Assembly (NCBI GenBank): GCA_958009085.1 | Contig: OY253672.1 | Location: 1-64,000 of the forward strand | DNA: 64,000 nt | Reading direction: 5' to 3' | Source of the DNA: Protoeuglena noctilucae | Lineage: Eukaryota | Shown here: positions 1-64,000 of the stretch, one piece after another | Numbering within the stretch: position 1 is the first letter of the stretch | Layout: each line of letters opens with the position of its first letter | The notes under the pieces: model-generated | Told to the model about the DNA's origin: nothing | The model's database searches: none | What the model saw: the letters and a program-made list of their open reading frames with translations, nothing else | Position numbers and translations under genes: made by a program

Positions 1-231
1 ACCCTAACCCTAACCCTAACCCTAACCCTAACCCTAACCCTAACCCTAACCCTAACCCTAACCCTAACCCTAACCCTAACCCTAACCCTAACCCTAACCC
101 TAACCCTAACCCTAACCCTAACCCTAACCCTAACCCTACCCTAACCCTAACCCTACCCTAACCCCTACTACCCTACCTTAAAAACTAACCCTACCTAACC
201 CTAACCCTTACCTGACCCTACCCTAACCCTA
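1..231. repeat. Telomeric repeat array (CCCTAA)n = (TTAGGG)n, degenerate at its proximal end
   Basis: Perfect CCCTAA hexamers from base 1 to ~136, then variants (CCCTA, CCCCTA, CCTGA, CTTA) to ~231. Located at the very start of the window. Confidence 0.98.
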
Positions 232-259
232 AGCTGTGGACCCTTTGAAGCGACTCAGT

Positions 260-2110
260 CAGTCTCGTCGCTGACGCCTTCCAACAGTGGCAGCATCGCC
301 GCGCTTGGCCACATACCGCGACCACCGCACGCTCTCACAGCACGTACACTCGGGCCAGGTGGGACCATTGCTCGACTGGCGAGTCTAGCCTCGTCCCCAC
401 ACACGCCATCAAAGAGGCTGATAAGCTGGCTTCGCCAGGTGCCTCATCACAGCGGCAGGCGCAGGTCGCCGTGGCGCAACACGGGTCCCACAGCTCACCT
501 GCACCGCACCGCACCTGTCAACCCCCTACCCACGCGCACCTAGACACACCTGCACTCGGATGTACACGACAGTGCGCCGCTTTCACACCTCACCACATCG
601 GCGCTCCCTCACCACTGCGCCAACCACCGTGCTGCTGCGAGAGCCAAGCTGCCTGCATCAGACCGTACCAAGCAGCATCAGAAACGAACCAACATGGCCG
701 CACCTCTTGCACTGCGCCTCTGCCGCGCCTGGCGCCTGCTAGTCCATCCGCCGCATCGCGCAACGACAGCGTCGCAGCCCATATGCCAACGCCCCGCGCC
801 CGCGCCCATCGCAGCTCCCCTGAGCAGCGACTGCAGCTGAACGCAAACGCCTACCACGCCTTTTCGTGAAAGCACCTACCTCACATTTCACAGCCAGCCT
901 ACTGCCCCACAGCAGTCCCCGAGGTCCGCAACAAAACACGCGTCGCAGCCGCCCTCGCCTGGCAACCAGGGCATGCGATAGACCGCCATTCCACTCGCTC
1001 ACCTTGTGGTAGCCTCACGGAAGCGTCTCTGACGCCACCCAACGCCGGCAGCCTCCCCGCACTTGGCCAAACCATCGCCAGCACACGCTCCAGCAGGCGC
1101 AGCACCCTTTGCCCCTGCCAGGTGACACCCTCGTGTACATGGCTAGTGCGCTTGTTCCCTCCTATGCCGACCCAGAGGCTGCCAAGGCGGCCTCGCCTTA
1201 TCGCAGGGGCAGGCGCAGGTCGCCAACACGCCACATGGGCACCGGAGCTCATGTGGGCTGCCCAGCACAACACTTGTCACCCCGCATGCGGACACCGCCG
1301 CCGCTTGAATGAATGTCCCGCACGGTGCGCATCCCTTCACTGCCTCACCGCATCGGGGCTCCCATGCCACCACCCGACTTGCGCGCTGCTGCGAAAGCCC
1401 AGCCCCCTGCAGCACGCCGCATGAAGCAGTGTCGACATGCGCAGGAATATGGTGACGCCTTGACGCCAAGGCAGTGCCACGCCTGGAATCGGCCAGCCCA
1501 CCCGGCACATCGCACAGCGACATCGATGCAGCCCATGTGCCCACCCCCAATCCCCCACCCATTGCAGCGACAGCCAGTCACGTGAACGCCCACAACACCT
1601 TCCTATGATGGCACCTACCTCGAAATTCACAGCCTGCGCCTTCCCCTAAGGCAAAGCATGAGGTGTAACTACACACACGCCCACACCCGCCCTCACCTGG
1701 TAAGCAGCAGGTACAGCAGGCTCCCTGTCACGAACTGCCTTCCACGCAGCTTCATGGGAGCGTCACTGACGCCCTCGAACGAGGCTGGCAGCCTCCCCAA
1801 ACTTGGCCAACCCATCGCCAACGTACGCTCCAGCAGGCGCAGCGCCCTTTGCCCAGATCAGATAACGCCGTCGTGTACATGGCGAGTGCATCCTCGCTCC
1901 CTCGTAAGCTGGCGCAAATGGCTTCTCCAGCTTCCTCATCGCAGCGTCAGGCGCAGGTCGCCATGGCGTGTCGTTGGTGCCGCGGCTCACCTGGCACCTG
2001 CCACTCATCGACCCGGACGCAGCCATATACACCACCACCCGGTTGTTAGCACGTTGCATTGCCCACGCACCTCACCGCATCAGCGCTCCATGCACCTCGC
2101 CCCACCGGTC
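260..2110. repeat. Degenerate subtelomeric tandem repeat, ~2.5-3 copies of a ~740-760 bp unit
   Basis: Shared anchors recur at ~750-bp spacing: 'ctgacgcc...ggcagc...cttggcca' at ~271/1029/1766; 'caggcgcaggtcgcc' at ~456/1210/1948; 'cctcacc(a/g)catc(g/a)g' at ~588/1343/2070; 'ttcacagcc' at ~887/1626. Confidence 0.8.
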
Positions 2111-2135
2111 TGCTCTCTACTTCGCCCCATGGACG

Positions 2136-2714
2136 GGCGTCGTGTGCATGGGTCAGGGGAGTCGCGTGACCATGCAAGGAGGGCGCATCACGGGGTCCCG
2201 GGGTTTCCAAGGGCTGGCGTGCGAGCAGGGCGGGAGCGCTGAGCTGCGGGAGGTGCACATCGCAGATTGCAAGCTGAGCGGCGTGTGCTGCAACGGTGCT
2301 GGCAGCCAGGTGGACATGCAAGGGGGACAGATTGCCGGGTCGGTGATGCTCGACGGGTTCGCTTGCCTGGAGGGTGGACAGGCGCGCGTGGACGGCACGG
2401 AGATCGCAGGCTGCAAGCGGCACGGTGTCCTGAGCTGTGGGGCGGGGAGCGAGGTCGTCGTGCATGAAAGCCGCATCGTGGGGTCCGTGGAAGGCCATGG
2501 GGTGGCATGCCAGCGGGGGGGTTGGACGGAGGTGCGGGACGCGCACATCACCGACTGCAAGCTGAGCGGCGTGTGCAGTGTGGATGAGGGCAGCCTGGTG
2601 GAGGTAAATGGGGGTCACATCGCGGGACCTCCGGGTGGCCTCGACGTCTTGTGCGCACGTGGGGGGCAGGCAAGGGTCCATGGCAATGAGGGGGCGGATG
2701 GCACACGGGGGTAG
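2136..2714 (+). CDS. Right-handed parallel beta-helix repeat protein (pectin lyase-like fold); probably 5'-truncated or a pseudogene
   Basis: About four 48-aa units of the pattern GV.C.G.GS.V.M.GG.I.GS....G..C..GG.A......I..CK..G. The DNA repeat tgcaagctgagcggcgtgtgc occurs at 2268 and 2556 (288 nt apart). The repeat register starts before the first ATG (2148). TAG stop at 2712-2714. Confidence 0.7.
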   Translation, partial: GVVCMGQGSRVTMQGGRITGSRGFQGLACEQGGSAELREVHIADCKLSGVCCNGAGSQVDMQGGQIAGSVMLDGFACLEGGQARVDGTEIAGCKRHGVLSCGAGSEVVVHESRIVGSVEGHGVACQRGGWTEVRDAHITDCKLSGVCSVDEGSLVEVNGGHIAGPPGGLDVLCARGGQARVHGNEGADGTRG

Positions 2715-2873
2715 ATGGCACAGCGGCCCGTTGGTCAGCGGCGCTCGATGCTGCGGGCCTGCTTCGCTATTGATGCTCGAGGCGCTTCGTATTGCTGCCA
2801 GCGACAGTTGAATCCCCGCAGGCGCCATCGCAGCCACTAAAATGTGCTGCTTGCGTCGCCCTAGGCCGCCAAT

Positions 2874-4812
<1,939 letters not shown>

Positions 4813-5288
4813 GGCGACTGCGGCTTGTCCAGCCCGCCCTGCCCTTCTTTGTGAGCGAATGCAACAAATGCTGTGCTTGGAGCGCCTCAGACCAAGGCCC
4901 CGGCTTTTAGGGAGAGCCAAGCTCAACGACGCTGCTGTCGCTGCCGCTGGGTCGCGAGGACAACTCGGAAGTGATGCCAAGACGCGACTTCGATGCAGGC
5001 ACCTATCGCCGCAGCCGTCGCATCAAGACCCTGCACAGGGCGCTGGGGACCGTGCCCTGCCGGCGGCGTGCAGGATTCGGGTTTCCTCGTTACAACGCCT
5101 TCGACGGCGACTGTGCGGGTCTTGCGTTCCTCGCACTGCATCTACCGCCCTCACCTCCGTGTCCGACGGCGCATTGCGTCCCAGCTGCCGCATCCGTCTC
5201 TGCCCTAGCAGCCGCTCCTCCAGCGCTCGCCCGCGCGCCCCAGCCCGTGCATTGGCGCCCCCAGCGCATTGACGTGTTTACGTGCGCG

Positions 5289-6055
5289 ATGTCGAAGAAG
5301 AACCGCCTGTCGACGCGGCGGCGTGCGCACGCCTTCTCCCTGAAGAGTGCGTTGCGCACCGCGGCGCGGCTCCCTTTGCCCGCGCGGCCCTTCTTGCGTC
5401 GTAGCGAGAGCTATTCCTGTGCTCTGCATCCCCGGCTCGGTCCGCGCGCCGCCAGCAGGCCTGCGCATCGCGTCGCCGTCCATCTGCCCGCCCGCAGTGG
5501 AGCAGAAGGCTCGGCTGAAGGTGCAGAAGGGGGCGCTGAAGCGGAAAGTCAAGCACGCGGCGGACGTTGCGGCGGACGAGCTCGCCAAGGTTGGCCATGG
5601 CGCGTGCGGTCGCATGGGTGGTTAGCGGGGACTCGCTGTACACACACAAAGGCTCCCCCGCGTGCCCTTTTGCAGCTGATGGCGCCCGCCGATGCCCCGA
5701 CCGCGGCGGACGCACCCTCCACGTCCGGCCTGGGTGCCTCGTCGGAGTACCGCGCCCTCGAGTCCCACTACGAGCGCCCGGAGGGGGGCACGGCCGCGCC
5801 TGAGCCCAAGCCGGACCACAACGCCGTGAAGTTTCAGCGGAGGATGCCGCGGCTGAGGAAGGGCGCGGTTGTGCGGGGGATCAAGGTGAGGGGGGGTCGA
5901 GAGCTGGAGGGGGCATGCATTGGCGGGCGCACCACGGCCGGCGCCCCTCACACGCTCCCCCTCTGTGCTCTTTGCAGATCGTGGATGCGGCGACGAGGAA
6001 GCAGGTGGAGGCAATTTTGGCAGCGGAGAAGGAGGGCAAGATGGACATGGGCTAG
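5289..6055 (+). CDS. Small basic hypothetical protein (~145 aa, 4 exons)
   Basis: Spliced: MSKKNRLSTRRRAHAFSLKMEQKARLKVQK...RLRKGAVVRGIK|IVDAATRKQVEAILAAEKEGKMDMG*. Three GT-AG introns with consistent phases. The N-terminus resembles, from memory, plant 'MSKKN..KRKKQHEFDL' small proteins. Confidence 0.7.
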
Positions 6056-6163
6056 CGGAGTGGGCTTATGTGGCGCGCGCGATGGGCAGGCATGGCGCCA
6101 TGCATGGCTTTGATGTCGTCACGTGTGGATTCAAACACGGCAGGCCATTGCAATGGGCAGGCA

Positions 6164-9100
6164 TCACGTCGTCTGCGCCTGCCCCCCCGGGGCGTCCCTG
6201 CGCCTCGCCCTCCCCCCCAGCAGCTCCGCCAGTCTCTGCGGCAGCGTCGACAGCGACACGGCCTCCTCCACCCGCCTGGCGCTCTCCACCGACCGCAGCG
6301 TCACGCGCTCCCCCGCGTGGAAGGCCTCGTGGTCCAGCAGCACCATCCAGCGAAGGCCGCGCTGCTGCGCGAAGCTGTACTGCTCTTGGGCGCTGGGGCT
6401 GGCGGCGCCGAGCATCTCCGCACGGATGCCCGCCTCCCACAGCGTGCGGCAGATCTGCATCCTGCATGACACACAGGGACAGGACCAATGCTCAGCTCAC
6501 GCGAAGTCGGCAAGGCCACCCACCGCTGCCATTGCCTGCCCTTGGCGTCACGCCCTGCACCTCTCGCGTAGGAGCCCTCCCCCCCCCTTGGCGCACACCA
6601 TGACGCCGAGGCCGGCGCTGTGCAGCCAGGGGCGCCCGTCCGCCCCCTTCCGCTCCTCCCTCGCCCTCACGTACCCCACCAGCTTGTCGATGTGCACGGT
6701 GGCACCCACGGCGCCGGGGGCCGCGGGCACGCCGGGGCGGGTCGGCCTGAGATGGGGAGGAGCGGGGCGGTGTTGGGTTAGCACAGGACATGGCTGCTTG
6801 ATTCACATCGCATGCCTCACCTGAGCAGGGGTGGGAGCTGGTCGCATGGCAGCTCCTCTTGCACGATACCACAAGCCCATTGCCTGCCTCCGCCTGTGTC
6901 CTTGACCAGCAAATGGCATCGCATTCCTCACCAGTACTCTTTCACGAGCAGGTCGAACCTCCCCCCCACGGCGACCGTGTCCGAGGTGCCCCCCGGCGCC
7001 TGGCCGTGGGAGTGGGCGTGGTGGGGGGTGGCGCGGGGCTTGAGGCGGACCTGGAAGATGGAGCCGGACGCGCAGTCCATGTGCTTGGGGATGACTGCGA
7101 GGAGAGCGAGTGACAGGGTGACTCGCACATTGCATGCAGGCGTCGAGCGTGGCACGGCCGCTCTGGCAAGGCGCGCACCGGGGTCCAGGCAGACGTGGGA
7201 GGGGGCCATCCCCCACGCGACGAGGAACCTGGCCAGCGCCTGGCACTCTTCCAGCGCCAGTGCCGCTCTCTCGTCCCCCTTCAGCGCCGCCAGCAGTCGC
7301 GGGCAGGCGTCATCTGCCGGCCCGCACAGCTGCGACACGGCCGTGAGTCCCTTCTCCACGGCGCTGCTCTCCAGGCCCAGACCCTCGAGGCCCTTCCTGA
7401 GAAGAGGGGGACAAGGGAGTGGCAGGGTGAGGGCCAAGGTTGGGGAAAGCGAATGAAAGAGTGGCGGGTGAGGCTTCTGTTGAAGTCAAGCAACGTGGGG
7501 GTGGCAGGGTCAGCTCACACCACCCCGCTTGCCCATGCACCGCCCTGCCCACTCGCCGTATCTCCAGCCACGGCCCCGCGCGCCCCGACTTCCCCCCCGG
7601 CAGCAGGATGGGCTTGCTCTTGGCCGCCGACGCCAGCAGCGCCGCCGCGCTCTCCCGGTGCTGCGCGGGCACCCCCAGGAAGAGGTCCATGAGAAGAGAC
7701 AGCAGCGCCGAGTGGGACACGCGCACCTCCACCTCGCAGTCCTCCAGGAGACCCATCCGGCGCAGAGACTCCACCTGGGGAGAGGGAGAAGCAGGGCGAT
7801 AGAGTGGAGCTGGCTGGATCACATGGTACAGACTGCAAGCAGCGTTGTGTTCATGTCTCACGCACCACGGCGTGCACCAGCTCCGCGGTGACCACGGCGC
7901 CGTCTGCCCGGGAGCACCCGCCCCGGTGGAGGAAGTCGATGTCGGCGACGGTGAACTCACGGGGGAGCTGGCCCGCGCGCTCCTTGGACTGGCGACGCAC
8001 CGTGGCGATCTGCAGTGAGCGATGGCAAGCGACGGTCAGTTATACTAACCATATCCAACCCCACTTTGCCCACTCTACCACTGCCCCACCCCGCTAGTAA
8101 CACACGCACCTCGTATCGCCTGAGGTTGACGACGGCGTCTGCCCTTGACCCGTCTGCCGCCAGCTCTGCCACCTGCGCCCCCAGCCACCGCGCGAAGGGG
8201 CGGCGCATCTCGTACCTCACACCCAGGGCGTGGCCGGCGGAGGAGAGCAGAGACGCGGCGTCGGATGGCAGCGACCCCTGGGGCAGGAACCCCAGCGCCG
8301 TGGATGTCATGGGAGCCGCGCCGTGGTGGGACAGCGTCTCACGCAGCGCCTCCACCACCTGGGGTAGGAGAGGGGAGGGGGAGGGAGGGTGTCATGACAG
8401 GGTCTCAAGCGAAGAGACTCCATTGCCTAAGGACACACTGGTCATGGTCACGAGAGGGGAGGGTGTGGGCGGAGGAGCGATGCACCGGCCAGTGGGCGCG
8501 GGGCAGTGGCACCGTCGGCCGTCGCTGTGGCAGGGTGCTAGAGGCCGCCCGGGGTGGGGAGCCGCGGGCGGCTCGATGATCCCTGCGTCTGTGTTGGGCA
8601 TGCGTGCGCATGTGCGCGTGTGCATGTGCGCAGTGCACGCAGACACCCCTCGCCTGCTCCCTCAGGTGCACGGCCACGTCCGCGCGTGGCGTGCCCGGCA
8701 GGTCCTGGAGTGCCGAGAGATGGGCGCGGAGACCGGCGGCGTCGGCGGCGGGGAGGGGATCCGCGGCAGTGCCCCCGGGCGGCAGGGGTGACGCGGTGGC
8801 TGCGGCTGCCCTCTCCCTGCCGATCTCAAACACGCGCTCCATGACCATGTCCAGGTGCTTGGGGTTCTTGTCCAATGCACTGCATGGGGGAGGCGTGTGG
8901 GTGTGTGGTGACACGACACCACGGTCGGCATCCATGCCCATGCATCGCCACCCATGTCCCTCACCGCAGCATGACCCTCATCTCATGCATCGCCACCCCT
9001 GCCACGCATCTCACCGCAGCATGACCCTCAGCTCCTCGTCCTCCACGGTGCGCGGCAGCAGGTCCGACTTGAGCAACTCACGGGCGGAGGGGCGCTGGGA

Positions 9101-12100
9101 GGGGTCGCGGCTGCACAGCCACGCGACCATGCGCGCCACGGCCGCGTGGCGCTTGTGGATCTCGGGGGGGACCTGGGGGGGGAGGGGGGAGTGGCACACA
9201 TGGGGTCATCAACGCACACATGCTGCCATGGCACACATGCAGTCACGGTACGCATGGTTACAACACGCATGGCCATATCCCACGTCTTTCATCCCCTCAC
9301 CGTCCCCCTCTCCCTCAGCGCCTGCAGCTTCTGCACCCTCTCGGAGTTGGTGGTGAACCGCGCCCATATCTCGCATGCCACCACCCCCAGGCTGTATATG
9401 TCGGCCTTGGTGGCGTCGGGGGAAGACGCGGCCCAGCCCCCGTGCACCTCGGGGGCCATGTACAGGGGGGTGCCCACCATGCCCGTCTCGCCGTCGCGGC
9501 GACCTGTAGGACAGGCATGAGTGGGAGAGGCATGAGTGCATGCCGCTGCCACGCAGCCCTTCTCCCTCCCACTCCCCCACTCTCCCTCCCCTCCCCCCTC
9601 ACCTGACCTCCTCCCCCTCTCCCCCCTCCCTCCCTCCTCCGCCTCCGCCCCCCCCCCGGATGCCTTGGCCAGACCGAAGTCCCCGATCTTGATCTCCCCC
9701 GTGGCTGCCCCCAGGAAGATGTTCTGGGGCTTCAGGTCCCGGTGCACGATGCCCTGGGCGTGGATGTGGGCCAGCCCCGCCAGCAGCTGCCGCAGCACGT
9801 CCCACCTACGCTCGTCCGTCAGCGTGGCGCCGCCGTCCACCAGCACCGAGTCGAGGGTGCGGGGGCAGAACTCCATCTGGATGTACAGCAGCCGGCGTGG
9901 GGGGGAGGGGCCGGGGGGGGGGGCGACGATGGCGGCCGCCCCAGGAACTGCCCTCGTCACTGCTGCCGCTCTCATCGGATGCAGACGCACTCTCGGAGCT
10001 GCCGCCGTGCCTTGCACCCATTGCACCCACCCCCCCGCCCTCCTCTGCCCGCGTCGGCGCCGTCTCCGCCCCCGTCCCTGTCCCCGTCTGCGCCGTCTGC
10101 GCTGTCTGTGCCGTCTCCGTGGTCCCCCCCTGCCCCGTGCCCCCCGGCGTGTCCGTGGTGCTCCACAGTCGGTCCTCGCCCCCTCCCCCGTCCCAGAAGG
10201 GGTCGCCCTCATCCACGGCAGAGGGGGCGCGCAGCAGGCCCAGGCCGGACGAGGGCGCCATCACCACACCCTCACTGGCAAGGGGACCATCCGTGGACTC
10301 TCCGCTCTCCGCGGCCCCCTCGTCCCACCCCTCGCTTTCCCCCAGACCCTGCCCCGTCTCACTGCCACTCTCGCTTCCACTCTCAACCTCGCTCTCCCCA
10401 TCCCCGTCCCCGGTCACCGCCACCCGCACTGCCCCCGCCGGCACCCCCCTCAGTGCCCTCCCCGCCGCCCTGGCTGCGATGCGCGGGGTGGCAGCCACGG
10501 CGCCGTCCCCCGCCCCCCTCCCCTCCGGTGCCAGCATCAGCTGCGCACCCGACGCGCTCTCCCCACTCCCGGACGCGGCTGGCATGGGTGCGTCCAAAGG
10601 CAGCTGCACGGGGGCAGCCACCGCCTTTGCCACTGCCATTCCCACTCCCCCGCTGACCTCGGGGGTGGCGGCTGCCGTGTGTAACTTGTGCCGTGCGTCG
10701 GGCGGGGGCACGAAAGGGTGCCACTCGCTGAGGCTGTCCTCCATGGCAGCCCCGCGCGCGCGGCCACCCACGCGGTCACCCCTCCTGTCATTCCCATTGG
10801 CGGGGCGTGGCATGGGGGGGGTGCGTGGGGTGACCTCCTCAATCCACGACTGGAAGTACCGGACCACTGGGGGTAGGGAGAGGAGATGAGGGGGAGAGGT
10901 GTGATGGGGGTGTGCAGTGGCATGAGATCGTGCATTGCATCTGCTGTTCTGTGTTGGATCCCTCACCGTTGGGGTGCTGCAGCCGTGACAGGGTGGTGAC
11001 TTCGCGGAGGATGCGCTCCAATGCACCGCCCTCTGCGGGGCCCAGGTCGATCTTCTTGATGGCTGGGGGGATGAGGAGGGGGGGAGAGTCGCATCATGTG
11101 AGTGACATATGGCCGTCCACCTCGCATGCCTGGTGTCACGTACACCCAGAGGCAGTGAGCCACTGACCCAGCCCCCCTCGCATGCATGGAGTCACTCGCC
11201 CCCCATGGGCAGTGAGTCACTGAGTGACCCACTCTGCCCCCCCGCATGCACAGCATACACACCCTGCCCCCCCTCACCAACCCACCCTGCCTGCCCCCCC
11301 CCGCATGCACACTGTCACCCTCACCGTACAGCCTGCGGTCGATGCGGTTCTCTGCCGCGTACACCACCCCGAACCCCCCCTTCCCCAGACGCTGCCGCTC
11401 CTCAAAGTCTGCCAGGTACCGACTGTGGATGGGGGGGGCGGGGGGAGGGGGGCGGGGGGGGGGGGACAGGGGGTGCGGCCCTTGCCCCCTTGGCACCCCC
11501 GGGCATCAGCAGGGCGAGGCGGGAGTGGAGGTCCGGCCATATGCGGCTGGGCAATGACGATGCACCCGATGCGTCGCGGGAGGGGGCCACGGGGGTCCAT
11601 GGGTGGCGGGCGAGGAGGTGGCGGCAGATGCGGGGGACCAACTCCGGCTGGCGCTCCTGCAAGCGTGGGTGTGTGGGTGTGTGTGAATGAGAGAGAGAGA
11701 GTGAGTAGAGTGCGTGTAATGCAAGGGGTGGATGCGGCATGCGATGGCTGCGGTGGTGTGCCAGTCTCACCAGGAGGTGTCGCATCCAGGGGGACAGCAG
11801 CCCCGCCACGTGGAGGGTCTCGGCCAGGGATGCCAGGGCGTGGCGGCCACTCGCAGTCGCACTCGCCGCCTCCCCGCTCAGCACCCGCTCCACCAGCATG
11901 TGGCCCAGCAGCACCTCCTGACGCACGGCAGAGGCGGGGGCAGAGGTGTGGCCGGAGGGGCCGGGGGTGGCGCGCCCGGTGCCCTCCCACCCGCTGCCCC
12001 GGGGGGGCTGGATGATGTCGCGGAGGGCGGCGGGGAGGACGCCGAGCAGCGACTCGGAGAGCTGAGACTCCAGAGAGGGGAGGGCGGGGGGAGCAGGGAC

Positions 12101-13536
12101 GGGGGCGAGTGCGGGAGAGGGGCCCTGTGGCATCCCGGGTGCCGCGTCCACCTCCGCGACCAGGCCTGCGAGGGATGCGGTGATGTTGTCAATGCAGGCA
12201 GGAGATGGCTGGGAGAGAGCATGCAAGCATGCGCGGGGCGTGCACTTGCCTGCAAGGGCCGTGGATGGCGACTGGGGAGCAGTGGGTCCCCCTCCCCCGC
12301 TGCCCCTCAACCCCCGCGCCGCCTGCCCCGCCCTGGGCCCCCGCCCCGCCCCCGCGTTCACCGCCACCCCCGCCCCTGCCGCGCCATGGCCCTCGTCGAA
12401 GAGGGACCCCCCAGGCCCCCACGCTCCCTGCCCCGCCCCCTCTGCGTACTGCGCCTCGAGCATCGCAGACAGGGGGTCATGCGCCGCGCGGGAGAGACCC
12501 GAGGCAGCCACGCTGGGCTCCGGGTCCGGGGGTGCAGGGGGGGGCGGGGCGCGGGCGTCGCGTGGCATGGCCGCCAGCCGCAGCTCAAGCAGAGCATCTG
12601 GGGGGGAGGAGACGGGGCTGTCTGGTGTCAGTCGCTGCCAGCAAGCCCTTGGGTCAAGACCCGCTGCCTTGCCGACGCCCTCGATGGTTGCTGTGGCATC
12701 TGGGCACATCCCCCCATGCTTGATGCTTGGCGTGGCACATCATGTCACGTCCGTCACCGTTGATGTCCCCCACGAATTCCTTGGCGTCTAGGTACAGTCT
12801 CCACACGGACGGCTCCCCCTGCGCCGCCTGCCCCTCCGCCGTGGCCTCCAGCTGCCCCCTCAGCTCCAGCAGCGTGGCCCGGTCGATGCCAACGGGGTCG
12901 GCCAGGCGCACGTCGGGGCGGGAGCGGGGGTAGCCCTCGTCGAATCTGCGGAGAGGGAAGGCGTTGCGATATCATCATCACCAGAGTCATGGAGGCATGG
13001 CATGGTTGGGGGACTGACTGCCTTGCACCACCCACCGCAGCTGCAGCTGCACCGAGGCGAGGTTGCCGGTGCTGGCATCCTCCGGTCCCTCCGCCACGTC
13101 GTATGGCAGCACGCGCATGCGCACCCCCCAGCCATCCTCGTCCACTTGGATGTTGCCCTGGAGACCAGAGGGGCAAGAGGGACGTGAGAGTGAAGACAGC
13201 GGTGGCGCTAAGAGTCAGCCAGCCTCAACGGGACTGGCCAGGGTGTGATCGGAGATGCAAGCAGAGAGTGAGTGCGAAGTTCGGCAAACGCTGGCTCCCC
13301 GCCGTGGGGCGCGGACGAGCGCACGCATCCCTGCTCACGCTTGCAGGCCGCCCCCTGGCCCGCTCGAGTTCGCGACCTCTCCGATGGCCACGGCAAATCG
13401 GTAATTGCAATCATCTCCGCATGATCGTCACCTCGAAGATCTGCATCAGGGACTCGAGCTCCTGGACCAGGTCCTCGCAGCCGGGCGTGTCCGCCGGCCG
13501 GCCTCGGGAGTTCTTCTTCCTCTTGACCTTCACCAT
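6164..13536 (-). CDS. GCN2: eIF2-alpha kinase GCN2 (RWD, kinase with long insert, HisRS-like and anticodon-binding domains), multi-exon
   Basis: RWD start DLVQELESLMQIFE. Kinase motifs SRYLADFEERQRLGKGGFGVV, REVTTLSRLQHPN, VVRYFQSWIE, LYIQMEFC, IVHRDLKPQNIFL, KIGDFGLAK, VGTPLYMAPE, KADIYSLG. HisRS-like motifs LGVRYEMRRPFARW, VAVGGRFDLL. C-terminal QICRTLWEAGIRAE. Confidence 0.93.
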
Positions 13537-14053
13537 GGTGCCCGACGCGAAATGACTCTCCCGTGCTCAGAGATGTGGCCGCGCCGGGCAGCGCCAGGCG
13601 TGGAGCGGGCACCCAGTCGCCGGACTTGCCGCAAAAGGCGAGAACGCTGGATCGCTCGGAACGATCAATGACTCTTCGCAACGAGCAGGTCAATCAGCAT
13701 TCATGCATCCAGCAGCAGCCTCCCAGGCGTCTGCAGGCCGCGCATTGCTGAGCCAAAGTCAGCCACGGCTCACACCAGGGCAGCCGCCCCGAATCGTCTC
13801 TGCATTGGGTAGGGCTCCACTTCCCAGATGTTGACGTGGTCCCTGCTTACGGATGGCCCAGATGTGGCGGGGACCCGCAGCCTCAGTTAAAGCCCTTCTG
13901 ACGGGCTTTACCTCGACCCAATTGTCACGAGCGTGGGCCACTAACGGGTGCGGGGACAGAAGTAAGATGCGCAGGGGACAAGACTTAAGGTCTCGTCCAC
14001 GCGACAGGCTGTCGCAGCTCCCCCGTAGGTCATGTAGCATGCTCCGCTGAAAC

Positions 14054-17000
14054 ATGAAGCCGCAGAGTGTCGTAGGAATGTTTGGCAGCTCACAATTCGC
14101 GTATCAATCGCGCTGTCCACGTTGCGCCCTCCCGCCATGCCGGTCTTGCTCGCTTGCCCCGGATGCGTCGTGCCCCTTGCGCCCGTGGCGTCCCCTGGGG
14201 CCGGCGACGACCTCCTACGTCCCTTTCGCTGTGAAAGAACGGGCACTGCCTGTTCGCGTCGCGGCAGGGGGGCGGGGCACGCGGGACGCGCGGGGCGGCG
14301 GCGACGAGGGGCGGAAGAGCGCGCGACAGCCAGGGCGGGCGAAGGGGGCGTTTAGGAGAGACCCTCCGCCACCCGCGGGGGAGAGACACGGGGCGTCATC
14401 GACAGGGACGAAGGGCAGGCAGACCCGACCTCGCCGACCCCGCCGGGACAGCAAGAGTCCAGGTGAGGCCGACCCACCAGGCACGTATGCGTGTCCCATG
14501 CAGCAGCGGGGTGCCTGACCTCATTCGCCCGCTCTCCCCCTGCGCAGAGCTGCCCGCGGACTGGGCCGAGATCACGGCAGTCGTGGACGTGGTGCGGCGC
14601 CACCGTGCCCAGCTGCAGGGGGACGCGGCGTCGGGGCCCCTGCCCAGGCACGACAGGGGAAGCGGTGGGGGAGCTGATGAAGACGAGGGGGATGGGGCAA
14701 CAAAGCAGGGGACAGCGCTGCCCTGTGCACCCGCACTGAGGCTGCTGGTGAGGGAGGGGCATGTGCATGCAGGGGTGCGGCATGGTGTTGCAGGCAAGCA
14801 CTCTCTGAACCACCCATTGCGTGGCTGCAGGCGACGACGCGGCCGCAGCGGCTGAACCTGGCCATCCGCGAGCTGGGCAGGCGCGGCGCCTGCGAGGATG
14901 CTCTTCGCCTGGCCTGGTGGGTGCGGTGTCGGCGCCCCTGGGATGCGTCCGACCACACGGTGGCGGCGGCAGTAGGGGCGGCGGCGTCGTGCTGGGGGGG
15001 CAGGCGGGCGAGGGAGGAGTTTCAGCGGATGAGGGCGTGGGGCACACGTGCGTGGCAGGAAGGGGCATGCAGGGTTGCGTGGCAGGTGCATGCGACCGTG
15101 CCTTGCGACGCCCCATCTCTGCCCCCGCAGCCCTGGGCCCCGCCTCTGCCACTGCCCTGGTGGATGCGCTGGCCAAGGACGCGGAGGTGGCATTGGAAGA
15201 GACCCTGGACACACTGGCGCGGCTGCAGGGGGAGGGCGTGACACTCAACATCCGGACCTACAATGCGGGTGGGACTGGGGGTGGGGCTAGGGGTGGGGAT
15301 GCGATGCGCTGGGGCAGCTGGCACGCAAACCCAACAGCCGCTCCCCCTGCACCCCGCAGCTCTGCATGCCTGCGCACTGCACGCCAACGCCTCAGAGGCA
15401 CTGGCACTCTACACGCTCGTCAAGACGCAGGCGAGGCAGCGATGGGGGGGTGCTTTGCACTTAGAGTGACTCTGCACTTGCCAGGCGTGCATTAGACAAT
15501 GCATAACGCAGTGCGTGTCCGGCTTTCCTGTGTGCCTTGTGACCCTCGCTTCCCACCCCACCCGCAGTTCCCGTCGCCAAGCCTCCTCCCCACCACGTAC
15601 ACCTACGCCGCGTTGCTGAGGGCCGTGGACGCGGGTGGCATGCCCGGCGCGGCCAAGTCTCTCTTCCCCGACATCCACGCAGCCACACTCGCGGGGGAAC
15701 TGGTGAGGGGGGTGGGGCAGTGGGGGTGTAAGAGGGGCAGGGCAGCGGTGGTGAGGGGAGGGGTGGAGCGGTGCGGGTGAGGGTGGAGAGCAACACAGGG
15801 TGGCACGCACCGCCCTTGCCCTGTCCACTGCCACCGCCCCTTGTCGCCGCAGCCCCCCGACGTGATGCTCTACCAGCACTGCCTGCACTTGGCTGCGGAG
15901 AGCCGGGACGTGGCTCTGGGGGAGGAAGTACTGAGAGGTGAGGGTGAGGGTGCGTGAGTGTGGGAGTGGGGGTGTGGAGTGAGCATGGCGCGAGTGATGT
16001 CCACAGTGCATCGCAGGCATCAGCAAGGCCGGCGTGTCCATGAATGCCCACGTCTACAACGCGGCCGTGTCTCTGTACGCAAGCGTGGGGGACCTGGAAA
16101 CGGCGCTGGGGTGGATGGACCGCATGGCCGCGGGTGAGGGAGGGGAGGGGGGTGCTGGTCATCTATGCTCTCTGTCAGCGCAGATGGACCTCTGCTGAAT
16201 GACAGCACAGGGTTTGACATGTCGTGACTTATGACTGTTGCCCGCAGCGGGGGGCGCCACCCGCCCCGACGACGTCACGGCCACCCTCGTCCTCACCGCG
16301 GCAGCGAGGGCGCAGGTGAGGGGAGGGACTGGGGCGAGATGGTTGGGCTGATATACCACCGCCTGTTCCCCTGTCTGTTGACCATGATGACCCTCGCCTG
16401 CTCCCACGCAGGCTCCCCTTTCGACGGTCGAGGCACTGCAGGGTGAGGACGTGGTGTGGGTGCATGCATGGACACCAGACCCACTTGCATGTGTGCATCC
16501 AATGCGTCGCACTCGCATTCACCTCCACTCGCTGCCTGCACTTGTTAACCCCCACACCCCCCCTGCACCCACCCTTACCAGCTGCCTGCACTCAGTGGTC
16601 CCCGTTACCCCCCCGCAGCCCGCCTCTTCAGCGACCTGAGCATCCCCCGCACCACCACCAACGACGGCGCCACGCTGGGCGCCCTGCGTAGCTGCGGGGA
16701 CAGACCCGCCCCCACCCGCGCGTCGCTGTGCGAGGCGTGGCTGCGTGGCATGGCTGCAGCAGGGCGAGCGGTGGAGGCGCACCACGGTCACACGGCGGTG
16801 GCGGCGATGCTGGAGGCAGAGGACTGGCGAGGAGGCGAGCGAAGGAGATGGGGAGGGGGAGGGGGTTGAGACACAGCAGCTGCAGTGGGGCAGCATGAGC
16901 GATGGTTAGCATAGCTCTCTCTCCCGCAGCTGTGCGTGTGTACGACTTTCTGGTGGAGGAGCGCGGCGTGGAGCCCACCCCCGTGCTGCTGGGGCAGGTG

Positions 17001-17099
17001 GCGGTGGCATGGGAGCGGATGGGGGAGGTGGGGCGCGCGGCGGAGTGGCGGGACCTGCAGAGGGCCTACCGCGACATCTACGGGGAGGAGCGGCGATGA
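14054..17099 (+). CDS. Pentatricopeptide-repeat (PPR) protein, probably organelle-targeted, multi-exon
   Basis: PPR-like motifs in successive exons: GEGVTLNIRTYNA, PTTYTYAALLRA, PDVMLYQHCL, GVSMNAHVYNAAVSLYASVGDLETALGW, PDDVTATLVL, AVRVYDFLVEERGVEP. R/A/P-rich N-terminus resembles a transit peptide. Start codon uncertain. Confidence 0.75.
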
Positions 17100-17189
17100 G
17101 AGAGCCCGCGACTGGGCAGTGTCGGACACCTCTCTTCAACAGCAGCGCTCGCCATGCCATGCCATGCCATGCCATGTGCATTTGTGGCG

Positions 17190-20160
17190 TCACGATGGCA
17201 GGGGCGCGGCTGCCACGTCCGCGGCGGCCCTCTGCACCTGGGCGTGGAGTGCCCCGAGCTGCTCCTCGACGTGCTCTTTGAAGGAAACAAGGATGCTGCG
17301 GAAGGGGGGGGGCGGGTGTGGGTCAGGGGTCAGGACAGGGAGGTGGCATGACAGGCAAATCGCTGAGATGGGCCGCCATCCTCGCTGCCCTCGCCTGAAC
17401 GCCTGCGAGAGTCTCGCGGCGAGTGCCGCCTGCTCCCTGTCGCACCGTCGCCGCACCTCGTCCCTCTCCGCCTGGGCTGCCGTGACGCGGGCGTGGCTCT
17501 CGGCCAGGGCCTCTGCGACGATGGGGGGGGAGAGGGGGATGGGGGAGAGAGGGGCAAGCAGGGATGGGGGAGAGATGAAGAAGCAGGGGTGGGAGGGAGA
17601 GGAGGGAATGTGAGAGAGGCTGAAGCGCATGAGAGAGTGTGACAGGCCCAGTGTCCCCTCAAGTCAGCCCCCTCCACCCCCGGCGCCTCCCTCCCCCGCC
17701 CGCCCCTCACCCGTGCCCCTCCCCCGCAGCACCTCCACCTCCTCCTTCAGCTGCTCCACCTGCCCCATGGCGAACCGCATCTGCGTTAATGGGACCACAT
17801 GTGTCAGCGTGACACATGTGGTCGGTGCGCAACACAGTCACCGCCATGCACCATCACAGTCCCTGTTGCCATTCACCTCCGCCTCCAGCTCGTCCCTCAT
17901 CAGCTGGTGCCTCTCCTCCATCCGCTGCACCTCCCTCTCCGCCACGCGGTTCTCCTCCCGCAGCTCCCCCGCCGCCTCCTCCAGCGACGCGTGGCGCTCC
18001 TGCAGGCGAAGCAGCTCCTCGCCCAGGCCGCGCGCCTTGGAGGCGTACTGCTCGCGGAGACGCTGGGCTGCGGGGGGGGAGTGGGGGCGCATGCGGGTGT
18101 GACGGACGACACACGCAGGGTGCATGGGTCAGTTGGGTGCCCTGCGTCATCACGCACCTGCGGGCTTGACGACCCCGCGGATGTCGAGGGGGAGCGTCTC
18201 CGAGGGCGGGTCGGCGTCCCTGTGCACGCGGGCCTCCAGGTCGGCACCCTTGGCGCGCTTGGCAGTGCTGGGCGCCATCTGCGCAGAGAGGGGGGGGGGG
18301 GGGGGGTACGCAGTTGGAACAAATGAAGGCGTGATTGGTGAGTGCCCGCGATCGCACCTCGCGTCCCCACCTGCAGTCGGTGCAGCGCGGCGTTGTAGGC
18401 CGCGGTCGATGCCTCGAGGGCGTCCGCTGCCGCGTGGCTGGCGGCCCCGGCCTCGTCCGCGCGGCGCTCGGCGTCCGCCCGCTGCTGCACGGCCGCGTCG
18501 ATGGCGGCGGCCAGGCGGCCCCTCTCCCGGACCATGCGGCCCTGCTCCTCCTTCGACACCACCTGCGGTCGAACAAGACAAGGGGGGGCGTGGTTGTCAA
18601 CCACACGCCACCTGCCACCTAGCCACCGCCAGTCACCCCCCCGCCCCTCGCCTGCGTGGCGACCCTCTTCTCCAGCGCCGCGTTCTCCTCCCTCAGCTCC
18701 CCCAGCCGCCGCCCCTGCTCCTCCGCGTCCCCCGCCCGCGCCTCGGCACGCGACGCCTCCCGCGACACCGCGGCGGAGAGGGACGCGATGAGCTCCTCGA
18801 ACTTGCCCACGTCCGAGGAGAAGTCGGCGCGGCGGCGGCGGGCCTGCTCCAGGCGCGTGGGCTCCGACCGCAGACGCGCCACGCGCTCCCTGCAGAGACA
18901 ACGAGGGCAGTGGTAGCGTGACACGGGTGCTGTCACGTCATCCAGTGCCGCCTCACTGCCAATGGTGTCCACTGCGCCCGCCGTCCGCACCCCGCCCCCA
19001 CCTGAGCTGCGCGTTCTCTTCCCTCAGCCGCGCCCCCTGCGCCTCCCGGTCGGCCGTGCGGTCCGCGAACCGCCTCCCCAGCTCCTGGTCCAGGCTCTCG
19101 CACAGGCGGTCGTCCCCCGACAGGAAGTGGCGGTACGACTTGGTCACGTACTCGAAGAACACCTGAGACGAAGGAGAGGGGCGGGCATGGATCACACACA
19201 CGCAGGCACCTGCGTGTCCCATATCGCTGCCGTAGCCACCCTGCCAGCCTCGCCTCGTTCATGTTATCCCCGTCGTCCGACCCCTTCCGCTCCTCCTTGA
19301 GTGCCTCGACCCCCTGCTCGTACACCAGCAGCTCGCACAGCCACACCAGGGCCGCCAGCACCACCGGCCACGTGTGGGGGGCGCCCACGGCGAAGAGCGA
19401 CGACTTGGAGATCTGGAAGGGGTAGCAGAGGCGCTTGTACAGCTGCGGGGACGAAGAGAGAGGGGCTGTCTGAGACAGGCGGCCGGAGGGAGGCGGTGGA
19501 GGTGGAGGCCCCTCTGGTCACCCCCCCAAGCCTTGCCTGCACGACCTCCTCGTCGAACTTGCCGTCCAGGGCGAGGTTGGGGTCGACGCGCTTGAAGAGG
19601 AAGAGCACGATGGCGTTGAAGTCCTTGATGGAGGGCAGCTGCAGCGCCTTGGGGGTGAGGGCGCGGTCGTAGCCCTGGGAGGAAAGGAAGGCGATGAGGG
19701 CGCGGATGCACTGCTGCATGTAGCCCTTGTCGCCCACCGGACGCGGGTCCGCCTTCTGACCCTTGCCACCGGGACCGTACATGGAGCTCTGGCGCCGGGC
19801 GGCGTTGTCTGCGCGGCGCGGGCGAGGGTGGGGTGGGTCGGGAAGGCGTTTGAACGCCGCGGTGCGACCCGCGGCCCGGGCTCGACGCGGCTTCCGTCAG
19901 CAAGTCGAATGGTTTATGCGCGTGCATGGGGGGACCGCGGGGGCGCCCGGACTCCCTCCTCGGCGCGAGCGATGCATTTGCACGCCCATTGCCCGCTCAC
20001 TGGCCACCGCGCCCTTCTCCGCGCGGGCGGGACCGCCGAGCATGGTCATCCGCTTGCTGTCCGCGCCCTTGTCTGCCACACGCCCCGCTCCAGCCATGGA
20101 GGCGCGCGAGTTGAGCTGCCCGGGGCTCAAAGCCCCGAGCGTCTGCCGCCTGCTCGCCAT
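17190..20160 (-). CDS. NDC80: Kinetochore protein NDC80/HEC1, multi-exon
   Basis: DPRPVGDKGYMQQCIRALIAFLSSQGY...PSIKDFNAIVLFLFKRVDPN...EEVVQ|LYKRLCYPFQISKSSLFAVGAPHTWPVVLAALVWLCEL (HEC/Ndc80 CH domain), followed by long coiled-coil exons. Confidence 0.92.
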
Positions 20161-20619
20161 GACCCCAATCACTGTCGAGGTCCCCAAGCCCAGGACGGGC
20201 CCAATCACGACGGTCTACAGTTAGTCACGCGATTCTCCAACGGCCCTGGTCTCGGAGCGGCCCCTCATCGGAAGAGACACCCGTTGTTAGCCGGGGTGCC
20301 TCCGAACCAGGCCTCGAGAGGAGCGCGAAACGGGCAGCGTTGAATGTTACGCACTGATTGACGATTCTCATCGGAAGGCGGTGATGCGCCGAGGCGCAGA
20401 CGACATCTGGCGCTCGAAAAACGCAAGAACTCCTGGCCGTGCAACTCCCAAAGGAAGGCCGCGTCCGTCCATTGCTGTGACTACGATAGCTCTGTGTGCT
20501 TTTCGCGTTGGACGACGCATGAATTTGTTTCACCCAGCCCCCACATCTCTGCGCCTTTGTGAGCCCGCCGCGCCGGTCTCTGGGTCTCGTGTTCTGTTGC
20601 ATGGACGCGTTTGAAGGAG

Positions 20620-21655
20620 ATGGGGTCCAAGATTCAATCGAATGAGCGCTTCTGGACGAAGCGGGTGAGAAGTGGGGGACGTGGACATGCCGCCCATCCC
20701 TGGAGCTCCCGGGCGTTGCTTGAGAGGGCAGCGCGCCAAAGCTACCTCTAAGTGGCTGTCCGCAATCTGTTGGCATTGCCGCCTCGTGCGCAGATACGAA
20801 AGGAAGAGGAGTTTTATGTCCGGACGCTGCGCGCGCAGCCCCAGGTGAGCCCGCTGGCAGCGAGGCAGGGGCCACAGAGTCGTTCGTTACGTGAGCTGCA
20901 CGCTGGACCGGCCCAGCGCCATGGGGCAGGCTGGACTTGCGATGGAAGGCATGCACAGCTGGCTGCAGGGCGTGGTGGTGGGGACTGGGACGCTGGGCAT
21001 CCCCACGGCGCGGATGAACTTCGCGTACGATGACCCGGGCGTCCAAGACCACATCAGCAACATCCGGGAGATGCGCACCGCGGGCCTCATCCCCGGCCCG
21101 GCTGACGACGTCAAGCCGGACGACAGCGTGTCCGTGCGCAGGCGAGTGGCAGCCACGTCGCTCGCCATCCCGTCTCACAGTGCGGGATGGGTGGAGTCGC
21201 ACGCTCTACGCCCCCTCGGCGATGCGATGCATGCGCCACTCGCCCCCCTCCCCAGCGTGGCGACGGGCGTGCGGTCGCTCGATGTGGGATCCGTGGCGGA
21301 GTCGGCGGCGATGAGGAAGCTGGCGGAGCTGGAGGAGCAGCTCAAGTCCGAGGTGGGCCACCTCAGAGCAAGCATCATGCCATATGGGGTGCAAGGCTGC
21401 TGGTGGAGGGTGGGGTGTCATGTGTTGGTGTCCTTCCGCCCCCAGAGGGAGCGCGCCATGAACCTGCAGTCGGAGCTCGATCGCATGAAAGTGGCGTCCA
21501 CGTCAGGGGGTTCACAAGCACCGGGGGCAGAGTTGCGGGGGGCCAGGGGGGACGGGGCCCCCTCCAGGGTGGGGCAGCCAAGGGCGTCGGGGGCAGCCTC
21601 CACCGCGGCGTCCAGGCCAGGAGCGAGTCGGCCGGGGCAGACAGGTGAGATGTGA
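20620..21655 (+). CDS. Hypothetical protein with a short C-terminal coiled coil, multi-exon
   Basis: Exons MGSKIQSNERFWTKR|IRKEEEFYVRTLRAQPQ|...MNFAYDDPGVQDHISNIREMR...MRKLAELEEQLKSE|RERAMNLQSELDRMK with GT-AG junctions and coding-like codon usage. Confidence 0.55.
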
Positions 21656-21989
21656 GCCACGCGTCACCCCTGGTTGCAAAGCGTGTGCCGTGTGCGCCCC
21701 GACACAGACGCGCTGGTCCCCTGTCCCCCCGGGAAGCAGGTGCCGCGGGCAGCGAGCGAGGGTTCCGAGAACGGAGCAGGGGCGGGTCGAGAGGGCCGGG
21801 ACCCTGAGGCAGCGATGCATTGCATGGGCAGCGCGCCCTAGGTCATCATGCGCGCCGGCTGGCCTGGTTGACGCAGTCACCCGTTCAAGCAAGCCCCAAG
21901 ACGCCACAAAAAGGCGCCCAGGCGCTCGTGGGTGGGCGCAGCAGGGCGGCAGCGCAGCACGTCTGCGGGCGCAGCAGTGCGCCTGCGGC

Positions 21990-22937
<948 letters not shown>

Positions 22938-23341
22938 TCAACGCGAGGACACGAGCGCCGAGCGCAAGGTCCTGTAATACCCCTCGGAAAGGAAGGGCGT
23001 TGGCGGTCCCGTGGCTGGATTGGCGTCGGGAAAACGTTCGTTCCGACAAGGGCAAACCTGCAAGGCTGGCTTTCTCATCAATCTGCGCATTGTGCGGCCG
23101 CTCTTCGGTCGAATACCACCGCTGCCAGCGTCGTCCAGTGCTCAGTTGCGCTCGCAAGCCCTCCAGCTCGTCTCCAGCTCGTCTCCAGCTTTGCCAGCAG
23201 CCTGCGCGCAGCATTGGGAGCCCTTCGCGATCTGCGATATCGTCTCGTTGCTGGACGCTAGGCGCGGCCTCCATCTAGTCCACGGCCCGCCTGCTTCGGG
23301 GCTCACCGCGTGCTTGCGGCCTGGGAGGGAGTCGCTTAGCC

Positions 23342-25179
23342 ATGTACTCCAACCCCTTCAAGTCGGGCTTCCTGTCTGTTCTTTACAAGGACATGGGGAC
23401 GCGACCGCGGCTTACATGGGAGGTCACAGGTGACTTGCGGGAGCTCCCAGCGTACCCGACGCCTCGTCGGTGGGCCTAAGCGCGGCCGCCGCTTTCCTGG
23501 CGCCGCATTTTCCAGTCAAGCAACCACATAGCTACGAAGAGTCCCTGTGCGTGGCGTTTAGCGGGCATCGCGGCCTCGGGGCGGCGCGAGGGCTGCCGCA
23601 ACCCGTCATGTGCTAAAGCCTTCCCCGCCCACGATGCCCTGGCTTATCCAGCACGAACGCTGTGACGCACTCTTGTAGCTCGCATCTATGGGTTGGGATG
23701 CCGTGGATGTTGCGCTGTCCCCAGGCGGCCCCGGCCCCGTGCTGCACGGAGCCTTGCTGTGGCTCCCCGCGCCCGGCTGTCCCTCGACGAGCTCTCGCAC
23801 CGGCACTCGCACTCATATTTCTTGCCGCTGCACCATAGCTTGCCGTCCCAACCCCCGGCAGCGAGGCACTTGCGACGGAAGGTCTTCCGCATGCCCGATG
23901 CTGAGCGCGATGCCGTTGCTCGGCCGACTCCCGTTGCTTGAGGGCGCTTCTTTGCTATTCTTCGACGCACAGCGGGAACGGCGTGCGCTTTTCACGCAAA
24001 ATCGCGGCGGTAGCGAGCCAGCCTTCGCCTTGGCAAGGGTGCCCCGTTTCGTGGCTGCAGTCACCGGTACTGGCTCGGCGAGATGGGTGAACGACGCGGA
24101 CCTACGAGCTCCAGGTGTGGGTGCTGCGCCGGGGAGTCCAGGCGCAGGCGCTGGCTGGCAAGGCGATGCACGCTGGCGTCCCGCAGCCGCGCGCCCTGTG
24201 CTTCCTGGGGGAGTGCCTGCCCTCTGCAGCAAGCCCAGCAGAAGGGGTGCGTCCTTGCCGACGTCGTGGCGTCCCTCTCTCTCTTCTGCAGTGGTCGAGA
24301 TGACGACGACTTCGGGCCAGGGCGTGTGCATGATGGAGTGCCCCAGCACGAAGGACCCCAGCACGGAGATACGGGCGCGCCTCCCGATCCTCGTCCTCAC
24401 GGTCAAGAACATGGAGAAGTATTTCTCGTTCGAGGTCCAAATCCGCGGCGAGGTGAGGCGCAGGGCGGCGGCAGGGCAGCTGAGCTGGTATGGCTGCGCT
24501 GGGAGTCTGGTCGCGCTTTGAAAGACCTACGCACGGCTGGTGCTCGTTTTCCCGCAGGACGGCGTGGTGCGGCGGCTGGTGGTGAGCAATCGGAACCACG
24601 AGGCGAGTGTGGTGGACACGCTGGCCTCGCTGCCCCTGCGCCTGGACGAGGGGTGGAACCTGCTGCGGTTCGACGCCGAGGACGTGGCGCGGCGGGCGTT
24701 CGAGGTGGCGTTTCGGGAGGTCACCCGCGTCCGCGTCCACGCCTCGTGCCGCGTAGCGCGCGTCTTCCTCGCCAGCCGCGACGAGGCGGCCGCCCACGAC
24801 CTGCCCCCGGAGTTCCTGGCGATGCTGCCCCCGGGGATGAGCCCCATCGAGGCATCGACGCGATCGCCGCGATGGGCGGAGGTGAGGGCGATGCCTCGGG
24901 GAGGGCCACACACTGTGACCGCCCACGCTGCCCCTGACCCTCTCACCCCCTCTTCCCCCGCAGGCGCCGCTTTGGGGGGAGGACCGCGCGCAGTCGCACC
25001 TGCACGCGGAGACGCGCCACGTGAGCCCCCTCAAGCCCCCCTCCGACCCCGCCCGTGAGCCCGCCCACTCGGTGGAGCACTCGGCCGCCAGCGACGCGGG
25101 CAAGCCCATGGGGGTCACGTCGCCGCCCCAGAGGGGGAGGGCGGGGGCGTTGGGGAGCGCCACGCCCACGACCGTGTGA
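23342..25179 (+). CDS. Divergent CFAP20/BUG22 (DUF667)-family protein
   Basis: Spliced MYSNPFKSGFLSVLY...TWEVT|VTGTGSARWVNDADLRAP|V...RLPILVLTVKNMEKYFSFEVQI...LPLRLDEGWNLLRFD...RVRVHASCRVARVFL...LPPEF. Aligns by eye with CFAP20 MFKNTFQSGFLSILY / KYFTFEVQV / MRLDDGWNQI / HANCRIRRVYF. Confidence 0.85.
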
Positions 25180-25398
25180 GATTGCGGCTGCCCTTGGTCC
25201 CCGTTGAGCTCCGTTGCACGACCTGCTCCCCATCCTTTGCCTTGCCTACCCGCGCCTGTAGCAGCGCCGCCGCGTCGACCGTGAGTGAGTGCATTCAAAC
25301 GATGCGAGCAGAGTGAGCTGCGGTCGGCTGTGATGCCTGTTACTTGACCCTGCCACGCATCTCGTCCGTCCACGCACAGCCCTAGTACTGGTAATGAA

Positions 25399-28300
25399 TC
25401 ACATTCCCTGCGGCCGAGCCACGGGGCGATATTTTCCCCAACGCGCCTCCACCCCTGCCCCTCGCTGTGGCCTCTCTCCCCATCCCTCACCTGACTCCGA
25501 GCTCCTCGCCTCTGACACGCTCCCAATGCCACTGCCACTGTCACCCCCACTCTCACTCTCACTGTCGTCCTCCACCCCCAGCGTGCGCCGCGTGCCCCCC
25601 AGGGATCCCGCCACAATGGGCGCGTCCCCACCAATGCTGCCCTGCCTACCGATGCTGCCATCCCCACCGCTGCCACCCCGCGACCGCCCCCCACTTCCCG
25701 CATGCCCCGACCCCTGCCCCCCCGCATCCCCCGTCCCCGGACTCGGCAGCTCGATCTCCTGAGGGGTGGCGGAGCCACTCTGGCCCGAGGCATCCAGGGC
25801 CCGGGGGGAGGCCCCCGCCTCACCCGCGGGAGGGTGGGGGTCCCGATCTGCAATGCGCCCCTCTGCCCTTAGCACCGCCCTCGGCCCCCTCTCTCCCCGC
25901 CCCCCATTCCCACTCCCCACATTCCTGCCCCACAGCTCCTCCGACACATCCAGGGACTCGGGGAGGCTGCTGGGGGAGGACGCCACCCTTTCCCTGGAAG
26001 GACACGAGAGAAGAGGGAGGCACATGGAGGCACGTCTCAGTGCGTGGGGTGGAAAGACAGCTGCGGCAGAGCGACTGTGGCAGGGCGACTGCGGCAGAGC
26101 TGCGGCCCACACCCCCACCTGTTGCGGAGGGGGCCGGCCCCAGGCCAGGGCCCCACGGCCACGTACCCCGGCGGCTCAGCCCAGCGGAGCGGATTGTGCT
26201 CTGGGACCTGTCGCTGTGGCCCGGAGTGACTCAGGGTCCATGCGGGTGGCGGCGGGGCAAGTGCGCGTGTTTGGGGAGCGGGGGCGAAGGGGGCCGCCCT
26301 GGGTGGGTGGGCGTCGGCCCAGGAAGCAGCAGCTGGGAAGGGGTCCCGGGGCATGTAGGGGTCGCGCGTGGCCCCCACGTGGCGCTCGCTGCAGGTGGGT
26401 GAGCACATGGCCGGTCGCATAGGCACAGGGCATCAACAGGCGTCTTTATGCGCACACCCCGCCACTCACCTGGCAGACGTGTCGCGGCTGCCCCGCCCAT
26501 CCACCGACCGCGCCATGTCCCTCAGCTGCGTCTTGAGCATGGCACGCAGGGACGTCTGCAGGCACAGCGCGTGTGGGTGTGAGGGCGGAGAGGGTCAGCA
26601 AGGTGTGGGTGTAGCTTAAGGGGCACTCGCCTTCTCGAGTGCTCCGTCCGCGCGGCCCTTGCGGCTCTGCCTGGCCCTGCCCTGCCCGTGTCGCGTGGCG
26701 TGGCCAGGGGCGACGTGGGGCGGTGCCAGCAGGGCCAGGGGCATCGTGGTGCCCGCCACGCTGCCCACCGCCAGGAGACCCGCCCGGGCGCGTGCCAGCT
26801 CCCGGCGCTCCTCCCTGCGCTTGGAAAGTAGCAGCCAAGTCATCCCAAGCCTCACCCTTCCCAGCCATCCCACGCCCCATCCCATCTCCCCCCTCACCGG
26901 ACCCGCGCCCGGTCCGCCTCCGCGTCCGCCCGCGCCAGGGCCACCTGCGCTCGCTCCTCCTGAAGCAAAGTCGACTCAGTCGCGAACCGCGCCTGGGACG
27001 GGCGAGGGAGACGGGGTGCTTTGAGCATCGGCATGGCCGCACCCCACGCTTGCTCCTAGCATGGCCCCTGACCCACTACTACCCCGCCCCACTCCGCCCC
27101 ACCTGCGCCTCCCCCGCCTCCCTCTCCCTCGCCGCCACCGCAGACTCCGCCTCCTCCACCGCCGCCCTCCGCTGCCCCACGTCCCGGGCCACCGCGCGGA
27201 TCTCCTCGGCCAGCGCCGTCACCTGCTGGCGCTGGGCCTCCACCTCGTCCCTGGGGACACACCGAGGGGGGTCGCATGAGTGAATAAGCCACTGCTGCAG
27301 GGCGGGGACTCGCAGTGCTTTGCTGGCAATGCCCCACCTGGCGCGCTCGACGGCCACCGCCTGCTCGGCCACGGCCCTGCGCTCCGCCTCGATGCCCGCC
27401 CGCGCGCTGCCCAGTCGCTCCTCCCACTCGGCCGCCTCCTGCCGCAGCCGCGCCACCCGGGGCTCCAGGGCAGCGGCCTCGGCGCGGAGGGCAGACGCGC
27501 GCTGGCGGACGTCCTCCAGGGCAGCCAGGGCGACGAGGCGCTCCTTGGTGGGAGAGGGAGACGTGGGGTTGTTGCACAAGGCCAGGTTCACGCGTGACAA
27601 CAACCATGCCTGTCACCTCTCCCCCTCACTTCTGCCACCCTGCGCCTCTCCGCGTCCACCTCGTCCGCCGCCCGCCTCCGCTCCTCCTCCGCCCTCGCCC
27701 GCGCCCTTTCCGCCGCCGCGAGGCTCTCTGCCGCCAGTGACCGGGCCGACGCCTTCTCTGCCTCCGTCTCACGCGTCTGAGAGACAGCGGGGGGGCACGC
27801 AGCGTCACGAGACAGCGCACAGGGGGATGCTGCGAGTGGAGTCATCCGCGCATCCAAGCACGGCACGTGGCTTTCAAGACATCACCGCTTGCATCTCTGC
27901 ACACACGCACGCCCCCCCTCACCAGTGCCTCCAGCCGCACGCGCTCCGCCTCGGCTGCCAGCTGCGCCGCGTGCTGCCCCGCCTGCAGGTCCGCCCCCTG
28001 CCGACGCAGCTGCTCGGCCAGCTCCCTGCAGAGAGGGACGCCGCGCTGTGCTCACTGCTGCACAACCTGGCCACCAACAGGCAGGGCAGGCCGGTCCCTG
28101 CCGGGATGCAAGCGCCCCACCTCAGCTGCGCCTGCATGCGCGCATGCTCCGCCTCCCGCCCCTCCAGGTGCCTCTCCCTCTCCCGCAGCTGCGCCTCTCC
28201 CTGGGCCAGACGCGCCTCGCGGTCCGCCACCGCACGCGCCACCTCCCGGGCGAGGCCCTCCTCCGCCGACCGCATCAACTCCGACATGCTGCGGGGAAGG

Positions 28301-30610
28301 ATGAGTGTCGGATGCTGTCTACCGCTACAAGGCAAGTGGCAAGCACCCAACCCCCCATGCCCCCTCCCTCGCACCTGTCCACCTTCCCCGCCATGTCTGC
28401 CAGTGACCGTGCCGCCTGCAGCTGCTGCTCCAGCACCCGCGATGCCGCCGCAGCTGCCCGCCGCTCCGCTTCCAGCTCCTCGCGGTGACGGCGCCGCAGA
28501 GACTCCACCTCCTCCCTGCATGGGACACACACATGGGACAGCGTTAAGAGTCAAGCCCACTCTAATTACCCTATCTTGTCTTGCCTCTGCCCTCCCCCCA
28601 CGCACCTCGCCCGCGCCTCCCCTGCCCTCGCCCTCTCCTGCAGGTCGTCGCGCTCCCTCGCGGCTGCCGCACGCAGGGACTCGCCTCCTCCGCCGCCCGC
28701 CGCCGCTCCTCGTCCGCCGCCCGCCGCGCCTCGGCCGCCTCCACCTGGGCCTGCGACAGCTGCTTGCGGAGGGCAGTCGCCTGCGAGGTGCAGAAGGGAG
28801 GGATGTGGAGGGACACGCGCACGGGCACCCCAGCGTCGCACCCCACCCCGGGCCCCGCCTCGCCTCTCCCCGGGCGNNNNNNNNNNNNNNNNNNNNNNNN
28901 NNNNNNNNNNNNNNNNNNNNNNNNNNNNNNNNNNNNNNNNNNNNNNNNNNNNNNNNNNNNNNNNNNNNNNNNNNNNNNNNNNNNNNNNNNNNNNNNNNNN
29001 NNNNNNNNNNNNNNNNNNNNNNNNNNNNNNNNNNNNNNNNNNNNNNNNNNNNNNNNNNNNNNNNNNNNNNNNNNNNGGCGTGTGCGGGGCACGGACGGCG
29101 CAGGGGCGGCGGTGGTCGCAGCGGGGGCTGGTGCGACGGCATCAGAGACGGCGGGAGTGCCTGCGGGGGCAGCTGTCGTGCTGTACACCACAGGAACACG
29201 CCCACTCCGTCACCCCCCCCTCTCCAGTCCCCCTCACCTCTCCCCGCGTCGCCCTTCCCCGCCCCCTCAGGTCTCCAGTCCGGCCGCAGCAGCGCCTCGA
29301 GGTCGTCTGGGAGGGCAGTGGACGAGGCCGGGGCAGCCGCGCCGGTGCGTGGCCGCGATAGTGCCGCGGCGCGGGAGGGGTGGGCCGTGGGGGCAGGGGC
29401 GTCTCGGGGTGCATCCACGGAGGGGCGCGCGTGGATGCCCAGGTCTGAGTCGGGGATGCCGTCGCCTGCAGAAGGAGGAGAGGACTACAGTAAAACAGAT
29501 ACGGCATGCCAGGCATGCAGGCATCCCCAGTCGCATGGCCCTCTTCTCACCTGACGCCTCCCCACTCAGCACGGGGGTCGCGGACCGCCCCACGCCGGGA
29601 CCCGAGGTGGCGCCGGGGGCGCGGGTCCCCAGGGGCGGGGAGTCGTCCCCCGCGCCCGGCAGATCCAGGCCCTGTCCCCAGCTGTCCTCCGCCGCAGGGG
29701 GAGCCGAGGGGGGGGAGCGGGGGTCGGGGTGCAGGCTGCGGGGGCAGAAGGGTGTCGGTGTGGATGCGCCCAGCCGCGGACTCAGTGCATCGCGAACAGC
29801 GTCACGGGCAGAGCCACGCTGTGAATCGCAACACTACCCCCGTGCCGTCACCTGACTTCGCCAAACCCCCCAGGCAGCCCCTCCTTCCCATCGGCAGCGG
29901 GGCGGTCCGTGGCACGGGCAGGCGCGCCGATCGAGTCCACGTCCGCGGAGGGAGGGGCAGCGGCCGCAGCCCTGCGCCCCGCCGGCCCTGCCCCGCGCCT
30001 GCCGGCCGCGGGCTGCGTCTTGCCGCCCCCCACGCCCAGCAGGCTGTCGAGGATGTCGGTGCCGAGGGGAGCGGGGGTGGGAGCGGGGGCGGCGACGGGC
30101 GCGGGGGTGGGCCGCGGGGCAGCTGCGCGCGGCACGCGGGCGGCTGGGAGGGGGGCGACAGGTTCGGGTCTGGTCGATGGTGGGTGGTCGGACGCAGGTC
30201 ACTTTGCAGGCACGCGCCTGGCCGCGCCTCACCTGCCGAGGACGGCACGTAGTCCGGGGCCTCCGACGCCTCGCTCTCCGCGTCCTCCTCCTCGTCCGAT
30301 GACCCCACCGGCAGCCCCAGGTCCCGGAACGTCGACTTCTTCATCAACTTGGGCTTGGGCTTGCTGGGCGGGGGCCTGGGAGGGGGAGGTGCGCCGCGAT
30401 GGGCATGTCGCAAGTACGAAGCGGCGTTTGAAACCTTCGCCGTTGAAGCGCGGGCTCCCGCGAGCGGAGGAAGGCCGCCCTTGCCCAGGCAGCAGCTCAC
30501 TTCGTTGCGCCCAGGCTGTCGACGTCGATGTCCAGCCCCATGGCGGTCCCCGCACCCGGCTTGCGCGACCGGGACGCCCCGAGGGCGGGGGCCCCGCTGA
30601 GGTAGGACAT
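25399..30610 (-). CDS. Long coiled-coil protein with low-complexity termini (possibly FBF1-like centriolar protein); interrupted by an assembly gap
   Basis: Start MSYLSGAPALGASRSRK.... Many E/R/A-rich heptad exons, e.g. EEVESLRRRHREELEAERRAAAAASRVLEQQLQAARSLADMAGK and SMSELMRSAEEGLAREVARAVADREARL. The family assignment is a guess. Confidence 0.6.
28877..29076. other. Assembly gap (200 N)
   Basis: Exactly 200 Ns, consistent with a fixed-size scaffolding gap. Confidence 0.99.
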
Positions 30611-31284
30611 GGCGAAAAGCACAGGCAAACGCGCGGGCCGATGTTAACAAAGCCGGTGACAGCCCCCCGCAGGCGACGCGAATGGTCTTTTCCTTTTCGG
30701 ATTCCACTGATGATATCAGCGATGGATGGAGAGCGTCAAAGAGCGACAGGATGCGGCAAACGGGCGAGGGCTGGGTTCGACTCGCTTGAGGAATTACAGC
30801 GGCGCTCCTTGCGACGCCGCGGCTTGGCGAGCGCCAATGCCTTTGCCACGGCTGGAGACCATGCAGCCCTGACAGTCACTCTGTCCAGCCCGGCACTGGC
30901 GGCAGCGCCCTCGTCGGACACTGACGGTGTCGGCCGCGTGGCAAAAGCAGGGCTCGCCCACTAGCAGCCAGTGATTGCCCACAGTGGGAGTGAGCCGTTG
31001 TTTCCTTGGCTCGCTGAGTTGTTGAAGCGCCATACAGACCCCAAGACCTAAATCCCAAGTCCCGCAGTTACGAGAGCCGCCGACAATTCTGTGCCTTGAA
31101 GGACGAGTGGCTTGAGCAAGCGCACCGGCGCGCAGGTGGGAAGCCTCGCCTGTCGCACAGCCTGGGGAGCGCGCCCTTGTGCGTCCAGCGTGGCGTGCTA
31201 TGCGCACGCTTCCTGGCGGCCCTCACCACGGCGATAACTCCCTCTTTTATCTGTTCCTCGCAGCGACGGGGAGGGGGTGCGGGG

Positions 31285-33118
31285 ATGAAGGTGAAGGTCA
31301 TAAATCGTTCGGAGGAGCAGTGCACGCGGACGAGGTCTCAAGACGTCGTCAAGGTGAGCCGTACGAAGGCTGCGTGACGATGCACCGCGTGACCGCGCCC
31401 GCCGAGCGCGCAGCGTCGCTGAAAAGTGCGGCGGCCGCTCTCTTCGCAGGTGCACCGCAACCTCGACCCCGCGCTGCATCAGTTCGAGCGCGCACACGAG
31501 TACCAACGAGCAGTAAATGCAGCCAAGTTGGACCGCGTCTTCTCGCGCCCGTTCGTCGCGGCCCTGACGCACGAGGACGGCGTGTGCTGCCTGGCGAAGA
31601 ACAAGAGGAGGGTCAACTCGCTGCTCGCGGGGTCGGCGGATGGGGAGATCAAAGTCTGGGATGTGGCGCTGGTGCGTGCGCGGCGCCCAGCGTCCCGGCG
31701 CACTTGGGCCGTCCCAGCCCCCTCGCTGCCCATCAGGCCACCCCTCACCCTTGCCCCCTTCTCCGTGACCCGCAGCGGCGATGTCTGCGGCGATTGGTGG
31801 GGCACCGCGCGGCCGTCAACGGCGTGGCGGTGACGCACGACGGCGAGGGGGCCGTGTCGTGCAGCTCCGACTGCACCGTGCGGCTGTGGAAGGTGCCGTA
31901 CGCTCCCTTTGAGGGAGGGGTGGTCGAGGCGGACGAGGACCCGGTGGCGGAGTTCCGGGGGAAGGTGAGAGGCCGGCGGAGGGGCATGCGGGGTCGCGCA
32001 CGGCACTGCCAGAGCGTCATGGTCACGCGAGGGGTGCCGTGGCCGTGGTTGCAGGGCGCCTTCACTAAGGTGGACCACCATTGGCGCGACGCGAGGTTCG
32101 TGACGGCGGGGCGCGTCGTCGAGGTCTGGGACCACGCCCGGGCGCAGCCGCTGCAGGCGTTTGAGTGGGGCAGCGACACGGTCACGTCGGTGCGCTTCAA
32201 CCCGGCAGAGGCAGAGGCGAGGGCGGGGCGGCGGCGGCGGGGCTTCCATGGTGATCCTTTAGTGACAAATACCTCTCAACTCGCATGTCGCCTCCCCCGC
32301 AGCTGGTGGCCAGCACGGGCTCCGACCGCTCCCTGGCGCTGTACGACCTGCGGATGGGCGCCCCCCTGCGGAAGCTGGTGATGCAGACGCGCTCCAACGC
32401 CCTGGCGTGGAACCCCATGGAGCCCTTTAACTTCACCGTCGCCAACGAGGACACGTGCCTCTACACGTACGACATGCGGCGGCTGGGGTCGGCCCTGTGC
32501 GTGCACCGGGACTTCGTGTCGGCCGTCCTGGACGTGGACTTCTCCCCCACGGGGAGGGAGTTCGTGGCCGGCGCGTACGACCGCTCCCTCCGCATCTTCG
32601 CCTACAACGGCGGGCACAGCCGCGAGGTCTACCACACCAAGCGCATGCAGCGGGTGTTTGCCGTGCAGGCGAGAGCGCGGGGGGCGGGGGAGGTGGAGGG
32701 CAGGGTAGGGGACCGTGCTGGCGCCCGCGCCTGCTCCCTGCCCACCGCGCCTGCGCCGTCGCCCCTTGCCCCGCAGTTCAGCGTGGATGGCTCGTACGTG
32801 TTCAGCGGCAGCGACGACATGAACGTGCGCGTGTGGAAGGCGGAGGCCTCCGAGCAGCAGGGGACGCTGCTCCCTCGCGAGCGCCACAAGCACGCCTACC
32901 ACAAGGCCCTGGTGCAGCGCTACGGCCACCTGCCGGAGGTGCACCGCATCGCGCGCAAGCGCCACGTGCCCAAGGACATCCACAAGGCGGCGCAGCTGCG
33001 GCGCGCGATGGAGGAGTCGGAGCGGAGGCGGCTGCGCAACCGCATCCAGCACTCGGCCCCAGGGGCGGTGGAGGTGAAGCCGGCGCGGAAGAAGAAGGTC
33101 GTGGCGGAGGTGGAGTGA
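31285..33118 (+). CDS. DCAF13: DCAF13/SOF1 WD40 U3 snoRNP-associated protein, multi-exon
   Basis: MKVKVINRSEEQCTRTRSQDVVK|VHRNLDPALHQFERAHEYQRAVNAAKLDRVFSRPF...WNPMEPFNFTVANED...HSREVYHTKRMQRVF...SGSDDMNVRVWKA...HLPEVHRIARKRHVPK. Confidence 0.96.
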
Positions 33119-33283
33119 GGGGGCGGAGGCGGTGTCGCTTAATGCCGGTTGGGCCGCCCTCTGCGGCACTGCATTTGGTCAATGTCCGTGCGCACGCGGA
33201 TGCAGCCGGGCCAAGCGGCGGCGGCGCTCGTTCAAAGCAGCTGGCATAGCATAGCGCAGGCGCAAGCCGCTCGCGACCCCTCC

Positions 33284-35313
33284 CTACCCGATGGGCAGTG
33301 CCAGGAGGTGGTGCTGGAAGAAGTGGTTGATTTCGGCCTCAGGGTTGGCGTGGCCCAGCGCCCCCAGCACGTCCTCGACCACGGCCGCGTGGAAGTGGCC
33401 CGTGTCGACGTACTCGTCGACCTGCAGCAACAGATAGGGTGCAGATGGGGAGAGCGCAAGCGCAGGTGCAGGTGCAGGTGCAGGAGGTGCAGGTGCAGGT
33501 GCAGGCATGCCTGCACTCGCAGCCTCACCATGGCGGTGAGGAGGAAGTCGGCGGGGGTGCGGAGGGGCCCCGCGGTGCCGGGTTGCCCGACGACCTGCTG
33601 CTGCAGGATGGGCGACAGGTGCGCCGGCTGCGTGGTCGACGCGCCGTTCTGTACAAGGATGCGGACGGTGTGCGCGGGGTTGGGGATGTCGGCGAACCTC
33701 TGGCACACGAGGTGCAAGGGCGCGAGGCCCTGCGTGCTGCGCGCGTTGGGGTCGGCGCGCGCCTGCAGCAGTGCCTCCACTACGGGTGGAGGTGGGCAGG
33801 GACTGGGGAGGGCCTCTCACGCTGGCCAGGCGGGGAGTGGCGCTTGCCGGGTCCCTCACCCACGCTCATGTTGCCAGCGACGCATGCCTCGTGCAGCGCC
33901 GTGAGCCCGCTCCGCAGATGCCGCGCGTTGACGTTTCCGCCCCGCTCGACCAGCCGTGGGATGGCGTCCGCCTGCCCCAGCTCCGCAGCCACGTGGAACC
34001 ACGCCGCACCATTGGCGGCGTGCATGCGGGACAGCTCGGGCAGCTGCACGGGCGGGGGCTCACTTGATTGCGCACACATGCGCCCTGCATGCCAGTGGCC
34101 GCGTGCACCCATCACCCACGCAGTCGCAAGCGGCCCGCACCAGGTCGAGGGCGGGGAGTGCTTGCTCGCGAAACACACGTGCCATTTGTTCCGAAGCCAC
34201 GTTTGGGTTTGGGTTCGCCAGCACCTCCAAGCGCACCCCCAGCTGCATGGCGACCTGCACCGTGTCTGCGTGGGCCATTATGAGGGCCGCGCCCTGGCCC
34301 ATGTCCCGCGTCTGGCTTTCGAGGAGGAAGGCCACTGCACGGGTCCGCGCCTGGCCGACCTCGATGGCCGTGGCCCCTTCCCCGGTCGCATCCGCCGCCT
34401 CCGACGCCACACGGTGCCTGGTGTTGGTGCGGAGCATGGGGTCCCTGGCGAGGTGTTTGGGGAGCCCCGCCTGCCAGCACCGCACAAAGAACTCCCGCAG
34501 GCAGAGGAGCTTGTGCACGTTCCCCGCCCGCACGGCCTTGTGGAACGGCGTGTCCCCGGCACGGTCGGCGCTGGAGAGGGCGTAGGCGACGATGCGGAGG
34601 TAGGAGGGGTTTCCCTGGATGAGGGGCTCCAGAATGGCTGAGAGAGAATGGGAGACGATGGGGTGAATGGCGCGTTCCGTGCTAACCCTGTCATGGAAGG
34701 GGCACGGCTGGGTCAGGTCAGGTCTGTCACCTCTGATGGCGAGCAGGGGCCCCCGGAGCACCGCGTGGTGGAGGAGGGGCATGCCGTCTACGGGGCACTC
34801 CAGGGCCCGCCTGAGGAGGTCCGGGTCGCATTTGGCCAGGCTCTCGACGCGGTCCGACAGAGCCTGGTACTCCTGGCTCAGGATGCGTCCCAGCAGCTGC
34901 TCCGCCTCCCGCCTCGCCGTCCGCTGCCTCTGCGGAGGCAAGTGTAAGGCGGTCGCATAGCGAGGCATCGGCGATAGCGTCGCTCAGCCAAGAGTGGGAT
35001 GCATGCGGCCACAACTCGCCTTTATCACGCGGGCGATGGCGAAGAGCAGGAAGAGGACTGCGCTCAGGGCGCCGAGGATCCGCAGATGCAGAGTGCCTGC
35101 GACGCTTGAGGAGCTTGCTTTTCGCTTCTGGGATGGGCGCCGCTCCCGAGGCCCCACAGTGTGCGCGGGGGCCCGGGCACGCTCGGGGGGAGCTGGGGGA
35201 GCGTCCGTGGGGGTGGGGACCGCGGGCCGCAGGCGGGCGTCGACGATGCGATGGATACCGTCGATGAAAGACAGTCCCCCGTCGACGAGGCGCGCGGTAT
35301 GCTCCTCCGCCAT
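33284..35313 (-). CDS. Ankyrin-repeat protein with an N-terminal transmembrane helix (paralog A)
   Basis: Hydrophobic ILGALSAVLFLLFAIARVI. Ankyrin motifs GMPLLHHAV, GDTPFHKAVRAGN, WFHVAAELGQADAIPRLVERGGNVNA, GLTALHEACVAGN, GLAPLHLVC. Confidence 0.82.
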
Positions 35314-35718
35314 GGCTCGCATCTGCGCCAAGGGTTGTTGACGCTTCTCGCGCGCGCCGTCCCCCGCCCGCCAAGCCTGCCGTCTAGGCCTGGCAAAAGC
35401 CTCAAAGAGCACCCATTTTCAGATGCCCACGTCGCCTCAGCGCGCGATGCTCGGGCGACAGGCCTTGCTGCATGCATGTCGATGCACGCCCGCCCCGAGC
35501 TGCCGTCTTCCCCATTTCTCAAACATAATCCAACAAATCTCACGTGCGATTGCCCCCGATCTTCGCTCATTGGAGCGGAGCTCGCAGCCACCGGCACCCT
35601 CGCTAGACGAGAAGGGAGTCGGGAGCAGCTGCTGTCGGAGCGAAATAGGCAGCTATGACGCGTCCAACAAGCTCGATCTCGGCCCTGCAGGCTGCACCCA
35701 GCCCTCCTTGCGCTTTAG

Positions 35719-37367
35719 TCATCCCTGAATGCTGACGATGGCCACCGCCAGGGCGTACGTCACTGCCATGAAGACGTGGTGGAACTGCAGAGAGGGCGAA
35801 GGCAATTGTCACGAACGGGTGTGCGCACGCCCGGCTTGCGATGGCTGCCATGCGCTTGCCAGTCGCGGCCGGACGCACCAGGTCTGGCCGCTGCGGGCGC
35901 CGCCTCCTCCCGACATTCTTCGGGGACATGCTGAGCTTCTGCTCCCTGGCCCTCTGCTCTTCCATCGAGACCGGCCCCTGCTTGATCAGGAGCTTTGCCA
36001 CGCTGGACTGCTCCGCGGCGAACACGTACTTGTAGAGCTCGTGGAGAGCGACGTGGCCGCGCACCCCGAGGACGTGGGGAGCAGCCCTGGCCTTGAGGAG
36101 CTCGTCCGCTGCGAGCTCGAGGTCACGAGCGAGGTGGCATGCGGGCCAAGTGGGAGAGCGGCGTCACTTAAGCGACGCCACTCACCAGGGTGGAGGCGGC
36201 CGGCCAGGCACACCAGGTGCAGCGCCGTGGGGATCTGCGGCGCATAAACGGGCCACGGCGCCATTGAGGCTTGCGCGGGTGTCGCGCTGGCCGCAGCTGT
36301 GCACGACAGCAATGACCATGCTCACCTCGTTGAGCGCTCTTAGGACGCGGGTGCGGACCAGCTGCACAGCCCGCACCGGGTCTGCGGGGGACCTCGCCAA
36401 CTCCTCCATGCACGCGCCGATGGAGCGGACAGTGTGGACCTTTGCAATGACGTCTACTTCTGCGGAGAGCGGGACAAGCGGACGTGAGGTGCATGCCTGA
36501 GCATGGGCTCTTACGGAGCACCAGCGCATCCCAGCCTCACCGGTCATGGCGCTCCGCACCCCTTGGAAGTAGATGGCGAGGGCGCGCGCCTCGGCCTGGG
36601 CCTGCATCAAAGCAAGAGGCAAAGCGCGGCGCGTGTTGATCTTTGGTAGCCGTGGTGGGCCCAGCACTCTGCACAAGCCGTGCGCAGGTGCGCTGTTGTC
36701 ACCTCGGAGACGGGGGTGCAGGCGGCGGGGTCACAGTCGAGCACCTGCGCCGGTGTGAGGCCCCGCCTGTTCTTGGCCAGGAGGGGGTTCGCCTGCATGT
36801 CGCAGAGGTGGAGGCAGTCGAAGAGCACCTCCAGGACGTCGGGATTGCCCAACTCGACGGCGACGTGGAAGAGGGTGTTGCCGGCGCCGTCGGTGCAGAG
36901 CAGGACCCGAGAGATGCGGCCGGTGTCGCCATCCGCAGCGCAAGGCGCAAAGAGGAAGTCCCGAAGTCCTGTTAGGGGCAGGCGGGTCGGGTATGCTTCA
37001 GGGGCACCGCCTGCAGGGCAGGGCGTCATGGGAATGCAATGCCAAGAAGTGCTCCCTTACCTTTGACGAAAGGGCACGCTGTCTTTGGATTCTTGATGAT
37101 GGAGTGGATCAGCGGCACTCCCCCACTGGTGCGCATGACGAGGCACTTGGGGCTGGCCGGGTGCGCAAGCAGCCTGCAGAAGGTGTCGATGTCGTTGTTG
37201 CTGGCAGCCTCAGCAAGCTTGGGCAACTGTCGTCGCGAAGTCCTCCAGAAGGTGATGGCCGCCACGCCGAGCAGAGCGCAGCCAGCAACCGCGCCGACCG
37301 CTGCGCATTGGGCCCCGGCGAGAAGCCCGACCGATGATGTAAAGATGCATGTTTTTCTGACCTCCAT
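35719..37367 (-). CDS. Ankyrin-repeat protein with an N-terminal transmembrane helix (paralog B); 3' end uncertain
   Basis: Hydrophobic AVGAVAGCALLGVAAITFW. Motifs GVPLIHSII, GNTLFHVAVELGNPDVLEVL, KNRRGLTPAQV, TALHLVC. Confidence 0.75.
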
Positions 37368-38608
37368 CTTGTCTCTGCATCAAAGGAACGAGCATGCAAG
37401 GATACTTCCAAAGTGTGTTTACTCTGCATCCAAGCCTCGACGCATAGGAGGCGGGAAGCATGCAGTTGGCATGCTGAAATGGAAGACACTTAGCAAAGGT
37501 TATTTACATGGGGCATCGGGGCGCAAGTGCAGGCCGAGCTCGCGCGCGAATCCGGTCGTGGACTGAACAGTCACAACCGTTCGCGTGGCCTGCTGCGGCA
37601 CTAGCGCGCCCCCTCGGCACTGCAATTCACTTTTTTGGTACACAGCCGTCAAGAGCAAATGGCTTTGCCGGGTCTGGGATGTGCGCGCGAGTGCTATTGC
37701 CGACACGCACCTGCTCGCGCTGCGGACGGTCGCGTGCACCAGGCGATGGGCCGGGGAGAGCCAACGCGTCCACGGAAGACTCTCAAGCACACACGCGGAT
37801 GCAGCGCAGGCTAACAGCGCTGAATGGACTTGCAAGTTGTTGCAGCGCACGAGCTGGCGGTGCGCGAGGGGCAAGCTCTTGCCACCGAGGCGAAGGTGTG
37901 GACGGGTTGCAGCGACCTTCAAGCGAGGCTAGGCGTTGCATGTGAAGCTGGGCCAGGGTCTGCCGCGTCAAAGGAACCCCTTACCACGGCGTCAGACACT
38001 TGTCTGTCAGGGCAACCCTGCCTGTCCGTTCAAGTGCGCGGCCGGCAGCCTGGACCGGAGACTCAGTCATCCAGCTGTAGCGAGCAGGACAGGGAGCGCG
38101 GGCGGAGGCGTCGCGGCGCGCGGCTGTGGGCGGGTGACCGTGCGCTACTCGTGCTCCGCAGCGAGGCGTCCCAGCCTCGGCACCAGGTCAGCCGCAGCGC
38201 TCCTGCCAGACCATGCATGCGATGTGGGGCTGCCGAGGCGCTCGTCCGAGCCAGCGCTGCGCGCGCCGTGGGCGCGGCACATGGCGACGTGACCCGTCCC
38301 TGGGAGCGCTGCGTTCACGCGGCGCGCCATGCGATGCTGGCTTGCATGGATGCCGAGATGCATGTGGTCTATTGCGCGTGCGACAGCGTCGGTGTGACCC
38401 CGCGATGGGTCACCGGAGCGGCGAGGAGGCCGAGTCAGCTTGCACCAGCACCCCGGCGCGCCCCGATGCGCGAGGCGTCGCGAGGGCCGGCTCTAGGCAA
38501 CCCGACTTGCATGCATGCGCGACGCGCCAACCGCGGCCCTGCATCGTCCTGCAAGCGGCTTAGCGCAACCTCCCGACGTGATGCGATGTGACGCCCCTTC
38601 CCGCAGCC

Positions 38609-40232
38609 ATGGCGGGCGCGGGCGACGCCGGTGCGCGCTTGCCGTTAGACATGGTCATCCACGAAACTGATGTGCAGCTGGGCGAGCCGATCGACGGCGG
38701 CGGGGTGTTCCGCGGGAGGTGGCTGTCCCAGAACCGCGATGTGGCCGTCCTGCGACTGGCCGCGGACCTCGGCAGCGCCATTCCGAAGGAGGCGAGAAAG
38801 ATCCAAGAGCGCGTCCTGAGGAAGCTGTGGCAGATGGCGACTGCTTCCATCAAATGCCGACACGTCTGCGAGGGGCGAGGGGCTTGCTTGTCTGAGGCTG
38901 GGTCATGCTATCCAGTGCTCTGCCCGGCGTCTGCGAGGCACTCCGTATGTGCGCCGCTGCGTCCCTCAGCTCCCGTGTCCCTGCTGCTCGGACGCAGGTT
39001 GCTGGGCTTCATGGTCCGGGACGGCCACCTGCACGTGGTCATGCCGCTGCTCGAGGGGGGGTCCCTGGCCCAGCGCATCGCGGAGCGGGGGGCGGGGCTG
39101 CGGGCGGATGAGGTAGTGGACTTGGCAGTGCAGCTGCTGGAGGGGCTGCAAGACCTGCACCACCATGGGGTCACGCCGCGCAACGTGCTGGTCGATGAGG
39201 GGGGCAAAGTGCTGCTGTTGGACAACGGGCTGGTGTCGGTGGTCGAGGGCGCGATGGGCTTGCCAGTGAGGGGGGAGGCGGATGGTCATCGGAAGGCCTC
39301 CGTGACGACCTTGCTGCGGGATGTGGCCAGCGCACTTCTGGCACCGTTTTTTGCTCCTCAAGCACCCCAACCCCGCCCTCCACTTTCGGTGACGTCGCGA
39401 GAGGCCACCGCGCACTTCATGCCGCCGGAGTGGTGGGACCCGAGCCTCGGGCCACTCACGGCCGCCTCGGATGCGTACTCGGTGGCGGCGACGCTGTGCT
39501 GCGCGGCGTCGGGGCGGCCTCCGTACGGCGACAAGCACAAGAGCGAGGTCATGAGGGACGTGCTGGAGCTCAGGCGCTTCCCCGAGGTGCCGAGGTCGGT
39601 GCCGGAGCCGCTGCGGTCGGCGCTGCAGGGGGCGCTGAGGGAGCGGCCGGGGGACCGGACGAGCGTGGCCGGCATGCTGCGGGCCGCAAACAGGTCCAAG
39701 TGAGGGACGCTGCGGGGGGCAGGGCATGGGCGAGGCGGGTGTCGGCGTGTGCCTGTGGTTGCAGCGCATGGGGACAAGCCGTGCTGTCATCGGCGCCTTA
39801 GGCGGCGGCCAGGTAAGGGGCGGTTCAGCCATTGCCTGAGCATTTACACACGCGCCCAGGAAGTGGCCTTGCCTTTCACCCATGCCCTGGGGCACCCAGC
39901 ATGATGGCGATCATGAGTCCTTGTGTACCTCTTGCAGATTCCGGGACTGCTGCAATTGCCTGGAGAGGGTAGGGTCCCGCCATGCAATCGCGTGTACAAG
40001 GCGCGCCCACCACATGTGCCGCGACTGCCTGGTGCGCGAGGTCACGGCGCTGGCGGAGAGCCGGGCGGCCTTGACAGCGACGAGGAACCTCAAGTGTCAT
40101 GACTGCACGGGACAGGCGTGCGAGGGGGTGTTCCCGGCCGCCACGGTGTTTGCTATTCTTCCTAGTGACGAGTTGCGGGAGAGATTCCTGGAGGCTTGTT
40201 TGCAGCATGTGGCAGAGATGGAGCAGGCGTAG
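38609..40232 (+). CDS. Protein-kinase-fold pseudokinase spliced to a C-terminal RBR-type RING finger
   Basis: Kinase subdomains VQLGEPIDGGGVFRGRW, DVAVL, LHVVMPLLEGGSL, HFMPPEWW, SDAYSVA, GRPPY, DRTSV. Intron 39700-39937 (GT-AG, phase 2) joins to CCNC..CTRRAHHMCRDC..LKCHDC...C. Confidence 0.75.
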
Positions 40233-40935
40233 GGGGCGGGGGAGATGTAGTGGCTGCAGTGGTGCTCCCTAGAGCTGGAGGCGGTGGGAGGGCAGCGACA
40301 GTGGCTGCTTTCAGTCAGCTGCTGGAGAAGGCGCTGGGCATGATGCGGTGTCCGAGGTCCCAGCGCTAGCGGGCGGCGCTGGGGTGGGGGACTTTCGGAC
40401 ACTGCATCGCCGTGATCGCGAGCCAGACAAGTTCAAGACTGCAATGATTCATGCATCAATATCAGGTGCCGCATGCAGTTGTAGGCAGCCTTTTATTCAA
40501 ATGGGCGGCCGCTGCACCTATACGTGGCTACCAGGTATGAGATGCAGGGATCGGCATCACAGTGACGACGACGCGTGCACGAAACCAGGGCTGCTAGGGA
40601 CCATGCCGACAGCAAACGAATGGATTGGTGTGGGCAGCACAAAGCACGCATCCCCAGCACAGCATCGATATCCTCAGCCGCGCGCCAAACCGCAAATGGC
40701 TGCATGCATGCACGAAACGGCGTGGGCAGAAGTGGGGACAGCCACGCTCACTCGTTTATGAGCGGCGAAACTCGTCCATAGTGTTAAAGACGAGGCGTGC
40801 AGAGGCGAACACAGGCCACCGAGTGAACGAAGAGGTAGCCTGGCAGATTGCGGCCATTAGTAGGTTTGTTGGCCACGCAAACAAAGACGCACACTGCTCA
40901 CATAGCCAAGACGGCACCATGACGAGGGGCAGCAG

Positions 40936-41226
40936 GAACCTGCAAGAGATGCACAGGGACGCATGGTCGCCATCATGCTGGGTGTTCCAGGCAATGGGTG
41001 AAAGGCCGGACCACCCCCTGCGTACCTGGACGCAGCCCATGGCACCGATGGCAGTAGCAAAGCAAGTCCCAAACCGCTTTCACCACACGCGTCAACACAC
41101 GCACACGTCAACACCCGCCTCGCCCATGCCCTGCCTCCCGCAGCGTCCCTCACTTGGAGTCATTTGCGGCCCGCAGCATGCCGGCCACGCTCGTCCGGTC
41201 CCCCGGTCGCTCCCTCAGCGCCCCTG
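40936..41226 (-). repeat. Inverted duplicate of the kinase 3' end plus its last intron (partner copy at 39626-39942)
   Basis: The reverse complement of 41101-41226 is nearly identical to 39626-39750, and that of 40936-41007 matches ~39869-39942. Confidence 0.92.
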
Positions 41227-41525
41227 ACGCGCGCACTGCGCTTGCTGCGATGCTCTAGCCTCCACCGTTGCCGAGGTCCTTGGTCAGTCGCAGGACAGCT
41301 CTTGAGCAGGTGTCCATGCCCACGTCACCTCAGGGAGGGTAACGTACGGCCGTGCAAGTCAGCACACGTGCCTGTCGCCACTCTGCCCCCGTCAGCGTTT
41401 CCTGGGGAGAGGGTGGGGCGCTCAGGTGAGGTCCACCGAGCCACACCCGGGGCAGGTACGTCTGCAACATGCCTGGTGCAGTGCAGTGCAGTGCAGGGCA
41501 TGAGGGCGGCGTGTGCCATCCTCGC

Positions 41526-43177
41526 TCACCCCAGACTCGCCACCCTGTCTCGCAGGGACCCACGCCGGGCCTGGCGACCCCTCACGGCACCCTGCCCGGT
41601 CTCCTCTCGCCGCCGCTTCTTCCGCGCCGGCCCCGCACCAGCCCCGTCCCTCGGGCCCGCTGTTAGGAGCCCGTGCACGGCAAAGCCCTCATCGCCCAGG
41701 GCGAGCAGCGAAGGGGGCGCCGCTTGCACCACACGACTCGCGTCGCCCTCTTCAGTGTCCCCTGCGAGGCACCACCAACTGATATCGCCGTGCCTGCCAT
41801 CGTGACATGAGAGGTGTCAATGTGCAGCAACAGCCGGCCCCTCAGCGAGGTCCTCGATCATCACCAGCTCAGCGTCCATGCCACGCGCCGTCTCCGCGTC
41901 TGGTGGCTCTGCACACGTGGGCAGGGGGCGCCGGTGCTCTTGGATGCAATGGCACCAGGGCTGGTACCACGCACAGCCAGCCACCGCACCGCCGCACCTT
42001 CCCCTGCGCTGCTCGCAGCCGCCTCCTTGGCTCCCCGGCCAGCTGAGTCGTCGACCTCTGGGATGCGTGTTGCGCCCACCGTGCCGCACGCGACCGCCTG
42101 CGGGGCAGTGGCAGCCAGGGCGGTGAGACGGGGCGCCTGGCTCATGCGACGCTGGTCAGCCGAGCGCCGCCCCTCACCCGTGGCACGCCGCTGGGCCAGG
42201 CGACGAGGAAAGTGCGGGGCAGCGGTGCCACGCGGGGCGGCCTGGCGTCGGCCCCCGTGCACGCCAGCCACGGGGTGGGCACGGCCCGAGGCTCGTGGCG
42301 GGCGTGCGTCCGCGTGGATGACGGCGGCAGCGACTCCAGGACGCGGGCCAGGGCGTTGTACGCGTCTGCGATGGCCGCGGTGCGTGCGGAGAGGAGGGCA
42401 CGCAGGCGGGCGCAGATGCTGAGGACCACGACGCCCAGGGGCAGGAAGAAGCCCATGGACAGATGGCCGCTGACGTCGAGCGCGGCCGACTCCGCATCTG
42501 CGGACGGGGGAGGCACACGTGCGAACGAAGCCGCGTGTGCGGGGCATGCAAGCACAGGGTGCGGCCACGTGCCTTGGATGGCCGCCGTGCACGTGTGCGC
42601 CCCGGCCAGCAGTCGCCGGAGGGCGAGTGCGCACGCGTCGCTTGAGGGACAGGCCCCCTGCGCCCCTGCTGCGTCCCTCAGGTCGGCCAGGACTGCGGGC
42701 AACTGCAGCCGGCTGAGGCGCGTGAGGTGCCGGGCGCAGCGCTCCAAGTTCCGCAGGTACCCGGTTCGCCTGTGCTGGTTCCTGGGAGCAGAGGCCGGTC
42801 GGCGGGCGGTCCGCACGTCCGCACGCAGCCGCCCTTGGCAGCAACGTGGGGCAGCATCTCTCCGTTGCCCCTCACCGGTTCTTGTAGATCACGCGGAAGA
42901 GCAGAGCGGCCTCAACGCGCAACTCTTGCGACCCCAGCGCATTTTCCAACGAACGCAAGTCCAATCCAACGACGAGGCCCCTGCGGGGAGAGCGCGATGT
43001 GCATGAGACGACCGGCGCGCTGCCCGCCTCGCCTATCTCGCTCCGATGGCGCGTCACGCCCGCCGGAGATTGCTGTCGTTGAATATCATGCGGCGCTGCG
43101 ACGCACCTCGCGGCTTCCGCTCGCGGCCCGGCGACAGCCTCCTTCAAGGGCCCCGGGAGGCCCCCAGGCGCAGCCAT
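41526..43177 (-). CDS. NEPRO/RMP64-like (DUF4477) protein; 3' end uncertain
   Basis: ELRVEAALLFRVIYKNR|NQHRRTGYLRNLERCARHL...HLSMGFFLPLGVVVLSICARLRALL resembles the DUF4477 signature. Basic KKRRR NLS-like motif near the C-terminus. Confidence 0.7.
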
Positions 43178-43800
43178 GCGGCAGAAAGGCCGGCTGCGCT
43201 CGACCCGCCGAGTCGCTGTCAAGGCACTCGACCGAAGCGTGGAGACGAGCGGCGTTCCCGAGCAACTCTCAAGCACCCTTCTGGCGAATGAGCGACACGC
43301 AAGCAAAATTACTGCAAATGAAGGGGCGCTGGCGGGCCTTGGCGTAGCATAAAGGCGATATTGGGTAGACGCCGTGCAGGGTAGTCAGCTGGCTGCAAAA
43401 TGTGGAAGATCGCGCTCAGGCGGGGGGGGCAGGGCGTGGAGAGCTGCGCTGCAGCAGCCCTCCGCAACGGCCTCTGGGTGAGCTGGCGCAATCACCATTC
43501 GTGGCCATGACAACCCATACTGCGCAGTGGCGCTCCCCGGATGGCCCGCGCCACCCCAATAGCGTTGCATGCGCAGGTGTGGGGCGGCAGCGAATTTGGC
43601 GCCGTCAGCTCGGGTGGGCATGGCGGCACGGAGCCCGCCCTTCGATCTGTATCATCGACCGCTGTGGCAGCAACGACGTTCCAGTTCGATCACACCGTCG
43701 CCGAGGTAGGAAGGCGTTGCCCAGCTCGGCAAGCGCCGCACCAAGCTGTAATGTCGGGGTGCAACGTGGCTCTCTGCCATCGCAGTGCCTAAAGAAAGTC

Positions 43801-45149
43801 ATGGATTTTGAGAAAGACCACGTCGCGCCCGCCGTGCTCCGAGGACCCCCGCCCCATGGCTTCCGCATGGGCCCCAGGCGAGTGTGTCGCCCTCTGCCGA
43901 TCCCAATGCCCTGGCCTGTCTCTATTGACCAACGCCGTCTCAGACCCAGACCCCAGCCCCGTCCCAGCTACGACTACAAGTGCCACATCACGTTGGAGCG
44001 GGTGCATGAGGGCGAGACCATCCGCATCGAGGTGGCTGCGAACAGGTGACGCATCGATGCAGTCGACGATGTGAGGCGGGGCGTGCCGGCTCGCAGAGAT
44101 CACGGACACATCCTGGCAGTTCAGGGAACCATGCACGCGGGCCCGGGGGAGGCTCAGTCGCGTACGTGGGATGTACTGCGACAGGCGATGTCCCCTGGCG
44201 CTCGCAGCCCCGACGTCGAGGAGTGGGGTCGCAAGGCTGCCCTGAAGGACTGGGTGCCGCGGGAGCCGCGCGTGCGGCGTCTCAAGTGCACGTACCCCTT
44301 TGCAGTCACCGTGGAGAGGGGCGGGTGGGCCGTGCGCCTTCGCTGTCGGATGGACCCAGTCGCGCTGACGTTCCAGGTAGGCTCGGCCAGGGTCGTGAGC
44401 GAGGGGGAGGGCGTGAGCCCGCAGGGCGGGCCCGGGCTGCTGGGGGAGGGGTGTCGGCCCCCTCGCAGCAGCCATGAAGCCCTCGACGTCAGCGGAGGCG
44501 CTTGCCGACCAGACGGGACATCGGGTGCTGCCCCGGTACCGCAGCGGGAGAGGGGCGCGGACACCGAGGGCGCGCCAGCCATGGTCGCGTCCTCTCCCAA
44601 CCGCCTGGCGGTGTCGGGGCTGCAGGCGAGGGAGCGGGGGCACGCGGCGGCTGGAGCCTGTGTGGGCCGTGGATGGGGGGCACGTGTGACACAACCTCCA
44701 CCCCAGCGTCGCGCGCAGGCTCGGCGGCGGCGTCCGCGGCCGTCGCAGGAGACGAGGGCGGCGCTTGGGGAGTGGCTCGCGGCGCGGGGCCTGGACTGCG
44801 ACGTCCTCGGGTACCTGGTGTCCGCCGTCTTCGACCGAGAGCAGGTCGAGTTCCAGAGGCGAGTGACGCGGCCCTGTAGTGCATGCGGCGCGGGTGGCCA
44901 GCGCGCAGCCGCAGGCGCGAGGCCGTCCCGGCATGGGAGCCGCCCGCTCGTCTTGTGCCGAGCTGGCAGACGGGCGCCCTCCTTGCTGGCTGCCGCAGGT
45001 ACCTCCTGCGCATGCAGGGCTTCGTCCTCTTCCACCCAGTGTGGGCAAAGCCGGCGCCCCTGCCGCTGCCGGGGGGCCTCCGCAGCGCCCTGAAGCTGCT
45101 GCGGGGTGGCAGCCCCGCACACAGCCCCAAGCTTCCCGCGAACAAATGA
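43801..45149 (+). CDS. MAM33/p32 mitochondrial glycoprotein-family-like protein, divergent
   Basis: HITLERVHEGETIRIEV, and ETRAALGEWLAARGLDCDVLGYLVSAVFDREQVEFQR|YLLRMQGFV, which resembles the MAM33 C-terminal helix pattern (L..YL..RGID...KEQ.EY..WL.....FV). Confidence 0.6.
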
Positions 45150-45331
45150 TGTTTGTTTGTGATTGTATTGCCCTCGAGGAAGACGAAGGGGCGCTCGAGC
45201 GTGGGGGGTCTTTGCACCCCGGACTGCGGTACGCTGGATGAGTTGCGCCGCTACTCGAGCTCTCTGCCCGCGAGATCGCCCGTGACGCCTCGATCCGGAC
45301 AGCCGCGACGCCCGGCCGCTTAGGAGGGACC

Positions 45332-46189
45332 ATGATCACGGTCAAGGTGAGCATGGCGATCGTTGAAGCGTCTCCCGTCCTCAGCCAGGTCGGGGGGTCC
45401 CCTGCGCGTGCCTCGCGCCGCGGCGGTGTCCGCGACCGTTCGGCTGCTGCTGTGGGTTCCGGTGGCGACGCCGGCGCCGTCCTGCCTCGCGCGCAGGTGC
45501 AGCCGCGCGTGCAGAAGGAGAGGTGGTCCCTGTACTGGAAGGAGTCCATGAGGTGGGGGCCTGGGCCGGGCAGGGCTAGCAAGGCCGCGTCCGTGCCTGG
45601 GCCTTGTTTGGGCCGCTGCGGCATGTGGCCGGGGATGGGCACGTGGCGGTCGTCTCAGTGGTGTCTGTCCATGTCCGCAGCACCGCCACGGAGTGCCTCG
45701 ACGCCCTGGATGTCGACATCGACCCCCAGGGATCCGGTGCGCAGAGCACGACAAGCATGCAGCCACGCTCCGTGCACGCTGTGCCCTGCCCCGCGGCCTG
45801 CATCCCCGACCCTCTCCGCGACCCCTCCGCGCAGTGGAGGACCTGAATCGCCGCGTGGCGGAGAAGATGGGGTGGCCGCCGGTGGAGTCCTTGCTGCGGC
45901 TGGCGGGGTTCGAGGAGTCGTGGGAGCTGACCGTGCACGAGGGCAAGGTGACTGCGGAGGAGCCAGAGGGCAGAACGGAGCTGAGGGGAGTTGAAGTGGA
46001 GCCTGGTCCGCCTATGTCGGGTGCCTCTCTTGTGCGCAGAAGTGCCCTCTCGACCGCCCCCTGGAGACGTGTGGCATCCGGGCGGGGTCGCGCGTCACGG
46101 TGGTGCGCAAGGTGCTGTACGCGGACGGGTGGAAGATCAACCCTGACGTCGAGGACGTGGACTCTTCCGACGAGGAGGACGACTTTTGA
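45332..46189 (+). CDS. Small ubiquitin-like-domain protein with an acidic tail (5 exons)
   Basis: Spliced MITVK|VQPRVQKERWSLYWKESMS|TATECLDALDVDIDPQGS|VEDLNRRVAEKMGW...LTVHEGK|KCPLDRPLETCGIRAGSRVTVVRKVL...DSSDEEDDF*. The beta-grasp pattern (tV.dL...va...g, L...GI..gs.v.vv) is recognisable. Confidence 0.65.
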
Positions 46190-46484
46190 AAGCAGACGCC
46201 CTTCCATGATCAGTGACAGGGGTGGAAGAGGTAGTAGAGGCGTTGTGAGGCGACTGTGCAGGGCGGCCTATGTGGATGGCGATTCTGAGATGACGCGGGT
46301 CGGCACTTGTGCCAGGCATGGTGGCGGCGTGGCGAGGGGTTAGCGTTGCCACTGCATGACTCGGTTGAAAGGATGGCAAGCCCGCAGCAAGAGAGACGCA
46401 TTGCACGAGCGGCCGTTGCCCGCACCAATGCCAGATGCGCGGCCCAAGCCAGCCCAGCCCATGCCAGCCCAGTCATCGCCACGG

Positions 46485-47296
46485 TCACTTGGGGGGCGCG
46501 GGGGCCCCCGGGGGAGCGGGGGGGGGCGGGGGCTTGTCAACCTCCCAGTAGCTGATCTCGAGGGGCTTGTCCGAGATCTCCCACGGCTTCATCTCCCTCA
46601 TCTGCGCACGAGCTGGCAAGTCACCGTGGCTTGCTGCCAGAGCCCACCTCACGTGCGCAGGTTGAACCACGCAGGCAGCATGCACCTTGGGAATCAAGGC
46701 GAGGTGATTGCGTGCCGTCACGAGCACCTCCTCGAGCTGTCCCCGGCCGATCTGCGGCCACGGAACGCAGCAGCGACACGTGAAGGGGCCCGCCGCAGAC
46801 GCCCACGCCTGGCCCAATCCGAACACTGAAGGCCCCCGGCGCTCGCTCGCCTTGGCCTCGACGTCCGCGTCGTCCACGATCGACGGGTCCTCGCACACTT
46901 GCTTGATGTAGCCGAACAGGCGCTCGGTCTGCTGTCGGAAGCCCGCGTCGGCGGGGAGGTCCTGCACGCCCTTCAGAATGCTCCCGCACATGGCCACCAG
47001 GTTCGCCCGAGCCTGGGGATCCACCTCAACGCCGACGATCGCCGTCCTCGCCTTTGTGGAGAGCCCCGCCTGCAGCGGACGGAGCCCTTCACCATTTGCA
47101 GGCCTCCTGCCCCGAACCATCCCCGCCCACGCTGCCAGCGGGTGGAGAAGCGCACAAGGAACGCGCCATCCACCATCGGTGGGCATTAAGGCGACGAACA
47201 CGCGCTTGGGCGCGGGGCATCCTCGCGGACGCACTGCCTCACCCCCCCGGCTTGCCGAATGGGCGTCGCCAGCGCCCAGGCCACCCTCCTCAACAT
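46485..47296 (-). CDS. NDUFA5: NADH:ubiquinone oxidoreductase subunit NDUFA5 (B13)
   Basis: Presequence-like MLRRVAWALATPIRQ, then TAIVGVEVDPQARANL...LPADAGFRQQTE...VEAK|IGRGQLEEVLVTARNHLALIPK|MREMKPWE. Confidence 0.9.
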
Positions 47297-47666
47297 CCCT
47301 CGCGCGATGTGCTACGGACGGGCGCCGCAAGCGCGCAGTGTCCGGTGCCTGCTCGACCGAGGCACGTCCAAACACGTCCAGCGGGCGACTGCCCGAGCCA
47401 GTTCCCAGCGATCTTAGCAAATTGCCGCATGCATCATGCCCGAGAGTGCGATCAAGCACGAAGTGGGGAAACCCGCGCGCCGGAACTATGGCCACAGTTG
47501 CGGCAGCCGGGAGCGGCGTTGCCGGCAAGTCCTCGCTCGTTCAATTGTTGAGCAGGGCAAACTTTCTCTTGCCGTTGCGGGTTGCCCGCTTGACTAGGTG
47601 GCCTTTAAAGGCCCGCTGCGGCGCTAGCCTGGGAAACTGGGGCTGTAAAATGGATCAGTTGCATCG

Positions 47667-50600
47667 ATGACGTACGACCGAATGAAGAAAGGCCAAGGGC
47701 GGGACCTCTCCGCCCCCGTGAAGGTGCGCACAGCGCACGCGGGCTCCCATTTCGAGCGATGGACGCTCCTGGGGACGATACGGCTCCTTTCGCACCCAAT
47801 ATTCCTGTCCCATGCTCTATGCGGCCTTAGATTTCGCTGGCTGCACGCCGGCGGGGCTCCCCGCAAAGGTCGGCATGGCGCCCCTGTGCGACATCCCCCT
47901 GTCCCTGGCCCGGCGCTCGCGACGCCCGGCCTGGCTCTGACGCATGTTGTGCGAGCGCTGCGTGTTGCCGGATGAAAGGCCCGCAAGCGTGCGTGGAATG
48001 CGGGGTCCGTCTTTGATACGGGGTGCCTTCGCGCTCCAAACGACGCTGCACGTCATGCCGCCGGGTGGCGAGCCGTTCCCTAATCAGCTTTCTATCCATT
48101 CATGGTTTCTCAAGCGAGCCTGCGGGTTCCGCCGGGCCCCAGGGCCCGCCATTCGCCTGCATGTCATGAACGCTGCGGATGGGGCTCGCGTCCCGGCGCC
48201 GCGTGCAACGCGCGCGACTCGCACACCGCGCGACGCTTCGCAGATCCGGCTGCCGAAGGCCTTCCAGGTTTCTGCGAGGACGGGGGCCAATGGTCTGGGA
48301 AAGGACACCAGCACGCAGGCGGACGGCACTGTGGCTCCGAAAGCGTTCCCGAAGGTGAGTCGTCGATGGAAAGCGAGCGTCGATTGTTGGTTTCGTTGTT
48401 TTCGACGCTGAGACGCCTGCGCGGGTGCCCCGCAGGGGGAGCTCGACGTGCCCTCGCGTCCCACCAGCGCCGGCAGCGTCGGGTCCGCGGCGGTGGAGCT
48501 GCCGCCGATCAAGGCGCAGGCCAAGGTGCATCCCGCCTTCCGCGTCCCGCCTCCTCTCTCCCCCGTCCGCCTCGACCGCGAGGAGCGCCCACACCGCGCG
48601 CCCCTCTGGTACAATGCCACCGCCTCGGGGAGCTTCCCCCCCCGGCCGCACCTGGTCGTGGAGTCCTCGGAGCCGGTGCTGGAGGTGGTGCCGCAGGGGG
48701 AGATCGTCGTCATCGCCGGGGCCTTCGACTGGGTGCCCCCCCGGGGGGACTTGAGGTGGGGATGGGCGCCTGCCGTGGCGGGTGCGCGGCCATGCATATG
48801 GTGCGGGAGGACACTCCGCGTGCGAGACGGCGAGACCTCCCTCTCACCCGCAGTTCCCGCCGCCCTCTTCTGGACGAGTTCAAGAGCACCTCGAGCGGTG
48901 TGTCGCAGCCCCTGGAGGCGTACGACCCGGCGGACAGCGACGCGGGGATGATCGGGGAGGCGCGGGCGGAGGGGCTGCCGGGCGCCCGCGCGCGCGCCCG
49001 GTACTTCACCAACGACGGCTCCTTCTACTGGGCGCCGTGCTTTGTGCTGTCGCACGACCCCGCGACGCGCCTGTTCAACATCCAGTGGGAGCACACGGGC
49101 AAGTTCAAGGAGGTCAAGCGCCTGAACCTGTGCTTCGACGTCGAGGCCCCCGAGGCCCTCTCCGCCCGCATCCGCGCCGCCCGCCGCGAGAAGGAGGAGG
49201 CCGAGGCGCGGGCGCGGTACCAGCAGTACCTGGACTCGATCCCCTTCGAGCACCGCGACATCATGGACGAGGCCTTCGAGCACCGCGTCATGTTCCTGGC
49301 CAACTGGGACCTCGCCGCGCGCCTGCCTAGTGTCGTGGCGCGGTGCATGGCAGACCTGCGCTCCGTGTACGTCACGGCCATCAAGGAGTCGGTGATCCGG
49401 CACAAGATGGCGCACCCGGAGCAGAGGAGGGAACTGGAGGGGATGCAGGGGCTGCCGCCGCCCGCCTCGGCGCCGCCCGTCCCCGCCACGGGATGCGCGC
49501 CGGTGAGGGTGGCACTGAGGGTGGCACGGCAGGCTATGCTCAACGCCGCAGCTGCGGCCGCGTTCCCTTCGCTCACACTGCGCCTGTCCTCGCTCGCAGA
49601 TCGAGGACGCGAGCGGGCAGCCAATGGAGGGGTCGGTGCACATCACGGACGTGCGTGGGGACGTGCACGCCGAGCGCCTGGCCCGGGAGCCCTTCGAGGG
49701 CCTGCAGGCGGACGTGCGGTCGTTCCTGCCCCAAGCGCACCCCGTGTACTTGCGCGGCCTCCAGGCCTTCCACCGCGACCTGGACATTTCCGGGGACCTG
49801 CTCCTGGACACGAGCTTGGTGCTGCTGGACCTGCCGGCGTCGCTGGACGACTTGCAGGAGCACCTCGTGAGGAGCACGCAGGAGGCGGCGGAGAGCCTCA
49901 AGAGCACGTGGGTGCTGCGGGTGCTGAAGGAGCTCGACGACGTGGCGGGGGCACTGAGGCCGTCGGGTGAGGGGGGAGGGGTGGGGTGTGCGCTGTGGCC
50001 CTAACACGCGTCCGGCCCGGTTCAGTAAGCGACGCCCGCACTCGTCACCGCCGCAGAGGGCATCCTGGCTTCGGACGACCTGGGCGGCCGCCGCGACACC
50101 TCCTCGGCCACGGCGGCCGTGGCGTCGTCGCCCCAGATGGCGCGGTTCGTCAAGATGGTGAGCCTGAAGATGGCCGACCAGCTGCAGGTGGCGACGGTGG
50201 AGTCCGCGGCCGCCTTCGTGGGCGTGTTCCGCCGCTATGACTTCGCGGAGGGGTCGCGGGGGGCGGGGGCGGGGCGGCCGGCCGACGCGATGGGCAAGTG
50301 GGGCGCGGACCTGTTCACGTCCGTGCCGACGCAACTCCTCTGGGTGGAGCTGCGGTTCAACGAGGAGGAGCGGTCGCTGGGACTGGACCCCGCCCCCGAG
50401 GAGGTGGTGGACAAGGTGCTGCTGGCGTTTGACGAGATCCTGGTGCAGAGCGAGGGGGTGGAGGACGTGTCGGCCAAGCTCTCCCTCAGCATGCAGGACA
50501 AGACGCTGCCGACGGGTGAGGGGTCACCTTGACGCTTGTTCTGTGCCTGGACGCTTGCCCATTATGCATCGACGCCTGCCCCGTGCCCCTCGCCACAGTC

Positions 50601-53600
50601 CACCCCAACGACCCCCGCGTGGCGGATCTGAAGGAGGACCTCCTGCGCGTGTTGCGCAAGAACCTGGAGGGCCCCCTGGATCTGCTCGACTCCTTCGGGG
50701 AGCTGGCAGGGCTGGTGGAGGCGGACGAGGGGGAGGTGCTGGACGCGTGGCGGGCGGGGGAGCATAGCTTGCAGGAGTCGCTGGCGGAGGTGCACAAGTA
50801 CGCAGCCATGGCGCAGAGGGTGTTTGACAAGTGAGGGGCGGGGAGTGTGGGGGTAGATACACGCTTGCGACACGCTTGTTGCACGCTTGCGACATGCTTG
50901 CGACGTGCTTGTGACACGCTTGCGACCTGTGGCGTGTCGTGAGAGTTACTACCTAACCCCTCCCCGCGCAGGTGCGAGGCCATGGTCAACTTCGCCATGG
51001 TAACGGTGGACTGCACGCGCGCCAAGCGTGCCCTGGAGGGCAAGGCCTGGCGCATCCGGGGCGGTCTGCTGGAGGAGATGGCCAGGCGATGGGCCGAGGC
51101 CAATGCGGCCACGAAGGAGCAGTACGACCACATGTGCGAGACGCTGAGCGGGGAGCCGGACAGCCCCGAGACACTCGACGAGGTGAGACGGGGGGGGGGG
51201 GAAGGGGGAAGGGGGGGTGCCACCGGCAGAGTGGCACACGGGGCATGATAGGGGAGGGGGTTGCTGACCAGCAGAGTGGCACGTGGGCGATGCTCTGTGA
51301 TGCTCTCGTGGACGGAAGCATTGCTGCCTGCGACTCGTCTCGCCATAGCATCCCCGTACCTTCGTTCCCGCAGCTGAACCGCTTCCTGGACCAGTCCGAG
51401 AGCCAGCTGGAGTCCTTAGAGGCCCGCATCGTGGAGGCAGAGGACACGTACGACGCGCTGTCGCAGGAGATGCACGTGGTGGGGGACGAGCAGATGGCGC
51501 TGTACTGGGACCTGCTGCACTGCCCGGCGAGGCTGACGGAGGTGGTGGTGGCGTGGAAGCGGCGCGCGGGGGCGGCGCGGGTGCTGTACATGGACCAGCT
51601 GCGGGACGACCAGGCCAAGCTGGCCGTGGCGGTGGAGGCGCTGGAGAGGGAGGTGCACGACTTCGTCAAGCTGGGGGACCTGTCGGCCGTCGAGGACAGG
51701 CACCTGCAGGTGAGGCACTGGGGGGGGAGGGGGGCAGCTGGATGCACGGGATGGGGGATAGGGGCAGCTGTGTGGGGAGGGTAGCAGGGCAGCCTGCCTG
51801 GCCTCATCTAGGAGGCCATCTAGCTTGTCTCTCTGCTCCTCATCAACAGCAACCCCCCCCGCCCTCTCCCCCCAGGTCCTGGACATCCAGGCGAGCCTGC
51901 AGAACCTCCGCGCCCAGGCGGACAAGTACCGTGCCCGCGAGCAGATCTTTAGTTTAAAGGAGACGGAGTGGCCGGTGCTGGACGCCATTCAGAAGGAGTT
52001 CGAGCCGACGGCCAAGCTGTGGGAGCTGTGCGCTTCCTTCACGCGGGAGCTGCCCGACTGGCGCGACGGGCCCTTCAAGGAGGTCAAGGCCGAGCTGGTG
52101 GCGGCCAAGGTGGACGAGTGAGTGGCATGGAGTGGGTGGATGCGTGTGTGTGTGTGGTGGTAGGGCACACATGTTGCAATCATGCAGGGACTGACTGCAC
52201 TGCCTCACTGCCTGCGTTGCCTCACTGCCTTACTGCCTCCCCCCTCCCCAGGTGGTACCGTGCGTCGGGCAAGCTGACCAAGCAGCTGGTGGGCCCCCCC
52301 GCGAGCGTGGTGCTGGAGACGCGGAAGCTCCTGGAGGAGTTCATGGAGCGCATCCCCCTCATCACGGCCCTGTGCAACCCGGGCATGCAGCCACGGCACT
52401 GGAAGGAGATCTCGCGCCTCGTCGGTGAGAGCCTGGGCTGAGTGGGGGCACGCGCATGCAATTAGGGGCAGCCCGGCCGCACACGTGCGATGGGGTTTCG
52501 TGTCGAGGGTGGCAGCAGTTCAGTTGGTGGCGTGAGATTGCCTCGTCGCTCATTACATGTGGTTGCTTTTGTGCTCACTGCGTGTGCATCCCCCCTACCC
52601 CCGCAGGCCAGGAGGTGCGCATGGACGACGAGCTGACCCTGTCGGCCGCGCTGGCCATGGGCCTGGGGTCCCACATCGACGCCATCCAGGAGGTGTCGGA
52701 GATGGCGAGCAAGGAGTACTCGCTGGAGAAGGCGCTGCACAAGATGGAGCTGGAGTGGCGCGACGTGGCGTTCGAGTTCGGGAAGTGGCGCGACACGGGC
52801 ACCTACAAGCTGCGCGCGCTGGACGACATCCAGATGCTCCTGGACGACCACATCGTCAAGACGCAGTCGATGCGCGCCAGCCCCTACATCGGCCCCCACG
52901 AGGACGCCGTGAAGCTGTGGGAGGAGAAGCTCTCGCTGGCCCAGGAGATCCTCGACCAGTGGGTGCGGTGCCAGGACGGGTGGCTGTACCTGGAGCCCAT
53001 CTTCAGCTCCGAGGACATCATGCAGCAGATGCCCACGGAGGGCGCCAAGTTCCGCTCGGTCGACGCAACCTGGCGCGAAATCATGGACAAGGCCGTCAAG
53101 TCGCCCGAGGTGCTGGCGGTGACGGGGGACCCGGAGCTGCTCGCGGCGCTGCTGGAGGCCAACCAGCTGCTGGAGCAGGTGCAGAAGGGGCTGAACGAGT
53201 ACCTGGAGACCAAGCGCGTCGCCTTCCCCCGCTTCTACTTCCTGGCGGACCCGGAGCTGCTGGCCATCCTGAGCGAGACCAAGGACCCCACGCGCGTGCA
53301 GCCGTACATGTCCAAATGCTTCGAGGGCATCCAGGCCCTCGACTTCGACGCCCGCATGGTCGTGCGCGCCATGGTCAGCGCCGAGGGGGAGCGCGTCCCC
53401 TTGGACGCCTTCGAGCCGGCCAAGGCCAACGGGGCGGTGGAGAAGTGGCTGATCGAGTGCGAGGCGGCGATGAAGGCCGCCGTGAAGCGCGAGATGCTCC
53501 GGGCGACCGAGGACTACGAGGCCACCGAGCGCACCGCCTGGGTGCTGCAGTGGCCGGGGCAGGTGGTGCTGGGGGTGGACTGCGTGTTCTGGACCCAGGA

Positions 53601-56600
53601 GGCGGCGCTGGCCATCTCCGGGGGCACGCTGGCCGAGTACGCGTCCAAGTGCACGGAGGAGCTGATGAAGGTCGTGGCGCGCGTGCGGGGGCGGCTGACC
53701 AAGCTGGAGCGGCTCACGCTGTCGGCGCTCATCGTGCTCGACGTGCACGCGCGCGACGTGGTGCAGGAGCTGGCGCGGCAGGGGGTGCTGAGCGAGACGG
53801 AGTTCGAGTGGATCTCGCAGCTGCGGTACTTCTGGGAGGACGGCGACCTGACCGTGCGCATGATCAACGCGGCGCTCCAGTACGGCTACGAGTACCTGGG
53901 CAATTCCTCGCGGCTCGTCATCACGCCCCTCACCGATCGCTGCTACCGCACGCTGATGGGCGCCCTGCACCTCAACTTTGGGGGGGCGCCTGAGGGGCCG
54001 GCGGGCACGGGCAAGACGGAGACGGTGAAGGACCTGGCCAAGGCGATGGCGATGCAGTGCGTGGTGTTCAACTGCAGCGACCAGATGGAGTACCAGGCCA
54101 TGGGCAAGATGTTCAAGGGCCTGGCGTCCGCCGGGTCGTGGGCGTGCTTCGACGAGTTTAACCGGATCAACCCGGAGGTGCTGTCGGTGATCGCGCAGCA
54201 GATCCTGACGATCCAGCGCGCCAAGGCGCAGAAGAAGAAGATCTTCGACTTCGAGGGATCCAAGATCACCATCAAGCAGTCCTGCAACGTCTTCATCACC
54301 ATGAACCCCGGCTACGCGGGGCGGTCGGAGCTGCCGGACAACCTCAAGGCGCTGTTCCGCTCCGTGGCCATGATGGTGCCGGACTACGCCATGATCTCCG
54401 AGATTACGCTCTACTCGGCGGGGTACCAGCACGCCCGCGACCTGGCGCGCAAGCTGGTGGCCACGTACCGCCTCTGCTCAGAGCAACTGTCGTCGCAGAA
54501 ACACTACGACTACGGCATGCGCGCGGTCATGTCCGTGCTGCGCGCCGCCGCCGCCAACAAGCAGAAGCCGGAGCTGGCCGAGCTGACCGAGGACGTCCTC
54601 ATGCTGCGGTCCATCCAGGACGTCAACCTGCCCAAGTTCCTCGCCCCGGACATCCCCCTCTTCAACGGCATCCTCAGCGACCTCTTCCCGGGCGTCGAGC
54701 TCCCCTCCCCCGACTACGCCATGCTGTCGGACGCCGTGCGGCTGCACTGCGGGAGGCGCAACCTGCAGCCGACGGGGGTGTTCCTGGACAAGATCTTCCA
54801 GCTGTACGAGATGGTGCTGGTGCGCCACGGCCTCATGATCGTGGGGTACTCGTTCGGCGCCAAGACGAGCATGTACCAGGTGCTGGCGGCCGCGCTGGGC
54901 ACGCTTGAGGAGCGGGGGCAGCTGGGGGAGCACCGCGTCACGGCCCGGGTCATGAACCCCAAGGCCGTGTACATCGACCAGCTGTACGGCGCCGCGGACA
55001 AGGTCTCGCGGGAGTGGAAGAACGGCATCCTGGCCACCGAGTTCCGCAACGCCTACCATGCGGGGGTGGGGCCCGAGGCGGTGCCCGACCGGCAGTGGGT
55101 GGTGCTGGACGGCCCGGTGGACGCGGTGTGGATCGAGAACATGAACACGGTGCTCGACGACAACAAGAAGCTCTGCCTCAACTCGGGGGAGACCATCCCC
55201 ATGACGCCCCAGATGAACATGGTCTTTGAGGTGCAGGACCTCCTCCAGGCGTCCCCGGCCACCGTGTCCCGCTGCGGCATGGTCTACGTGGAGCCCTCCT
55301 CCATGGGGTGGAGGCCCCTCGTGGCCTCCTGGCTGGCTGCCGCCCCCGACGCCCTCCAGCCCCACGCCGGGCGGCTCAGGGACCTCCTCGAGTGGTTCGT
55401 GGACCCCTGCGTGGCCTTCGTGCGCCGCAACTGCGCCGAGCCCGTCGCCACCCTCGACATCTCCCTCCCCGTCTCCCTCCTCCGACTCTTCGACTCTTTG
55501 GCGACCATGTTCCGCCCCACCGCCCAGGGCCCCGCCCCCGTGGGTGCCAAGGAGGCTCCCAAGCTGGTCGACGGCCTCTTCCTCTTCGCGGCGGTGTGGG
55601 CGCTGGGCGGCACCGTCGACCTCGCGGGCCGCTCCGCCTTCAGCGCCTTCTTCCGCCGCCTGGCCGCGGCCGACGTGGACCCCTCCCCTGACCGCACCGA
55701 CTGCGACCTGGGGCCGGGGGTGACCGTGGCCTACCCCGCGGAGGTCAAGCTGGCCACGGCGCTGCCCGCGGAGGGACTGGTGTTCGACTTCGTGTTCGAC
55801 GCGGCCAAGGGCGCGTGGCGGCACTGGCTGGAGACGCACAAGGCGGAGCCCCCCCCCGAGTCGGCCACGTTCCACAGCCTGGTGATCCCGACGGTGGACA
55901 CAATCCGGTACTCGTTCCTCTTCGACACGCTCGTGCAGGCGGGGAAGCCCATCCTGCTCGTGGGCCCCACGGGGACGGGCAAGACCGTGTACGCCCAGTC
56001 GCGCCTGGGGGCGCTCGACCGGTCGCGGTTCGCCAGCATCCACACGGCCTTCTCGGCGCAGACGAACGCGAACCAGATCCAGGACATCATCGACAACAAG
56101 CTCAAGCAGCGCCGAAAGCACGTGCTCGGCCCCCCCATCGGGCAGCGGTGCGTGGTCTTTGTGGACGACCTCAACATGCCCACGCCCGAGGAGTTCGGGG
56201 CCCAGCCGCCCATCGAGCTGCTGCGTCAGTTCCTGGACCACAGCGGGTGGTTCAACCGCGCCGAGAACACCTTCGCGCAGCTGGTGGACGTGCAGCTGTG
56301 CACGGCCATGGGTCCGCCCGGTGGGGGCCGCAACGAGGTGACCCCCCGGTTCGTGCGGCACTTCAACGTGGTGTCGGTGACGGAGTTCGACGACGAGGCC
56401 TACTCGGCCATCTACAGCGCCATCGTGGACTGGTGGTTCCGGCGCTCGCGGGCGCCGGAGGAGGTGCGGGCCAAGGGGGCGGCGGTGGTGCGGGCGACGG
56501 TGGGGCTGTACAACACGGTGCGGCGGGAGCTGCTGCCGACGCCGGCCAAGAGCCACTACGTGTACAACATGCGCGACCTGAGCAAGGTCTTCCAGGGCAT

Positions 56601-59600
56601 GCAGATGTGCGGGGTGCCGGTGGCCGACGCCCGCGCCCTCACGCGCCTGTGGGTGCACGAGTGCCTGCGGGTCTTCCACGACCGCCTCATCAGCGACGAC
56701 GACCGCCTCTGGTTCTGTCAGCTGGTGCGCGACAGCGTCGACAACGTCCTCGGGCAGAAGTTCAACGCGGTGTTTGCGCGGCCGGACGGGGGCGCGCCGG
56801 AGCTGGCGGACCTGCGCCGGCTCATGTTCTGCGACTTCCAGGTCATGAACGCGGACCCGCAGCGCTACGACGAGGTGCACGACCTGGGCGCGCTGCTCAA
56901 GGTGGTGGAGGAGTACCTGGCGAGTTACAACGCCGAGCACAAGAGCGGCATGAACCTGGTGCTGTTCCAGTACGCGGCCGAGCACATCTGCCGCATCTCC
57001 CGCGTCATCAAGCAGCCGTACGGCAACTGCATGCTGGTGGGCGTGGGCGGGTCCGGCCGCCAGTCCCTGACGCGCATTGCGGCGTACATGGCCGAGTACG
57101 GACTGGAGTCGATCGAGATCTCCAAGTCGTACGGGCTGGGGGAGTGGCGGGAGGACCTGAAGCGCATCCTGGAGCAGGCGGGGGGGCAGGGCAAGCCCAC
57201 CGTGCTCATGCTGGCCGACACGCAGATCAAGTACGAGTCGTTTTTGGAGGACATCAACAACATCCTCAACACGGGCGAGGTGCCCAATTTATTCGCCAAG
57301 GACGAGCTGGCGATGATCACCGAGAAGGTCACCAAGCGCGCGCGGGCGGCCGGGCGCGGGCTGAGCATGGAGGAGCTGTACGCGTTCTTCGTGGAGCAGT
57401 GCCGCCAGAACCTGCACATGGTGCTGGCCATGTCGCCGGTGGGGGACGCCTTCCGCGTGAGGCTGAGGAAGTTCCCCTCCCTCGTCAACTGCTGCACCAT
57501 CAACTGGTTCCAGGCAAGTGGCAGGGGGGCAGGCGTGTGCGGGGGTATGGTGTGTAAGGGTGTGGTCATGACCTGAGCTAGGCGTGCTGGTTCCTTGTAC
57601 CACCCGAGCACCTCTGCTACCAAACTGAGCTGAACAATGAAACTGAGCCCTCATTACCCCCCCTGCTCATCCTCCCCCCAGGAGTGGCCGCGTGATGCCC
57701 TCAAGGCCGTGGCGCGTCAGTTCATGCGTGACGTGGACTTCGACACGGAGGCGGTGCGGGAGAGCGTGGAGGACATGTGCATGAGCATCCACGTCAGCGT
57801 GCGGCAGCTGGCGGACCGCTTCCAGGCCGAGCTGGGCCGGCACTACTACACCACGCCCACCTCGTACCTGGAGCTCATCAGCACCTACAAGCTCCTGCTG
57901 GCCCAGAAGCGCCTCAAGGTCTCCAAGCTGCAGACGCGGTACGAGATCGGCCTCGACAAGGTCATCCAGGCGGAGAGGGACGTGGGGGTCATGCAGCAGG
58001 AGCTGATCGACTTGGAGCCCAAGCTCAAGGCCACGACGCTGGAGGTGGAGCAGACGCTGAAGATCGTCAACACCGAGTCGCAGCAGGCGGAGAAGACGCG
58101 GCAGGCGGTCAAGGCGGACGAGGCAGTGGCCAGGTGACTGGGAGGGGTGACGTGGGATGGGGAGGGCCAGGGTCGATGATTGGGGGGCAAGCATGGGCTG
58201 CGATGCGCCGCTGCCACAGTGATGGCGCATCGAGGCACCACTAACACACTGCTACTGCTATCACTACTGCGCTACCACTGCCCCTCTGCACATTGCTGCC
58301 ACCGCCCCACTGCGCGTCGACCGGCCCTTCACCACCCCCACCCCCCACCCCCACCCCCGCAGTGAGAAGGCGGCCGCGAGCAAGGTGATCAAGGACGACT
58401 GCGAGGCGGAGCTGGCCAAGGCCATGCCCGCGCTCAACGCGGCCCTGCGCGAGGTGGAGAAGCTCACCCGCCAGGACATCCAGCAGGTCAAGGCGATGAA
58501 AAACCCGCCTCTGCCCGTCAAGATCGTGATGGAGACGGTCTGCCACCTGTTCAACCTCAAGCCCGTCAAGGTCAACGACCCCGACAACCCCGGGAAGAAG
58601 CGCGACGACTTCTGGCCCGTGTCGCTGCAGCTGGTGTCGCAGCTTGACTTCGTGAAGCAGCTGCAGGTGTTTGACCGCAACGCCATCGACGAGGTCATGA
58701 TCAAGCGCATCGAGCCGTACTTAGAGAGGGAAGAGTTCCAGCCCGAGGCGGTGAAGAAGTCCTCCACGGCCGCGTTTGGCATCTCCCAGTGGGTGCGCGC
58801 CATGCACACATACTACTACGTGAACCGGGACGTGGCGCCCAAGCGGGCGGCGCTGGAGCAGGCCGAGTCGGAGCTCAAGGAGGTGACGGACGCCCTCGCG
58901 GTGAAGAAGGCGGAGCTGCAGGCGGTCGAGGACAAGATCGCCGAGCTCAACGCGCTGCTCCAGCGCAACGTGGACGAGAAGGAGAGATTGGAAAAAGAGA
59001 TGGAGATGTGCTCGAAGAAGATCCAGCGGGCGGACAAGCTCATCTCGGGGCTGGGGGGGGAGAAGGCGCGGTGGGGGGAGGTGTGCGCCAAGCTGCGGCT
59101 GGACTTCGGCAACCTGACGGGCGACATCATGCTGTCCGCGGGGACGATCGCGTACCTGGGGGCGTTCACGAGCGAGTACCGGGCGAGCGCGTCCCGGGAG
59201 TGGGCGTCGCTGTGCAAGGCGGCCGGCATCCCCTGCAGCGAGCGCTTCTCGCTCGAGGCGGTGCTGGGGGACCCCGTGCGCATCCGGGCGTGGACGATCG
59301 ACGGCCTGCCAAACGACTCGTTCAGCATCGACAACGCCATCATGATGCACAACGCCAAGCGGTGGCCGCTGCTCATCGACCCCCAGGGGCAGGCCAACAA
59401 GTGGGTGCGCAGCATGGTGCGCGCCCGCAACCTCCACGTCATCAAGCTCACCGACCGCAACTTCGTGCGCACATTGGAGAACTGCATCCCGCTGGGCTTC
59501 CCGGTGCTGCTCGAGAACGTGGCCCAGGAGCTGGACCCCACGCTGGAGCCGCTGCTGCTGCGGTCGACGTACCGGGAGGGCAACTCGACGATGATCAAGC

Positions 59601-62600
59601 TGGGCGACAAGCCGATCGAGTGGTCCGAGTCCTTCCGCTTCTACATCACCACCAAGATGCGCAACCCGCACTACCTGCCCGAGATTGCCGTCAAGGTCAC
59701 GCTGCTCAACTTCATGATCACGCCCACGGGCCTGGAGGACCAGCTGCTGGGCATCGTGGTGCAGCGGGAGCGCCCGGACCTGCAGGAGGCGAAGGAGAAG
59801 CTGGTGCTGCAGAGCGCGGACAACGCGCGGCAGCTGAAGGAGATCGAGGACCAGATCATCGAGGTGCTGTCGAGCTCGGAGGGCAACATCCTGGAGGACG
59901 AGACGGCCATTAACATCATCACAGTGGCCAAGACCAAGAGCAACGAGATCAGCCGGCAGCAGGCGGAGGCCGAGCGCACGGAGCGGCAGATCGACGCGGC
60001 GCGGCAGGGGTACGCCCCCGTGGCCCGGCACACCAGCAGCCTCTTCTTCTGCGTCTCGGACCTCGCCTACATCGAGCCCATGTACCAGTACTCCCTCGTC
60101 TGGTTCATCGGTGAGGAATTGCAGAACATGTGCAGGCAATGGCTGTCGTGTGTGTGCACCTGGGTTGGCATGGACACTTGTGCATGTCCCTGACCCCAAC
60201 GCCACCCCCCCTTTCCCCCCTCCCCCCAGGTCTTTTCGAGGAGACGATCCGCAGCGCCGAGAAGCCCCGCAAGCAGAGCGAGGCCGAGGCGCTGCAGGCG
60301 CGCATCCGCTCCCTGACCGACCACTTCACCTACTCGCTCTACCGCATGGTGTGCCGGTCGCTGTTCGAGAAGGACAAGCTCCTCTTCTCCATGCTCCTGT
60401 GCGTGACGCTGGAGGACAAGATCCACGGGCGCATCGAAAAGGCCGAGTTCCGCTTCCTCCTCACGGGGGGGCTCAGCACCACGGAGCCGCCGCCCAACCC
60501 CCTCCCGTGGCTCCCGGGGAAGCAGTGGGGCGAGATTTACCGTCTTGGGGCAACCTCCGAGGTGAGGATGCATTGCCAGGCACCATTGGCTGCGGTACTA
60601 CATGCGATATACGATATACTGCCCATGCCACTGACCATCCGCCTGGCTCATCGCAAGACCTGCGATGGGGGATGCCCGCCCATGCATCTCACTACCCCCC
60701 CCCCCCCCCCCCCCCCCTTCAACCCCCCCCAGGCGTTCCATGGCTTTGCGGACCACGTCTCCCGCGACCCGGGGGTGTGGAAGTCCCTCTACGACGCCTC
60801 GGACCCCGTCTCCCAGGAGCTGCCCGCACCCTGGAACACGCGCCTGGACCGCTTCCAGCAGCTGCTGGCCCTGCGCACCATGCGCCCCGACAAGCTCACC
60901 TTCGCGGTGCGCGAGTACGTGCTGGGGGTGATGGGGGCCAAGTTCGTGGAGCCGCCGCCCTTCAACCTGGAGGCGTGCTTCCACGACTCCACGTCCCTCT
61001 CGCCCCTCATCTTCGTCCTCTCCCCCGGCGCCGACCCCATGACGCCCATCCTCAAGCTGGCCGAGCGCCTGGGCACGCGCGTGGAGTCCATCTCGCTGGG
61101 GCAGGGGCAGGGGCCGGCCGCGGAGAGGCTCATCGCCGCCGGGCGCGCCGAGGGCTTCTGGGTCGTGCTGCAGAACTGCCACCTGGCCGAGTCGTGGATG
61201 GCCACGCTGGAGCGGCTGTGCGAGCAGCTGTCCCCCGACGCCACCGACGCCCGCTTCCGCCTGTGGCTCACCTCGTACCCCTCGGAGTCCTTCCCCGTGG
61301 CGGTGCTGCAGAACGGCATCAAGATGACCTCGGACCCCCCCAAGGGCCTGCGCGCCAACCTGCTGCAGTCGTACCTCTCGGACCCCGTGTCGGAGCCGGA
61401 CTTCTTCCACGGATGCGAGAGGCCCAAGGTGATGGTGGGGGTGTTGGAAGTGGAAACCATGTATGGCAGTCAGTGTACTACACAGCAGCCACACTCTCCT
61501 CACAACACAGCACTCTTCTCACAGCATATCACACTTCTCACAACATATCAACACTTCTCATATCCCGCGCGTACCTGTTGCCCCGCAGGAGTTCAAGCGC
61601 CTGCTGTACGGCCTGTGCTTCTTCCACGCCGTCATCCAGGAGCGCCTCAAGTTCGGCCCCCTGGGGTGGAACGTGCAGTACCAGTTCAGCGTGCCGGACT
61701 TCATCATCAGCGCCCGCCAGCTGCAGATGTTCCTGAACGAGTACGCCGACGCGCTGCCCCTCAAGGTGCTCACGTACCTGACGGGCGAGTGCAACTACGG
61801 GGGCCGCGTGACGGACGCCAAGGACCGCCGCACCATGGCGTCGCTGCTGGCCATCTACTACAACGAGGCGGTGGCCACGGCGGAGGGGCACGCGCTGAGC
61901 CCGTCGGGGCGGTACGTGGTGCCCCCGGACGGCGAGCACGAGTCGTACTTGGCCTTCATCCGCGCGCTGCCCTTCACGGCTGAGCCCGAGGTCTTCGGCC
62001 TGCACGCCAACGCCGACATCACCAAGGACCAGCAGGAGACGGACCGGATGCTGGACAGCCTGCTGCGGACGCAGAGCCAGAGCACCGCGGGGGCGGGCAT
62101 GTCCAAGGAGCGGGTGCTGGAGGAGCTGGCGGCCGACATCCTCGCCCGGGTGCCGCAGCCCTTCGACGTGGAGGCGGCGCGGTGGCGGTACCCGGTGGAT
62201 TACCACGAGTCGATGAACACGGTGCTGACGCAGGAGCTGGTGCGGTTCAACTGGCTGCTGGAGGTGATCCACGCCACGCTGGCCGACCTGCGCAAGGCGC
62301 TCAAGGGGCTGGTGGTGATGAGCGGGGACCTGGAGGCCGTGGGCAACGCCATGTTCGACGGCAAGGTGCCCAAGGTGTGGAAGGACAAGTCCTACCCCAG
62401 CATCAAGCCCCTGGGGAGCTACGTGAACGACCTCTGCGAGCGCCTGGCCATGTTCCGGGGGTGGGTCGACGGCGGGGCGCCCGTGGTGTTCTGGATGTCG
62501 GGCTTCTTCTTCACGCACGCCTTCCTCACGGGCGTCAAGCAGAACTTCGCCCGCAAGGGGCGCGTGCCCATCGACACCGTGGCGTGGAACTTCCGGTGCC

Positions 62601-62947
62601 TGCCGCGGGGGGACCCGGACAAGCGCCCCGCGGACGGGGCGTACGTGACAGGGCTGTTCCTGGAGGGGGCGCGGTGGGATTACGGGGCCATGCGCCTGGA
62701 CGAGTCGGAGCCCAAGGTGCTCTTCTCGGCCGCTCCGCTGCTGCTGCTGCAGCCGGCCAGGGCCGACGAGGCGGACGACTACCCCCACTACGAGTGCCCG
62801 CTCTACGTCACCACCGAGCGCAAGGGCGTGCTGCAGACCACGGGGCACTCCAGCAACTTCGTCATGGACGTGCGCCTGCCATCCGACCAGGCACAGGATC
62901 ATTGGATTAGGCGCGGGGTGGCCTTGATGTTGTCACTGCCCGATTAG
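47667..62947 (+). CDS. Axonemal single-headed inner-arm dynein heavy chain (DNAH3/7/12-like motor), multi-exon; start approximate
   Basis: AAA1 GAPEGPAGTGKTETVKDL, WACFDEFNRI, NPGYAGRSELPDNLK; AAA2 GYSFGAKT; AAA3 GPTGTGKT; AAA4 GVGGSGRQSLT; stalk/MTBD; RWPLLIDPQGQANKW; WVVLQNCHL; C-terminal RKGVLQTTGHSSNFV...HWIRRGVAL, TAG stop. Confidence 0.96.
50859..50927. repeat. Intronic 11-bp minisatellite (ACACGCTTGCG), ~6 copies
   Basis: acacgcttgcg acacgcttgtt gcacgcttgcg acatgcttgcg acgtgcttgtg acacgcttgcg inside a dynein intron. Confidence 0.85.
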
Positions 62948-63147
62948 ATGGTCGTTGGAAGTGGACCCAGCGGCCGCGCGGCGTGAAGGACGCCAACGGG
63001 AGGTCCTGCGGTTCCCCTGGGTGCGCATCGTCTGTTTCTCTCCCTTTCGATAGCCCTTTTCCCATAACACCGTGCTTGTGATAGCGCTAGATAGATGGCA
63101 ACGTCTGAACGAACCAATCTATCTGCTGTAGGCCTCCCAGAGATGCG

Positions 63148-63898
63148 CTACGGCCGGTCGCCAGTGTCAGAATCCATAGAGGCCGAGACGTCCACGGACT
63201 CGAGCAGACTGGGGAGAGCACCCTGCGCCGGCAGCTGTCGTGGCGTCGACCCGCCGCTGCTGCGATTGAGGACGTCGAACGGATTGCGGCCACGGTTTTC
63301 GCACAGCTCCAGGAGGCGATGGAGGCTTGCAAGCGCCGCCTCGTTCCCGGCTGCGGCCGCCAGATGAAACGCAGAATTACAGGTTTGCCTGTCCGTTGAG
63401 CACAGGACGCTGCGCAGTGTCCTCGGGTCGGCATCACCCATGGGCTCGAGGAGGACCCGGCAGATGGCTGCATGCATTATGCGAAGGGTGCATATGGATT
63501 ACCTGCCCTCGTGCGAGCATTCACGTCAGCCAGCGCACTGTCTCACCATCGAAGAAGACGTTCCGGTCGGGGCCCAGAGCAATCGTGTAGTGCAGCACCG
63601 GCATCATGCCCACGTCGCTGTGCGCTCGCAGTGCTGCGCCGGCCTCCTGCCATTGGCCGGCGAGGCCGTCGATGGCCTTAATGAAGTCGGCGAGGTTCCT
63701 CCGCCTGACCAGGTCGCATAGTTTGTTCGCCGTCGCAGTGCCCTGTTGCTGTACCTTACGATGGTGGAGCGAACGGCGCACCATGCTCGTCACTACAGTC
63801 GCCGCTACGACAGCACCCGCGCCGATCAGGAAGGCCTTCAGCTTCGCGCCTCCGCGCTCGCCCCGCCGGGCACCACAGGAGTCCTCCGCACCCACCAT
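63148..63898 (-). CDS. Short TM-ankyrin protein (paralog C), two exons
   Basis: Hydrophobic AFLIGAGAVVAATVVTSMV, then MMPVLHYTIALGP. Phase-1 intron 63468-63546 gives FFD|AICRVLLEP, then CNSAFHLAAAAGNEAAL and NPFDVLNRSSGGSTPRQL. Confidence 0.75.
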
Positions 63899-64000
63899 TT
63901 CGAAACCACCTACGGGTCACATCACGTCAGATGTGACGGGCATGCGCGGACCCTGTCGACGGCGGTCCGAGCGAGGAAAGCAAATTCATCTGTCAAGTCG

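Follow-up and report, generated by a model that had tools for sequence, protein, structure and literature searches.

Frequent GC-AG introns with a strict donor context in unrelated genes of a GC-rich 64-kb window

Does the window (the whole stretch of DNA that was analysed, 64 kb) carry an unusually large share of introns that begin with GC and, if so, what would allow and drive such donors? A preliminary description had placed GC donors at 13 positions in unrelated genes, and we found the GC motif at all 13 on the correct strand, with the intron starting with GC followed by [GA]AG and the preceding bases being AG, except at 7556, where they are CG. As described below, nine GC-AG introns are supported in the window, with donors at 15431, 16835, 18651, 19253, 19536, 32217, 32669, 46850 and 57514, and none of the 13 listed sites is refuted. 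The window has 68% G+C overall (0.655-0.711 across all sixteen 4-kb bins), as high as in the GC-rich algal genomes with abundant GC-AG introns (about 65% or more). The telomere repeats at 1-240 mark it as a chromosome end.

RNA joints were taken from the contigs of runs X1, X2 and X3, all of one study, where 41 joints were found and 15 are displayed. Three of the 15 displayed joints are GC-AG (p = 4e-4 against a 1% expectation); they are given here together with a fourth intron that is fixed by a spliced protein, a slash marking the joint.

15431..15567, plus strand: GC-AG intron of 137 nt in a PPR-like gene; cag/GCGAGG...CGCAG/; joint in X1, X2 and X3 RNA contigs
16835..16929, plus strand: GC-AG intron of 95 nt in the same PPR-like gene; joint in RNA contigs of X1-X3; absent from the preliminary list
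32217..32302, plus strand: GC-AG intron of 86 nt in the DCAF13/Sof1 gene; the spliced protein P0122 joins ...NPAEAE/LVASTG... exactly
32669..32776, plus strand: GC-AG intron of 108 nt, in frame without a stop, in the DCAF13/Sof1 gene; joints in X1-X3; P0122 joins ...RVFAVQ/FSVDG...

At 15431..15567 the joint has a 5-base ambiguity, within which only the GC..AG placement fits; at 16835..16929 the contig sides are 122-215 nt and the placement was checked; and for these two joints and that at 32669 a GT-AG placement is impossible. The junction mapping that had been proposed as a check thus confirms 15431 and 32669 from the earlier list, at the scale of the window rather than of the genome. P0122 is a transcript-derived protein of 449 aa from JGI/Logan contigs (<=1635 nt) that matches six window exons letter for letter and skips both GC introns of the DCAF13 gene. 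Introns that start with GC and end with AG are hence removed from the mRNA at exactly these bases, with three RNA joints of unique GC..AG placement and two junctions fixed by P0122. Around the intron at 32217 the RNA contig pieces begin at 32301, and the adjoining exon is 162 nt. Note also that the window is intron-dense: by the RNA joints, a stretch of about 1.5 kb in the PPR-like gene has seven introns.

For the next five introns the junction was placed by comparison with homologous proteins.

18563..18651, minus strand: GC-AG intron of 89 nt in NDC80; best junction, 46.5 versus 36.0 for the best GT alternative, a weak case with n = 4 homologues
19163..19253, minus strand: GC-AG intron of 91 nt in NDC80; best junction with 57 homologues, 51.8 versus 40.4 for the best GT alternative
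19443..19536, minus strand: GC-AG intron of 94 nt in NDC80; cag/GCAAGG; best junction with 60 homologues, 105.5 versus 95.1 for the best GT alternative
46752..46850, minus strand: GC-AG intron of 99 nt, in frame, in NDUFA5; alignment to solved plant NDUFA5 chains
57514..57681, plus strand: GC-AG intron of 168 nt in an axonemal inner-arm-type dynein heavy chain; cag/GCAAGT; 25 homologues, 145.2 versus 131.0 for the best GT alternative

In all the homologue-scored cases (57514, 19536, 19253 and 18651) the GC junction scores above every GT alternative. The Pfam profile Ndc80_HEC covers 24-100 until the exon stops at 19537 and picks up at 99-143 in the next exon, and the AAA_8 profile stops at 188 (57513) and restarts at 188 (57679) in the dynein gene. 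At the N-terminal junction of NDC80 the top five candidates lie within 0.5 score of each other, which gives no placement, and a search with NDC80 exons in a word-indexed protein collection returned solely the window's own read-through ORF. In NDUFA5, query 7-72 of the read-through ORF corresponds to chain 8-71 and query 116-139 to chain 80-103, so that the gap identifies 33 codons as the insert at 46850; the exact donor rests on the consensus score, in which the GC donor at 46850 has the best PWM value among 56 in-frame candidates.

Five further sites from the earlier list are candidates, for which the evidence is frame logic and the splice-site PWM (7556, 26630, 35019 and 44859) or the motif and the PWM (44626).

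7397..7556, minus strand: candidate GC-AG intron in a GCN2-like gene; acg/GCGAGT; PWM top of 101 in-frame candidates
26556..26630, minus strand: candidate GC-AG intron of 75 nt in a coiled-coil gene; best of 17 in-frame open candidates, 0/17 with a GT donor
34930..35019, minus strand: candidate GC-AG intron, 90 nt, ankyrin-repeat gene; scores highest among 51 in-frame candidates; best GT alternative with donor PWM -1.6
44626..44748, plus strand: candidate GC donor; cag/GCGAGG, donor PWM 6.3; acceptor at 44718 or 44748
44859..44998, plus strand: candidate, ambiguous GC-AG intron of 140 nt in the same gene as 44626; second or third in rank of 113 in-frame candidates

The donor at 7556 has a PWM score of 4.0; in-frame GT alternatives exist, but they score <=1.3 and thus fall below 2.1, the minimum donor score among 20 verified GT donors. 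The contigs of a further run, X4, are unspliced across 18596-18978 and 26502-27118, covering two listed introns, and have no joints at all; one of them is the sole contig seen over 26556..26630. These unspliced contigs may stem from intron retention or from DNA that was present in the library, and they were taken as evidence in neither direction. The product of the gene with 44626 and 44859 may resemble the MAM33 C-terminus; its earlier naming as MAM33-like is unconfirmed, as single exons of this gene (and of the GCN2-like gene) matched no Pfam family and the solved-structure search with its exon returned no p32/MAM33 chain.

Counting all supported introns, 9/32 are GC-AG (p = 9e-9 against a 2% expectation), where the 32 come partly from genes that had been flagged beforehand and are not a random sample; in the unflagged genes RPS14 and CFAP20, 0/6 introns are GC. 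Of the introns in the window that could be checked, a fifth to a quarter or so thus start with a GC donor. The claim of an unusually high and real GC-AG share is thus borne out by the RNA joints, the spliced protein P0122, the homologue-scored junctions and both counts.

The donors are moreover compensated at their other positions, as had also been claimed. All supported GC donors (9/9) read AG/GC[GA]AG and so have both AG at -2/-1 and [GA]AG at +3 to +5, as against 7/23 GT donors (Fisher p = 0.0008). A fuller consensus at the remaining donor positions is typical of GC-AG introns, and GC-AG introns with a compensating donor consensus were reportedly described by Thanaraj and Clark in 2001. The acceptors of the GC introns are YGCAG or CCCAG, the same as those of the GT introns. 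The U12-type donor motif is [AG]TATCCTT, and the donors here read GCGAG or GCAAG, none of them ATCC, which makes them not U12-type. The GC introns are therefore real, frequent and compensated.

It is noted that the motif by itself is not a donor signal. AGGC[GA]AG occurs at 44 window sites, at least three of them at places other than donors: 4024 on the minus strand (start of a GCD14/TRM61 exon), 47051 on the minus strand (NDUFA5 coding sequence) and 51891 on the plus strand (a homology-covered dynein exon). The motif count was thus rejected as evidence. A local intron finder, combining splice-site scores with 36-nt coding potential, was uninformative, with the decoys GG and GA coming near GT and GC (at threshold 14, GT 33, GC 27, GG 24 and GA 21), and a small whole-parse gene model was abandoned, having recovered at most 9/17 verified GT introns while placing 15 false introns in dynein exons.

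For these introns we propose, as the probable explanation, that they are ordinary U2-type introns with C in place of T at +2, tolerated by a standard U1 and driven by GC pressure. In this mechanism, a GC donor would be cut at just the point where a GT donor would. The standard U1 5' end would pair with positions -2 to +5, and the lone C-A mismatch at +2 would be tolerated only where all other positions match. A strong mutational pressure towards GC, or else biased gene conversion, would keep changing GT donors to GC at such compensated sites or, alternatively within the same step, new introns would be allowed to start with GC where compensated. If an ordinary U1 5' end has to bear a single mismatch at +2, GC donors are expected to have a stricter consensus than GT donors, and such strictness fits tolerance of C rather than a relaxed or altered U1. 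The T>C direction, the driving force and canonical U1 and U6 are inferred; an Rfam scan of the window gave no hit, and thus no snRNA. Of the two causes suggested in the preliminary description, relaxed recognition by a variant U1/U6 runs against this strictness of the GC donors, and GC-biased conversion, which fits the 68% G+C and the literature, may apply; no orthologous GT-donor intron was found in relatives.

As to the host, it is a marine core chlorophyte without a close sequenced relative: in the DCAF13 tree the protein lies on a long unresolved branch within core Chlorophyta, the best full-length identity is 73%, and there are no Micromonas proteins among the best 120 hits. A haptophyte affinity, as of Emiliania, is ruled out, the best named DCAF13 hits being green algae and the tree placing the protein in core Chlorophyta.

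The relatives bear on another explanation, which we consider possible yet unlikely, namely that the GC donors were born rather than converted, by recent intron gain (intronisation or insertion) at proto-splice sites AG/GCGAG. At the positions of the two DCAF13 GC introns, a same-position intron is present in 0/74 and 0/73 covering related loci, hence no orthologous GT donor is seen; six related loci have an intron four codons off the position of a GC intron. Among 80 related metagenome loci, almost all are without an intron at four of the five positions that carry one in DCAF13 here, as expected of recent gain, although many of these loci may represent transcripts or intron-poor organisms. The closest genomic relative at this gene (L001, 83% identical, G+C 0.73) lacks both GC introns; the one intron that it has in common with the window lies at the 31965 position, where the window has a GT donor. 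Moreover, AGGCGAG and AGGTGAG are equally common in the window, 32 each (AGGGGAG 19, AGGAGAG 12), so that in coding sequence at 68% G+C new introns would often start with GC, and introner-derived GC-AG introns are known in dinoflagellates (PMC11282704). By contrast, the other two DCAF13 introns that are missing from relatives have GT donors, so being lineage-specific does not equal being GC. The argument for gain is also based on one gene, and no sequence family accompanies it: all-against-all blastn of 27 introns gave a single 21-nt G-rich match, no intron family was found among the repeats of the one 64-kb window, and near-identical intron copies of the introner type, such as Micromonas pusilla has, are absent within it. 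A bolder version, that an unsampled marine core chlorophyte lineage arrived on its own at a two-letter donor code in which about one donor in four is GC, GC marking recent lineage-specific gain and not old GT decay, seems to us less likely still; if it were true, the GC-AG share would serve as a record of the manner and timing of intron gain in GC-rich genomes.

That the spliceosome is altered (U1 5' end, U6, base modification or U1 snRNP proteins) and reads C at +2 as well as T is, in our judgement, very improbable. The GC share is indeed well in excess of the 0.3-2% that is normal for plants and animals, and, according to PMC3033335, G+C alone fails to predict how many donors are GC in other algae, for which base modification or U1 snRNP proteins are proposed there. 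However, a fuller consensus at GC donors is unexpected if C is read like T, and the same source gives the U1 5' end as canonical in Aureococcus and both Micromonas, being AUACUUACCUG in Aureococcus and Micromonas pusilla. Finally, that the junctions are misplaced, with nearby GT donors or retained introns being the truth, can hardly be the case, since, in spite of the four sites placed by frame logic and 44626 by motif, the GT alternative at 7556, the unspliced X4 contigs and the motif at non-donor places, it is already refuted for at least five introns, and the RNA joints, the junctions fixed by P0122 and the homologue scores all go against it.

The strict compensation points to tolerance of GC donors by a normal U1 and not to a changed U1. 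In practice, gene finders restricted to GT would go wrong at about every fourth or fifth intron of the window, and annotation of the assembly must allow GC donors in the strict AG/GC[GA]AG context. Read-through 'proteins' of the host, P0001 and P0123, are already in public collections, P0123 having the same length and identity as the read-through ORF. The finding opens no new question; the trait is real and has already been described in a few GC-rich algae.

Compared with GC-AG introns of plants and animals, those of the window are alike in being U2-type and in matching the consensus more closely at the remaining donor positions, but they are ten to twenty-fold commoner than the about 1% there. 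The figures taken from Iwata & Gotoh 2011 (PMC3033335) give GC-AG shares of 22.2% in Micromonas pusilla CCMP1545, 39.6% in Aureococcus anophagefferens and 7.7% in Chlorella sp., and the excess in GC-rich algae is there termed 'an enigma'. These are, like the present host, GC-rich algae (65.9-69.5% G+C), two of them green, with a similar GC-AG share and ordinary AG acceptors. Micromonas RCC299 in the same source has 64% G+C but 2.7% GC-AG, so in other algae the trait does not follow from a high G+C by itself. In contrast to these cases, the host is not Micromonas, its introns have no repeat family, and the share comes from one 64-kb window and not from a genome. In Emiliania huxleyi, at about 65% G+C, about 60% (56-65%) of donors are GC, verified by RNA-seq, ESTs and RT-PCR and credited by the authors to G+C content (Feldmesser et al. 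2014, PMC4028052); both algae are marine and the acceptor stays AG, while GC is the majority in the haptophyte and a minority in the chlorophyte here. The pelagophytes, for which a preprint (bioRxiv 10.1101/2024.10.30.620910) gives 14-17% GC-AG introns, are similar in share, marine habitat, high G+C and proposed cause; their 0.14-0.9 introns per gene differ from the intron-dense window. The present introns are thus a further independent case beside Micromonas pusilla, Aureococcus, Emiliania and the pelagophytes.

It is noted that the 13 GC donors named in the preliminary description all carry the expected motif, reading xAG|GC[GA]AG on the strand assigned to each (CG|GCGAGT at 7556). The motif alone is no proof of a donor: AGGCGAG and AGGTGAG each occur 32 times in the window, and at least three AGGC[GA]AG sites there are non-donors. 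The contigs of four RNA runs of one study (X1 to X4) were compared with 15400-35399, 20 kb containing eight of the 13 sites. This gave 41 RNA joints, 15 of them listed, each re-placed within its stated ambiguity. Twelve of the 15 are GT-AG (ten on the forward strand, two on the reverse), and three (20%), each present in X1, X2 and X3, are GC-AG with a GT-AG placement impossible:

15431-15567, GC-AG intron, RNA joint in X1-X3
16835-16929, GC-AG intron, RNA joint in X1-X3, absent from the preliminary description
32669-32776, GC-AG intron, RNA joint in X1-X3

Run X4 is uninformative either way, because it gave no joints and its contigs are unspliced over 18596-18978 and 26502-27118.

Genes of the window were identified by Pfam on 150 open frames selected by GC3:

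GCD14/TRM61
GCN2-like kinase with a HisRS-type anticodon domain
PPR (weak match)
NDC80
22005-22974, reverse strand, ribosomal protein S11/uS11 (RPS14)
CFAP20
31285-33115, DCAF13/Sof1
ankyrin repeats
protein kinase
NEPRO
NDUFA5
axonemal dynein heavy chain, long

RPS14 has by far the deepest metatranscriptome contig coverage in the window, and both of its introns are GT-AG. The stretch begins with (CCCTAA)n telomere repeats of the TTAGGG type (1-243, degenerate after about 140 nt), followed by subtelomeric direct repeats of families D5 and D9 (427-1993, spacing about 740 bp), and is therefore a chromosome end. A scaffold gap of 200 N (28877-29076) lies inside the region of a long coiled-coil gene on the reverse strand, and several RNA contigs have loose ends near it, around 28025-28734. 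Directly downstream of the protein-kinase gene, nested inverted repeats (39629-39757/41096-41224, 129 nt, 93% complementary; 39857-39942/40935-41020, 86 nt, 83%) flank about 1 kb and may represent an inverted duplication. Homopolymer-like tracts of G or C and a six-copy tandem repeat of an 11-nt unit occupy non-coding or intronic sequence (11426-11480, 60690-60731, 50859-50924), the longest tract having up to about 25 C (60695-60720). Note also that 15400-25399 (10 kb) is complete in four DNA-like sequencing runs of a single organism, and that four metatranscriptome runs of marine origin, all from one study, contain 27-42% of its sampled words.

For DCAF13, splicing can be read from P0122, a 449-aa protein with JGI and Logan as its sources and a longest contig of 1635 nt. 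In a protein search it was 100% identical to the DCAF13 query exon, and it matches six window exons letter for letter. Since its coding region is spread over three frames and 1831 nt of the genome, while the contig is at most 1635 nt with an uninterrupted frame, the source contig was spliced, giving five introns:

31354-31449, GT donor, from P0122
31672-31775, GT donor, from P0122
31965-32054, GT donor, from P0122
32217-32302, GC donor, from P0122
32669-32776, GC donor, from P0122 and the RNA joint

Other junctions were placed by enumerating all frame-open GT-AG and GC-AG introns and aligning each spliced peptide globally with homologues, the BLOSUM62 scores being summed. In dynein (25 homologues, but 10 and 22 at two junctions) a GC donor is best at 57514-57681, with 145.2 versus 131.0 for the top GT alternative and 25 homologues. 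The Pfam AAA_8 match breaks off exactly at 57513, at profile position 188, and picks up from that same profile position at 57679. The five other dynein junctions (52425, 58134, 60111, 60562, 61429) are GT. In NDC80, with homologues from an exhaustive HMMER search, GC donors are best at 19536/19443 (105.5 versus 95.1, 60 homologues), 19253/19163 (51.8 versus 40.4, 57 homologues) and 18651/18563 (46.5 versus 36.0, with only 4 homologues), and GT donors at 19001 (13 homologues), 18370 (5) and 18157 (4); homologue scoring gave no placement for the N-terminal junction. Three blocks of the NDUFA5 read-through frame align with chains of NDUFA5 from plant complex I (query 7-72 with chain 8-71, 116-139 with 80-103, 166-202 with 102-137), from which follow a 33-codon insert at 46752-46850 with a GC donor, its exact position picked by consensus, and a GT intron at 46602-46685.

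The remaining sites are candidates. At 26630 the enumerated in-frame introns include no GT alternative. For 35019 and 7556, as for 46850, in-frame GT alternatives have donor scores of at most 1.3, compared with a minimum of 2.1 among 20 verified GT donors. The same enumeration is ambiguous at 44859, and one further candidate is recognized by motif:

44626, candidate GC donor

Both of these last sites belong to the gene called MAM33-like, for which Pfam returned no family on five exon peptides, and no p32 chain appeared among the matches in solved structures. Two ab initio models could not separate GC donors from decoy GG or GA donors and were dropped.

The supported introns of the window, namely those with RNA, spliced-protein or homologue support, comprise 23 GT and 9 GC (28% GC). 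The unusual frequency claimed in the preliminary description holds well above chance, with p=4e-4 for 3/15 listed RNA joints against an expectation of 1%, and p=9e-9 for 9/32 supported introns against 2%, the 32 being a non-random set in which several genes were chosen because they had been flagged. In RPS14 and CFAP20, unflagged and highly covered, none of six introns is GC, which is an anecdote only. The strong exonic compensation described before is borne out as well: all nine supported GC donors read AG|GC[GA]AG, whereas the corresponding context, AG|GT[GA]AG, is complete in just 7 of the 23 GT donors (Fisher p=0.0008). The donor consensus of the window is strongly GC-shifted, AG|GYGAGG. 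Position +3 is always G, never A, in the 23 GT donors (GTG...), and every one of the 32 supported donors has G at −1. The two classes have like acceptors (C-rich ...GCAG| or ...CCAG|) and like mean intron G+C (0.68 for GC, 0.67 for GT), with median lengths of 99 versus 134.5 nt (n=7 and 20).

As for the cause, the best-supported one is GC pressure, which would act on donors that are otherwise perfect; G+C is 66-71% across the whole 64 kb. A normal U1 5' end would pair with the donor and could afford a mismatch at +2 only when all other pairs form. The strict context of the GC donors is therefore expected under normal U1, and would be unexpected if the machinery were indifferent to T or C. The earlier proposal of GC-biased conversion fits such a pressure, whose direction we only infer. 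The two positions of the DCAF13 GC introns were compared with 80 related metagenome loci: 73 and 74 of these run through them uninterrupted, and in six an intron lies four codons away from the first position. The closest genomic relative (83% identical, G+C 0.73) has only the intron at 31965 in common. Four of the five DCAF13 positions are uninterrupted in nearly all these loci, many of which may be transcripts, and the organism looks unusually intron-dense relative to its relatives. Since two other DCAF13 introns missing from relatives have GT donors, and many loci may be transcripts, this comparison decides neither for conversion of old GT donors nor for birth as GC. In mammals, a net conversion of GT to GC was inferred by Churbanov et al. 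(2008, PMC2490688).

By contrast, relaxed recognition by an altered spliceosome with variant U1/U6, also proposed earlier, could admit GC donors but is disfavoured: they are stricter in context than the GT donors, and according to PMC3033335 the U1 5' end is canonical in Aureococcus and both Micromonas. Introner copies, in which GC-AG is prevalent among dinoflagellates (review, PMC11282704), do not account for the introns here, at least in the window, because comparison of introns and window repeats found no common sequence family.

The practical value for annotation is real. Introns 32669-32776 and 46752-46850 are in frame and stop-free, and public protein collections contain prokaryote-style gene calls that run through introns in regions 32255-33115 and 19267-19896, as in P0001 (172 aa); for P0123 (277 aa) its length and its 100% identity point to a similar read-through.

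Green algae provide the best named matches to the DCAF13 exon, Chlamydomonas incerta with 85% and then Gonium, Micractinium and Pedinophyceae sp. with 80%. A maximum-likelihood tree places the full protein within core Chlorophyta, where its branch is long and unresolved, the best full-length identity being 73%. These matches and the tree rule out a haptophyte affinity of the Emiliania type. The DNA comes from a flagellate marine chlorophyte of very high G+C, and the collections searched contain no sequenced organism closely related to it.

Finally, conceptual novelty is low to moderate. In the literature on GC-AG introns in algae, including green algae and haptophytes, no report was found for a matching lineage, and an earlier one is possible. 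GC-AG shares are given as 39.6% in Aureococcus, 22.2% in Micromonas pusilla, 7.7% in Chlorella sp. and only 2.7% in Micromonas RCC299 (PMC3033335, where their origin is termed an enigma), and as 14-17% in pelagophytes versus 0.3-2% in plants and animals (2024 preprint, 10.1101/2024.10.30.620910). Emiliania huxleyi has 56-65% GC donors, verified by RT-PCR and attributed to its 65% G+C (Feldmesser et al. 2014, PMC4028052). The GC-AG introns here are U2-type, compensated and abundant, as known from other GC-rich algae, to which the present finding adds.
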